Shown one piece after another: positions 1-64,000 of a DNA stretch of 64,000 bases (within the stretch, counting starts at the first letter, position 1; each line of letters starts with the position of its first letter). The stretch lies in contig CAVXJH010000005.1 of the NCBI GenBank assembly GCA_963762115.1, positions 43,968-107,967 of the forward strand. The letters are read 5' to 3'. Source of the stretch: Candidatus Babeliales bacterium. Its GTDB lineage: Bacteria; Babelota; Babeliae; Babelales; JANWKD01. Below the pieces are notes generated by a model. It saw only the letters and a program-made list of their open reading frames with translations. It did not search any database and was not told the DNA's origin. A program made the position numbers and the translations under genes.

Positions 1-1075
1 GAAGATTATTAAATTGCATCCTAAGGTTGCGAAATGCTTCTACAACAGCATTAATATCAGCATTTTTTGCTAACAGGTCAATAAAAGTTGGCATCAGTTT
101 GGCTGAAATTAATTCCATTGCCTCTTTTACTGGCGTAAAATTGCTATCAATGTTAATAATATCTTGACTCAATTTTGGCATATCATCAGGAATAGTAAAA
201 AATGGAATCTTTGGCATTGCAAGAGTAAACGGTATGCCAGTCCCCTGTTGTTTACCAGCGGCCGCACCGCCTGCAGCTCCACCCGTTGGTTTTATTTTTG
301 AATGACGCATAAATCGATCTTGAGCCCTTTTAAATTCCTCATATATTCCATTTTGATCAGTTGGGTTTAAAGAGGCAAAAGCATCATTCATTAGTATTGC
401 ATTATAAAAATGATATTGTACATTAGCTTCTTCTTGAAATGCACCTTTATAAGTCAATCTAATTTGCTGCCATGCATTTTCATTTTGATTATAAATGTTA
501 TCAACATACGTATAAAATTGATTAATACCTTGCATGATCTCATACAAAAATTGAGCTATCAAGCCTGCATCAACAGGCGCAATAGCATTCAATTTCCCAT
601 CAATTTCCTGTAAGAGTTTTGTTAATTCTGCTTCTGGTGCGGCCATCTTATTAAGATCCACTACAAGAACATCTAAAACCTGTGATCTATCATGAATACC
701 AGGTTGTATATAATCTACCAAAGTAAAAATAAAATGATTCATAGCGTTTGCCAAATCATTAAACTGCACTTTTATGTTTCTAAGCAAATCGTTTAAACCT
801 GCATCTGATGTTTTTGGAAATTGAAAATTTGTTTCTATTTTAGGTGCTGGAATAACTTTCCCTCCACCGGCACCGACATGGCTTGGTGTTGGTTCTGGCA
901 ATGGTAGTAAAGTGCCGCCGGTTGAAGGCTTCAATACACCGGGCTTTTGCAAGGCATCTCCCAAAGCAGTTAAATGCTGCTGCAAGCTAACTAATTCGCG
1001 TTGCAAATCTGCCCGTATTGATACAACATTCGCTACCATCAAACAAAATAATAAACCACGAAAAACTATCTTCAT
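1..1075 (-). CDS. hypothetical secreted protein, partial (C-terminus lies beyond window start)
   Basis: The reverse-strand frame is open from ATG at 1075..1073 (GGAGAG just upstream) down to position 2; I checked it codon by codon and found no stop. It is missing from the ORF track only because it leaves the window. The N-terminus MKIVFRGLLFCLMVANVVSIRADLQ looks like a Sec signal peptide. No family recognised. Confidence 0.55.
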   Translation of the reverse strand, partial: MKIVFRGLLFCLMVANVVSIRADLQRELVSLQQHLTALGDALQKPGVLKPSTGGTLLPLPEPTPSHVGAGGGKVIPAPKIETNFQFPKTSDAGLNDLLRNIKVQFNDLANAMNHFIFTLVDYIQPGIHDRSQVLDVLVVDLNKMAAPEAELTKLLQEIDGKLNAIAPVDAGLIAQFLYEIMQGINQFYTYVDNIYNQNENAWQQIRLTYKGAFQEEANVQYHFYNAILMNDAFASLNPTDQNGIYEEFKRAQDRFMRHSKIKPTGGAAGGAAAGKQQGTGIPFTLAMPKIPFFTIPDDMPKLSQDIINIDSNFTPVKEAMELISAKLMPTFIDLLAKNADINAVVEAFRNLRMQFNNL

Positions 1076-1136
1076 TTCTCTCCTTTTTTTCTTAGAAAAA
1101 CTTTTTTAACAGCGTAAAAAATCTAACCATCTCAAA

Positions 1137-1838
1137 TCAAGAATACGCAATGCGTTTAAAATACGATCGCATCATCATAAAATACCACAGTGCTGAAAGC
1201 AAAGCGCCCAAATGTGTTAAACAATACAGATAAAAGCTTATCTTACTTAATTGCTTAAACACAATGGTTGCCTCTTGTAATAAGGTAATTTTGCCAACCA
1301 ATGATGAAAAGAGAGGAGTGCGTTTTAAAAGTTTTTTGAATATAGTAAGCGGCGTTACTTTCTCAGCTATTTCAGAAGAAACAGGTTGCTCGGTCAACTG
1401 TTTGAGCCGAGGAATATATTTTATGGCAACAACGGCCATGCAGCCAAAAAATAACAATCCCGTTACGGTGATAATGCGCATGGTGAGTGGCCAATTGAGA
1501 CAAATAAAACGCATAACAAAAGCACGATTGTCACCATGAACATTGGTTTTATAACACCAAAGAATGCCAAACACAACAATGATAACCATCAAAAGGGAAA
1601 ACCATACATGCCATACATCAAAAACATGGATCGTTAAGGGCAATGGCGCCGTCTCAGACTCCAAATAGTGTTTAATAAAGCCAAAGGTGTGATAATACAA
1701 CGTACACAAAAAGTTAAACACCGAACAACCAAGCAGCAACAAAGCAATCATGCCAATAAAATACATAACAACATGCCCAGAATGTATTTCATCTTTTCTT
1801 AACGCCTGCACCATCTTATCAACGGACCATACTATCAT
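1137..1838 (-). CDS. multi-pass membrane protein, unknown function
   Basis: 233-aa ORF with several hydrophobic helices (IGMIALLLLGCSVFNFL, VWFSLLMVIIVVFGILW, TGLLFFGCMAVVAI, LGALLSALWYFMMM). No family recognised. Confidence 0.5.
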   Translation of the reverse strand: MIVWSVDKMVQALRKDEIHSGHVVMYFIGMIALLLLGCSVFNFLCTLYYHTFGFIKHYLESETAPLPLTIHVFDVWHVWFSLLMVIIVVFGILWCYKTNVHGDNRAFVMRFICLNWPLTMRIITVTGLLFFGCMAVVAIKYIPRLKQLTEQPVSSEIAEKVTPLTIFKKLLKRTPLFSSLVGKITLLQEATIVFKQLSKISFYLYCLTHLGALLSALWYFMMMRSYFKRIAYS

Positions 1839-1861
1839 ACCGCTACCCCTTATAATGAGTT

Positions 1862-2743
1862 TTATATCTTTTCAAAACCTTTTTTAATATCTTCTGCGGT
1901 GAAAACGTTCATAGGCTGCTTAAGACAATAGCGATACACCGACACATAAAAAAGACCTTCTGCCATAAGCACAAGCGTCAGAATGAGACCCAAGATGAAA
2001 AAAATCACGGCAACGCCGACAGCTTCATTCCACACATAACTGACAACCGTTTCAGTGCTATAACACAGTGCCACTGTTACCATAATAAACAATTCAGTAA
2101 ACACAAAAGTCGCATATACTTCTGAACCGAATGTTTCTTTCATATGACGTTCAGAATCATGGATCATTTCTTTCATTGAACGATCTTCAACGGCAATAAG
2201 AGGGACCATCAACGTGGTGACTTCAGCCCACTTATCAGATTTTGCTTGGATCAAAAAATCAGCTATGCCAAATTCTTGAGCGCGTTTTTTAATAAATTGT
2301 TTAAGTGGCGTTTCACCACCAAGAATTACTATTGTTTTTGCCCACGCATATTCAAGGATAGTGCTCACATGCTTTAAGGCATAAGAAATACTTTGAAACA
2401 CGGTTGAGCTTTTGGCTGATGTGGCAGTTAACAGATAATGTGCTGTGCTCACTTGCATCATGAGCATGTTAATCATAATTAAAAAATAAAGAGGAGCGAG
2501 TAAAAATAGGATGAAGAAACTTAATTCCCATAATGAAATAAGACCCCACAATTCTAAGGTGTCAGCATTAAAAACATGAATACCGTAACGAAGATAGACG
2601 ATAACCCACACTATAATTTCGATCAAACAGAAAATTAAAAGACTCACCAGAGGGAACATAAAAAGCGTTGGTTGTTGCAAGCAAACCAAAAAGCTCTTTT
2701 TTAACAATTGAACGGTATACCACAATGATTGCACCATGCCCAT
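1862..2743 (-). CDS. multi-pass membrane protein, unknown function
   Basis: 293-aa ORF. It has hydrophobic helices at both ends flanking a soluble central segment. Same strand as 1137..1838 and 23 nt upstream of it. Confidence 0.5.
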   Translation of the reverse strand: MGMVQSLWYTVQLLKKSFLVCLQQPTLFMFPLVSLLIFCLIEIIVWVIVYLRYGIHVFNADTLELWGLISLWELSFFILFLLAPLYFLIMINMLMMQVSTAHYLLTATSAKSSTVFQSISYALKHVSTILEYAWAKTIVILGGETPLKQFIKKRAQEFGIADFLIQAKSDKWAEVTTLMVPLIAVEDRSMKEMIHDSERHMKETFGSEVYATFVFTELFIMVTVALCYSTETVVSYVWNEAVGVAVIFFILGLILTLVLMAEGLFYVSVYRYCLKQPMNVFTAEDIKKGFEKI

Positions 2744-2813
2744 ACTCTACTCTCCTTTTTTGCAGATTTAGTATGAGCATAAAAAAATGCCGAAGGGCAA
2801 TGCTAGATTTTAT

Positions 2814-3467
2814 TTATAAATCTTTTTTTTCTAAAAAAGAAACGACAAATTGACTCCAAGATTCAAGTGAATCACCCAATGCTTTACAGTCTTCTAGCGG
2901 AACTAATTGACCACTTTTAAGCTCTTCGTTGACAGAAATAGTTGGCGTGGAACCCTTAATTAAAAACACAAAACCAATATGCACTTGTCCAACCGGATTG
3001 GAATCATCATTGATCACACCCAGCGGTTGAATGGTAAAATCATCATGATAGTTAACTTCTTCATGAAACTCTCGACGCGCCCATTCAAAGATAGAATTAT
3101 GCTCCATATCTTCTTCTCGAATGTGACCGCCAATACCCAACGTGAATTTATTATGCAACCTTTTCTCGCCTGACACATTAGTGCGTTGCATGAGAAAATA
3201 GGTATCATTATGTGCAAAAATAAGATACGGAATAATTTGTTTATACGCAGGATCAACTTCCATATGCGTACGGGGTAAAAACTGTTTTTTTTCTTGTATT
3301 AATGAAAGATACGCATCGAAATCTACTTCTTTAAGTCCTGTCCAAGCTGGTTGCGCTTGAGAAAAAAGATAGTCCCGTTTGACGACCAATATCATTTCAT
3401 CATTGACGCTCATATGAGGTGCGGTAGTTTTTTGAATTTGTGTCATAAGATTCTTACCTCTTTGCAA
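2814..3467 (-). CDS. NUDIX (MutT-like) family hydrolase
   Basis: Nudix-box-like stretch GIGGHIREEDMEHNSIFEWARREFHEEVNY. The spacing deviates slightly from the canonical GX5EX7REUXEEXGU. Confidence 0.5.
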   Translation of the reverse strand: MQRGKNLMTQIQKTTAPHMSVNDEMILVVKRDYLFSQAQPAWTGLKEVDFDAYLSLIQEKKQFLPRTHMEVDPAYKQIIPYLIFAHNDTYFLMQRTNVSGEKRLHNKFTLGIGGHIREEDMEHNSIFEWARREFHEEVNYHDDFTIQPLGVINDDSNPVGQVHIGFVFLIKGSTPTISVNEELKSGQLVPLEDCKALGDSLESWSQFVVSFLEKKDL

Positions 3468-3528
3468 AATGGTGAACAGTATAATCTCTTTAAGTTTGTC
3501 ATTTTAGAGAAATTACTGCAAATGATTT

Positions 3529-3915
3529 TTATTGCGCCAATAATCCAGCTTTTTCCATTTTCTCTTTTAATTCTTCAGCTGTCATTGTTGCAACATCACG
3601 CACTTCAGGTTGCTCTTGGCGATTTAAATATTCTTCTTGGCAAGGACCTTGTACAAGATATCCTTTTTGAACCCATTCAGCCATACCACCCTCATAAGCC
3701 CAAACATTGCTAAATCCTAAATCATATACAATATGCCACGCCTTATGACTGATTGGGCAATGATATGAACCACAATACACAACAATATGCGTCTCTTTAT
3801 CAACTTTTTTTAAATAATTTTCTAATTCATCCAAAGGAGCATTAACTGAACCTAAAATATGACAATCTTTATAATAATTTTTTTTTAATGCGTTAATCAC
3901 CAATAATTTTTGCAT
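3529..3915 (-). CDS. rhodanese-like domain protein
   Basis: Single rhodanese domain pattern: HILGSVNAP ... VVYCGSYHCPISHKAWHIVYDLGFSNVWAYEGGMAEW, with the active-site Cys loop. Confidence 0.7.
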   Translation of the reverse strand: MQKLLVINALKKNYYKDCHILGSVNAPLDELENYLKKVDKETHIVVYCGSYHCPISHKAWHIVYDLGFSNVWAYEGGMAEWVQKGYLVQGPCQEEYLNRQEQPEVRDVATMTAEELKEKMEKAGLLAQ

Positions 3916-4102
3916 ACAATGCTCTCTTTTTTTCTAAAATTACCCTATAACTTCTTCTTTTATGTTCTATACCAAGAAATAGATCTTAGATGCAAATCTA
4001 TTTTTAAATTCACCATTATAAGGCCATAACTCCCATTTTTAATAATAAACAGTATATGGTACAATCAAAGCAGAAAATACTCATGAACTAAAGGAATATC
4101 AG

Positions 4103-6547
4103 ATGAGTTACCCTTTTAAAGATGTAGAAAAAAAATGGCAGCACTATTGGGCTGATCACAAAATCGGAGAAGCAAAACCAACCGGCAATGGAAAAAAATA
4201 TTATTGCTTAGATATGTTTCCTTACCCTTCTGGATCAGGATTACATGTTGGTCATTGGCGTGGTTATGTTTTATCGGATGTATATGCACGCATTAAATCA
4301 TTACAAGGATACAACGTTTTACATCCTATGGGATGGGATGCTTTCGGCTTGCCGGCAGAAAATGACGCTATAAAAAAAGGCATTTTGCCGCAAGATAGTA
4401 CCGCAAAAAACATTGCACATTTCAAACAACAACTACAAGAAGTTGGTGCGTTATATGATTGGTCAAAAGAAGTAAATACAACTGACCCTGATTATTATAA
4501 ATGGACGCAATGGATTTTTTTACAAATGTATAAAGCTGGTTTGGCTTATCAATCTAATATGCCAATCAATTGGTGCCCCGTAGATAAAACAGGACTTGCC
4601 AATGAGGAAGTCATTGATGGTTGTTGTGAACGATGCGGCGCGCAGGTTGAACAAAAAAAAATTCCACAATGGGTATTACGTATCACCAACTACGCACAAA
4701 AGCTACTTGATGGTCTTGATACGCTTGAATGGCCAGAAAAAGTAAAATCAATGCAAAGAAATTGGATTGGCAGGAGTGAAGGGTTAATCTTTACTGCTCC
4801 GATAAAGGGTACCAATCTCACTTTGCAAACATATTCTGCTCACTTTGAAAGTTGTTATGCCGACACTTTTGTTGTTATTGCTCCTGATCACCCATTTTTA
4901 AAAACGTTACTTGAAGATGTTCCCAACAAACAAGAAATTCTTGATTATTGCCACGCTATTATAAAAAAGAGAAGTGAAGATCGTGATCTTTCAGAACCCG
5001 AAGGAATTTTCACCGGGAAATACATTATTGATCCTTTAGGCAATGGCGATCTTCCTATTTGGGTTGCAAGTTTTGCTCTGGCAGATTATGGAACGGGTAT
5101 CGTTAAATGCTCTGCACATGATGAGCGTGATTTTGCTTTTGCAAAAAAATATCACATTCCACTCAAAGCCGTTTTATTACCGGCATATGATAAAGAACTA
5201 CAAGAAAAAGTAAAAAAATTCGAACTATGTTTTCACAATGCACAAGAAGGTATCTTAACCGAACCATCACCATTTGCAGGAAAAATTGCTGCTGACGTTC
5301 GTGAACAATTGGCCGATTATTTGGTAGAAAAAAAATTCGCCGAACGAAAAATTAACTACAAACTGCGTGATTGGATCTTCTCTCGTCAACGCTATTGGGG
5401 TGAGCCAATTCCGTTAATTCATTGTGAGCAGTGCGGCATTGTGCCCGTGCCAGAAGATCAATTGCCCGTCACGTTACCAGCAGTTGAAGAATATCATCCA
5501 ACAGGAACGGGCGAATCGCCGTTAGCCGCCATCACTGATTGGGTCAATACAAAATGCCCACAATGCAACGGCCCTGCAAAACGTGAAACCAACACCATGC
5601 CTCAATGGGCTGGATCATGTTGGTATTTCTTGCGCTACCCAAATCCACAATTGCAAACAGAAGCATTCTCTCAAAAAGATATGCAGTATTGGTTGCCTGT
5701 TGATTTATATGTTGGCGGTGTTGAGCATGCTATTTTGCATTTATTATATGCACGTTTTTATGTCAAAGTGCTCCATGATCTTGGTTTTTTGAAATTTAAT
5801 GAACCATTCACGCACCTCTTCAATCAAGGCATGGTAAACAAATTTTCAGAATTATCCGGTGCTGTTGAAAAAATGTCCAAATCAAAAGGAAATGTCGTAA
5901 ATCCTGATGAAATTGTGCAACAATATGGTTCTGATGTATTACGCATGTATATATTGTTCATGGGCCCGCCTGAACTTGATTGCGTTTGGCAAGACAATGG
6001 TCTTGAAGGCATAAAAAGATTTTTGAATAAATTATGGGATTATTTGGTGCAACCAACCACCATTCTGCCTGAAGGTCAACAAGAAACAAAAGAAGTCACG
6101 CAAAGATTTCATCAATTTTTAAAAGCATGGCAAGAACGACTTGATCTTTTTAAACCAAACACCGCTTTATCTGCTGCTATGGAATGGCTTAATGATGCAA
6201 TCGCACACAATATGCAATTCAATAAAAATACGATAGAACAACTTTTAGTTGCTCTATCAACGATGGCGCCTCATTTTAGCAGTGAATTGTTAGTCATGTT
6301 GGTGAATAAAAAATTGCAAGATTGCCAATGGCAAACTTATAATGCTGCGCTTGCACAAGAAGAAATGGTTATTATTGTTGTACAAATAAATGGTAAAATG
6401 CGTGCCAATCTTACTATACGACGAGATACTGAACAAAAAATTGTTGAAGGTGAAGCTGAACAACTTGCATTCAAATGGCTTGAAGGGAAAGATATCAAAA
6501 AGATAATCTATGTTCCCAATCGTTTGGTTAATTTTGTGGTGCAATAA
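4103..6547 (+). CDS. leuS: leucine--tRNA ligase
   Basis: 814 aa. Class I signatures are present: HVGH ([16 protein letters not shown]) and KMSKS (EKMSKSKGN). The CP1/editing insertion and the Zn-type Cys pairs are typical of bacterial LeuS. Confidence 0.97.
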
Positions 6548-6557
6548 CATTCTTTAT

Positions 6558-6582
6558 GAGGTGAGCATGCTGCGCTCACCTC
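6558..6582. terminator. 9-bp stem hairpin between convergent leuS and 6585..6998
   Basis: GAGGTGAGC-atgctgc-GCTCACCTC. There is no clear U-tract, so it is only a candidate bidirectional terminator. Confidence 0.4.
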
Positions 6583-6584
6583 AC

Positions 6585-6998
6585 TTAACTAATAATACAA
6601 CGTTTTTTTTTAGATTTTTTATGCATTACCGCAATAGAAACATCTGCAATAACTTTACCACCTCGATCATAGATCTTGCCATCACGCAAATAACGAGTAG
6701 GACGACTTCTTTGCAAAAAATCATATAATTGAGTGAAATCATTTTCATAAAAACTACCATCGTCAAAATACGTTATAGCTTTATGCGTGGTGCCATCAAA
6801 TTTTCCGCGTAATTTTCCATCTTCATTAACGTAGACCGTCACTTTTCTTTGTTCGCTTGCCTTATTCATACGGTCAACACAAATAGTTTTATCAGAACGC
6901 CATTGCTTACATAATCTTTCACGCATGTCGTCCATGCCAAACATTGAACCTACACTGAAAAAAATCACTATAAAAAAGAAATTTTTATAGCTCTTCAT
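6585..6998 (-). CDS. small leader-bearing protein with polybasic + CaaX C-terminus (KKSKKKRCIIS)
   Basis: GGGAG Shine-Dalgarno before the ATG. The leader MKSYKNFFFIVIFFSVGSMFG|MDD carries the junction motif. The last 11 codons read KKSKKKR-CIIS-stop. Confidence 0.6.
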   Translation of the reverse strand: MKSYKNFFFIVIFFSVGSMFGMDDMRERLCKQWRSDKTICVDRMNKASEQRKVTVYVNEDGKLRGKFDGTTHKAITYFDDGSFYENDFTQLYDFLQRSRPTRYLRDGKIYDRGGKVIADVSIAVMHKKSKKKRCIIS

Positions 6999-7054
6999 AG
7001 CATAACTCCCAAAAAAATAATGGTTTTTATTGTTCCATTCATACTAAAAAGATT

Positions 7055-7609
7055 TCAATTCAAAATACAACAACATTTTCTTTTTCTTTTTCTCAACAAG
7101 GCCATATCTTCTGAGTCTTGCAACATCGCTGTCACACTTCCAACATTTTTGCTCAACTGCTCGTATTTTGCCAACCTCACTTCATCCGAATCGCGCTGCC
7201 CAAGTCTTTTGCCATTTTCTACAGGCATATATTTTCCTCCACACAAAGTGCCAATATTGTGTTCTTCATCTTTGCTCTCTAATCTAAGCTTAAATGCTTC
7301 ATATGCAAGCTTTAACTGTCCTTCTGGAAATTGCATTACCACTCTTTTTTTTTGTATATCAAATTTTGCTATTAATTCCCCAGCACGCTTCACCTTAATC
7401 GTACCATCGACATATTCCTGTTGTTCTAAAATCTCTAATGCCTGTTTTTCTAAACCCCGCCAATGTTCAAAAAAAAGCGCATCATCAACATCAACGTTAC
7501 TTAAAAACATTTTCTTTTTTTCTTCTTTTTCCATGCCATACAAAGAGACAAAAATAAATGCATAGAACACACCATTACCAATCACAAAATAATTTTTAAT
7601 CTTCATCAT
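7055..7609 (-). CDS. small leader-bearing protein with polybasic + Cys-cluster/CaaX C-terminus (RKRKRKCCCILN)
   Basis: AAGGAGA Shine-Dalgarno upstream. Leader ...FYAFIFVSLYG|MEKEE. The C-terminus reads RKRKRK-CC-CILN-stop. Confidence 0.6.
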   Translation of the reverse strand: MMKIKNYFVIGNGVFYAFIFVSLYGMEKEEKKKMFLSNVDVDDALFFEHWRGLEKQALEILEQQEYVDGTIKVKRAGELIAKFDIQKKRVVMQFPEGQLKLAYEAFKLRLESKDEEHNIGTLCGGKYMPVENGKRLGQRDSDEVRLAKYEQLSKNVGSVTAMLQDSEDMALLRKRKRKCCCILN

Positions 7610-7618
7610 TTCTCCTTA

Positions 7619-8074
7619 TTACCAACAAGAAAAACAACAGCAACATTTTTTATGTTCCTTTTCTTCTTTATCAATAAAATGATCATTTTCTGTTGCATTG
7701 GAACCATCATCAATTTCATCTTCATCAATGGGCAAAGGTTCCTGCAATAATTCTTTGAACTTTTCATAAGGGTAAACACGTTCAATTCTTTTTTTTTCGT
7801 TTTTTGGATCAGGAATTTTAACTGATGCTTGTTGCCACAAACCATTAAAACTACCCACCGTTAGCTCTTCCTTATTATGCAAACTAACTGAATTTTTTGA
7901 AAGTAATGACTGTGCCATATATTCAGCAGCCTTTTCTTTTTTAGGAATCCATATTCTTTTAACCGCATCATCACATGCTTTTTGATAGGCATCAAAGTCA
8001 TTCTCCATTGCATATGAAAAAGTAATTAAGCACATGAAGGCAAAAAAATAGATTATCTTTTTTTGTTTTTTCAT
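7619..8074 (-). CDS. small leader-bearing protein with Cys-cluster C-terminus (KKCCCCFSCW)
   Basis: Leader MKKQKKIIYFFAFMCLITFSYA|MEND. The C-terminus reads EHKK-CCCCFSCW-stop. It is the third gene of a same-strand trio. Confidence 0.55.
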   Translation of the reverse strand: MKKQKKIIYFFAFMCLITFSYAMENDFDAYQKACDDAVKRIWIPKKEKAAEYMAQSLLSKNSVSLHNKEELTVGSFNGLWQQASVKIPDPKNEKKRIERVYPYEKFKELLQEPLPIDEDEIDDGSNATENDHFIDKEEKEHKKCCCCFSCW

Positions 8075-8264
8075 GAGTATGACTCATGTAATAAAGACAA
8101 CAAAACAACAATAGAAGCACAACTATTATCCATAAAAATCTCCCCCTTATGAATCCCCGTTAAAACAGATTTTCTGTTTTTTCTATAAAACTCACTATAG
8201 TAAGTTTTATAAGTACAAAGAAAGGTTTTTATGCATTTTATACATGTTGTGCAAAGAATTTTTT

Positions 8265-9331
8265 TTAAGAAACGATAATATACCAACCATGCTGAAGGAG
8301 CGCTTTCACGCGCAAAAATTCTTGCTTAAATTCATTATCGAGATGCGATAACCGAACATAAACATCATCACGTAAAATCCAAGGATCAATACCACGACTT
8401 TTAGAAGGCAACCACATATCATAGTGTGTTTCATCTCCCAATGTCACTTTGAACGTATTTTTTAATCGATGCAATAAAAACTGTATAGTTTTATCTGATG
8501 AATTTGAAAGAATATGCCATACATCTTCATCACAAGAAAAATGAATAACATGATCAGAAAGAAGACCTATTGATAAGCCATATTTTAACAGTTCTCCGGT
8601 ATAACGATTAATTAAAAGATCATATGCTGAACCAAAATGAAATTCTGTTAAATGCAAGGGAATCATCGCCAATTTTTTTGCCAGAGCTACATCGGTGAAA
8701 AACCAACGACCATGCGCAAAATGCAAATCAGCAACAATAGTTGAAATCTCTTCAGGTTGTAGTAAAAGATCAATCACCGCACCAAACATGTTATAATCTA
8801 AACGATCTGCACAAAGTTCCGGCAAATCTTGCTCTAAAGCCGTAAATTCAGCATTCTTGTGTAAAATATCGGTGATTAAAATGCCATGTTTTTTTAAAAT
8901 TTCAGGAATTTCCGTTTGCTGCAAAAACCATTCATGAATATCATCTTGATAAGAACCAGTCAATGAATGATGATTATACACAATCTCACCAGTATGCGAA
9001 AAAACCGTATGAGAAACATCATGCAGCAACCCTGCTATTTGTTCCAATAATGATGCATTTACCTTACGCAATAAGCATAAAACACCGATTGAATGATCAT
9101 AACGAGTAAAACGTTTTTTGGTGCCAACAAAAAATCTGCACCATATTGATTGATTTTTCTTAATCGTTGCACAGAATGAGATGATAGGAGATCCAATAGA
9201 ACTGGTTCTGTTATGACAAAGGTGCCATAGATGGTGCAAAGAACCTGTGATGGCTGATAACAACGCTTGTCATCAACAGAATGCGCTTGATAAGAAACTG
9301 AATTTAAATCTATTTTTTTTGGTATAAACAT
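8265..9331 (-). pseudogene. HD-domain phosphohydrolase (COG1078-like), interrupted by a 1-nt frameshift
   Basis: The N-terminal piece (9331..9059; ...SVQRLRKINQYGADF) and the C-terminal piece (frame of 9263..8265; FVGTKKRFTRYDHSIGV...LLHDVSHTVFSH) together form a single HD protein. One extra T (A on the + strand) in the A6 run at 9129..9134 would join them. Confidence 0.7.
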
Positions 9332-9409
9332 TATATCTTGTTTTTTCCTTCATTTTGCAAATATTTTTATTAAAAGTAAACAATTTTAATTACATAGGGA
9401 GTTTGATCA

Positions 9410-10064
9410 ATGAAATTATTTTTAGACACGGCACATCTTGATGACATACGAGCCTGGGCATACATGATTGATGGTGTCACCACCAACCCCTCACATCTTG
9501 CAAAAGAAAATAATGATCCCAAAAAACAAGTATTAGAAATTTGTTCTGTTATGCATAACAAAGATGTCAGCGTTGAAATCACCTACACAGAACCAACGGC
9601 AGTCTATCAACAGGCACTAGCCCTTTCAAAACTTGCACCTAACATTGTTGTTAAAGTTCCTTGTCATCACGATTATTATCCGGTGATTGCACAATTAGTG
9701 CGCGATGGCGTCAAAATCAATGTCACTTTAGTGTTCACCCTTGTGCAATCACTCTTTATGTGCAAATTCAGGAGTTAGGTATATTTCTCCTTTCATTGGC
9801 AGATGGGATGATATTGATATTGATGGCACCAATCTTTTATTTGAAATTCGCAGCATGATTGATCAATATAATTATAACACACAAATTCTTGCTGCTTCAA
9901 TTCGACACATTCGTCACTTACATGAAACAATTCTTGCTGGCGCTGATGTTGCAACAATACCAGCATCAGTTCTTGAAAAATCATCCAATCATATTTTAAC
10001 AAAAGAAGGAATGGAACAATTCAACGCCGATTGGAATAAACTTGGCCATCCATCTTTCCCTTAA
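9410..10064 (+). pseudogene. tal: transaldolase / fructose-6-phosphate aldolase (short Tal/Fsa type), interrupted by a 1-nt frameshift
   Basis: MKLFLDTAHLDDIR...GVTTNPS...VVKVP...INVTLVFTLVQSL, then the frame changes to (L)CANSGVRYISPFIGRWDDI...ILAASIRH...FNADWNKL. Removing one T at CTCTTTATG (9755..9757) restores a colinear Tal. The pattern matches short bacterial transaldolases as I recall them. Confidence 0.8.
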
Positions 10065-10070
10065 ACCATT

Positions 10071-11260
10071 ATGAACAAAAAAATAGTATCAATATTATTT
10101 GTAACCAATAACTATACTCCTTATTCTGGTGGCGTTGTAAGTTCTATTTTTTTACATACAACAGCATTACGCAAACAAGGTCATACCGTCACTATTGCCA
10201 CACTCGATTTTTTAAATACGCACCACCAACAACAAGAGGAGCATGTCATACGTCTTTATTGTCCTATTCGCTGGATTATGAATACAAATCATATGGCAAT
10301 CCCGTGGCAAGCAACCAAACAACTGGAACATCTTATAGCAACATTACAACCCACCATTATTCATGTTCACCATCCATTTTTACTCGGCACTGCTGCAAGC
10401 CGTGTCGCTCGCAAAAAAGAATACCTCTTGTGTTCACCTATCACACTCTTTATGAACAATATGTACATTACATACCCTATATTCCTCACCTCATTTCCAA
10501 ACAAATGGTTACTCACCTAGTAAAAAAATTCTGTAACAACGTTGATGGTATCATCGCTCCAAGCAGCATTGTTGAAGAACAATTACAACAGTCACAGATT
10601 AAAACTAAAACAGCGCGGATACCCAGTGGCGTTGCAGAGCACTTTTTTTCTGCCATGCCGCGCTTGCCAAAACAACCATCAACAAAAATACAACTGCTCA
10701 GCGTCAGTCGATTTGCAAAAGAAAAAAATATTACTTTTTTACTCGATGTTGTTGCCGCTCTTAACCCAACACAATTCAACACAACGTTTATTGGCTACGG
10801 TCCAGAAAAAAATAATTTAGAACGGTATGCCTTTCATCACAAAAAAATTTCTCCTCAAGCAGTTCAATTTATCGAAAGACCATCAAAAGAAATACTCTTA
10901 CATGCTTATTATGCCGCCGATATTTTTATCTTTGCTTCAAAAAGTGAAACGCAAGGAATTGTTTTGGCCGAAGCTATGTCACAAGGAACACCTGTTGTTG
11001 CTGTGCATGGTCCTGGCCAACGTGATCTGATCGAACAAGGGAAAAATGGCTTTTTAGTGCACACTCAACAAGACATGCAAACGGTTCTTGAATATATACA
11101 CGCAAATCCCACGCTGCTTGCCTCATTACAGCACAATGCTTTTGCAACAGCACAGAACTTTAAACCGGAAATAGTTACGCAGAAATTAATCGACTTTTAT
11201 TATGACGTTATTAATCATTATTCTACGAGCCCAAAAAGAAATTTTGAACTTATCTATTAG
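10071..11260 (+). pseudogene. GT4-family glycosyltransferase (diacylglycerol glycosyltransferase-like), interrupted by a 1-nt frameshift
   Basis: N-terminal piece: ILFVTNNYTPYSGGV...IIHVHHPFLLGTAASRVARKK. C-terminal piece in another frame: RIPLVFTYHTLYEQYVHYIP...ASKSETQGIVLAEAMSQGTPVVA. An A7 in place of the A6 at 10413..10418 would fuse them. Confidence 0.75.
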
Positions 11261-11332
11261 CATTAAATGAGAAAAATGATAGTATAAAACAGATAATAAT
11301 TAATTTTATGTTCATAATTTCGAGGTGTAACA

Positions 11333-11674
11333 ATGATAGTAAGTTTGAGACATAAAACATCACCAATTCTTTTTATAATGATTTTTCTTTTAACAAATAC
11401 AAACACATCATTATCACTTCATCGCAACCAATTTAAGAATCGTCGAAATTCATTAGAAATAATGCTACCCAAGATGCAACAAGAAGAATTTAATTCTCGA
11501 TTACAAGAATTTACACAACAACAAAAAAATGCCTACCAACAAACTATAGCGCCTCAACCCAAACAAAAATCTTCTATTGAAGTAACGGTGTTACAACCGC
11601 AAAAGCAATTTACTCCAGAAATACTTGCATCAATTAAAGAAGCAATCAGATTCTGCCCAACTAGAATCCGTTAA
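11333..11674 (+). CDS. small Gln-rich ORF with N-terminal hydrophobic leader; possibly the detached N-terminus of the downstream esterase
   Basis: MIVSLRHKTSPILFIMIFLLTNTNTSLS leader. The ORF overlaps the open upstream extension of the next ORF (open from 11586) in a different frame. Confidence 0.35.
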   Translation: MIVSLRHKTSPILFIMIFLLTNTNTSLSLHRNQFKNRRNSLEIMLPKMQQEEFNSRLQEFTQQQKNAYQQTIAPQPKQKSSIEVTVLQPQKQFTPEILASIKEAIRFCPTRIR

Positions 11675-13607
11675 AAAAAAATCTTATGCTGATATTCACA
11701 ATATTCAACAGGGCAAAACAACTAAAAGTATTCTCTGTAGGCCTTTTGCTGAAGATCAATCAATATATAAACGAGGCAACGTTACAACGTCTGACAACTC
11801 TCCACAAAAGAATTCTCCTGAAAAGACAGCATCTTGTCATGATACTGCGCAAGAAACTGATGAACAAGAAAATGGCAAAGAAAAAGAACAATTTCATAAT
11901 CTTCAATCTGAACCAATTGACATGACGGCTTCGATATTCATTTATCCAATAGAAGTACAAAATGAACCTATAACTGAAATTGTACGAGAATTACCTGAAA
12001 AAAAACTTACCAACGATGAAGCAATGCCTTTTTTATTAACAAACATTACAACGCCTGAAAATTCCCCATTAAATGCTTATCCTGAAAACCTAACCAGCTA
12101 TTGTGTTGCACGAGATAATGACTCACCAGAAAAAGGTAAAAGAAAACTTACTGACGATACAATAAATCATTCATCAAAGGATGGTGAAAAAGAAACAGAA
12201 GAAAAAAATAATGATAATGAAATTAAGTCATATGAAGATTTCTCTTTATGCATAGAAGATTCTTTACAGCCAGATGAACAATTAAGCGCATTATGGCCAG
12301 ATGAACAAGTAAGCGCATTAGAAAACACTAGCCCCTGTGGAATAATTGCTGCACAAGAAATTCGTAGCCGCAAAAAATTAGATGTATTAAATATGCATGA
12401 AAACCCTCAAGCATCTTATCAAAACTACTTAGCAACAATACTATTAGGTAAATCTAATACCTTTAAACTTTCAGATTTGTATGAACAAATCAGCCAAAGG
12501 GATCAAAAAGACACTTCAGATATTAATGACCATGACAAAGAAGAATGGGTTACTCTAAGCAACCTACCAAATCCTAAATTTAAAGAATATGAGTGGAAAC
12601 CAAAAATAATTAATACTGACAAGAAAGAAAATGGCATTATCATTTTTTTTCTTATTCATGGAACCTTTAATGATTCAACTGAATATTGTAAAGATAAAGA
12701 TGCAAAAATGAGCAAGGATTTAATTAATTTCAGCAGCATGCTTGCTGATACAAATGATTGCGCAGTCAAAATTATTCCTTTTCAATGGTCCGGAGAATTA
12801 AGTGTTGAAACTAGAGAAGAGGCCGCTTCAGTGCTACAACGTTATTTTCTCAGTGATGAAGACTGCATGAATGCACATAAAACAATAGCTTTTAGTCATA
12901 GCTATGGCGGTGATGTTCTTTTACAATTTGCAAACTTACTCAAACCTCATAATAAAACATTAGATTTAGCTGTTATGGCCGCAACACCATCGGGTGAAGG
13001 GACTAAGAAAGAAACAGTTAAAAAACATGCAAGAATATTAGAATATACCGACCCTGAAGAGTGCTTCAATATTAAAAACATTATTCAATGTTTTTCGCGA
13101 GGTGATGTAACGCAAGCTTTAGGATCTCGGCATATGACCGTGGGTATATTTAATCCTCTTGGGACCGCTGAAAGAAGATTGCCTTTTCGCATAAGCAAAG
13201 ACAGAAATGTCGTAAATTGCCATTTTGAGCATAATGGAGAACTTTGTTCACACGTAAGCATCAAATGGCATGCTGCTGCATCAATGCATCTTTTTCTTCC
13301 TATGCTCCAAAACCTTTATCCTCATGCGCATGATCTGAATATTTCCACCTGTGATGATAACAGGTTACACTTACCAATTATAACCCTCAGAAATAATATT
13401 TTCTCACCTGGCTGTGAAACAACAAACCGTCGTTCATTTCAAGCAAGCATCCTTGGAGAAGAAATGTTTGAAAAACTCTACGAAAGATCGATAGGAACTT
13501 ATAATACATTGACATTATTTAAATTATTTAAAGAAGGAACGGACGCAGGATATGATCCCAAAAATCAAGGCCGTGAAGACTTAGCTAAACTATTTGAAAA
13601 AAACTAA
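11625..13607 (+). CDS. alpha/beta-fold serine esterase/lipase-like protein with long acidic low-complexity N-terminal region
   Basis: The C-terminal half has an oxyanion-type FFLIHGTFNDS and a nucleophile elbow AFSHSYGGD. The track start at 11625 is a TTG, and the first in-frame ATG is about 100 codons downstream. Confidence 0.55.
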   Translation: MHQLKKQSDSAQLESVKKKSYADIHNIQQGKTTKSILCRPFAEDQSIYKRGNVTTSDNSPQKNSPEKTASCHDTAQETDEQENGKEKEQFHNLQSEPIDMTASIFIYPIEVQNEPITEIVRELPEKKLTNDEAMPFLLTNITTPENSPLNAYPENLTSYCVARDNDSPEKGKRKLTDDTINHSSKDGEKETEEKNNDNEIKSYEDFSLCIEDSLQPDEQLSALWPDEQVSALENTSPCGIIAAQEIRSRKKLDVLNMHENPQASYQNYLATILLGKSNTFKLSDLYEQISQRDQKDTSDINDHDKEEWVTLSNLPNPKFKEYEWKPKIINTDKKENGIIIFFLIHGTFNDSTEYCKDKDAKMSKDLINFSSMLADTNDCAVKIIPFQWSGELSVETREEAASVLQRYFLSDEDCMNAHKTIAFSHSYGGDVLLQFANLLKPHNKTLDLAVMAATPSGEGTKKETVKKHARILEYTDPEECFNIKNIIQCFSRGDVTQALGSRHMTVGIFNPLGTAERRLPFRISKDRNVVNCHFEHNGELCSHVSIKWHAAASMHLFLPMLQNLYPHAHDLNISTCDDNRLHLPIITLRNNIFSPGCETTNRRSFQASILGEEMFEKLYERSIGTYNTLTLFKLFKEGTDAGYDPKNQGREDLAKLFEKN

Positions 13608-13610
13608 AGA

Positions 13611-13640
13611 GTTGGGCCGTAGAATATTCTACGGCCCAAC
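13611..13640. terminator. perfect 30-nt palindrome, bidirectional terminator candidate
   Basis: GTTGGGCCGTAGAAT|ATTCTACGGCCCAAC sits between the convergent stops at 13607 (+) and 13661 (-). It is flanked by A/T runs. Confidence 0.7.
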
Positions 13641-13660
13641 ATTAAAAAATCTCGTTTATG

Positions 13661-14422
13661 TTACTCTTGTGGAATACCATCCAAGTGGATTTGTATTTTT
13701 TGAATCTGATTTTCTAAATCTTGAATTTGATCAGCGCTAGCAGTGCCACTCGCTTCTAAATCTGCTAATTGCGCACTTAAATCATCTAATCGTGTCGTTA
13801 ACATGTCATAAATTTCATCCCAATTTCCATCTTGTTGCAACACAACTAATGAATCATCAAATCCTAAACCATAACCATAGTAAGGATAATAACCACCCCA
13901 ATATTGATTAATAGCAAGGGCTGATAATATTCCTAAGCCAAGCCACAAGCCACCAAAGCCCCAGCCCCAGCCGCCTCCCCAGCCACCGCCACGGAATGCA
14001 CCATGACGACCTGCAATACCACGACCGCCATGACGTCCACGACCTGCACCGCCACGTCCACGACCTGCATGTCTACCAGCACCGCCACGCCCACGAGCTC
14101 CAGCCCTAGTTCCTGCTCTACCTCTAGCGCCTGTTCTTGTACCCGCTCTTCGAGTTCCTGTCGCTCTTGTTCCCGCTCTTCGAGTTCCTGCTGCTCTAGT
14201 TCCAGCTCTTCGGGTTCCTGCGGCTCTTGTACCTGCACGGCGAGTTCCTGCTGCTCTAGTTCCACCAGCGCGACGGGCACCACCAGCTCTCATGCCACCG
14301 CCACGCATGCCACCACCACGCATGCCACCTCCGCGTCCGCCGCCGCCGCCACCACCACCTCTTCCATCAAGCTGTGGAATCACCAACAGCACCATAAGAA
14401 TCGATAAAACTATTTTTTTCAT
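13661..14422 (-). CDS. secreted Gly/Arg-repeat (RGG/GAR-like) protein with Gly-aromatic segment and acidic coiled-coil tail
   Basis: Signal-like MKKIVLSILMVLLVIPQLDG. This is followed by RGGGGGGGGRGGGMRGGGMRGGGM, then 5 x RRAGTRAAGT-type units, then GWGGGWGWGFGG, YYPYYGYGLGF and an acidic helical end. Confidence 0.7.
   Translation of the reverse strand: MKKIVLSILMVLLVIPQLDGRGGGGGGGGRGGGMRGGGMRGGGMRAGGARRAGGTRAAGTRRAGTRAAGTRRAGTRAAGTRRAGTRATGTRRAGTRTGARGRAGTRAGARGRGGAGRHAGRGRGGAGRGRHGGRGIAGRHGAFRGGGWGGGWGWGFGGLWLGLGILSALAINQYWGGYYPYYGYGLGFDDSLVVLQQDGNWDEIYDMLTTRLDDLSAQLADLEASGTASADQIQDLENQIQKIQIHLDGIPQE
14123..14275 (-). repeat. about five tandem 30-nt coding repeats (RRAGTRAAGT units) in a GC-rich island
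   Basis: The + strand shows the unit CGAGTTCCTG(Y)(Y)GCTCT(W)GT(W)CC(C/A)GCTCTT repeated. It lies inside CDS 13661..14422. Confidence 0.75.
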
Positions 14423-14585
14423 ACTATTCCCCTTTATCGTTAAAAAATAACAACACTTATATTTTAATTTTTTTATAGTATAAAAATCAACAATTCATTT
14501 CAAGATGTAATTAAATCGCCACACTTTGCCTCGTATAATACTAGAAATTTCAAAGAAGTATTTATTATTATGAAATAAAAAAAGG

Positions 14586-14939
14586 ATGACTCTCATGAAA
14601 AATCTGTTATTCATATTCATAAGCTGCTTACTGTTTACTATTCGCCTTAAAACAATGTCAGACAGAATTGAATTCATAACACCGTCATATAATGACTGCC
14701 ATGAGAAACATTATATGCAATACAATTCAAAAGAATTCATTGATCTATTACTGTCATTACAAAAGCCATGCAATGAATCTAAAGAAAGTGCCAGATTAGG
14801 GGTTTTAGTAGATCGTTATATTGAATACCAAATAATCAAACTAGACATTGAGCATCAACTTGCAACCCTACAAGCCGAACGACATATTCTTTCAATCCGA
14901 GAACGATTTAAACGATATCAAACCAAGCAAAACCTCTAA
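14586..14939 (+). CDS. hypothetical small protein with N-terminal hydrophobic segment
   Basis: 117-aa ORF, MKNLLFIFISCLLFTI leader. No family recognised. Confidence 0.35.
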   Translation: MTLMKNLLFIFISCLLFTIRLKTMSDRIEFITPSYNDCHEKHYMQYNSKEFIDLLLSLQKPCNESKESARLGVLVDRYIEYQIIKLDIEHQLATLQAERHILSIRERFKRYQTKQNL

Positions 14940-14977
14940 AACACCAAAGGTTTTAATAATTTTTTTATATTTTCAAA

Positions 14978-16963
14978 ATGAAAAAAAAGTGTTATAATAA
15001 CAGTATGAAAAAACTTTTTAAACTACATTCACCCTTCATTCCCGCAGGAAGTCAACCTGAAGCTATCAAAAAATTAACAGAAGGAAGACCTGGCATATCA
15101 ACCCTCCTTGGGGTGACTGGCTCTGGAAAAACGTTCACCATGGCAAATATAATTGCCAATCAGAATAAACCGGTGCTTATTTTGTCGCCCAACAAGACAT
15201 TGGCTGCACAGTTATATGAAGAATTCTCCCTATTTTTCCCTGAAAATAAGGTTTGTTATTTTGTCAGCTATTATGATTATTATCAACCTGAATCATATAT
15301 GCCTGCTCAAGATATTTATATTCCAAAAGAAACCAAGGTAAATAGTGAAATTGAGCGGTTGCGTGTCGAATCGACAGCATCCCTTATTAATAGAAAAGAT
15401 ACCATTGTAATCGCCTCTGTTTCGTGCATTTATTCCCTGGGTAATCCTGATGATTACCGCAATTTAGCATTTGCTCTTACGGTAGGCCAAACAATTAAAC
15501 GGGTCGATTTAATTAACCAACTTATTTTTATACAATACAGAAGAAATGATGTTCAAAGAGACTCGGGGACCTTTGCAGTGATTGGCAACACCATTGAAAT
15601 CAATTTACCCTATCAAAAAGAAAAATTAAGAATTGAACTCTTTGGCGACACTATTGAAAACCTTCAATGGATTGATAAACAAAATAATAATGTGGTCATG
15701 AATCTTGATAATACACTGATTTTCCCTGCCAAACATTTTGTAACAACACAAGAAAAAAAAGATGCTGCCGTAGAAAGTATCACCAATGAAGTTGAAGCAT
15801 GGGCACCACAATTACCAAATCCGTTATATCAAGAACGTATAAAACAGCGCGTTGCACATGATCTTGAAATGCTTCAAGAGGTTGGCTATTGTTCAGGCAT
15901 TGAAAACTATTCACGTCATTTTGATGGTAGACTTCCTGGCACAAAACCAGCAAGTTTATTCGATTTTTTTGATAATGACTTCTTACTTTTTATCGATGAA
16001 TCACATATAGCAATTCCCCAATTAAAAGGAATGTATGCTGGCGATAGAGCACGCAAAAAAGCATTAATCGAATTTGGATTCAGATTACCTTCAGCCTATG
16101 ATAATCGCCCCCTACAATTTCATGAAATCGAAAGCTATTTTAAGGATACCATTTTTGTTTCGGCAACGCCGTCTGAATATGAACTTGAAAAATCAGATCT
16201 TATTGTTGAACAAATTATTCGCCCAACAGGGTTATTAGATCCGATCTTGGAAACTCATCCGCGCACCAATCAAATGAACCATCTCATTGAACAAATTACC
16301 GCAACAACAAAACAAGGTTACCGTTCATTAGTTATGGTGCTCACCAAAAAATTAGCAGAAGAATTAGCGCTCTACCTTGAAGAAAAGAAAATTAAAGTTT
16401 GTTATTTGCACAGCGAAATTAAAACACCACAACGCAGTGAACTCCTACACAAATTACGTGCTGGCGTTTTTGATTGCTTAGTTGGTGTTAACTTACTGCG
16501 CGAGGGAATTGATCTTCCAGAGGTTGCCCTTGTTGCGATTATGGATGCAGATATTGAAAGTTTTTTACGCGATAAACGTTCGTTAATCCAGATTATTGGA
16601 CGAGCAGCGCGTAATGCTGAATCTCGTGTGTTGTTATATGGTGATAAAATGACAAAATCATTAAAAGATGCCATGAATGAAACGCAACGCAGACGCACCA
16701 TGCAAGAAGCATATAATACCGAACATGGCATTAGTCCCATAAGTGTGAAACGAGAAGTTACCAAAACAATCTCAAACTTCCAAGCGGCTATTGCCTTGGC
16801 AGCCAAAAAACGTTCTCCTAAAAAAGAGACGACAGAAAAAATATCAATTAATGATCGTATTCAAGAACTTGAAGAAGCAATGGTTAAAGCAGCTGAAGGA
16901 TTCGATTTTGAAACAGCAATTGCTTTACGAGAAGAATGGTTTGCCTTAAAAAAAGACAAATAA
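14978..16963 (+). CDS. uvrB: excinuclease ABC subunit B
   Basis: FKLHSPFIPAGSQPEAIKKL, Walker A GVTGSGKTFT, YFVSYYDYYQPE, DESH and a C-terminal UVR motif. The true start is probably the ATG at 15005 (MKKLFKL...). Confidence 0.97.
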   Translation: MKKKCYNNSMKKLFKLHSPFIPAGSQPEAIKKLTEGRPGISTLLGVTGSGKTFTMANIIANQNKPVLILSPNKTLAAQLYEEFSLFFPENKVCYFVSYYDYYQPESYMPAQDIYIPKETKVNSEIERLRVESTASLINRKDTIVIASVSCIYSLGNPDDYRNLAFALTVGQTIKRVDLINQLIFIQYRRNDVQRDSGTFAVIGNTIEINLPYQKEKLRIELFGDTIENLQWIDKQNNNVVMNLDNTLIFPAKHFVTTQEKKDAAVESITNEVEAWAPQLPNPLYQERIKQRVAHDLEMLQEVGYCSGIENYSRHFDGRLPGTKPASLFDFFDNDFLLFIDESHIAIPQLKGMYAGDRARKKALIEFGFRLPSAYDNRPLQFHEIESYFKDTIFVSATPSEYELEKSDLIVEQIIRPTGLLDPILETHPRTNQMNHLIEQITATTKQGYRSLVMVLTKKLAEELALYLEEKKIKVCYLHSEIKTPQRSELLHKLRAGVFDCLVGVNLLREGIDLPEVALVAIMDADIESFLRDKRSLIQIIGRAARNAESRVLLYGDKMTKSLKDAMNETQRRRTMQEAYNTEHGISPISVKREVTKTISNFQAAIALAAKKRSPKKETTEKISINDRIQELEEAMVKAAEGFDFETAIALREEWFALKKDK

Positions 16964-17060
16964 TTTAAACCATGAGTCAACAGGCACCTCTTGTCATATT
17001 AATCATTTTGAGCTATTCTAAGAGAAATAAATATAATTATATTAATTATTAAAACAGAAG

Positions 17061-17438
17061 GTGGTCATTATGAAAAAATTACATTATGCATTAGTTATTA
17101 CAGGAATTTTTTTTCTTGTTTTTTCTCATTCTCAACTCTTTTGCGTATACGATGATACAGTAGCAGGCAGAGCCGATGCTAGAGCCAAACGAGCACCATT
17201 AAACATACCGAAAAATAACACCTTATTTTCACAAGGCTTTTGGCATGGTTTTATGCCATTTAGATTACTCAGCCCTAGTTCATTCAATGATTTTTACCGT
17301 GAAACATTTGGATCAACTAATGGTGACAAAAGTTACTTAAAAGGATTTGGCGCTGGTCTTGGCAGTGGCCTTGTAACAGTGACTGCAACAACATTAGGCG
17401 GCATTTATCTTTACAAAAAATTTGTAGAAAAAAATTAA
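17061..17438 (+). CDS. small leader-bearing protein with C-terminal Gly-zipper membrane segment
   Basis: Likely start is the ATG at 17070 (MKKLHYALVITGIFFLVFSHS). C-terminal GFGAGLGSGLVTVTATTLGGIYLY. Confidence 0.45.
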   Translation: MVIMKKLHYALVITGIFFLVFSHSQLFCVYDDTVAGRADARAKRAPLNIPKNNTLFSQGFWHGFMPFRLLSPSSFNDFYRETFGSTNGDKSYLKGFGAGLGSGLVTVTATTLGGIYLYKKFVEKN

Positions 17439-17480
17439 AAATATAAGAAATTTTATTAAAGATTCAAATACAAGAAAAAA

Positions 17481-17825
17481 CTATATTTTTTCTTGTATTT
17501 GAACAAGTTCTAAATTCAAAAAATACGTTAATACCGTTCTAATTACCACCAATGCACCCAATATACCAATTTGATAAAAATCTGGATTAGCTATTGTTTT
17601 GATGATATCTGCTGCAAGCATAAATTCAACGGCCAAAACAATACTCTTTCCCAGGGTAAGGCGCATTTGATCATTACTCATTATCGGCATCATACCCAGG
17701 ATGCCCGTCATATAGCGCCCAATACACCATAATGCTCCAGAAGTAATAATAATTACCCCTACAACATCCAAAAATTCAATAAGAAATACAATACCCAAAT
17801 TTGAAATTATGCTCACCATACTCAC
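17481..17825 (-). CDS. small integral membrane protein (DUF1622-like)
   Basis: 114 aa with 3-4 TM helices. The LAVEFMLAADIIKT motif resembles DUF1622 as I recall it. A 3' hairpin overlaps the stop. Confidence 0.45.
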   Translation of the reverse strand: MSMVSIISNLGIVFLIEFLDVVGVIIITSGALWCIGRYMTGILGMMPIMSNDQMRLTLGKSIVLAVEFMLAADIIKTIANPDFYQIGILGALVVIRTVLTYFLNLELVQIQEKI

Positions 17826-17959
17826 TCCCTTCTTTTATGTTACAATAACGATTATTCAAAAGAAAAAGCAATATATTCAAAATACTATCTTATTTTTTAT
17901 AATATAATAATTTGTATACTATCATTACATTTTACTCACTTAATACATAGGATATTTTT

Positions 17960-18484
17960 ATGAAAAAAACACAGATTTTTTTGTTGAGTCTATCATTTTT
18001 CTTACTGTCATCAGCAATGGAAGAAAAACCTGGCTCAAAAAAACCAAAAAAAATTAGCTTTGCGATTGAACCAAAAAAGAAAATTCTCACAAAAGAAGAG
18101 CGATTTTCCAGAGAGATGCTCGCACTTAACGCTAAACAAGCGCAAAGAAAAATTAAAGAATGCACCAAATATGCAAAACGAGCCGTAAAACAAGCACAAA
18201 AAACCAAAGACAGGACAACAAAAACAGAAAAACTTGATTCAGCTGAAGATTTTTATTGCCAAACCGCTCTCATCTATTTAACTATTTTTGCCTCTGATAT
18301 GCAAAATATGGATGCTTTTGATAAAGCACAAAACATAATGGAAAAAGATGTCTATTCAATAGGAGTAAAACGGCAAGAATATAATATTAGTTTTTACGTA
18401 CATCCAAATCTGGAATTCACCTGGAAAAAATTCCGCGAAGCAGAAGACAATTTGCGCATTCAACAAAAAAGAAAAATTTGCTAA
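17960..18484 (+). CDS. leader-bearing lysine-rich protein
   Basis: Leader MKKTQIFLLSLSFFLLSSA|MEEKPGSKKPKK. Basic and helical. Ends KRKIC. Confidence 0.5.
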   Translation: MKKTQIFLLSLSFFLLSSAMEEKPGSKKPKKISFAIEPKKKILTKEERFSREMLALNAKQAQRKIKECTKYAKRAVKQAQKTKDRTTKTEKLDSAEDFYCQTALIYLTIFASDMQNMDAFDKAQNIMEKDVYSIGVKRQEYNISFYVHPNLEFTWKKFREAEDNLRIQQKRKIC

Positions 18485-18508
18485 CATAATTCAAAAAGAG
18501 GAGAGCGT

Positions 18509-20575
18509 ATGAAAAAGAAATTAATAGTACTCATAGGTTTTATGAGTATATTTTCAGGATGTTTAGAACAACAAAAAACAAAACATCCAAATTCTATTGA
18601 ATCAATAAACGATATAATCAATTATTTTCCAACAACAAGCGATGAAATTAAACAAATTGCAGCTGATGCACAAACAAAAACACAAAATTTAATTTCAACC
18701 CTACTTACTACACCTCCAGGACAAGAATCATTCGAAACAATTTTTGGTGTTTTTGATAAAGCCATTGCCGCCATGACACGGGCAATTAGTCTCTTTGAAG
18801 TTATTTCCCTGACTAATCCTCATGAATCTTTACGTACTGCAGCGCAAGAAGAAAGTGTGCGATTACAGGGAATTTTTATTGATTTAATAAGTCAAAATAA
18901 AAATCTTTATAACAAATTATCATCATATGCAGATACCAGTGCAAACCATGAAACATTAAGTGATGCTCAAAAATATTTTATTAAAGAAACACTTGAGTCA
19001 TATCAACGAGATGGTATAAATTTACCCGAGGAAAAAAGAGATCAAGTGGCAAAAGTTAAAAAAGAACTTGCCGATCTTACCACCCTTTTTGATAAAAACG
19101 TCAATGATGATGCAAGCACAATTGAAGTTCCCCTTGAAGGATTAAAAGGGCTTAGTGAAGAATTTATAACAAATCTCAAAAAAAACTCTGAAGGATTATA
19201 TATTCTGGGTGTTGACTATCCCACCTATCAACAAGTAATAAAACAAGCTGAAGATCAGCAAACACGAAAAAAAATTCTTGAAGCATTTAATAATCGTGCA
19301 TACCCGGCCAATATAAAAGTATTAGATGCAATTATTGTTAAAAGAAATGAGCTTGCTCAACTTTTAAACTTCCCAAGCTTCTCTCATCTCAATATGGCAA
19401 GCGAGATGGCAAAAACACCTGAAAAAGTTGAATCATTTCTAGAAGAATTATTAGAAAAATCACTCAAGAAAACATCAAAAGAATTTGCTGAATTAACAAA
19501 AGAGTTACCACCTTCTGTAAACTTGAACCCTGATGGCACCATGAATGCATGGGATATTCAATTTGTTGCTACGTGGTATACCAAAAAGAATTATGACCTA
19601 GATCCTTATAAAGTTGCTGAATATTTTCCTATGGAAAAAACCATTGAAGGTCTTTTCAATATTTACCAACAATTTTTTGGTCTTCGCTTTCAAGAACTGC
19701 CCTTAACAGGCCTTTGGGATAAAGAATTAAAACTCCTTGCAGTTTATAAAAACGAAACCTTGCTTGGTTATCTTATTCTTGATTTATACCCTCGTGATAA
19801 CAAACGCGCAGGTGCTTTTAACGCTACTATTATCCCAACGTTACGCACCAAAGATGGCAACATTACCCCTGCACTCAGTCTTGTTGTAGCAAATTTACCA
19901 AAATCAACGGCAACTAAACCATCACTCCTTTTGCGCAGCGATGTAAGCACTTTTTTCCATGAATTTGGGCATGCTCTTCATGCATTACTTGGCGCAACTG
20001 AATTAGAATCACAATCAGGCACCAATGTTAAAACAGATTTTGTTGAGCTACCATCTCAAATGCTCGAAGAATGGTTATTTGATAAAGATATTCTTTCTAA
20101 TCTGAGTAGTCATTATGTAACGGGAGAAAAATTATCACCCGATACTCTTGATAAAATTCTTATTTTAAAAAATCTTTCCAATGGAAAATGGATAACCACA
20201 CAAATACTCTATTCTTTTTTTGCCCTCAAATTATTTGGTCCTGGCACAGAAAAAGATTCACAAAAAATACTGCAAGAATTACAACAAAAACTTGATAAAC
20301 ATATCTTCAGCGGACCCAATGATCATATGCAAGCTGCATTTCACCATTTAACAGGTTATGGAGCACGATATTATAGTTATGTATGGTCAAAAGTATTTGC
20401 GCTTGATATTTTTAATGAAATAAAAAAAGCTGGATTACTTAATCCTGAAATTGGTAAAAAATATAGTGATACTATTTTGAGTAAAGGAGGCAGCAAAGAT
20501 CCTGAACTTTTATTAATTGACTTCTTAGGACGAAAACCAAATTCAGAAGCTTTTTTTAAAGATCTTGGCTTATAA
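18509..20575 (+). CDS. M3-family zinc oligopeptidase (thimet/oligopeptidase A-like), probable lipoprotein, copy 1
   Basis: FFHEFGHALH (HExxH) plus downstream FVELPSQMLEEW. N-terminal MKKKLIVLIGFMSIFSGC is lipobox-like. GAGGAG Shine-Dalgarno upstream. Confidence 0.9.
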   Translation: MKKKLIVLIGFMSIFSGCLEQQKTKHPNSIESINDIINYFPTTSDEIKQIAADAQTKTQNLISTLLTTPPGQESFETIFGVFDKAIAAMTRAISLFEVISLTNPHESLRTAAQEESVRLQGIFIDLISQNKNLYNKLSSYADTSANHETLSDAQKYFIKETLESYQRDGINLPEEKRDQVAKVKKELADLTTLFDKNVNDDASTIEVPLEGLKGLSEEFITNLKKNSEGLYILGVDYPTYQQVIKQAEDQQTRKKILEAFNNRAYPANIKVLDAIIVKRNELAQLLNFPSFSHLNMASEMAKTPEKVESFLEELLEKSLKKTSKEFAELTKELPPSVNLNPDGTMNAWDIQFVATWYTKKNYDLDPYKVAEYFPMEKTIEGLFNIYQQFFGLRFQELPLTGLWDKELKLLAVYKNETLLGYLILDLYPRDNKRAGAFNATIIPTLRTKDGNITPALSLVVANLPKSTATKPSLLLRSDVSTFFHEFGHALHALLGATELESQSGTNVKTDFVELPSQMLEEWLFDKDILSNLSSHYVTGEKLSPDTLDKILILKNLSNGKWITTQILYSFFALKLFGPGTEKDSQKILQELQQKLDKHIFSGPNDHMQAAFHHLTGYGARYYSYVWSKVFALDIFNEIKKAGLLNPEIGKKYSDTILSKGGSKDPELLLIDFLGRKPNSEAFFKDLGL

Positions 20576-20592
20576 TTAATGAAAGAAAAATC

Positions 20593-22662
20593 ATGAAAAA
20601 AAGGCTCATAGTAATAGTATCTTTAATTATCATTTTTCCCTGTTGTTTAGAAATAGAATCTTCTAAAGCATTACCTGATGTGGTTAAATCGGTTCATGAT
20701 GTTGTTGCCTATTTTCCAACAACGAGTCAAGAAATAAGAAACATATCAAATACCACCCAAAAAGAAGTTGAAGAATTAATTTCCACTATAATCAACACTA
20801 CCCCAAAAGAATATTCATTTAAAACAACTTTTGGTGTTTTAGATAAAGCTTTCGCTCTTATGTCGCGCACAATCAGTCTTTTTGAAATTATTTTTAAACT
20901 TAATCCTGATGAAGTTTTACGCAAAATTGCCGAAGATGAAGCCGTGCGATTACAACAACTATTTGTTGATTTAATAGGCCAAAATAAAAATCTTTATAAC
21001 ACCTTATCGGCATATGCAAATACAACATCAAAAAATGAAGATCTAACTGATTCACAAAAATATTTCATCAAAGAAACCCTTGAAGCATATAGACGTGAGG
21101 GATTAGATTTACCTGACGAAAAGCAGGATTTAGTTAAAAAAATAAAAAAGGAACTTGCAGATCTCTCGTCACTTTTTGATAAAAATATTAATGATGACAT
21201 AAGAACAATTAAAGTTTCTCGCGAAGCACTCAAAGGCATTGATGAAGATTTTATTAACGAACTAAAAAAAACGTCTGAAGGTCTCTATATATTAAATATT
21301 GATGAGCCGACTTATTATATCATAATGAAACAAGGTGAAGATGCTCAAACTCGAAAGAAGCTCTTTGAAGCAGTTTTAAGTCTTGCATTTCCTGCAAATA
21401 TGCACGTTTTAGAAGAGATTATTGCCAAGAGAAATGAACTTGCTCAACTCTTGCATTTTCCAAGCTTTGCTCATTTAGATATCGCGGGCCAAATGGCAAA
21501 AACACCAGAAACCGTTGAAGCATTTTTAAAAGGATTGTTAGAAAAATCAGCAAAAAAAGCTTCTTTAGAATTTGCTGATTTAACAAAGGAATTACCACCC
21601 TCAGTAGTGTTAACCCCTGAAGGCAAATTACAACCGTGGGATCGCCAATTTCTAGATAATTGGTATATCAAAAAGCATTATGATATTGATCCCTTTAAAA
21701 TTGCTGAATATTTTCCCATGGAAAAAACTATTGAAGGGCTTTTTGATATCTACCAACAATTTTTTGATCTTCATTTTGAACAAGTTCCACTCACAGGCTT
21801 ATGGGATAAAGAATTGAAACTTCTTGAAGTATATAAAGATACTCTATTCTTAGGTTATATTATTCTGGATTTACATCCTCGCGATAATAAACGAAAAAAT
21901 GCTTTTAATACAACATTAATTCCAGCATTGCGAACGCATGATCGGAAGATCAATCCTGCACTTACTCTCGTTAATGCAAATTTTCCTAAAGCTACTGCTA
22001 CAAAACCTTCATTGTTATTACGAATAGATGTAAGTACCTTTTTTCATGAGTTTGGTCATGCTTTGCACGCCTTACTTGGTGCAACAGAATTAGAATCGCA
22101 ATCAGGCACCAATGTTAAAACAGATTTTGTTGAGTTACCCTCGCAAATGCTAGAAGAATGGTTGTTTGATAAAGATATTCTACATAATTTAAGTAGTCAT
22201 TATAAAACGGACGAAAAATTATCGACTGATGTCATTAATACAATAATTTCTTTAAAAAAACTTAATTCTGGCAAATCAACCATTGATCAACTCATTTATT
22301 CATATCTTGCTCTCCGTTATTTTGGTTCTGAAAAACAAAAAGACACGCAAGACATTCTCAAAAATTTACAAGAAACAATTGATGTTCACACACAATATGA
22401 TCCCAATGATCATTTCCAAACTTCGTTCAATCACTTAACCGGCTATGGTGCAAAATATTACAGTTATTTATGGTCACAAGTATTTGCGCTTGATCTCTTT
22501 AATGAAATTAAAAAACAGGGCTTACTCAACCCTATCATTGGCAAAAAATATAGTGATACTATTTTGAGTAAAGGAGGCAGCAAAGATCCTGAACTGCTCT
22601 TAATTGACTTCTTGGGAAGAAAACCAAACTCTGATGCATTCTTTAAAGATCTTGGCTTATAG
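20593..22662 (+). CDS. M3-family zinc oligopeptidase, copy 2
   Basis: Colinear paralog of copy 1 with an identical active-site block. N-terminal MKKRLIVIVSLIIIFPCC. Confidence 0.9.
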   Translation: MKKRLIVIVSLIIIFPCCLEIESSKALPDVVKSVHDVVAYFPTTSQEIRNISNTTQKEVEELISTIINTTPKEYSFKTTFGVLDKAFALMSRTISLFEIIFKLNPDEVLRKIAEDEAVRLQQLFVDLIGQNKNLYNTLSAYANTTSKNEDLTDSQKYFIKETLEAYRREGLDLPDEKQDLVKKIKKELADLSSLFDKNINDDIRTIKVSREALKGIDEDFINELKKTSEGLYILNIDEPTYYIIMKQGEDAQTRKKLFEAVLSLAFPANMHVLEEIIAKRNELAQLLHFPSFAHLDIAGQMAKTPETVEAFLKGLLEKSAKKASLEFADLTKELPPSVVLTPEGKLQPWDRQFLDNWYIKKHYDIDPFKIAEYFPMEKTIEGLFDIYQQFFDLHFEQVPLTGLWDKELKLLEVYKDTLFLGYIILDLHPRDNKRKNAFNTTLIPALRTHDRKINPALTLVNANFPKATATKPSLLLRIDVSTFFHEFGHALHALLGATELESQSGTNVKTDFVELPSQMLEEWLFDKDILHNLSSHYKTDEKLSTDVINTIISLKKLNSGKSTIDQLIYSYLALRYFGSEKQKDTQDILKNLQETIDVHTQYDPNDHFQTSFNHLTGYGAKYYSYLWSQVFALDLFNEIKKQGLLNPIIGKKYSDTILSKGGSKDPELLLIDFLGRKPNSDAFFKDLGL

Positions 22663-22684
22663 TAGATGAAAACGTAGACTAATA

Positions 22685-24772
22685 ATGAAAGAAAAAATCA
22701 TGAAAACTACCATGAAAGTCCTTACAATTATGTCACTAATTACCCTCAATGCACACTCAAAAAATACTGGTTATCCCCTTGAAATGCCGTTGATTCAATC
22801 AACAGCAGATGTTGTCGCTCTATTTCCCAAAACACCTGATGAAATCAAACAACTATCAGAAAATACTCTGGCAAAGGTACAACAACAGATTCAAATGCTT
22901 ATAGCATTACCCCTACAAGAATTAACCTATGATAACACTTTGCGCGCTCTTGATAGGGCAATGGATACTTTTTCCCGCACCACACAAGCCCTAGAGATCA
23001 TACTACTACTCAGCCCATTCGAACAGCTTCGCACGGCAGCGCAAGAAGAAATCATGAAACTACAATCAGCATCTGTTGATTTATTTAATCAAAATAAAGC
23101 GTTATATCATATTGTTGCCCACCATGCACAAACACGCGCCATTACTGAAAAATTATCGCCAGAAGAACGATACTTTGAGCAAGAAACATTAAAAGAATTT
23201 ATGCGTAATGGCCTTGATCAACCAGATGATAAACGTGCAATAACAAGTAAATTACAAAAAGAATTAGCCAACCTCTGTACCACTTTTGATAAAAACATTA
23301 ATGACGACACAACAACTATCACCGTTTCTCCAGAAGAATTAGATGGCATTGAACAAGATTTTATCAATAATCTCAAAAAAACTGCCGATGGGAATATAAT
23401 TCTTGGTGTCGATTATCCCACTTACTATAAGATTATAGAACAATGCCATAATCAAGAAACTCGTAAAAAGCTCTATCACGCATTCTCCAATCGTGCTTAT
23501 CCAGCCAATATTGAAATTTTAGAAAAAATAATTGCTACTCGAGACAAACTAGCACAACAATTGAACATGAAAAGTTATGCCCACCTTAACATAGCAAGTG
23601 AAATGGCAAAATCACCCGATACCGTTGAAGAGTTTCTTCTTGATTTATGGCAAAAAGCGACACAAAAAGAAATGTTAGAAGTTGAGCAACTTAAAGAGGA
23701 ATTGCCATCTTCTGTCGAACTTTCTCCTGAAGGGAAAATACAACCCTGGGATAGATTATACCTTGCTGAGATGTATAAAAAAAGAAACTACAACATTGAT
23801 GAATATGCTATTGCTGAATATTTCCCCATGGAAAAAACCGTTGAAGGACTACTCAAAATTTATGAAACGTTTTTTAGTATTACTTTTAAACAAGTTTCAC
23901 TATCAGGGCTATGGCATGAAGACGTAAGAACTCTGGAAGTGTATCGCGATAAAACTTTATTAGGATATATCCTACTTGACCTTCATCCACGAGATTTTAA
24001 ATATGGTCATGCTTGTGAAATCACCGTTGTTCCTGCATTACTTTCAGAACAAAATGAAATCAAGCCTGCTGTCGTCGTTGTTGTTGCAAATTTCCCCAAA
24101 GCATCTGCTCATAAACCCTCGCTCTTATCACGATCAGATGTAGGAACATTTTTTCATGAATTTGGCCATGCTTTGCATTCTATTTTAGGCGCAACTCGAT
24201 TAGCATCACAGTCTGGCACCAACACAAAACATGATTTTGTAGAAATGCCTTCTCAAATGCTCGAAGAATGGTTATTGGATAAAGATATTTTACGTAACTT
24301 AAGCTCTCATTATCAAACAGATGAAAAATTATCACCTGACATCATTGAAACATTGCTACAATTGAAAAATTTTAGTTCAGGCACATGGGTTTCTCGACAA
24401 ATATTTATATCGCTTTTGGCTCTTGAATATTTCAAAGCAGGCGCACAAAAAGATACGCAAGCAATCATGAAGCAACTACATGAAAAAACACGGTTATACG
24501 ATCAATATGATCCAAACAATCATTTCCAAGCATCATTTGGCCATTTAACCGGTTATGCAGCTCGTTATTATGGTTATTTGTGGTCAAAAGTATTCGCTCT
24601 TGATCTTTTTGACACCATAAAACAACATGGTTTGCTCGATCCAAAAATTGGCGCTCATTATGCGCAAAGTGTTCTGAGTAAAGGTGGCAGTAAAGATCCT
24701 AATGAATTGTTGTTTGATTTCTTAGGAAGAAATCCTAATAATGAGGCATTTTTACGCGATTTAGGATTATAA
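22685..24772 (+). CDS. M3-family zinc oligopeptidase, copy 3
   Basis: More divergent paralog, FFHEFGHALHSILG. Signal-like TMKVLTIMSLITLNAHS with no Cys. Confidence 0.9.
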   Translation: MKEKIMKTTMKVLTIMSLITLNAHSKNTGYPLEMPLIQSTADVVALFPKTPDEIKQLSENTLAKVQQQIQMLIALPLQELTYDNTLRALDRAMDTFSRTTQALEIILLLSPFEQLRTAAQEEIMKLQSASVDLFNQNKALYHIVAHHAQTRAITEKLSPEERYFEQETLKEFMRNGLDQPDDKRAITSKLQKELANLCTTFDKNINDDTTTITVSPEELDGIEQDFINNLKKTADGNIILGVDYPTYYKIIEQCHNQETRKKLYHAFSNRAYPANIEILEKIIATRDKLAQQLNMKSYAHLNIASEMAKSPDTVEEFLLDLWQKATQKEMLEVEQLKEELPSSVELSPEGKIQPWDRLYLAEMYKKRNYNIDEYAIAEYFPMEKTVEGLLKIYETFFSITFKQVSLSGLWHEDVRTLEVYRDKTLLGYILLDLHPRDFKYGHACEITVVPALLSEQNEIKPAVVVVVANFPKASAHKPSLLSRSDVGTFFHEFGHALHSILGATRLASQSGTNTKHDFVEMPSQMLEEWLLDKDILRNLSSHYQTDEKLSPDIIETLLQLKNFSSGTWVSRQIFISLLALEYFKAGAQKDTQAIMKQLHEKTRLYDQYDPNNHFQASFGHLTGYAARYYGYLWSKVFALDLFDTIKQHGLLDPKIGAHYAQSVLSKGGSKDPNELLFDFLGRNPNNEAFLRDLGL

Positions 24773-24791
24773 AAAAAGAATATAAAAGCAG

Positions 24792-24827
24792 TAGAAGATG
24801 CCAACGAACAAGCGTTGGCATCTTCTA
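24792..24827 (+). terminator. rho-independent terminator after M3 copy 3
   Basis: TAGAAGATGCCAACG-aacaag-CGTTGGCATCTTCTA followed by TTTT. It also lies downstream of the convergent gene 24847..25212. Confidence 0.75.
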
Positions 24828-24846
24828 TTTTGAAGGGAGAAATTAT

Positions 24847-25212
24847 CTACCATTGTTCTTCTTGAATAACATCATACAATTCTGGATCTTCATCTTCATT
24901 GTAATAGTAGCCACCATCATACAATTCATCAGCCGCAAGACCCAAACCTAAACCAAGGCCTAATCCAGCACCATAACCATAACCATAGCCACGGCCGCCT
25001 CTTCTTCCATAGTAATTTCGATTACCAAAGTTTCGACCACCACCGCGATTCATACCGCCACTACGCATGCCACCACCACGCATACCGCCACCTCGGCTCA
25101 TACCACCACCACGCATACCGCCTCCGCCGCCACCACGACTTTCAAGCGAAGAAACAACACCCACCATCATTATTAAAAACACAAAAATCGCCTTCAAATA
25201 CCTATTATTCAT
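24847..25212 (-). CDS. secreted Gly/Arg-repeat (RGG-like) protein, short paralog-like form
   Basis: Signal-like MNNRYLKAIFVFLIMMVGVVSSLES, then RGGGGGGMRGGGMSRGGGMRGGGMRSGGMNRGGG, then GYGYGYGAGLGLGLGLGL and an acidic Tyr-rich tail. Confidence 0.65.
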   Translation of the reverse strand: MNNRYLKAIFVFLIMMVGVVSSLESRGGGGGGMRGGGMSRGGGMRGGGMRSGGMNRGGGRNFGNRNYYGRRGGRGYGYGYGAGLGLGLGLGLAADELYDGGYYYNEDEDPELYDVIQEEQW

Positions 25213-25487
25213 ACAAAACCTTTCTTTTTTATCGAATACAATAACATGCTATTTTGTTATCATGCTGTATCACACACTACGCATTATATAAATAATACAA
25301 TTTGAAAGCATAATAAATCAATAATTTTGTATTATTTTCTTTTTTTTGTTTTTGTAGCGCAAAAAAGACTCATGTTACTCACTGAATAAAATAAACTAAA
25401 ATTTTTCTAGCAACAGAGAGAAATGTGAGTTAGGATAAGCATTATACGAAGCTAAAATTCACAAAAATTTCATTTTGATTAACTAAT

Positions 25488-26096
25488 ATGCTAAAAAACT
25501 GCGGTATTATATTACGTAATTATTATCCTTATAAACAAAAAATTAGTCTTTTTGATAAGGAACACGGTCGCATTGAAGCGTGCATTAATAACACGCGTTT
25601 CAATAATGCCAATCAACTCAATAATGGCACGATACTCCGTTATCAAATAACCTTATACCCATCACCTTGCAAAATAAATGATTTAGAAATACTTTCTATC
25701 CCCTTTGCATTAGCAAAACATGACCTGGTATTTTTTCATCACATATTAGAACTCAGTTACTATTTTTTACCCCTTGGTGCCTCAGCGCCAGAGACTTTTG
25801 ATCTTATTATGTATTTATTTAACACAGCATCACTTAGCTTTAATAAACAACTTATTCTCTTTCGTTTTTTTATTTCTCTTGGCATGTACCCTGAACATAT
25901 TCCCTTTGAAAAAAGTTATTTTATTTATTTAGCTTCACAAAAATTAGATATATTCTTTAAAGAAAAACTTGACGAAATACATCACAAAGTGCTTGAATCG
26001 TGGTTATTACAGTGCATTGCAATGCACCCCAATAAAAATCAATTTAAAACAATTTCACATGAAAAAAATGTAATGGTGTCCAATGAAAAAATATAA
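25488..26096 (+). CDS. recO: DNA repair protein RecO-like
   Basis: The size and pattern fit an N-terminal OB-fold-like segment (GIILRNYYPYKQKISLFDKEHGRIEA) followed by a helical region (FFHHILELSYYFLP...LFRFFISLGMYP). The similarity is weak and judged by eye only. Confidence 0.45.
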   Translation: MLKNCGIILRNYYPYKQKISLFDKEHGRIEACINNTRFNNANQLNNGTILRYQITLYPSPCKINDLEILSIPFALAKHDLVFFHHILELSYYFLPLGASAPETFDLIMYLFNTASLSFNKQLILFRFFISLGMYPEHIPFEKSYFIYLASQKLDIFFKEKLDEIHHKVLESWLLQCIAMHPNKNQFKTISHEKNVMVSNEKI

Positions 26097-29000
26097 TCAA
26101 CTCGTTTTGGCAATACTTATACTCATGCAAGCTACACATTTGCAAGGCAGTCTTTTTGATTATTTTAAACTTGCTGTAAAAAAAAATGGGCCCACACAAG
26201 CAAAAACACGCTTCCCGCTCGGTATTACTGAAAAAAAAGAGCAGCTTCAACACTTACAAAATGATTTAACGGAACTACAAAACAATCAAAAAGATTTTTC
26301 AGAAAAGACTCAAATTAATCTTGATCAAACAACAGCACAAATTAATGAGATAAAACAACTTATTAAAGATTCCCCAGCTTCAGAAGCTGGATTTTTAAAT
26401 AGAATAATATCAATTCTCAATGAGACATATCAAACACTCTTTACTCTACAATTTTCCTCAAAAGAATTATTAAAAATTATTGAACAACATATCACCTTAC
26501 TAGAAGACTTTTTAAAAGATCCAGAATTCAAATCATTAGATCTAAAATTACATTCTTTTTATACCTTCGAAGAACTGCAAGAACTTTCAAGAAGAATTGT
26601 CGCACAAGAAGACAAGGTTAAACGCCTCATTGAACAAAAAAATGAAGCGCTCGTTGATCTTGATAACCGTAAGCGTAAAATAAACATACTCAATAAAGAA
26701 TATCAAGAACGCAAAAAAAGACAGGAAGAATTCAGTTCAAAATCTACAGTGCCCATTGCATCAAATGAAAACCCAGAACTTGATTTTAGACAAGAAGGAA
26801 AATTATTAGATGTTGAAGAAACATTTTATCGTTTTGAAAAGCAATTAGCAGAACTAAAGGTACAAGAAGCAACACGCAAAATAGCTTTTTTTGACACTTC
26901 CATTGCTCTTGAATCAGAAAAATTAAAATTATTAAAAGCACACTTTGCACGTGTTAAAGAGTCTTTGAGAATTGAACCAAAAGATATAAAAGTTGCAAAA
27001 GAAAAATTAGAATTACAAAAAAAAGAGTCATTGAATTTACGTGATGGCTTTTATGATGCTATAAAAAAAGTAACAATTTATCGCGATGGCATCATTAAAG
27101 AAATAGAAGCATTAAAAAAAAATTATACAAAAATCGATAGCAACACTTTAGGATTAACAGATTGGAGCGTGATTCCAAAAACTATTGATGCTTATACAGC
27201 ACTTGCTGAACTTGGCTTAAAAAGCTCACAAATCACGTTACTTGAAAATAAGATTGAAACATTAAAAGCAAATATTGAAAATGAAAAAATAGCTTTTAAA
27301 CGCAAAGAAATTGAAGTCGACATTCTCACTTCTTGGTATAAAATAACGCGTCGTCAATTTAAAACTACTGATGAAATCGATCAAGAACTAAAACGCTATC
27401 AAGCATTAGTCACTGAATTATCTCGCGATGAAGCTGCAGCAAGAGAAAAAACAGCAACAATACAAAATGCTCTGGCGGCACAAAATAAAGCCCTCAGTAA
27501 TATTAAACTTATTATTGCTGATCTAAAAACACAAAGAACTAAACTTTTCCGCGGCAATCTTCCTATTTATAACGCAAGTATTGCTCGATTTACCTTGGCA
27601 GAAAAAACATTAGAAGAACAAATAGAAGAAAGTAACCGACTCTTAAAAATTTATACGGCAAATTTAACAACAATCCGCAGCACCAGCCAAGAGTTGGTGA
27701 GCATTATTTCTACGCTTGAAAGCAAAAGTATTTGGCAACGATCTGAGTATGCTATTTCATGGAAAGGTATAAAAAATATTGGTAATGATTTTTCATTATT
27801 CTTCAAAGATATTGCTACCCTTGGCTCATTGTATATAGCAAATTTTGACGCTCAACATGTAACCAAAATCACCGCACATTTTGGTCATCATCTCATCGAT
27901 CTCTTTTTATTGATTCTCAAGATTTTGGCACTCATTTTTATCTATTTTATGGGAAAAAAATATCTGCCTCAAGCAAGCAATTATTTCATGCGTTTCACTC
28001 CAACAAAACGATGGTTATTACTTGCATCGCGAACAATAGGGGTCATTCTCAGCTTTATTAATGATTATTTCTTATCAATTTTTTGCTGGTTTGCTTTATT
28101 CACGCTCATTTATTTTGATGTAATCATTGACCTATTCTTGCAAGTAATGTTTTATTTGCTTTCTATTATTTATTTTATCTATCTTATCAATCGCTTTATT
28201 GCCTATATCATTGCTTTTAACAAAGAACACAACTCATTATTATTTGGACAACAATTCCAAAAAAGATTCTCTTTTGTATTTTCATGGTTTGGCTATTTAA
28301 CCGTTATATTACTTTTCTTTCGAGAAGCATTTATTTTGGCAACATACCATGCATCTGAATTCCCAACGATTTTATTAGCAACCTATTCAATTATTATCAG
28401 AACACTCATTATATTTTCAATTGGCAAAGATGAAATCATCAGTTTTATACCTTCGCGAGGAGCTGTTTGGCAAGCAGTTGCAGACTTCATTAATCGTTAT
28501 TATTACCCGCTGTTAATTTTTATTATTATTCTCATGATAATCAGTGATTCCTATGTCGGCGGTTATGGCAACCTTGTTTCCTATGTTGTGTGGGGCGTTA
28601 TTGGCACCATGATCCTCATAAAACTCTTATTAGTTGGCCAAGATCACTTAAAAAAGAAAGCTTCAAAACTATTTTTTGCAACCGATGAAGAAACAATAAA
28701 AGAACGTTTTGTCTATGCAAAAACATGGTATGGTCTTTTTGTTGTTGGCTTATTTGTTGTTTTTAGCATTATTGGTCTTATTCTTAGTTTGCGTATTTGG
28801 GGAAAATCAACCTCATGGCAAGAGATTAGTTATATTCTTAACTATCCACTTTACCCATCAAGCTTTGATGTCGTAACCGGACAACATATCTGGCTTACCC
28901 CCATGACAATTTTATCTCTTCTTGGTTTTATTTGCGCTGGTTTTATTCTTGCATTTACTATAAATCGATTCGTTTTAATTCGTATTTTCCAACTTCTCCC

Positions 29001-29688
29001 TGTTGATATCGGCATCCAAAATACTGTTTTAAGTTTGTCGCGTTATCTCATCGTTATCGCAGCAATTTTTCTTGGCTTTCAATGGGCAAATTTAGGCTGG
29101 TTACTCATAGGAATTGGTTTAGTAATCGGTAGTATCGGTTACATAGTCAAAGAACCAATAAGTGATTTTATCTCTTATTTTATTATTCTTGTACAACGCC
29201 CTCTTAAAATAGGCGACTTGGTTATGGTAAAAAATAATTTGGGTGTTGTGCGTCACATCACCCCACGATCGGTAATTATTCGTACAAAAAATAGTTATAC
29301 CGTCATCGTTCCCAATGCGACTATTATTAATGAAACAGTACATAATTGGAATTATTCACGAGGATTCATTGCTTTTGATGATATATTTATCACTGTTCCT
29401 TATAGTGCTGATCCACTTTTTGTTAAATCAATTATTGAAAAAGTTCTTGATGCAAATACAGACCTTCTCAAAAGCCCAAAACCCATCATTCGTTTAGAAA
29501 ATTTTGGAGAAAATGGCTATGAATTCTTGTTACGCGGTTTTTTGAGTAGCAATAAAACATTAGAAATTTGGGATATCGCCAGCAATGTTCGTTTGGCATT
29601 AGTACAAGCATTACAAAAAGAAAGTATTTATATTGCTCTACCAACACGCTTGATTATTAATGAACAACAAAGGACGATAAAAGAATAA
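26083..29688 (+). CDS. MscK/KefA-like mechanosensitive channel (MscS family) with long N-terminal coiled-coil
   Basis: 1201 aa. It has a signal sequence, about 550 aa of coiled-coil, about 11 TM helices and an MscS core (PLKIGDLVMVKNNLGVVRHITPRSVIIRTKNSYTVIVPNATIINETVHNW). Confidence 0.8.
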   Translation: MKKYNQLVLAILILMQATHLQGSLFDYFKLAVKKNGPTQAKTRFPLGITEKKEQLQHLQNDLTELQNNQKDFSEKTQINLDQTTAQINEIKQLIKDSPASEAGFLNRIISILNETYQTLFTLQFSSKELLKIIEQHITLLEDFLKDPEFKSLDLKLHSFYTFEELQELSRRIVAQEDKVKRLIEQKNEALVDLDNRKRKINILNKEYQERKKRQEEFSSKSTVPIASNENPELDFRQEGKLLDVEETFYRFEKQLAELKVQEATRKIAFFDTSIALESEKLKLLKAHFARVKESLRIEPKDIKVAKEKLELQKKESLNLRDGFYDAIKKVTIYRDGIIKEIEALKKNYTKIDSNTLGLTDWSVIPKTIDAYTALAELGLKSSQITLLENKIETLKANIENEKIAFKRKEIEVDILTSWYKITRRQFKTTDEIDQELKRYQALVTELSRDEAAAREKTATIQNALAAQNKALSNIKLIIADLKTQRTKLFRGNLPIYNASIARFTLAEKTLEEQIEESNRLLKIYTANLTTIRSTSQELVSIISTLESKSIWQRSEYAISWKGIKNIGNDFSLFFKDIATLGSLYIANFDAQHVTKITAHFGHHLIDLFLLILKILALIFIYFMGKKYLPQASNYFMRFTPTKRWLLLASRTIGVILSFINDYFLSIFCWFALFTLIYFDVIIDLFLQVMFYLLSIIYFIYLINRFIAYIIAFNKEHNSLLFGQQFQKRFSFVFSWFGYLTVILLFFREAFILATYHASEFPTILLATYSIIIRTLIIFSIGKDEIISFIPSRGAVWQAVADFINRYYYPLLIFIIILMIISDSYVGGYGNLVSYVVWGVIGTMILIKLLLVGQDHLKKKASKLFFATDEETIKERFVYAKTWYGLFVVGLFVVFSIIGLILSLRIWGKSTSWQEISYILNYPLYPSSFDVVTGQHIWLTPMTILSLLGFICAGFILAFTINRFVLIRIFQLLPVDIGIQNTVLSLSRYLIVIAAIFLGFQWANLGWLLIGIGLVIGSIGYIVKEPISDFISYFIILVQRPLKIGDLVMVKNNLGVVRHITPRSVIIRTKNSYTVIVPNATIINETVHNWNYSRGFIAFDDIFITVPYSADPLFVKSIIEKVLDANTDLLKSPKPIIRLENFGENGYEFLLRGFLSSNKTLEIWDIASNVRLALVQALQKESIYIALPTRLIINEQQRTIKE

Positions 29689-29907
29689 TTAATGCTTCTT
29701 TTTGCCTTCGGTTAATTCTTTAATTTTTTCAAGCCAACCAAGTTTTATGCAACCGTATAAAATAAGGCACAAGGCACCGCCTATAACAAAAAGATTTAAC
29801 CATCTTTGAAAAAAATTAAAGGCATATAAAAGAATTAAAATACCTGAAACAATACAGATTATACCTTTTTGTGCATCTGATAATGAACGGAAATGAAAAG
29901 CCATCAC
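29689..29907 (-). CDS. small two-helix membrane protein
   Basis: 72-aa ORF with two hydrophobic helices. Its stop abuts the MscK-like stop. Confidence 0.35.
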   Translation of the reverse strand: MMAFHFRSLSDAQKGIICIVSGILILLYAFNFFQRWLNLFVIGGALCLILYGCIKLGWLEKIKELTEGKKKH

Positions 29908-29990
29908 TCACTCCTTTTTTAATAGTTAATTAACTCTTATTTTTTATACTATAAAAGAAGTCAGTAACTATTTTCAATATTCTTACTATG

Positions 29991-31460
29991 TTATTGAAAT
30001 TTTCTCTTGTTTAAAAAAGTAATAAAAGGCTTTGCGCCATTGCGCAGAGTGCGTTCTTGTGTGCTGAAATCAACATGATATAAACCAAATCCTTGATTAT
30101 ACCCATCACACCACTCCCAATTATCCATCAACGTCCAATAATGATAGCCGCGCACATCAAAACCATCTTGAACTGCTTTTGCAACGGCATATAAATGCCT
30201 ATTGATAAACGATTCTTTTATACCATCAGCTTTATCAGCAACACCATTTTCAGTCACATACATCGGTATACCAAGCACTGAACATCGCTCAATTGCTCGA
30301 TACAATCCTTCAGGATACACAACATTACCCTTTTCAGTTATGTGCTCATAAGGGTGTATTGCCACGGCAAAAGGTTGTTTAAATCGATAAAATAATTTAA
30401 GTGATGTATGAGAATAATAATTTATACCAATAAAATCTAATGATTGTTGTGCATGTTTATTTATGCCATCAACAAGAGTGTACCCGGGAAATCCCCACAC
30501 AAATTTTCCTGTTTTAAAATAATTAATCGTAACTTGATTCAAAAGAGTATCAAACAAATGCGCAACTATTTTTTCAAGTGGATGCCAAGCATGATAAGGA
30601 TCCAACGGTTGGATAACATGTGCAAAGCCAATTTGCAATGCTGCATCTTCAGGAGCACGCTTTTTAAATGCCTGATACACGGCAATATGAGCATCCAAAA
30701 AATTGCGCAGCACAACACCAGCTAAAGTTAAATCATGTCTTCCTGGAGGATAATGACCACGAAAAAAACCTTCCAAGGCATACCCAGAAGGTTCATTGAT
30801 CGTCATCCATGTTTTTACGTCATTATGCAAATGTTCAAAAACATACAAAGCAAAACGCACAAAATAAGCGATGTTTTCTACTTTTTCAAAACCACCTTTT
30901 TGCTCAAGCCATTGCGGTGAGGTATGATGCCATAACATAATAATTGGCTTGATACCACGCGCACAAAGCGCTTTTACCAAAGCAAGATAGTGCTCCATAA
31001 CCTTATCATCAAAAACACCTTCTTCTCGTTCTAATTTGCTCCAAGAAATTGAAAATCGATAAGCATCAAAACCACCATCTTGAATTAATTGAATATCATC
31101 TTCCCACCGATTCCAATGATCACATGCATGCCCAACCTTTTGACCATCTTTAATATGACCATCTTCGTTTTCCCATGCAACCCACGTATCAGGAGCAATC
31201 TGATCATCGTAATAATAAGGCCCTTCAAGCTGATATGCTGAGGTTGCAACACCAAACTCAAAATCAAGAGGAAATGCCAACGTAGCAAGAAAATTATCTT
31301 GTTCACTCTTAATTACTGACCAATCCCATCGCAATGGTGATTTAGAAAGTATTTTCACCTTTGTTTGTTGCTTGCAAGTATGCTTATCAGCGGCTTGAAG
31401 AGAGCATGTTTGAAATAAAATAATAGTTAATAATAAAATTTTTTTTGCATAGTTCATCAT
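29991..31460 (-). CDS. glycoside hydrolase family 1 beta-glucosidase with signal peptide
   Basis: The GH1 acid/base motif TINEP and the nucleophile motif YVTENG are present. N-terminal MMNYAKKILLLTIILFQTCSLQA. Confidence 0.9.
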   Translation of the reverse strand: MMNYAKKILLLTIILFQTCSLQAADKHTCKQQTKVKILSKSPLRWDWSVIKSEQDNFLATLAFPLDFEFGVATSAYQLEGPYYYDDQIAPDTWVAWENEDGHIKDGQKVGHACDHWNRWEDDIQLIQDGGFDAYRFSISWSKLEREEGVFDDKVMEHYLALVKALCARGIKPIIMLWHHTSPQWLEQKGGFEKVENIAYFVRFALYVFEHLHNDVKTWMTINEPSGYALEGFFRGHYPPGRHDLTLAGVVLRNFLDAHIAVYQAFKKRAPEDAALQIGFAHVIQPLDPYHAWHPLEKIVAHLFDTLLNQVTINYFKTGKFVWGFPGYTLVDGINKHAQQSLDFIGINYYSHTSLKLFYRFKQPFAVAIHPYEHITEKGNVVYPEGLYRAIERCSVLGIPMYVTENGVADKADGIKESFINRHLYAVAKAVQDGFDVRGYHYWTLMDNWEWCDGYNQGFGLYHVDFSTQERTLRNGAKPFITFLNKRKFQ

Positions 31461-31464
31461 GCTA

Positions 31465-32217
31465 TTATTTTCCTACTGGATCTTCCGAGGGTAAAAATTG
31501 TTCTTTTTTTAAATATTCTTCAAATGCTTTGGGATCTTTAAAAACAAACCCTTTGATTTTTGGGTCAAATTTTTGAGCTCCTTCAACATTTTCCTTTTTA
31601 TCATCAACAAAAATAGTTTGCTTATTTTTTATACATTCTTCATCATTATTACAAAATTCTTTGTTAACCTTTTTGTGAAGTCTTTTATAAAATTTTTTAT
31701 CTGGTTTTTTACCATTGCTCTTGCCAGAAACAAAAAGAATATCAAACAAATCAAAAATTTCTTTCCGCGATTTTTTATGATGCGCCAAAGAGTCTTCGTG
31801 CATATTTGATGCCAATACTATTTTAACACGATTGGCTCGTAATTTTTTTATCAGTGCAATAGTTTCTTGGTTAGGTTTATCACGTATTTCTAAACATTCA
31901 TATAACCCATCATAATATTTTTTCAAATGTGGAAGATCACGAGCTAAACTATCAATCGAAACATCTTCTCCTTGTATGCGTTTCCATAAAACTTGCAAAC
32001 TAGCACTATGCAAATGAATATCAAGAATATTCTGCCAATACAAATTGGCAAAACAACTATTTGCACTATGTTTATCTTGATCCACGACAACATCATGGTA
32101 ATCAAAACGAGCTTCCTTAACCGGTTCTGCTTGATTTGTTTCATCAGCAAAACAAATTAACGAACTAACTGCCAAAAAATTGAACATCAAACTTTTAAAG
32201 CGCTTATTCACTATCAT
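31465..32217 (-). CDS. secreted HAD-superfamily (subfamily IA-like) hydrolase, paralog 1
   Basis: Motif I-like VVVDQDK, motif II IVLASN, motif III GKKPDKKFY, motif IV IFVDDKKENVEGAQ. Has an N-terminal leader. Confidence 0.55.
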   Translation of the reverse strand: MIVNKRFKSLMFNFLAVSSLICFADETNQAEPVKEARFDYHDVVVDQDKHSANSCFANLYWQNILDIHLHSASLQVLWKRIQGEDVSIDSLARDLPHLKKYYDGLYECLEIRDKPNQETIALIKKLRANRVKIVLASNMHEDSLAHHKKSRKEIFDLFDILFVSGKSNGKKPDKKFYKRLHKKVNKEFCNNDEECIKNKQTIFVDDKKENVEGAQKFDPKIKGFVFKDPKAFEEYLKKEQFLPSEDPVGK

Positions 32218-32310
32218 TTTTTTCTTCCATCATGTTTTGATCATATTCTTTTTTAAATTCTTCCGGCGTGACAGCACGAATATTAAGCTCTGATTGTTGC
32301 ACTGCGCTTT

Positions 32311-32928
32311 CTATGATACATAATTCTTGCAAAGCCGCGCAATTCCTATGGAACCTGCAGCGATAGCAAAAGATACTGGAATTAATGCTGATGTTATATA
32401 CTGAACCTTCTTGTGCATCTTCTCTTCTTCAAGATTCTTCTCAAACTCTTCATCTTCTTCATCAACTACTTTTTTTTCAGAAATATACCCTTGATTTTCA
32501 TGCCAAATTAACGAATCAGCAAGTTGCTTAGAATCTGATTTCTCTAGTGCCATAAACCCTTGCTCTAACTTTGTATATAACATTGTCAACGCACTATGAG
32601 CCAAAAGACCTAATCCGCCAATTGCCAGACAATTTTTAATTGAAAAATCTAATCTAGATGACTTAGTGCCAATAAGAGCAGCGCCAAAAAAGGGAAGCGA
32701 TGATAAAGCTCCGCACATAAAATCTTTTTTTATAGTCCCATGCCAGTTAGGCAAACCATGTATTTTCTTTAAAAAGCAACTCGATGCTGTAGCCAAACCT
32801 GCTGCCATCATTGTAGCTACGGGCGCTACATTATGTTTTATAGCCGCACCAGCAGTTTCCATGCCACTTGCCCTATTAAAAACACAAATAGAAACAAATA
32901 GCCATACGATCAATTTTTTATTCTTCAC
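32311..32928 (-). CDS. leader-bearing membrane protein with Gly/Ala-rich helices
   Basis: GTG start with AAGGGGG Shine-Dalgarno. Leader MKNKKLIVWLFVSICVFNRASG|MET. Several Gly/Ala-rich TM segments and an acidic central region. Confidence 0.45.
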   Translation of the reverse strand: MKNKKLIVWLFVSICVFNRASGMETAGAAIKHNVAPVATMMAAGLATASSCFLKKIHGLPNWHGTIKKDFMCGALSSLPFFGAALIGTKSSRLDFSIKNCLAIGGLGLLAHSALTMLYTKLEQGFMALEKSDSKQLADSLIWHENQGYISEKKVVDEEDEEFEKNLEEEKMHKKVQYITSALIPVSFAIAAGSIGIARLCKNYVS

Positions 32929-33007
32929 GATAATAACCCCCTTAAACCATAATTTTGATATAACCTCTATATTCTATTATACCATAAATATTTTTTTTGA
33001 AATGCCC

Positions 33008-33712
33008 CTATTTTTTGCGCATTTTTTGCAATTCAACACAAGATTCTGTATTTCCATGCCTCGTGCACGATCTTTTTTTATTTTGCAAATTCGATCGCCA
33101 ATATTTTTCAGGAAGAGGAAGATAATAACGAGGCCCAATGATTTTCTCTAGAATCCAATATTGTTCTATTTTTTTAGGTTCTTCTTTAGGATATTTTTCT
33201 TGCAATCGTTTATATTTACTTCTAACTGTTTTTACCCGGCATTCCACGTATCGTTTCAAACCATCAACATCTGCCGTTGATTGGCATTCCATTTGTTTTA
33301 ATTTTTTCATTTCGCGTTCTTTTGCTTTTTGTAAACGCTTAGTGCGTTCTTGCACAAGATGCTGCTTAATATCATTAGTGATGCCAGGAAAGTATTTATC
33401 AAGAAACATTGGTACCTTACCAAACGTTAGTGGCGTCTTTTCTTTTTTTTCAATCTGCTGCATAGCTTTTTCTATCTCAGAGAAATAACTCAGTTCTCTT
33501 TCGATTATTTTTTCTGATATAAAACATGCTTCCTCTGTACCTTCAATACATTCCCTGTTCAATGCAACGAGCCCGTATTTTTCAAGTTCAGCTTCGAAAG
33601 CTTCTAGTGTTGCAAATCTTTTTTTACATTCATACATGTCTTCCCATGTTATGCCAAAAGCATTATAAGCAGCTAAACACATAATACTCATCACTAAACA
33701 ATATTTTTTCAC
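33008..33712 (-). CDS. secreted Lys/Glu-rich protein
   Basis: Leader MKKYCLVMSIMCLAAYNAFG. Charged helical body with several Cys. No family recognised. Confidence 0.45.
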   Translation of the reverse strand: MKKYCLVMSIMCLAAYNAFGITWEDMYECKKRFATLEAFEAELEKYGLVALNRECIEGTEEACFISEKIIERELSYFSEIEKAMQQIEKKEKTPLTFGKVPMFLDKYFPGITNDIKQHLVQERTKRLQKAKEREMKKLKQMECQSTADVDGLKRYVECRVKTVRSKYKRLQEKYPKEEPKKIEQYWILEKIIGPRYYLPLPEKYWRSNLQNKKRSCTRHGNTESCVELQKMRKK

Positions 33713-34497
33713 AGAGAACCTTTCACAGGTAAAGTAAATTTTTCAACACAATCTTTTTCTAATGCTTCAACAGAACTAAACAACAAACCTTGCATCTTTA
33801 TTTCAGGTTGCTGCGCAGCACTGACATTTGTATCAATAAGTATTAATTCAGGTGCATCACTAGGTTTATATTTTTCATTAATCATAGAGCGCAGTTCATG
33901 ATAATACTCTTTCTGGAGTTTATGCATTTTTATACCCGAAACAAAAAGCACGTCATCAAACAAATCAAAAATATCTTTATGAATTTGCTTGTTGTAATCA
34001 CAGCTTTCTTTCATCATTGAAGTGGTAAAAACAAGCTTTATACCCTGCAGTTTCAATTTTTTTAATACCTCAATAAGTTCCTCATCAGGTTCTTCTAAAG
34101 TAATAAAATTATAAATTTCATCCTTATATTTTTGTAGTTCTCGAAACTCTTTCAACACAATGCCTACCGATAATTTCTGTCCACGCAATTTTTTATAAGC
34201 AAGCACAAGTGCCACCCGTAACAACATGGGAAATTCACGTTGATGTTTCACCAAAAACACAAATGCTTCACGCGGCTTTTTCCATCGTTTGTTATGAAAA
34301 ACAAGAGCCTCATCAATAACAACAATCTTTGCATGATCCAACTCTTGCACACAAAAAATTGTTTGCGCAACAAACAAAAAAAATAAGAAAAATCTAACAC
34401 ATTCTTTTTTTATCATCATACAATAATCCCTTTTCTCATTAGAAAAGCCCTGGAGGTTATCCAGGGCTTCAATTACTTTTTTATTTTTTACAATCAC
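33709..34497 (-). CDS. secreted HAD-fold paralog 2 (catalytic motif I degenerate)
   Basis: Colinear with 31465..32217: IVVIDEALV, LVFTTS, LILIDTNVSAAQ. The likely start is the internal Met near 34419 (MMIKKECVRFFLFFLF). Confidence 0.5.
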   Translation of the reverse strand: MIVKNKKVIEALDNLQGFSNEKRDYCMMIKKECVRFFLFFLFVAQTIFCVQELDHAKIVVIDEALVFHNKRWKKPREAFVFLVKHQREFPMLLRVALVLAYKKLRGQKLSVGIVLKEFRELQKYKDEIYNFITLEEPDEELIEVLKKLKLQGIKLVFTTSMMKESCDYNKQIHKDIFDLFDDVLFVSGIKMHKLQKEYYHELRSMINEKYKPSDAPELILIDTNVSAAQQPEIKMQGLLFSSVEALEKDCVEKFTLPVKGSL

Positions 34498-34502
34498 TAC
34501 GT

Positions 34503-35258
34503 TTATGCAGCATGCTCAGGCAAGTAACCCAACGCAATAAGATTTTTTTCTAACTTTTCAGCTGAAAGAAACCAAATCGGCCGCACATTATAATCAGCAA
34601 ACTGCGCAGCATCGCAATGTCTTTTATGAGCATCAACATACACATATTCTTGTTTGATAGTAAGATGAGCAAGATCATTCACTACATTGCGCAAACCCAC
34701 AAAAAATTCATTGGAAGGCTTATACCCATGTTCTTCAGAACCATAATAATAAGCATCAAACAAAGCAAATAATTCTGGATACATTTTTTGTAAAAGTCCC
34801 ATAACTTCTTCTGATTTATTCGTTGCCAATACTAAGATAACGCCTTCTTGTTTTAATTTTTTTAGAAGATCGATCATTGCTTGATTTGGCTGATCAAGAG
34901 TCACCAATTCATAAATTTCTTGTTCATATTGAGCTAAATGAGGATACTGTGCAAACATTCCTTTGAGAGAAACTTTATCAGTCATGTGCTTATACAAACA
35001 AACAGCTAAAACTTGCAATCCGCGAGGTATTTCACGCCATGGTTGCTTTGAGAATAATTGACTTATTTTCTTGAGCATTTCAGTTTTCTGTTGTTCAGCC
35101 ATAACATGTTGAAATGACATGACAACAGCTCGCTTGCTTGCTTGCACAACACTTGAATGCATCGTCAAAACTGAAAAAAATAATAAAACTGCTGCAATTT
35201 TTTTACTGTTAATCATAACATTCTCCGCAAAAATAGAAGGGTAAAATTTTTTGCTCAT
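34503..35258 (-). CDS. secreted HAD-fold paralog 3 (catalytic Asp residues absent)
   Basis: AVVMSFQHV occupies the motif I position. Also LVLATN, GYKPSNEFF and YVYVDAHKRHCDAAQ. The likely start is near 35216 (MINSKKIAAVLLFFSVL). Confidence 0.5.
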   Translation of the reverse strand: MSKKFYPSIFAENVMINSKKIAAVLLFFSVLTMHSSVVQASKRAVVMSFQHVMAEQQKTEMLKKISQLFSKQPWREIPRGLQVLAVCLYKHMTDKVSLKGMFAQYPHLAQYEQEIYELVTLDQPNQAMIDLLKKLKQEGVILVLATNKSEEVMGLLQKMYPELFALFDAYYYGSEEHGYKPSNEFFVGLRNVVNDLAHLTIKQEYVYVDAHKRHCDAAQFADYNVRPIWFLSAEKLEKNLIALGYLPEHAA

Positions 35259-35291
35259 TATGGCATTTTATGAAAAAAAAGTCGAACTGAA

Positions 35292-35335
35292 AGTCTCTTA
35301 TTTCAAAATAGAGCAAGTTATTGAAATAAGAGACT
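35292..35335 (-). terminator. 15-bp stem hairpin downstream of 35385..35930
   Basis: AGTCTCTTATTTCAA-14 nt-TTGAAATAAGAGACT. On the reverse strand a T-run follows after a short spacer. Confidence 0.6.
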
Positions 35336-35384
35336 ATTATTTACGGCGTTATTTCATTTTCTACTGATTTTTTGAAATAACAAA

Positions 35385-35930
35385 TTAAACTACTGATTCA
35401 TCTTGGCTTACTTGAAAATGCATTGATTGCCTTTGTTTTTCTGCTTGTCGCCCGCGAACCCAATTTGTTATGGCCGCACCACAGCCATAGGTGCAAACCC
35501 CTAACGCACAAATGCCAAGTCCAACGGTTGTTCCTGCCATTATTGGCGTTGCATGATCATTATCATCAGTTTTATAATCATCAACAAGAAGTACTGTTGC
35601 CCATTCTCCTAGACCAGCTGCTATTGTTGTGCCAACACATAAGCCTGTCGTACAAAGACCAGAAAAAATTTTGCAACCCAATGACATTGACGGCAATTCT
35701 TGCTTAGGTTTTTTAACCTTTTTTAAATAAATATGGGCGCCATGTTCTAACCCACTGTTAAGCTTATATTGATCATCAATAACTACTTCAAAAAGTTGAC
35801 CTTTTTCCCCATCATCTTCTTGCATAGCAAAAGTTGTTGTTATAGAGAAAAATGCACACATCAAGCCACCAAAAAATACCATTTTCATAAAATTCACTCT
35901 TTTTGTTATGAGAAAATAAAAGACAAGCAC
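35385..35930 (-). CDS. leader-bearing membrane protein with Gly/Cys-rich helices
   Basis: The likely start is the ATG at 35888: MKMVFFGGLMCAFFSITTTFA|MQEDD. Later segments GLCTTGLCVGTTIAAGLG and TVGLGICALGVCTYGCGAAI. Confidence 0.5.
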   Translation of the reverse strand: MLVFYFLITKRVNFMKMVFFGGLMCAFFSITTTFAMQEDDGEKGQLFEVVIDDQYKLNSGLEHGAHIYLKKVKKPKQELPSMSLGCKIFSGLCTTGLCVGTTIAAGLGEWATVLLVDDYKTDDNDHATPIMAGTTVGLGICALGVCTYGCGAAITNWVRGRQAEKQRQSMHFQVSQDESVV

Positions 35931-35968
35931 ACCTTACTATTTTGAACAAATCTATGCAATGGTTTTTT

Positions 35969-37678
35969 TTACTGTTCTTCAGTTCCGAACGTAAATGCAT
36001 AAGCTGAAACTCCTGAAGGCATAAGAAGACTCAATGTATGTCGCCCGTTATCACCACGCAAATCAAGAATATCATACATGCGCGCTTCGTGAACAAGGAT
36101 TTCTCCCTGCTCATTCATATCAACAGAATGATAGTTGTGTGCTACTTCTTCATTATCAAACATCACATGAACAGCACGAGGCTCATCAGATTGCATCACA
36201 AGATACACACGATTAGCAATAAAATTAAGATCCATTCTGCTCATGTCACCCTCAGATTTAATATATTCAGGAGTAACATACCATGCTCCCTTAAGACCAA
36301 TATAATCATTGGCAAGAGGCTCTTGATAGGAATAATCGATCTTTTGATTTTGCTGAATTGCTGGTGATGTTTGATACTGCTGAGCTCGCGCAAAGCCAAG
36401 ATATAATTCCGGCGTTTGTGCTTTTCTGAGTTGTATTGGTGTTTCTACCATACCTTTTGCACCAAGTCCTAATAAGGCACGGATTGCATTTTCAGTTTCT
36501 TGATAACCACCTTCGCCAAAATGGCGTTCTTTAATAGCACCTTGTTGATCAATTAAATAATGAGCCGGCCAATAGCGATTATTATAAGCGCGCCACGTTT
36601 CATAATTACTATCAAGAGCAACAGGATATTCTATGCCAAATCTCTTTACGGCATCTTGCACATTTTTTATATTTTTTTCAAAAGCAAATTCTGGCGTGTG
36701 AACACCCACTAAAACAAAACCTTTATCTTTATAATCTGCATACCATTGTTTTAAAACGGGCAAAGTACGCACACAGTTAATACAACTATAGGTCCAAAAA
36801 TCAACTAAAATGACTTTGCCACGCAATGTTGTCAGCGACAGCGGCTCGGTATTAATCCAATCCGCAATACCAACAAAATCAGGTGCTTGAGATTCAAGAA
36901 TCCCTCCCAAAGGGTTATTCACCTCTTTTATTACCACTTTCTCTAACTCCTTTTTAATTAAACTAGTATCTTCAAACGTAATCATAGGAAAATAGTTAAG
37001 AGTAAATTGTTGCAAAATAACATCCACATGAAAGGCAATGGCAAGTGCAGCAAAGATCATCAATAAGCCAAAACATTTTCGAATAATTTCTGCATAGGTA
37101 CTCACCATCCTTGCTGAAGAGACAATTTTACTGCCGCCATAAGCAATTAAAAACATAGGCAATGCAGCGCCTAAACTATACATCAGCGTAATCAAAACAG
37201 CAGCACTGGTTATAGCACGTGTTGCCGCCAACGTAGAAATTGCTGCTAAAATTGGCCCTGCACATGGCGTCCAGATCAAACCAAGCGCAATACCCAATAC
37301 AATACCACTCAAAAATCCAGAACCGACTAACGATGATTTGCCTTGTATAACATTGCCAATCCGCGCAATTCCTGAAAAATAGCGCACGAGCATTTGTTCA
37401 AATCGAGGAAAAAAAAGTGTACAGCCAAAAAAAATCATGATAACAATAGCCGCATACCGTAAAAAATCTGGGGAAATGCCAAATGCATGTGCAAGACTTG
37501 TCAAAGTAAGCGTAAAAAATGCAAAGCTCACCGTAAATCCAAGAATTACACCAATTGGTCTAAAACGCCCTGAACCAACACCACTTGCCAATAACAAGGG
37601 CAAAATGGGCAAAATGCATGGCGAAAGCACGGTAACTAACCCAGCAAGAAAAGAAAAAAATAATAAAATGATCATCAT
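35969..37678 (-). CDS. DipZ-like protein: CcdA/DsbD transmembrane domain + thioredoxin-like domain + C-terminal beta domain
   Basis: TM-embedded Cys motifs LSPCILP and WTPCAGP. Thioredoxin fold with WTYSCINCVRTLP (CxxC). The overall order matches DipZ/CcdA-TlpA fusions. Confidence 0.75.
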   Translation of the reverse strand: MMIILLFFSFLAGLVTVLSPCILPILPLLLASGVGSGRFRPIGVILGFTVSFAFFTLTLTSLAHAFGISPDFLRYAAIVIMIFFGCTLFFPRFEQMLVRYFSGIARIGNVIQGKSSLVGSGFLSGIVLGIALGLIWTPCAGPILAAISTLAATRAITSAAVLITLMYSLGAALPMFLIAYGGSKIVSSARMVSTYAEIIRKCFGLLMIFAALAIAFHVDVILQQFTLNYFPMITFEDTSLIKKELEKVVIKEVNNPLGGILESQAPDFVGIADWINTEPLSLTTLRGKVILVDFWTYSCINCVRTLPVLKQWYADYKDKGFVLVGVHTPEFAFEKNIKNVQDAVKRFGIEYPVALDSNYETWRAYNNRYWPAHYLIDQQGAIKERHFGEGGYQETENAIRALLGLGAKGMVETPIQLRKAQTPELYLGFARAQQYQTSPAIQQNQKIDYSYQEPLANDYIGLKGAWYVTPEYIKSEGDMSRMDLNFIANRVYLVMQSDEPRAVHVMFDNEEVAHNYHSVDMNEQGEILVHEARMYDILDLRGDNGRHTLSLLMPSGVSAYAFTFGTEEQ

Positions 37679-37742
37679 ATACCCCTTATCATAGATTATA
37701 CATTCTTATCAATTCTCCATCATTTTCAAATAAATAATCAAT

Positions 37743-37768
37743 ATTTATCTGCAGCATTTATCTGCAGC
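37743..37768. repeat. perfect tandem duplication of a 13-mer (ATTTATCTGCAGC x2) in a divergent promoter region
   Basis: Read directly at 37743..37755 and 37756..37768. It lies between 35969..37678 (-) and 37787..39022 (+). Confidence 0.8.
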
Positions 37769-37786
37769 GCAAAAAACATTTCTATT

Positions 37787-55820: not shown

Positions 55821-56344
55821 AAAAAAACTCGCTCATTAAAAGTTTATACAATAAAAATAATGCAAGACAATATGTATATTTTATATACTATATTTCTTAT
55901 TGCAAACTATTGATTGCTTTAAAAATATCTTTAGTAAGGTATTTTGCTTCTCCAAAATACCTTAACTAAAAGGAGCCCAATGTTCCCTTGGATTCCCTTC
56001 CCGCGCGAATATGCACCACTCCATTATTGATGCCTTCAGCATCAAAATTCCAGGTACATGTCGCACTACCGGACTAACTTATTTATAAATTTTTTATTGC
56101 GTGACATCTATAAATATTCCCTGGGAGCTCAACCGTTGAAGGATCTGCAGCATATCATTTTAGATATGCGAGGATCGGCCTTTTGGGCGACGGGGAGATC
56201 AATAAGAGGCACAGCCTCTTATTTGCCCTTGTATCAAAGGTATTGGGCAAACAATACTTTTGTGCCTGGCCCGCATAGGGCCGTTTAATAAAAGTTATTT
56301 TACTTTTATAATATTATTTTATGCCTAACCGGCATAAGACCATT

Positions 56345-57502
56345 TTATTTTTTTGGCAAAGCCATTAAAATTAAAGCACCAAAAATACTCAGAAGAGCAC
56401 CATAGAAAAATCCACAAAATGGTGAACAAAAGACCCACAAACAACCAACAGCAGTACTCGAAAAAAAATCTCCAATGCCAGCAACGGCACCTAATAATCC
56501 ATAACCAGTTCCACGATTGTTTGGCGATAAAAAATCAGCTGCCAGCGCACTTTCCAATGAATCGGTGATTGCAGCAGAAATGCCCATTAAAGAAAATAAA
56601 AGGCCCAAATACCACACACTACTTATTTCGAACATGAGTCCCAATGAAACACAAGCAAATAAAAAATAACCAATCACAAGCATTATTTTTTTACCAATCT
56701 TATCAGCAAGGAATCCTAACGGGAATGAACATAAAGAACAAAAAATAGTATAAAAAGTGTATAAAAAAATTGCTAAACTATTTGCTAACACCGTTCCGCT
56801 CATGGGCGTTAAGAGTTGCATCGTACGAAATACTAATAATGATGGTGCAAAATTACCAAGACCAAAAATGCCAACGGCAAACATAAAAAGAAAAAAATCT
56901 TTTGGCAATTGATGTATATTTTCTAAAATCAATGTTTTTTTTGGATCACATGGTATATCGCTAACAAAAAAAACGATAACAACAAGAGCAAGAACACTCA
57001 GCAAGCATGCTGTTAAAAACACCAATGAAAAAGTATAACGAACAATAAGGTAACTGGCACATAAAGGTCCTGCAATTGCACCAAACATGGTGATCGCACG
57101 ATAAAAACCAAATACAGCTCCGTATGCAAATGGTTTTGTGGAACTTGCTAGTAAGGCATCACGAGCAGGACCACGTATGCCTCTGCCAAACCATGCAAAA
57201 ATCAACTGATACCAATTAAAAAAAAAGATAAATGACCCTAAGCCAAGGGCAGTAAAAAAATAGCCAACGGTAAGAAATATTTTTCGCTTACCCGTATAAT
57301 CGCTTAACCAACCAGCAAAAATTTTAATAAAACTAATCAATGAATCAATTATGCCTTCAATTAAACCTAATAACGCTGCTGAAGCACCTAACGATGCTAA
57401 AAATGCCGGAAATATTGCCAATGCCATAAAATGACCAAATTCTGAAAAAAAACTGGCGAGCGCAAGCATAAGAGTATTTTTATTTAACCATGATTTATCC
57501 AT
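56345..57502 (-). CDS. MFS-type transporter
   Basis: 385 aa with about 12 TM helices. MFS-like loop motifs GWLSDYTGKRK and GFLADKIGKK. Confidence 0.75.
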   Translation of the reverse strand: MDKSWLNKNTLMLALASFFSEFGHFMALAIFPAFLASLGASAALLGLIEGIIDSLISFIKIFAGWLSDYTGKRKIFLTVGYFFTALGLGSFIFFFNWYQLIFAWFGRGIRGPARDALLASSTKPFAYGAVFGFYRAITMFGAIAGPLCASYLIVRYTFSLVFLTACLLSVLALVVIVFFVSDIPCDPKKTLILENIHQLPKDFFLFMFAVGIFGLGNFAPSLLVFRTMQLLTPMSGTVLANSLAIFLYTFYTIFCSLCSFPLGFLADKIGKKIMLVIGYFLFACVSLGLMFEISSVWYLGLLFSLMGISAAITDSLESALAADFLSPNNRGTGYGLLGAVAGIGDFFSSTAVGCLWVFCSPFCGFFYGALLSIFGALILMALPKK

Positions 57503-57641
57503 TCCATTCCCCCTTATTATTGTTACTTTTTTTTAAGCTTACCTCATGTAAAAACCAACAAAATAGATTTTTGTAGTATTTTGGAAAAAAAAGTTAGTAT
57601 CGTAATCAATAATGCACAGATAACAAAAGGGTGATCCGCAC

Positions 57642-58484
57642 ATGTCAAAATTCTTACTTGTTTTAACGCTATTTTTCTCATGCACTACTACAAAGACTAT
57701 GGAAGAAGATGAAATAACCAGCGAACATAAAGAAACAATAGTTGAACATGAACTATTAGCGACCCGCATGGCTAACTTTGTTGAGAATATTTATAATCTG
57801 CGCGACACGATCGTGGCAAGACCCTTGCGCGTGGAAGATTTTATTTATGCACAGAACAATGCTGAATGGAGCGACCTGCGAGAGCTCAACAAAAAAGTGA
57901 AAAAAAGATGCTCATGCAAAATGCCAAAATTACTCAGAAAATATCAAGAACAAACAAAAGTACAAATCGACTTATTCAAACGAGGCGTTTCATTATTAGA
58001 TAATGAAGAATTCAGAACCACCATACAAGACAAAATTACAAAAAAACCAGTGCAAACTTTTTTCATTGAAAAAGTTTGTCGACAAAAAAAAATGACTCCA
58101 ACCAAATGGTTAGGATTACGAACAATTGCTTTAAGTAGCCTACGAGAAAAACTCAAAGAAAAAACCACAAAAGAACAAATCTTCAGTTGTGTTGATCAAG
58201 CACCGCCCTATGTTAGCGGTTTGGGATGCGGCGTTGGCCTCATGGCACTTTTCACCCCTTTATGGCCTTATGGCGCCACTATTATTGGCGTTAGTTCTTG
58301 TATTTGTTTGACATGCCAACATGAGATATACGATACTTGCAAGTCTCATTCTCTCTATTGCAGCAATCATGATATTGATAATAAATTGCAAAGAACCATA
58401 CAGCTCTTACAATTTAATGAAGAAAAAATACAGCCCAATACATCAGGTAAAAACATCGAAAAAGAACACTTGCTACAAAATTAA
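57642..58484 (+). CDS. leader-bearing protein with C-terminal Gly/Cys-rich membrane segment
   Basis: Shine-Dalgarno-like AAGGGTGA. Leader MSKFLLVLTLFFSCTTTKT|MEEDE. Later YVSGLGCGVGLMALFTPLWPYGATIIGVSSCICL. Confidence 0.5.
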   Translation: MSKFLLVLTLFFSCTTTKTMEEDEITSEHKETIVEHELLATRMANFVENIYNLRDTIVARPLRVEDFIYAQNNAEWSDLRELNKKVKKRCSCKMPKLLRKYQEQTKVQIDLFKRGVSLLDNEEFRTTIQDKITKKPVQTFFIEKVCRQKKMTPTKWLGLRTIALSSLREKLKEKTTKEQIFSCVDQAPPYVSGLGCGVGLMALFTPLWPYGATIIGVSSCICLTCQHEIYDTCKSHSLYCSNHDIDNKLQRTIQLLQFNEEKIQPNTSGKNIEKEHLLQN

Positions 58485-58605
58485 GGTAAACCAAGAGCGT
58501 TTAGCTTCAAATAAAGAAACATTAATAACATTTTGATTTTGATATTTTTGATTTTTAACGTAAATGCTTATCGCTTAAAATGTTTTTTTACTCATCGAAT
58601 CCAAA

Positions 58606-59202
58606 TTACTCTATCAAAAACCCTTCAATTGGCCATGCATTTGAAAAATCCAAATGAGTATCAATCAATGGTTGGTGATGAACAAGAAAACGAATAGCTT
58701 GAATTTTAATACCACTTTCGCGGATTGACTTCATCAATCCTTCAATCCACATTATTTTTTCAAAAGTAGATTGTTGCTTGCTAAAAGGATTACGATCAAA
58801 TGAACAAAAGACTTCTTGCTTGGTTGCTGAAATAGCAATTGATTGCAAAGAAATCTTTTTTATATTTATTTTTTCTTCATCAAGAATGGTTAACCAACTC
58901 GTAATAAGAGATGAGAGCGCATGAACCTTTTCATCTGACCATAAAATTTCAGCAATTTCTTGTCGCCATGCATCATGATGCCAAAAAAAATGTTTTATGC
59001 TTTTTTTTTGCGTCATGACGCGCTCAATGGTACGCTTTTCATAACAAGAATAAAAAGGATTCTTAAAAATAATCCACTGATGATTATAAGCAAAATAGAA
59101 TACTGAACAAAAGATTGTCAGAAGTGATGCGAATATAAGTAGAGAATTACCACGAAACATAACGACTCTTGCGAATATCTTCAATAATTGTCGAAAGAGC
59201 AT
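58606..59202 (-). CDS. membrane-anchored hypothetical protein, overlapping/coupled to the upstream amidase-like gene
   Basis: The likely start is near 59157 (MFRGNSLLIFASLLTIFCSVFYFAY), which overlaps the stop of 59147..60004 by a few nt. No confident family. Confidence 0.4.
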   Translation of the reverse strand: MLFRQLLKIFARVVMFRGNSLLIFASLLTIFCSVFYFAYNHQWIIFKNPFYSCYEKRTIERVMTQKKSIKHFFWHHDAWRQEIAEILWSDEKVHALSSLITSWLTILDEEKINIKKISLQSIAISATKQEVFCSFDRNPFSKQQSTFEKIMWIEGLMKSIRESGIKIQAIRFLVHHQPLIDTHLDFSNAWPIEGFLIE

Positions 59203-60004
59203 GCGCTAAAGGTTGTACATACGCAACCCAATCATCTTTTGTTTTTAAACTTGCCTCTATACAAAATGCCGGTGCAATAATACCCACTAATGATTTATGC
59301 GGAATGCCCAATAACCCCTTGCAATCAAATTGCTGTACGTACGGCATATTTTCAAATACTTGCACCATCAAATTTCCCCATGTTTTTGTAATACTAAGAT
59401 TTTTCCTATGTGCCTGATCATAGGGAATGAAAACAAATTCATCACTCTGTTGCTTCCAGCCATCAGTAAGAGCATTGTTCAAATAATGATAGAGAAAAAG
59501 ATGTGGCTTAGCTTCTGTCTCTTTATAAAAATGAATAGTTATATAAAAATCAACACTCAAACGATTTGCAAAATTTGCATTCTGTAAAGGCTCTAACGAT
59601 TCTCCAGGAAAACGCGTGAGAATGACACGAATATCTGCATGTTCTTTTTCAAGTTTTTTTTGTAATGCTTCTGCACACTTTAAGGTCAAACCACGTTCAT
59701 AGACATCATCAATTTCACGTAATGCATGGTTAACATCACCAGCAGGATCTATCATAAGGGTGATTGGTTGAGCAAATACTAAATTGTTTGCTAGAAATAA
59801 CATAAAGAATAAACAAGAATGTCTTCCCGAGGAGCGAAGCAACGTGGGGATCCAGAACTTTAATAAGTTCCCTATTAACGGAACTAATTTTATTATCTGG
59901 GTTGCCACGCTCACGCTCGCAATGACATTTTGAGGTAGTTTATTTATGGTACAATTTTGAATCAAGTTAAATAAGACATCTTGAGAAAAAAAAATTAACG
60001 ACAT
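59147..60004 (-). CDS. N-acetylmuramoyl-L-alanine amidase-like (Amidase_3 fold) protein
   Basis: ITLMIDPAGDVNHALREIDDVYERGLTL...VILTRFPGE...ANRLSVDFYITIHF...FCIEASL is colinear with the AmiC-type catalytic domain. The first Zn-ligand His (GHGG) is not evident. The track ORF extends 5' through a MITE; a more likely start is the ATG at 59803. Confidence 0.5.
   Translation of the reverse strand: MSLIFFSQDVLFNLIQNCTINKLPQNVIASVSVATQIIKLVPLIGNLLKFWIPTLLRSSGRHSCLFFMLFLANNLVFAQPITLMIDPAGDVNHALREIDDVYERGLTLKCAEALQKKLEKEHADIRVILTRFPGESLEPLQNANFANRLSVDFYITIHFYKETEAKPHLFLYHYLNNALTDGWKQQSDEFVFIPYDQAHRKNLSITKTWGNLMVQVFENMPYVQQFDCKGLLGIPHKSLVGIIAPAFCIEASLKTKDDWVAYVQPLAHALSTIIEDIRKSRYVSW
59818..59929. mobile_element. 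MITE-like nested palindromic element, degenerate copy (112 bp)
   Basis: Left arm AATGTCTTCCCGAGGAGCGAAGCAACGTGGGGATCCAG. Right arm CTGGGTTGCCACGCTCACGCTCGCAATGACATT. It lies between the recD2 stop and the amidase-like start. Confidence 0.65.
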
Positions 60005-62181
60005 GTAAGATCGCTCGTTAAAAACTGTTGCAATAATGTTTTACGAACAATTGCTTTGTTATTCTTAACAGCCATAGCAATTGCTTTTGTTTGTCCTATT
60101 AAAATACACAATTTTTTAGCCCGCGTCAGCGCAGTATATAATAAATTACGCTGCAACAACATAAAATGTTGCATAAAAATTGGAATAATAATTGCTTGAT
60201 ATTCAGAGCCCTGACTTTTGTGAATAGAAAGCGCATAAGCAAGCACCAATTCATTTAATTCATCATACTCATACAACACCTTACGCTCAAAATAGGAAAC
60301 AGTCATTGTTTTATCTTCTAGATGAATCTCTTCTATAGTGCCCGTATCACCGTTGAATACTAATTTATCATAATTGTTGCGAATCTGCATGACACGATCA
60401 CCAAGCTTGAATAAAGCACCGTGATAAGTCAATTGCACCGATGCATCGGCATTAAGAAACTGTTGCAAATGTTGATTCAAAATTTGCGTTCCGACAACAC
60501 CACGATTCATAGGCACTAATATCGTTGCATCGTCAGGAGCAATGCCATACGTTGGCAATGTTGTTGTATACAACGATTTAATGTGCTTCAAAACATTATC
60601 TGGATCTTCTTCTTTGATAAAAATAAAATCTTTTCGTGAATCGGCTAAAAAGGAAGTGGGAAATTCTCCCTTATTAACGCGGTGAGCATTCACCACAATC
60701 AAACTATTTTGTGCTTGGCGAAAGATATGCGTCAATTCTATAGTGGGAATACAACCACTGGCAATGAGATCTCGTAAAAAATTGCCAGCACCAACAGAGG
60801 GCAATTGATCAATATCACCAATGAAAATAAGATGGGTCCTTAAAGAGACTGCTTTGAGAAGCGCATGAGCCAAAAAGATATCAATCATTGATGCTTCATC
60901 AACAATCAAAAAATCTACTTTTAAGGCATTGCCTTCATTATGCACAAATTGCATAGTACTTACATCAAATTCCAACAAACGATGTAGGGTAACGGCATGC
61001 CGATTCGTGCTCTCAAGCATGCGCTTAGCTGCTCTGCCAGTTGGCGCAGCAAGCTGGTAAGAAAGTTTATTTTCTTCTAATAATGACAATAAATTTTTTA
61101 TAACCGTTGTTTTTCCCGTGCCAGGGCCACCAGTAATGATGGCAACTTTTTCTTGCAAGCAAGTCATGATACCTTGTTGTTGATGTTCGTGTAATTCAAC
61201 ACCATTATTTACGTTGCCAATTCTTAATTTTTTATAAATCTCTTCAAAATCAAAAGTATGCTGTTTGGGATGAGCAAGCAAATCTTTAATTTTTTTTGCA
61301 ACCGCTTTTTCAACGCCATAATGTGCAGCCAATGATAACCAATGCTCATCGTTAAGAGTAACCAATTTAATTTTTTCAGCTGCATGCAGTTCATGCAATG
61401 CCGCTCTAATAGTGACTTCATGTTCAGTATAATCAAGTTCTAGAAGTTCAATGACCTTGACTTTAAGATCATTCAGTTCTGCATAAAGGTGACCTTGACT
61501 TGCGATATCGGTTAAGAAAAAAAGCATGCCAGCTTTTATACGCTTGAGCGAATGCTTTTCAAAGCCAAGATTTTGTGCAATCTTATCGGCCGTTTTAAAG
61601 CCTATACCCCAAATTTCTTCAGCCAATCGATAGGGATTTTCTTGTAACAAAGCGAGCGATTCATGACCCCATTTCTTATAAATTTTCACGGCATAAGCAG
61701 TTGAAACACCTTTCTCTTGCAAAAAAACCATGACTGAAGCTATTTGCTTTTGATCTTGCCATGCAGTAATAATTTGTTCGCGACGCTTTTGACCAATACC
61801 GGCGACTTCTTGTAATCGTTGTGGCTGCTGATCAATAACTTCTAATACCGTCACACCAAAATGATTCACTAATTTTTCGGCATATACAGGACCAATGCCC
61901 TTAATTAAGCCTGAGCCAAGATATTTTTTAAGCCCAACTATCGTTTCAGGAACTTTTGCCGTACAGCTTTTTGCTTCAAATTGTCGACCAAATTTTGCAT
62001 GACTAACCCAGGCGCCTTGCAAAGAAACATGCTCACCTGGGTTTATTGCGCTCAAATACCCTTTTACTATTGCCGTGGTATTACTTTTTAATTGCAATAC
62101 AAATACAGAAAAGCCGTTGTCAGCGCTTTTGAAAAGTAATCGCTCAACAACTCCCTGTAATTCTTCTTGAAAGGGTTCCAT
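59995..62181 (-). CDS. recD2: RecD2-type (RecD/TraA family) SF1 ATP-dependent DNA helicase
   Basis: N-terminal OB/HhH region (GIGPVYAEKL, GIGQKRREQI). Walker A ITGGPGTGKTT. DEASMID. C-terminal YALSIHKSQGSEY ... LLYTALTRAKK. Confidence 0.9.
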   Translation of the reverse strand: MEPFQEELQGVVERLLFKSADNGFSVFVLQLKSNTTAIVKGYLSAINPGEHVSLQGAWVSHAKFGRQFEAKSCTAKVPETIVGLKKYLGSGLIKGIGPVYAEKLVNHFGVTVLEVIDQQPQRLQEVAGIGQKRREQIITAWQDQKQIASVMVFLQEKGVSTAYAVKIYKKWGHESLALLQENPYRLAEEIWGIGFKTADKIAQNLGFEKHSLKRIKAGMLFFLTDIASQGHLYAELNDLKVKVIELLELDYTEHEVTIRAALHELHAAEKIKLVTLNDEHWLSLAAHYGVEKAVAKKIKDLLAHPKQHTFDFEEIYKKLRIGNVNNGVELHEHQQQGIMTCLQEKVAIITGGPGTGKTTVIKNLLSLLEENKLSYQLAAPTGRAAKRMLESTNRHAVTLHRLLEFDVSTMQFVHNEGNALKVDFLIVDEASMIDIFLAHALLKAVSLRTHLIFIGDIDQLPSVGAGNFLRDLIASGCIPTIELTHIFRQAQNSLIVVNAHRVNKGEFPTSFLADSRKDFIFIKEEDPDNVLKHIKSLYTTTLPTYGIAPDDATILVPMNRGVVGTQILNQHLQQFLNADASVQLTYHGALFKLGDRVMQIRNNYDKLVFNGDTGTIEEIHLEDKTMTVSYFERKVLYEYDELNELVLAYALSIHKSQGSEYQAIIIPIFMQHFMLLQRNLLYTALTRAKKLCILIGQTKAIAMAVKNNKAIVRKTLLQQFLTSDLTCR

Positions 62182-62263
62182 ATAATGCTCATATTTTTTT
62201 CAATTAATCTAACTCACTTTGATCACACCGACATTTCATTTAAAGCAAATTAGATACACTACA

Positions 62264-62398
62264 ACGTCATTATGAGGAAATTTACTTAAGTAAATTTCCG
62301 TAGTAATCCAGAACTAATTATATTTCCTAATTTATTTTAGGAATAATTTTTTATAGACTGGATTCCTACGCCATGCTGCGCAAGGCTCAGAATGACAT
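62264..62398. mobile_element. MITE-like nested palindromic element, divergent copy (135 bp)
   Basis: Left arm ACGTCATTATGAGGAAATTTACTTAAGTAAATTTCCGTAGTAATCCAG, containing a perfect inner palindrome. Right arm CTGGATTCCTACGCCATGCTGCGCAAGGCTCAGAATGACAT. Confidence 0.6.
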
Positions 62399-62466
62399 GT
62401 ATATCTTTTAATGCTTTTGCTTTGCATAAAGTTATTTACTTTACAAATTAATGTACATTCATTTAA

Positions 62467-63429
62467 TCATTTTTTTGGTTTTGATAATTCAAGAAATTGC
62501 TGCCAACCTCTAGGACAACTATCAATAACATCTTTTAAAAAATGAGTAAGATCGGTTGAAAATTCATCTAAAACTTTACAACTTGTCATCGTCTTATTAA
62601 AGATAACAAATTCCTGGCCATCTGCAATAGTTGACCACTGCAATAAAAAGCTTTTTGGCCGATTTCTTTTTTGACAAAATTCTTCAACTAATTTAAAAAG
62701 AAACTTTTTTGCACCGGTCATTTTTTTACTAAACGGTTGTAATATTTTTAAAACATCTTCTTTAACGATGATAAACACTGGCGCAAGATCTTCTCGATAG
62801 ATCGCATGTTCTTTTTGCAGACTCGTATATGCTTCTTCATACCCCTCGATATCTTGAATATAAGCACGCTTCAACATTTCTTCCTGCTCTACTACCGCAT
62901 TTTGATAGCTTTCATACAAAGCTTCTTCCATTGAAATTTGCTCTCGAACAACATGTTCATCTTCCAAAGTACGCTCAACAACCTCTTGTCGTTCACAACA
63001 CTCTTCTTCAAATTTTTTTTCTAATACCGCCAAAGCTTCGGCAAGCTCCTCTTGATACTGCTCATATGCCATTTTATCTATATAGCGACATTCAAGTTCG
63101 TATTTTTTTGCATAATATGCTGCATCGTTCATTCGCTCATATTCAGCCAATGTATGCAAGGTATACCGCTTTCCTTGAAAAACATATTTTCCTTCATAGA
63201 TGTTTTTTTCAGGATTTAACATACCAAACTGAACCTTTTTAATGCCATGCCTAATACGCATCATATCCCAAATAGTTGCGCCATCAAGCGCAAATGGTAT
63301 GCCATCAAGCAATTTTAAAACAGCGTTGGTAAGCGGTGGTGGCCCCAAGATGACAGCGGCAAAAATAACAGCCGATGAAAAATACAAGACTAAATATGCC
63401 AAACCTTTTTTTCTTGAACAAACTTTCAT
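62467..63429 (-). CDS. N-terminally anchored Glu-rich hypothetical protein
   Basis: 320-aa ORF. TM LAYLVLYFSSAVIFAAVILG. Acidic helical centre. No family recognised. Confidence 0.45.
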   Translation of the reverse strand: MKVCSRKKGLAYLVLYFSSAVIFAAVILGPPPLTNAVLKLLDGIPFALDGATIWDMMRIRHGIKKVQFGMLNPEKNIYEGKYVFQGKRYTLHTLAEYERMNDAAYYAKKYELECRYIDKMAYEQYQEELAEALAVLEKKFEEECCERQEVVERTLEDEHVVREQISMEEALYESYQNAVVEQEEMLKRAYIQDIEGYEEAYTSLQKEHAIYREDLAPVFIIVKEDVLKILQPFSKKMTGAKKFLFKLVEEFCQKRNRPKSFLLQWSTIADGQEFVIFNKTMTSCKVLDEFSTDLTHFLKDVIDSCPRGWQQFLELSKPKK

Positions 63430-63457
63430 ACTAACTCCTCCTTTGCATTATTATTTT

Positions 63458-64000
63458 TTATACCTCTGCTGCAAAGCGTAGTGTTACGTTAAAATCTTTC
63501 CCAATACCACTACTCAGAAAGGTATAATCCCCATATAACGTCAAACACCAATCAAATTTCTCCCCCCTTCCCTCATAATTAGTCGAAATAAAAATTTTAT
63601 TCTGATAGGCACCAGGCTTCACGGCAATATCAGTTCTAATTTCAGCAACTTGCCATGGTGTTGCATAAATAGTCCCTAAGCGCTCTCTATCTTGCCACCA
63701 CAAATCAAATCCTAATCCAAGCTTCCATCTTTTTCTTTTGCCCAAAACAGAATCTATACATGAGGTAAATTTAAAAATAAATCCTGGATAAATCATCGTC
63801 TGATATACTTTTGGTATTAAGGTATTGATTAATTGTTGATTTAAAAATGCTAATTTAAACGGAGCATCTGCTGGATTAGCGGGTGGAACTTGAGATGTTG
63901 TATAAGGCTCCAATGCGTTAAATTCCTGACTAAATTTTTTGGTGATATAAAACCGCGTATCAAGCGCAGGACATAAATACTCTAACGCGCTTCTGGTTGT
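63458..64000 (-). CDS. hypothetical protein, partial (N-terminus beyond window end); possible outer-membrane beta-barrel C-terminus
   Basis: The track start at 63913 is a TTG. The frame stays open upstream to 64000 (…TTRSALEYLCPALDTRFYITKKFSQEFNALEPY…). The C-terminal part has alternating aromatic/polar residues (DWCLTLYGDYTFLSSGIGKDFNVTLRFAAEV). Confidence 0.45.
   Translation of the reverse strand, partial: TTRSALEYLCPALDTRFYITKKFSQEFNALEPYTTSQVPPANPADAPFKLAFLNQQLINTLIPKVYQTMIYPGFIFKFTSCIDSVLGKRKRWKLGLGFDLWWQDRERLGTIYATPWQVAEIRTDIAVKPGAYQNKIFISTNYEGRGEKFDWCLTLYGDYTFLSSGIGKDFNVTLRFAAEV

Follow-up and report, generated by a model that had tools for sequence, protein, structure and literature searches.

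Roughly one third of the secretion leaders in a Candidatus Babeliales bacterium (Dependentiae/TM6) are predicted to be cut so as to leave Met followed by an acidic residue at the new N-terminus, and as read from sequence this junction appears to mark host-directed, eukaryote-like cargo, not housekeeping exported enzymes. We favour the explanation, at a probability of about 0.4, that cleavage leaves a Met-acidic N-terminus which would both suit Sec export and be stable in the host cytosol. The bacterium, of the phylum Dependentiae, is uncultured and is an intracellular parasite of protists. No description of a Met-acidic leader junction was found in the literature searched.

Met at the leader junction

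The window, that is the whole 64,000-nucleotide stretch analysed here, holds 57 open reading frames, about 33-35 of them leader-bearing; twelve leaders have Met at +1 (binomial p ~1e-11 at a Met frequency of 2.5%), although these proteins are non-independent, four being one paralog family and three one gene cluster, so that they represent about 7-9 independent families. The observation proves stronger than first claimed. All twelve leader|Met-Glu/Asp/Gln junctions listed in the earlier note are borne by open reading frames at the coordinates given there, each with the basic n-region, hydrophobic stretch and junction described, and there is a thirteenth, looser case.

The earlier note proposed checking for enrichment in relatives, and Met at +1 is indeed enriched 17.4-fold in the window's clade and 5.4-fold in 45 other Dependentiae loci, but not in about 25 outgroup loci (0.7-fold, a small sample of 73-74 leaders). 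An anchor-free count, which assumes no cleavage rule, gives the same picture: the first D/E beyond the hydrophobic core has Met directly before it in 26% of window leaders, in 7% of those from the 45 other Dependentiae loci and in none of the 73 outgroup leaders. An artefact of open frames in T-rich 5' DNA was ruled out, as an open leader-like peptide lies ahead of ATG-[D/E/N/Q] in 1.1% of cases in non-coding frames and 42% of cases in frame at N-termini. The Met-acidic junction is a phylum-wide lineage trait of the Dependentiae, which the earlier note missed; it is patchy within the phylum and absent from a 22 kb Vermiphilus sample.

Among small|X-[D/E] junctions Met is the most common +1 residue (34/90). 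Where small|Met precedes it, the +2 residue is Glu or Asp in 35% of cases; the figure is 6% for other candidate sites and 7% for native second positions. The +2 residue of the small|Met class is mainly E/D/Q/N, in agreement with the NatB-type class proposed for it. The word invariant holds for the twelve window junctions but not outside them, where relatives carry M-T, M-A, M-H, M-S or M-K, and C or S at -1; ankyrin proteins with FC|MAGG in L079 are such exceptions to an acidic or amide +2.

Sec-type leaders and the translation start

The junction leaders are Sec-type signal peptides whose translation begins at the upstream start. They end in an ordinary signal peptidase I site (-3 L/V/S, -2 aromatic or His, -1 A/G/S/T/C). 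In every sequence feature compared they agree with class I signal peptides, sharing the basic n-region, uncharged hydrophobic core, small residues at -1 and -3, length of ~22 residues and acidic early mature region. Cleavage would expose Met and then Glu/Asp/Gln/Asn, and Met at +1 alone is the unusual feature: although rare as a rule in class I signal peptides, it leads all other +1 residues among the small|X-[D/E] junctions and is confined to one cargo class. In c-region and leader length the Met class differs little from non-Met leaders, which argues that the same peptidase serves both classes and against a second dedicated protease as the second recognition step suggested earlier.

That the leader is translated, as the earlier note argued, is borne out by a mean hydropathy of 1.51 over the 18 codons before Met in frame, against 0.10 and 0.03 in the other two frames, and by the placing of Shine-Dalgarno-like motifs at upstream starts and not at the inner Met. 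Such motifs precede 48 of 64 outer starts and 3 of 64 junction ATGs among the small|Met-class proteins (any-ATG baseline 9%); in the window the counts are 7/12 and 0/13. Because public gene calls often take the inner Met as the start, the leader goes unseen in them, a point the earlier note missed.

The same data bear on dual initiation, in which one protein would be made in two forms, exported from the outer start and cytoplasmic from the junction ATG. The in-frame ATG is invariably there, automated gene callers frequently pick it, and Met before E/D/Q/N would stay untrimmed, so both isoforms would have an identical mature sequence. We nevertheless consider this highly improbable. Besides carrying Shine-Dalgarno-like motifs at less than the baseline rate, junction ATGs lie in mRNA as structured as that at ordinary internal ATGs (local minimum free energy -15.0 and -13.5 kcal/mol, respectively), whereas outer starts are open (-9.3 kcal/mol), and GTG/TTG, the codons of ~11% of real starts, are not over-represented at the junction. 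It is also hard to see what a bacterium would gain from keeping a host-directed ankyrin or CaaX protein in its own cytoplasm when the T2SS is the sole secretion system detected, as is the case in Dependentiae (PMC4378268, PMC6561590, PMC4776705).

Junction genes in the window

On the minus strand, 6585..6998 encodes 137 residues with the junction MFG|MDD (leader 6936..6998, junction ATG 6933..6935) and a polybasic CaaX tail, KKKRCIIS, at the C-terminus; GGAG lies 7 nt upstream of its outer ATG, and its orthologs in L004/L005 read ...KSMS|MQQ. The 184-residue product of 7055..7609 (minus; LYG|MEK, leader 7535..7609, junction ATG 7532..7534) ends in RKCCCILN and has AAGGAG upstream of its outer start, with orthologs reading LNA|MEE in L004 and DVC|MEE in L003. 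That of 7619..8074 (minus, 151 residues; SYA|MEN, leader 8009..8074, junction ATG 8006..8008) has a Cys-rich tail, CCCCFSCW, that is no strict CaaX, and its L004 ortholog shows NLFC|MHEEE after an uncalled leader. The thirteenth case, 14586..14939 (plus, 117 residues; leader 14586..14654, junction ATG 14655..14657), reads LKT|MSD; its L004 ortholog reads ITA|MKKRDK, and there the public gene call begins at the inner Met.

A basic protein of 174 residues (17960..18484, plus; SSA|MEE, leader 17960..18016, junction ATG 18017..18019) gave no match in a Pfam search. The Gly/Ala-rich membrane protein of 32311..32928 (minus, 205 residues; ASG|MET, leader 32863..32928, junction ATG 32860..32862) starts at GTG with AAGGGGG upstream. 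For 35385..35930 (minus, up to 181 residues; TFA|MQE, leader end 35826, junction ATG 35823..35825) the functional start is probably an internal ATG (MKMVFF...), not the upstream GTG. The 255-residue orphan of 47977..48744 (plus; LAA|MEE, leader 47977..48039, junction ATG 48040..48042) matched only itself in a search of 5.8 billion proteins. The 280-residue protein of 57642..58484 (plus; TKT|MEE, leader 57642..57698, junction ATG 57699..57701) begins at the inner Met in its public copy, P0013, and relatives at 33-37% identity retain ACG|MEME and TLC|MEKE.

The four paralogs, all on the minus strand, lie at 50422..51858 (478 residues; LMA|MEQ, leader 51799..51858, junction ATG 51796..51798), 51956..53281 (441 residues; SHA|MEK, leader 53216..53281, junction ATG 53213..53215), 53308..54621 (437 residues; VYG|MEQ, leader 54544..54621, junction ATG 54541..54543) and 54633..55820 (395 residues; MHG|MEE, leader 55755..55820, junction ATG 55752..55754). 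Their earlier assignment as Skp1-like/LRR proteins stands, with moderate support. The Skp1-like domain begins within a few residues of the junction, which itself falls at the position of Skp1's own Met; in the first paralog about 40 additional residues separate the two.

Cargo behind the junction

The junction had been described as marking a subset of exported proteins, namely eukaryote-mimicking cargo, and the wider sample agrees: ankyrin repeats occur in 10 of 64 Met-class proteins against 1 of 110 other leader-bearing proteins, and WD40 in 3 of the 64. Met-class carriers include ankyrin, WD40 and Skp1-like/LRR proteins, proteins with Cys-rich prenylation-type tails, and orphans; non-Met leaders are found on peptidases, thioredoxins, BamA and secretin. 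The M3 peptidase, GH1, the HAD paralogs and 44604..45182 were confirmed to lack the junction. Prenylation-type tails require host cytosolic enzymes for CaaX processing.

Conservation and the cassette edge

Met-Glu is kept in paralogs and orthologs that are 26-42% identical, while the leader, the -1 residue and the length of the downstream linker (6 to ~45 residues) change around it, which argues for selection on Met-Glu. In diverged pairs, which are mutually non-independent, the partner is also small|Met in 27 of 45, whereas ordinary Met residues are retained at 23%.

The junction Met also closes, at its 3' end, a promoter-SD-leader cassette reused before unrelated cargo genes; in L020, L032 and L080 the breakpoint falls 0-7 nt past the junction ATG. 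This shared edge escaped the earlier note. Phytoplasma sequence-variable mosaic proteins and Borrelia upstream homology box families likewise combine a conserved 5' module of upstream DNA and leader with unrelated or hypervariable mature regions. Their module is not known to end in Met-acidic, however, and the window junction proteins gave no Pfam match, signal families of these types included.

Such an edge would be expected if the junction were a relic without present function, cargo genes, some from eukaryotes, having been captured behind promoter-leader cassettes with their own start codon not yet lost. The alignment of Skp1's initiator Met with the junction, and the occurrence of the motif on young, lineage-private genes, also fit. 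We hold this to be distinctly unlikely, given that Met-Glu survives in homologs whose leaders have diverged beyond recognition and that the +2 spectrum is dominated by E/D where native second residues are mostly K, S and I. The lack of a GTG/TTG excess speaks against it too, as does the search for leaderless relatives starting at the junction Met, in which all seeming examples proved to have a leader, upstream of that Met, that had gone uncalled.

Sorting or stability

The main rival to a host-stable N-terminus is a post-Sec sorting tag, the cleaved Met-acidic N-terminus being recognised in the periplasm by T2SS components, an outer-membrane vesicle loading step or another factor, which would part effectors for expulsion from resident periplasmic and outer-membrane proteins. 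We rate it as somewhat unlikely, though the Met enrichment, conservation and cargo partition apply to it equally, and Met-Glu is part of a conserved cassette, fixed at the leader end while the linker varies. Dependentiae effectors bear Sec leaders (PMC4378268, PMC6561590, PMC4776705). Roughly half the proteins encoded by these genomes bear leaders (44% in Chromulinavorax, PMC6561590), and with the T2SS alone (PMC4378268) the cell needs some means of sorting. On the other side, hydrolases thought to be secreted (M3 and C11 peptidases, GH1) lack the tag, the motif is two residues only with no conserved extension, and no candidate receptor was identified. We also know of no linear N-terminal T2SS signal.

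A sorting tag would resemble the lipoprotein +2 rule and the Bacteroidetes lipoprotein export signal, in which, in diderm bacteria, residues adjoining the cleavage site, often acidic, determine where a Sec-exported protein ends up. Those systems use a lipidated Cys at +1 and signal peptidase II, whereas the junction proteins have neither lipobox nor Cys at +1. It would also recall the Plasmodium PEXEL element (RxLxE/Q/D), a short element by a processing site that marks a host-targeted subset of secretory proteins and leaves x-E/Q/D, the same +2 chemistry as the junction. PEXEL, however, is eukaryotic and lies downstream of an ER signal, where plasmepsin V cleaves it after Leu, P3 being Arg; at the junction the cut would be the signal peptidase site itself, with A/G/S at P1 and specifically Met at +1.

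Under the favoured explanation, a host-stable N-terminus, Met probably first marked the point where cassette and cargo meet, perhaps as the cargo's own start codon, and selection would then keep it because an unformylated Met followed by an acidic or amide residue serves three needs together: no positive charge follows the cleavage site during Sec export, host methionine aminopeptidase would leave Met in place, and the N-terminus would not be destabilising in eukaryotic N-degron pathways. The effector would leave the bacterium via the T2SS or outer-membrane vesicles and then survive in the host cytosol, the junction ATG serving as no second translation start. Stability alone would not explain the choice of Met, since the Arg/N-degron pathway would not treat Ala, Ser, Thr, Gly or Val at +1 as destabilising either. 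To our knowledge, an evolutionary signature of the N-end rule across a genome or a phylum has not been described.

The principle has a precedent in anthrax lethal factor, in which the residue exposed by signal-peptide cleavage sets half-life and potency in the eukaryotic cytosol by the N-end rule, Met being stabilising and the most potent N-terminus tested; listeriolysin O and diphtheria toxin are cited for the same principle (PMC2518864). Unlike the junction, these are single-protein experiments, and the native N-terminus of lethal factor is Ala, not Met. Leaders lacking Met are also found on a few ankyrin proteins from other lineages, and some of these seem to expose Arg or Lys.

Met-acidic junctions in the window and across Dependentiae

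Twelve ORFs of the window (6585..6998, 7055..7609, 7619..8074, 17960..18484, 32311..32928, 35385..35930, 47977..48744, four Skp1-like/LRR paralogs at 50422..55820, and 57642..58484) encode proteins in which a Lys-rich n-region and a hydrophobic stretch are followed by a small residue, then Met, then Glu, Asp or Gln. An earlier note had picked out these twelve by reading the DNA alone, and every one of its ORFs and junctions was confirmed in place. A thirteenth, looser junction that it did not list lies at 14586..14939 (LKT|MSD). The window has 57 plausible ORFs; about 33-35 of them encode a leader, and Met comes next in roughly one leader in three (binomial p ~1e-11, assuming a Met frequency of 2.5%). 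The twelve are not independent and should be read as some 7-9 families, the four Skp1-like proteins being paralogs and the three Cys-tailed ones a single cluster. Leaders without the junction are carried in the window by an M3 peptidase, a GH1 protein and three HAD-type hydrolases, kinds that the note had set apart, and also by an S9-type peptidase and an MscS-family protein.

Enrichment was counted among leader-bearing proteins with [AGSCT]-X-[DENQ] just past the hydrophobic core, comparing X with background. Met was by far the most enriched residue in the window and two close relatives (17.4-fold, 18/54); its enrichment was 5.4-fold (42/378) in 45 other Dependentiae loci and 0.7-fold (1/74) in about 25 outgroup loci (Fisher p for Met enrichment, 3e-7 and 0.005). 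A statistic that needs no cleavage rule looks only at the residue just before the first charge past the core; by this count Met-[D/E] is found in 26% of leaders in the window, 17% of those in close relatives, 7% of those elsewhere in Dependentiae and 0/73 of those in outgroups. At small|X-[D/E] junctions +1 is most often Met (34/90), with Ala at 16/90. The trait is patchy, being present by a looser criterion in about half of the Dependentiae loci and richest in the clade of the window, and it was not found in the 22 kb of Vermiphilus sequence examined. As a pattern in sequence we regard the Met-acidic observation as solid, phylum-wide and apparently undescribed; its function we infer.

Translated leaders of the Sec signal-peptide class

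Because an untranslated T-rich 5' region in AT-rich DNA could mimic a leader, the open frame was tested directly. An open leader-like peptide stands before ATG-[D/E/N/Q] in 1.1% of cases (51/4544) in non-coding frames, a null drawn from 48 Dependentiae sequences, versus 42% (64/152) in frame at the N-termini of called ORFs. Mean hydropathy over the 18 codons before the Met is 1.51 in frame, versus 0.10 and 0.03 in the two other frames. Across the Dependentiae sample we collected 64 proteins with a leader and a small|Met-[D/E/N/Q] junction (the Met class); a Shine-Dalgarno (SD)-like motif precedes 48/64 of their outer starts, where the leader begins, but only 3/64 of their junction ATGs, the baseline for any ATG being 9%. 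Within the window the figures are 7/12 outer starts and 0/13 junction ATGs. The non-coding-frame null, the frame-specific hydropathy and the SD placement together rule out a chance or open-frame artefact of T-rich 5' DNA, and they agree with the earlier argument that SD-like motifs serve the outer starts and that the leader is translated.

Dual initiation, in which the junction ATG would be a second translation start, had also been put forward, and it is disfavoured, failing on three counts. The junction lacks the SD-like motif that outer starts carry; the local mRNA there is no less folded than around ordinary internal ATGs (minimum free energy -15.0 vs -13.5 kcal/mol), while the outer starts are open (-9.3); and the junction shows no surplus of GTG or TTG, codons that serve about 11% of real starts. 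The nucleotides around the junction have a purine at -3 in 13/13 and G at +4 in 11/13 (RNNATGG, e.g., 18014..18022), which fits the eukaryotic Kozak context. This context is most simply a by-product of Ala, Gly and Thr codons at -1 and Glu and Asp codons at +2.

By every testable sequence feature the leaders belong to the Sec/SPase I signal-peptide class, with cleavage and export predicted. The 12 window proteins and the 64 Dependentiae cases have a basic n-region and then an uncharged hydrophobic core of about 10-15 residues. An SPase I site calls for a small or neutral residue at both -1 and -3 and for a +1 residue other than Pro; here -3 is Leu, Val, Ser, Met, Ala or Thr, -2 is aromatic or His, -1 is Ala, Gly, Ser, Thr or Cys, and +1 is Met. 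An anchor-based test without preselection gave Ala 42%, Ser 15%, Thr 12%, Gly 8% and Cys 8% at -1 (also Pro 8% and Val 4%), while the other -1 tallies, from the Met-class profile and the matched comparison, had been preselected as small. The earlier note suggested a second recognition step, and a dedicated protease with extended specificity was considered and rejected: at matched small|X-[D/E] junctions Met-class and non-Met leaders average 21.8 and 22.8 residues, treated as equal, and their c-regions differ only modestly (Leu at -3, 47% vs 23%; aromatic or His at -2, 56% vs 30%; p ~0.02).

Other signal types were also rejected. For lipoprotein (SPase II) signals, the lipobox L-[A/S]-[G/A]-C, whose Cys is the +1 residue, is absent and +1 is Met in 12/12, in contrast to the neighbouring M3 peptidases, which carry ...SGC or ...PCC. 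For Tat signals, the n-regions are Lys-rich and RR occurs in 0/12. In type IV prepilin or pseudopilin signals a short basic leader is removed ahead of the hydrophobic segment, at G|F/M, and Glu stands at +5, whereas the junction follows that segment and has Glu at +2.

Cargo carrying the junction

Dependentiae are obligate intracellular parasites of protists, widespread and almost never cultured. The LeuRS encoded at 4103..6547 assigns the window to Candidatus Babeliales within this phylum (TM6). The window also encodes an ATP/ADP translocase, and the closest genome, MAG OY969622.1 (1.34 Mb), has a LeuRS 86% identical to that of the window.

The claim that the junction marks a eukaryote-like subset of the exported proteins held up. 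Ankyrin repeats occur in 10/64 Met-class proteins and WD40 propellers in 3/64, and PLD is also represented. Among 110 other leader-bearing proteins serving as control, one has ankyrin repeats; that set holds M3, C11, M16 and A4 peptidases, thioredoxins, BamA/POTRA, a secretin, a substrate-binding protein and NamZ. Ankyrin proteins labelled by a strict regex numbered seven, six of them with a small|Met junction.

Several Met-class proteins of the window are lineage-private. Pfam gave no match for the ten of the twelve that were scanned, two of the four Skp1-like paralogs included, and homology searches on three of the twelve matched only the query itself, paralogs or a handful of relatives. For the Skp1-like paralogs (50422..55820) a profile search against the PDB matched InlB-type LRRs (E ~1e-5) and eukaryotic Skp1 (E=9e-4, Skp1 residues 2-50), and an AF2 model of medium confidence (pLDDT 65) gave only weak Foldseek matches (all E>0.03; Skp1 chains at TM ~0.5). 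Over its C-terminal 100 residues each paralog is predicted to fold into a long helical hairpin with many small-xxx-small (Gly-zipper) patterns and then ends in a conserved PGQ...D tail, which suggests membrane insertion, possibly in a host or vacuolar membrane.

Two Cys-tailed proteins have CaaX ends by sequence and are predicted to be prenylated (6585..6998, KKKRCIIS; 7055..7609, RKCCCILN), while 7619..8074 ends CCCCFSCW, Cys-rich though not a strict CaaX; orthologs end CSLN, CCLY and CFLM. Prenylation requires eukaryotic cytosolic enzymes, so the proteins with predicted CaaX tails must act in the host cytosol if the prediction is right. This polybasic, Cys-rich-tail gene cluster lies directly downstream of LeuRS in all three genomes (window 6585..8074; the sampled Dependentiae loci L003, 12424..14039, and L004, 12482..14430). 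Its copy number is 3, 3 and 4, respectively, and it diverges fast (28-46% identity) beside a LeuRS at least 86% identical.

Conservation and modularity of the junction

The junction persists where the surrounding sequence does not. All orthologs of the Cys-tailed genes in relatives have a leader and then Met (NA|MEE, VC|MEE, CA|MDP, MS|MQQ, FC|MHEEE, DA|MTT), even where the public gene call begins at the inner Met. Identity between the four Skp1-like paralogs is 26-42%, their leaders no longer resemble one another and the linker from junction to domain runs from 6 to about 45 residues, with an ME start in all; their orthologs in OY969622.1 read LRA|MEE and LYA|MEQ. Three members of the 57642 family, at 33-37% identity, keep Met-Glu with Thr, Gly or Cys at -1. 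When collinear homologs less than 50% identical are paired, the partner too shows a small|Met junction in 27/45 pairs, versus 23% for retention of an ordinary mature-region Met, a descriptive comparison as the pairs are not independent. Apparent leaderless relatives starting at the junction Met (L003 12955, L004 12482, 13552 and 14017, and P0015) each had an uncalled in-frame leader upstream, and no truly leaderless relative was found among the candidates checked.

In three further Dependentiae loci, L032 (four tandem genes), L080 and L020, DNA similarity begins in the non-coding stretch upstream, runs through SD and leader (at up to about 82-84% identity in L080) and ends 0-7 nt past the junction ATG; the cargo beyond shows no relation or has diverged far more. 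Where non-Met leaders share a 5' region, the similarity breaks off at various other places. The stop at the junction ATG makes Met, or Met-Glu, the 3' edge of a reusable promoter-SD-leader module. Tandem effector-like arrays whose 5' parts are more alike than their mature parts occur at L032 3249..9794 (WD40-type), L080 16169..19471 and L079 2730..16635 (both ankyrin), a pattern that suggests that the 5' module has been copied as a cassette or has undergone gene conversion. In the window three tandem M3 peptidase paralogs occupy 18509..24772; the first two have a lipoprotein-like Cys after the leader (…FSGC, …FPCC), and the second and third share upstream DNA at 85% identity (-142..+10) with different leaders. 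A conserved 5' module with variable cargo resembles the phytoplasma SVM proteins and the Borrelia upstream-homology-box families.

Could the Met simply be a captured start codon that survives as a relic? Such an origin fits both the cassette edge and the Skp1 alignment, but the deep conservation of the junction is at odds with it, as is the +2 spectrum: Glu plus Asp make up 35% after small|Met, versus 6% for other candidate sites and 7% for the second residue of native proteins, where Lys, Ser and Ile prevail.

A proposed protein-level function for the Met-acidic N-terminus

With the relic and dual initiation both fitting poorly, a protein-level function is left. On the reading that we prefer, the junction probably began as the seam where cassette meets cargo, and would have been retained since it supplies a suitable mature N-terminus to effectors in the host cytosol. 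Positive charge just after the cleavage site hinders Sec export, and Lys and Arg would for this reason be excluded at +2; a small +2 residue leads methionine aminopeptidase (MetAP) to trim the Met, and a hydrophobic one yields an unacetylated Met-hydrophobic degron. The permitted set would then be Asp, Glu, Asn and Gln (and His), matching the set observed. Seven of the nine single-nucleotide neighbours of ATG encode Ile, Leu, Lys or Arg, all destabilising at the N-terminus, so a mutational trap would hold Met in place only where a protein meets the eukaryotic N-degron machinery. These steps draw on established knowledge of Sec export, MetAP specificity and N-degron pathways. The stability reading is weakened in that Ala, Ser, Thr, Gly or Val at +1 would stabilise too; exceptions at +2 exist (M-A, M-T, M-S, M-K), as do a few ankyrin proteins without Met in other lineages. 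There is a precedent in anthrax lethal factor, where the residue exposed by signal-peptide cleavage sets potency via the N-end rule and Met is the most potent, and the same principle is reported for listeriolysin O and diphtheria toxin (PMC2518864).

The main rival to protein stability is a post-Sec sorting tag marking which exported proteins are to be expelled. It explains the same data, and the fact that Met-Glu stays with the leader end and belongs to the cassette favours it; presumably secreted hydrolases without the tag speak against it, and we know of no linear T2SS signal. That the SPase-made Met-acidic N-terminus might be a dedicated second-step signal, read by a Dependentiae-specific factor that routes effectors from periplasm to host cytosol, we consider rather unlikely, at perhaps one chance in five.

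As an element at +1/+2 limited to effectors, its functional analogues are the PEXEL-derived xE/Q/D N-terminus of Plasmodium, the lipoprotein +2 rule and the Bacteroidetes lipoprotein export signal, although it has none of their defining sequence features. PEXEL (RxLxE/Q/D) follows an ER signal at a distance of 15-30 residues and has Arg as P3 and Leu as P1, whereas here P3 is Leu, Val or Ser, P1 is Ala, Gly or Ser, and the element coincides with the SPase site; only the new x-E/Q/D N-terminus is common to both.

We know of no effector-delivery signal in Dependentiae other than a generic Sec leader, which about half of their proteins have. A two-residue mark that splits host-directed cargo from housekeeping exported proteins offers a direct route to candidate-effector lists for hundreds of MAGs. 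If the stability reading is true, the junction would be the first case of eukaryotic N-degron rules leaving a genome-wide mark on the evolution of proteins that bacteria secrete; if the sorting reading is true, it would add a linear secretion signal of a new kind to those of diderm bacteria. A second-step signal would be a bacterial counterpart of the PEXEL-derived N-terminus; it would found a new class of linear signals, for effectors that depend on T2SS or vesicles, and provide a sequence rule by which the effectors of an entire uncultured phylum could be recognised. Published genome work reports Sec signal peptides on 44% of Chromulinavorax proteins and on most ankyrin proteins, with T2SS the only secretion system detected (PMC6561590, PMC4378268, PMC4776705); neither these papers nor the wider Dependentiae literature searched mentions Met at the cleavage site.

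Gene calls and other features of the window

Public calls begin at the inner Met and drop the leader in at least seven genes (window 57642..58484; L003 12955..13431; L004 12482..12823, 13552..13923, 14017..14430 and 22024..22308; and L086, another Dependentiae locus, 3001..3966). The public copy of the window 57642..58484 protein, P0013, has 261 aa instead of 280, and one leader was overlooked by gene calling because of its GTG start. Such calls hide leaders, and secretome estimates for Dependentiae are probably undercounts.

Three adjacent conserved genes in window 8265..11260 are each split into two overlapping ORFs, a HD-domain protein (8265..9331), a transaldolase/FSA (9410..10064) and a GT4 glycosyltransferase (10071..11260), all intact in L003 and L004; the splits could be sequencing or assembly frameshifts or recent pseudogenisation. 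Leader proteins consisting for the most part of RGG-box-like Gly/Arg/Met repeats (GGGMRGGGMRGGG) lie on the minus strand of the window at 13661..14422 and 24847..25212, and are kept in relatives (L003 19380..20099, L004 20820..21788) with a classical non-Met junction (…QLDG|RGGG).

Follow-up and report, generated by a model that had tools for sequence, protein, structure and literature searches.

A putatively exported glycine/arginine-rich protein of Candidatus Dependentiae with a variable polycationic tail and a conserved C-terminal domain

The Gly/Arg-rich protein encoded in the window (the whole 64-kb stretch of DNA that was analysed) is the product of a real gene, and it belongs to a small, undescribed family that is defined by a C-terminal domain of ~90 residues with a YPYWGYGLG signature. 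The reading that we favour, with a probability of roughly 40%, is that the protein is exported and acts as a self-associating polycation on polyanionic surfaces, at the envelope of the parasite or at its interface with the host. Sec export of the pre-protein, with cleavage after residue 20, would yield a mature protein of three blocks, namely a polycation of ~125 residues, a sticky Gly/Trp/Phe/Leu patch, and an acidic helical domain of ~90 residues. Outside the cytoplasm, the aromatic patch and the helical domain would promote self-association by Arg-aromatic and block-charge attraction, and the polycationic tail would bind polyanionic surfaces, which may belong to the parasite itself (its envelope) or to the host (membranes and glycans). 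Parasite and host would then meet at an adhesive or cohesive coat or matrix, with slippage in short DNA repeats changing tail length and with function set by bulk charge and composition and not by a specific RGG-box recognition code. At present, the protein counts as an uncharacterised, presumably secreted protein of low complexity rather than as a proven new mechanism.

The gene and its compositional setting

The gene is an intact open reading frame of 253 codons and a stop, with an ATG start (Table 1). The earlier note had called it free of a Shine-Dalgarno sequence, a claim contradicted by the AAGGGG hexamer just upstream of the start codon. Two overlapping sigma-70-like promoter candidates, which come from a consensus scan (9/12 matches) that does not in itself prove function, lie within an intergenic region of 22% GC shared with a divergent small ORF and uvrB. 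Beyond the stop codon, a terminator-like hairpin separates the gene from a convergent gene of 660 aa. With these signals the gene would form a self-contained transcription unit in the genome of a member of Candidatus Dependentiae (TM6). The assignment to this group, and with it the earlier suggestion of an intracellular bacterium, is supported by UvrB, for which every named match (72-75% identity) is from Dependentiae or Babeliales. The window has a GC content of 35%, and a weak NTP/NDP-exchange-transporter-like gene (76.9 bits vs a cutoff of 387) is in keeping with an intracellular energy parasite.

Table 1. Coordinates of the features of the Gly/Arg gene and of its short relative within the window
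Feature	Position	Strand	Basis
Whole coding sequence	13661..14422	-	Read from sequence; homologues; dN/dS below 1
Shine-Dalgarno-like AAGGGG, 6 nt before ATG	14429..14434	-	Direct reading, minus strand 5'-TAAAGGGGAATAGTATG-3'
Two overlapping sigma-70-like promoter candidates, TTGAAA-17-TACTAT and TTGATT-18-TAAAAT	14461..14503	-	Consensus scan
Predicted signal peptide, residues 1-20, MKK / IVLSILMVLLVI / PQLDG	14363..14422	-	Rule-based reading
Disordered polycationic tail, residues 21-144	13991..14362	-	Composition; AlphaFold pLDDT
15-nt unit x 3.3 encoding RGGGM x 3	14280..14329	-	Tandem-repeat analysis
Tandem array encoding RRAGTRAAGT units	14131..14264	-	TRF 30-nt unit x 4.2, 81% match, or 60-nt x 2.2
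Uncharged Gly/Trp/Phe/Leu patch, residues 145-164, GGGWGGGWGWGFGGLWLGLG	13931..13990	-	Composition
Conserved C-terminal domain, residues 165-253	13664..13930	-	AlphaFold; profile search; alignment
13-bp GC-rich terminator-like hairpin, 20 nt past stop codon	13611..13640	.	
Short relative, 121 aa	24847..25212	-	On second GC-rich stretch

The GC content in 200-nt windows is 0.60-0.64 over about 13900-14400, with a maximum of 0.69 (150-nt) in the gene, against a mean of 0.351 for the whole stretch. GC rises above 0.52 in no more than four stretches of the 64 kb, the top two being the Gly/Arg gene and its short relative (24932-25205). The earlier description of a GC-rich island is thus correct as to richness and fails as to a compositional island, because GC3 in the tail (GC1/GC2/GC3 = 0.75/0.94/0.24) is close to the 0.25 found in ten reference genes. 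The richness therefore stems from Gly, Arg and Ala codons and not from foreign DNA. This normal GC3, together with a choice of synonymous Gly, Ala and Arg codons similar to that of the reference genes, rules out a horizontally acquired GC-rich island.

The same codon-position pattern and synonymous codon usage fix the coding frame, and the three-base periodicity of the tail, the conserved homologues and dN/dS values of 0.2-0.5 (vs three orthologues, with dS near saturation) bear out the earlier view that the gene is genuinely coding. A chance open frame over low-complexity GC-rich DNA could be argued from the opposite strand, which is also open (e.g. 14003..14407 (+)), and from the absence of the exact protein from the public collection. 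That reading is effectively refuted already, by the strong periodicity in the called frame, by the presence of a signal peptide, a Shine-Dalgarno sequence and a terminator, by a confidently folding domain common to 23 homologues, by syntenic orthologues, and by a dN/dS below 1.

Organisation of the predicted protein

Rules applied to the n-, h- and c-regions identify the first 20 residues as a probable Sec signal peptide of the SPase I type, with a positive n-region, an h-region of 12 residues (mean Kyte-Doolittle 3.5) that lies within the expected range of 7-15 hydrophobic residues, and a polar c-region. Cleavage is predicted before R21, so that the mature protein would start with RGGGG. The -3/-1 junction at this point, (L/V/C/T)-x-(A/S/G) followed by RGGG(G), is conserved in about 15 homologues, which makes a convincing Sec signal peptide of what the earlier note had called signal-like. 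The leader has no lipobox (L-[AS]-[GA]-C) and no Cys at all, and a lipoprotein or Gly-zipper (Rick_17kDa_Anti) reading was rejected on the lack of Cys and of any Pfam match even at E <= 1. A Sec leader had also been considered unusual in this setting, which does not hold for Dependentiae. The genome descriptions report type II secretion as the only system detected in Babela massiliensis, with signal peptides on most of its ankyrin effectors (PMC4378268), and signal peptides on 44% of CDS in Chromulinavorax (PMC6561590). Since no system other than type II secretion has been reported, Sec leaders are normal for presumed Dependentiae effectors.

The tail of 124 residues consists of 39% G, 27% R, 19% A and 10% T, with no D, E or K and a net charge of +33, and AlphaFold pLDDT values below 50 for residues 19-163 indicate disorder. 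All of the elements listed previously are present in the translation, with G8, 3 x RGGGM, 10-residue repeats (about five RRAGTRAAGT units) and an RG/GR zone in the tail, followed by GWGGGWGWGFGG, YYPYYGYGLGF and an acidic C-terminal tail (net charge -11 over residues 196-253). The RRAGTRAAGT array is limited to the protein of the window, as the orthologues carry different arrays. A collagen-like protein of the Lcl, Scl or BclA type was considered and rejected, since the repeats are of 5 and 10 residues and Gly does not occupy every third position.

The likeness of the tail to eukaryotic RGG boxes is one of composition only. Formally, the tail of the window protein shows the Tri-RGG pattern (RGG-X0-4-RGG-X0-4-RGG), as do those of three out of four relatives, and the Tri-RG pattern has 1-4 matches in each of these five proteins. 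When each tail was shuffled 2000 times, however, the counts of RGG, RG and GR were about those expected from composition in four of the five proteins (z from -1.2 to +1.3), the exception being RGG in the orthologue L008 (z = 2.3), and enrichment of RG/RGG as a motif was rejected because, this case apart, shuffled tails give equal counts. Pfam, NCBIfam, PDB sequence and fold searches found no RNA-binding or other known binding domain and no enzyme, and no homology was found to fibrillarin, nucleolin, FUS or other eukaryotic GAR proteins. Some family members carry His in place of Arg (up to 33% His, with a net charge of 0), a swap that argues against a specific RGG-box function. A DEAD-box helicase in the same window (42478-44238) has a Gly/Arg/Ser-rich basic tail of its own (QRGGSRFGGRGGSRSRSSS); RGG-like tails are therefore not exclusive to eukaryotes. 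Of the earlier note's overall interpretation, the coding gene, the intracellular bacterium, the Sec leader and the length variability stand, and the RGG-specific reading is weakened.

Among 19 family members, the tails contain 22-56% Gly (30-56% in 17 members), 4-27% Arg and 0-33% His. Lys is absent from 15 of the 19 (3-8% in the other four), and acidic residues are likewise absent from 15, with one to four in each of the remainder. The genome as a whole encodes 7.5% Lys and 3.9% Arg, and Arg-rich, Lys-poor tails in such a Lys-rich genome indicate that selection maintains Arg in the face of mutational and compositional bias. What is conserved in the tail is its composition, and not its sequence or its length.

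The tail is followed by the uncharged patch. In the clade of the window protein, its best 19-residue hydropathy is 1.55, slightly short of the value usually required of a transmembrane segment, and many homologues have values of only -0.2 to 1.0. The C-terminal domain is predicted by AlphaFold (as a monomer; pLDDT 87.9, pTM 0.78) to comprise a short helix, the aromatic loop YYPYYGYGLGF (13859-13891), and helices at residues 191-197, 201-225 and 230-249, ending with HLDG (13676-13687). What had been described as a coiled-coil tail is modelled as helical but compact, with an antiparallel hairpin, and not as a long coiled coil. Residues Y179, P180, Y181, G187, W201 and L208 are near-invariant, and the family profile reads Y-P-Y-W/Y-G-Y-G-L-G, then L-x-x-L-A-Q-x3-W, two heptad helices, and H-L-D-G near the end. 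The protein itself had no match in Pfam, NCBIfam, PDB or fold databases. Foldseek against PDB and viral models returned only generic helical hairpins (all E > 0.5), a PDB profile search only generic or designed coiled coils (E >= 0.002), and a family-level Pfam search scattered single coiled-coil matches with no common family. As for retention at the cell surface, no lipobox, beta-barrel or peptidoglycan-binding domain was found in the protein.

The family and its possible functions

A profile search with the C-terminal domain among 1.84 billion representatives retrieved 23 proteins at E <= 1e-3, 11 of them at E <= 1e-10; one of the 23, P0019 with 2761 aa, matches only through a generic coiled coil. 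With the C-terminal 94 residues as sole query, a word-index search had no hits, and a scan of species-representative genomes with narrow peptide patterns, which is weak evidence of absence, gave no more than a spurious match to the coiled coil of an M23 peptidase from a MAG of Actinomycetota. Among the matches listed, a metagenome scan recovered only the already known contig L006. No description of such a family was found in the literature, and the passages on glycine in PMC6561590, PMC4776705 and PMC4378268 describe no Gly/Arg-rich protein family. By its distribution, the family appears to be specific to the phylum Dependentiae; its more distant members are L001, L002, L004, L010, L011 and L012. 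Positional orthologues beside uvrB have lengths of 180, 180, 232, 239, 253 and 322 aa, each with its own unrelated repeats, so that the locus is indeed length-variable, as had been proposed, in comparisons between species. Identity in the C-terminal domain is down to 70% where that of UvrB is still 97%. Neighbouring genes include M3 peptidases, and in L014 also an ankyrin-repeat protein.

The short relative of 121 aa shares a signal peptide, RGGGGGG, RGGGM repeats, GYGYGY/GLGLGL and an acidic tail ending in W, and has syntenic counterparts in L005, L008 and L014. Its status as a paralog, as claimed in the earlier note, is plausible from the common architecture and composition, its position, and tandem adjacency in L014. 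Sequence similarity does not add to this, since the uncorrected tblastn match between the long form and the relative (E = 2e-15) has no counterpart in composition-corrected BLASTP, which gave no alignment; paralogy at the sequence level is thus not demonstrable after composition correction.

The earlier note had left the choice between an effector that mimics RGG proteins and an extracellular Gly-rich structural or matrix protein, of which the latter is at least as likely. Against a coat, it can be said that attachment to a surface with no retention device would be purely electrostatic or hydrophobic, and that the mature protein carries a net charge of +3 over its first 18 residues, which in E. 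coli would slow export by Sec. Delivery to the host is possible, if somewhat doubtful: the protein would pass through Sec and then be released by type II secretion into the host vacuole or cytoplasm, where the tail would act like eukaryotic RGG/GAR or toxic poly-GR sequences and may bind host RNA, ribosomes, nucleoli or other condensates, with methylation by PRMTs of the host as a further possibility. The formal Tri-RGG and Tri-RG patterns, the fast evolution of the C-terminal domain relative to UvrB, and the restriction of the family to one lineage are in keeping with this, as are the neighbouring M3 peptidases, for which as a class secretion is predicted in Chromulinavorax, and the ankyrin-repeat neighbour in L014, a class regarded as Dependentiae effectors. 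A protein that evolves fast and is confined to one lineage could equally well be a host-targeted effector or a coat. Type II substrates are usually folded proteins, however, and RG/RGG frequencies no higher than composition gives, the use of His for Arg in some members, and the lack of GAR homology and of an RNA-binding or other eukaryote-like domain all speak against an effector, which would moreover leave the conserved Gly/Trp patch and the acidic domain unexplained. In favour of an effector, Sec signal peptides are the usual mark of presumed host-directed effectors in Dependentiae, in which type II secretion alone is found (PMC4378268; also PMC4776705, PMC6561590). It is unlikely that the family represents a whole class of Sec/type II effectors that brings eukaryote-like Gly/Arg disorder into protist hosts, with the YPYWGYG domain serving to oligomerise or to target; such proteins would enter or disrupt condensates, nucleoli or ribosomes, or would be drawn electrophoretically into mitochondria.

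It is rather improbable that the protein is a polycation that acts on membranes and is neutralised by an acidic domain of its own, by analogy with prepro-antimicrobial peptides. In this proposal, the Arg/His/Trp part would attack or remodel a membrane, for example that of the acidified food vacuole, and the acidic C-terminal domain would keep the polycation inert until release or a change in pH. The cationic, Arg- and Trp-rich and Gly-rich composition followed by an anionic block is consistent with such an activity, and variants rich in His would become more positive at the pH of the vacuole. The charges of tail and C-terminal domain are also inversely correlated in 19 members (r = -0.64), but significance is lost when close relatives are dropped (r = -0.38, p = 0.16), and charge compensation between the two blocks is suggestive and not robust. 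Moreover, AlphaFold predicts no amphipathic helix in the tail, there is no evident site at which the blocks could be separated by processing, and conservation is highest in the C-terminal domain, which would be odd for a mere pro-piece. An inner-membrane anchor is very improbable; here the N-terminal segment, the internal patch, or both would span the membrane, and a cytoplasmic polycation would organise the nucleoid or ribosomes. The hydropathy of the patch in the clade of the window protein approaches what is needed, and its positive N side and negative C side would fit the positive-inside rule, but the N-terminal h-region is short and is followed by Pro and by a conserved peptidase-type junction. 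A transmembrane anchor, single-pass or hairpin, was rejected because the hydropathy of the patch is not conserved and residues 166-175 form part of the soluble helical domain in the AlphaFold model. The exported, self-associating polycation accordingly remains our preferred, if tentative, reading.

Significance and comparison with known systems

Dependentiae are widespread and almost uncultured intracellular parasites of protists, and their secretome consists mostly of orphan proteins. What is new here is a small family of three-block design, encoded at a conserved position beside uvrB, in which a cleavable leader is followed by a hypervariable polycation of Arg and Gly and by a new helical domain that is conserved. 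The family would be a clean natural case of selection on composition, and not on sequence, in an extracytoplasmic disordered region, where Arg is retained and Lys avoided even though the genome as a whole prefers Lys. Should host condensates or membranes be the target of the tail, RGG/poly-GR biology would reach into bacterial virulence, and a Sec/type II RGG-like effector would be without precedent among secreted bacterial proteins as a mimic of RGG low-complexity domains. If the protein is a coat or adhesive, it would offer insight into how these parasites stick and survive between hosts. In either case, it is a tractable candidate for recombinant biophysics.

The RGG regions of fibrillarin, nucleolin and FUS resemble the tail in their Gly/Arg disorder, in Tri-RGG/Tri-RG spacing, and in a combination of Arg and aromatic residues of the phase-separating kind. 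GAR proteins are cytoplasmic or nuclear and usually carry an RNA-binding or RNA-processing domain, whereas the Gly/Arg protein has a signal peptide, and so would be extracytoplasmic, and has neither homology to them nor an RRM, KH, methyltransferase or helicase partner domain. Its spacers are Ala, Thr and Met where eukaryotic RGG regions have Phe, Tyr and Ser, its RG adjacency is at the level given by composition, and some members of its family are His-rich instead. Secreted adhesins with variable repeats in intracellular bacteria, such as the collagen-like protein Lcl of Legionella, likewise combine a signal peptide, variable Gly-rich tandem repeats and a conserved C-terminal domain with export via Sec/type II and presumed polyanion binding. 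The repeat of the Gly/Arg protein, in contrast, has 10 residues and no Gly-X-Y, so that no collagen triple helix is expected, its C-terminal domain is unrelated, and its tail is far more cationic.

Secreted Gly-rich structural proteins include plant cell-wall GRPs and the sulfur-globule envelope proteins of purple sulfur bacteria, and coacervating proteins rich in His, Gly and aromatic residues occur in squid beak and in marine adhesives. In these structural proteins, too, a signal peptide precedes Gly-rich low-complexity sequence with Tyr, Trp or His, composition is conserved over sequence, and self-assembly into a material is presumed; homology is lacking, and the Arg-rich block and the acidic helical domain are found only in the Gly/Arg protein. 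The tails of bacterial DEAD-box helicases offer a native example of Gly/Arg/Ser-rich basic disorder, but they are cytoplasmic, have a length of only about 30 residues and extend from an RNA helicase core, whereas the Gly/Arg protein is predicted to be exported and has no enzymatic core. The secretome of Dependentiae is described (PMC6561590, PMC4378268) as large, Sec-dependent and rich in orphans, with an emphasis on ankyrin, WD40, F-box and peptidase effectors from which the Gly/Arg family differs. With the orphan secreted proteins of Babela massiliensis and Chromulinavorax destructans in these accounts, the family shares a Sec leader, the absence of known domains and a lineage-specific distribution, and its gene likewise lies among other genes for secreted proteins.

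The gene and its base composition

The window gene is an unbroken reading frame and, as the earlier note described, it is GC-rich: GC is 0.60-0.64 when taken over 200 nt and peaks at 0.69 over 150 nt, while the whole window has 0.351. Across the 64 kb, no more than four stretches exceed 0.52, and the top two coincide with this gene and with a second small Gly/Arg-rich gene, the short relative. The high GC content is an effect of protein composition. GC1/GC2/GC3 are 0.75/0.94/0.24 in the Gly/Arg region, GC3 is 0.25 in ten reference genes of the same window, and synonymous codon choice for Gly, Ala and Arg in the tail, the low-complexity region after the signal peptide, resembles that of the reference genes. 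The matching GC3 and the similar synonymous choice rule out foreign DNA as the source of the 'island'. The reading frame is fixed by the strong three-base periodicity of the Gly/Arg region, and the long opposite-strand frames are by-products of low-complexity DNA. The gene had been called Shine-Dalgarno-free, which is wrong, as a candidate ribosome-binding sequence precedes its start codon (Table).

Every listed peptide feature was found in the protein: G8 with three RGGGM (in TRF, a 15-nt unit x 3.3), about five RRAGTRAAGT units (a 30-nt unit x 4.2, 81% match), an RG/GR zone, GWGGGWGWGFGG, YYPYYGYGLGF and an acidic C-terminus.

Table. Features of the window and of two related contigs
Feature	Position	Strand	Details
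Transaldolase-like gene	9410-10061		frameshift-split; intact in L006, 217 aa
GT4 glycosyltransferase gene, adjoining	10071-11260		frameshift-split; intact in L006, 392 aa
Convergent neighbour gene	11625-13607	+	660 aa; kept in L006 (671 aa) and L008 (647 aa)
GC-rich 13-bp hairpin	13611-13640		20 nt past window-gene stop codon
Window gene	13661-14422	-	ATG start, 253 codons
Shine-Dalgarno-like AAGGGG			6 nt ahead of window-gene ATG; read from sequence
Two overlapping sigma-70-like promoter candidates	14461-14503		intergenic region, 22% GC
UvrB gene	14978-16963		adjoins window gene
Three tandem M3 oligopeptidase genes	18509-24772	+	688/689/695 aa
Short relative	24847-25212	-	121 aa
rve-type integrase (IS element transposase)	41252-42247	-	within reduced genome
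DEAD-box RNA helicase (CshA/DbpA-like)	42478-44238	-	
Small ORF	47505-47768	+	87 aa; on third small GC-rich stretch, 47554-47734
Adjacent pair, first gene	48804-50243	-	478 aa
Adjacent pair, second gene	50422-51858	-	479 aa
L013, gene at short-relative position	6843-7148	-	101 aa
L014, long member beside uvrB	4628-5170		180 aa
L014, short Gly/Arg/His-rich signal-peptide protein	5342-5725		127 aa

A lineage-specific protein family

No identical protein is present in the public collection, and a search with the whole protein returned two homologues, of 40% and 32% identity. An exhaustive profile search with the C-terminal ~95 residues against 1.84 billion representatives matched 23 proteins at E <= 1e-3 and 11 at E <= 1e-10. 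One of the 23, the 2761-aa P0019, matched as a generic coiled coil and was left out of alignments. Pfam and NCBIfam gave no match for the window protein or 24 family members, and a PDB profile search returned generic coiled coils only. These proteins form a real, undescribed and uncharacterised family, specific to Dependentiae, of putatively secreted low-complexity proteins whose small helical domain is novel; the distribution is lineage-specific.

Members share a signal peptide ending in the junction (L/V/C)-x-(A/S/G)↓R-G-G-G-G, a tail, an uncharged Gly/Trp/aromatic patch of 13-64 residues, and a folded acidic domain in which an amphipathic helix is followed by Y-P-Y-W-G-Y-G-L-G, L-x-x-L-A-Q-x3-W and two heptad helices ending I-Q-x-H-L-D-G. 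The tail is a disordered polycation that is conserved in composition and not in sequence or length. Among 19 members it contains 22-56% Gly (30-56% in 17), 4-27% Arg and 0-33% His; 15 members have no Lys and four have 3-8%, 15 have no acidic residues and four have 1-4 of them, and net charge ranges from 0 to +44, being +5 to +44 in all except the His-rich P0007.

Orthologues occupy the same place, divergent from uvrB, in contigs L005 (232 aa), L006 (322 aa) and L008 (239 aa). The L014 gene is also divergent and directly beside uvrB (UvrB 78% identical to the window's), and the L013 gene (180 aa; UvrB 76% identical) lies on the uvrB strand, ~1.4 kb upstream with two genes between. The 30/60-nt array of the window gene is absent from all orthologues, which carry their own arrays of 12-36 nt, different in each; the predicted length variability is borne out between species (180-322 aa). 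Between the window and L005, UvrB is 97%, the signal peptide 90% and the C-terminal domain only 70% identical. This disparity and a domain dN/dS of 0.23-0.53 (dS about 0.8-1.25) indicate purifying selection, yet much faster evolution than in housekeeping genes.

The short relative has a signal peptide ending LES, RGGGGGG, RGGGM repeats, GYGYGY/GLGLGL and an acidic tail, and counterparts in L005 and L008 lie at the same position, after the M3 peptidases. Its description as a paralog holds in that a second gene of like architecture exists; common origin, plausible from architecture and position, is unproven, as uncorrected tblastn against the long form gave E = 2e-15 and composition-corrected BLASTP no alignment. 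The tandem of long and short forms in L014, a more distant Dependentiae contig in which the short form is directly downstream from the long one, suggests that they arose through tandem duplication; an ankyrin-repeat gene is nearby. In L013 the position of the short relative, following the M3 peptidase, encodes a protein with signal peptide, coiled coil and acidic tail and no Gly/Arg region; small secreted proteins that change rapidly seem to occupy this position.

Genomic neighbourhood

The closest relatives of the window UvrB are 97, 92 and 88% identical, and all named matches, at 72-75% identity, are Candidatus Dependentiae or Babeliales. The intracellular lifestyle had been assumed correctly, this being the TM6/Dependentiae lineage of protist parasites. 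The window also encodes a channel of the MscS type, as well as several small proteins with signal peptides. Its three M3 genes, compared with two in L005 and one each in L008 and L013, indicate recent tandem expansion; M3 peptidases are among the secreted proteases described for Chromulinavorax (PMC6561590).

The 660-aa convergent neighbour has no Pfam or PDB match and may, from its GxSxG-like motif SHSYGG, be an orphan serine hydrolase. The split transaldolase-like and GT4 genes are either two neighbouring pseudogenes or assembly indel errors. In the 87-aa ORF the signal peptide (MMKKSLLSLTVLSALLLVASVDA) precedes a basic low-complexity region that is rich in Cys, Pro, Thr and Ala and contains two 'KSRC...TPAPKPVPPQ' repeats; the product is predicted to be another small secreted low-complexity protein. 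The first gene of the adjacent pair matches an NTP/NDP exchange transporter weakly (76.9 bits, cutoff 387) and the second has no model match; both may be divergent nucleotide transporters, as is typical of energy parasites. No tRNA genes (ARAGORN) or Rfam families at the gathering threshold were found in the 64 kb.

Probable export, possible function and the RGG/GAR resemblance

A Sec leader, which had been thought unusual, is no surprise here. [quoted passage not shown] The leader is therefore compatible with an envelope or a host-directed protein alike. Its hydrophobic core of 12 residues, the Pro that follows and the conserved peptidase-type junction indicate that this is a signal peptide that is cleaved and does not serve as an anchor; the window protein has no lipobox. 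The earlier view of a secreted protein is supported to this extent, and the protein is probably fully exported and soluble.

We favor, at a probability of about 0.4, a mature protein that would self-associate and bind polyanionic surfaces. Self-association would proceed via Arg-aromatic contacts, block-charge attraction and the helical domain; the surfaces could be those of the parasite envelope or the host, on which the protein would form a coat, adhesive or matrix, and repeat slippage could tune tail length. It is improbable that the protein is anchored in the membrane with its tail in the cytoplasm: within the window clade, hydropathy over 19 residues of the internal Gly/Trp/Leu patch gets as high as 1.55, but many members have values of only -0.2 to 1.0, and AlphaFold places residues 166-175 within the soluble domain, making a conserved anchor unlikely. 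Slightly less improbable is a membrane-active polycation restrained by its own acidic domain; tail and C-terminal charge correlate across 19 members (r = -0.64), but less so once close relatives are removed (r = -0.38, p = 0.16). That the ORF is not a gene can practically be dismissed, as periodicity and its own expression signals uphold the coding call.

A host-delivered effector, RGG or poly-GR-like, is a possible though less likely candidate than the self-associating surface protein. The eukaryotic RGG/GAR likeness stands in that the protein formally contains Tri-RGG and Tri-RG patterns. It fails in that RGG, RG and GR counts equal shuffled-sequence expectation (|z| mostly < 1.3) and that Pfam, NCBIfam and PDB profile searches found no RNA-binding domain or homology to GAR proteins; His replaces Arg in some members. 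The mimicry amounts to a likeness in composition alone, and bulk composition is the conserved property of the tail. Arg at 27% and Lys at 0%, compared with 3.9% and 7.5% in a genome sample, indicate selection for the guanidinium group itself (cation-pi contacts, phosphate/sulfate binding) rather than an RGG code. The DEAD-box helicase of this same genome has an RGG-like basic C-terminal tail, QRGGSRFGGRGGSRSRSSS, a native, cytoplasmic Gly/Arg tail showing that RGG-like tails are native to bacteria.
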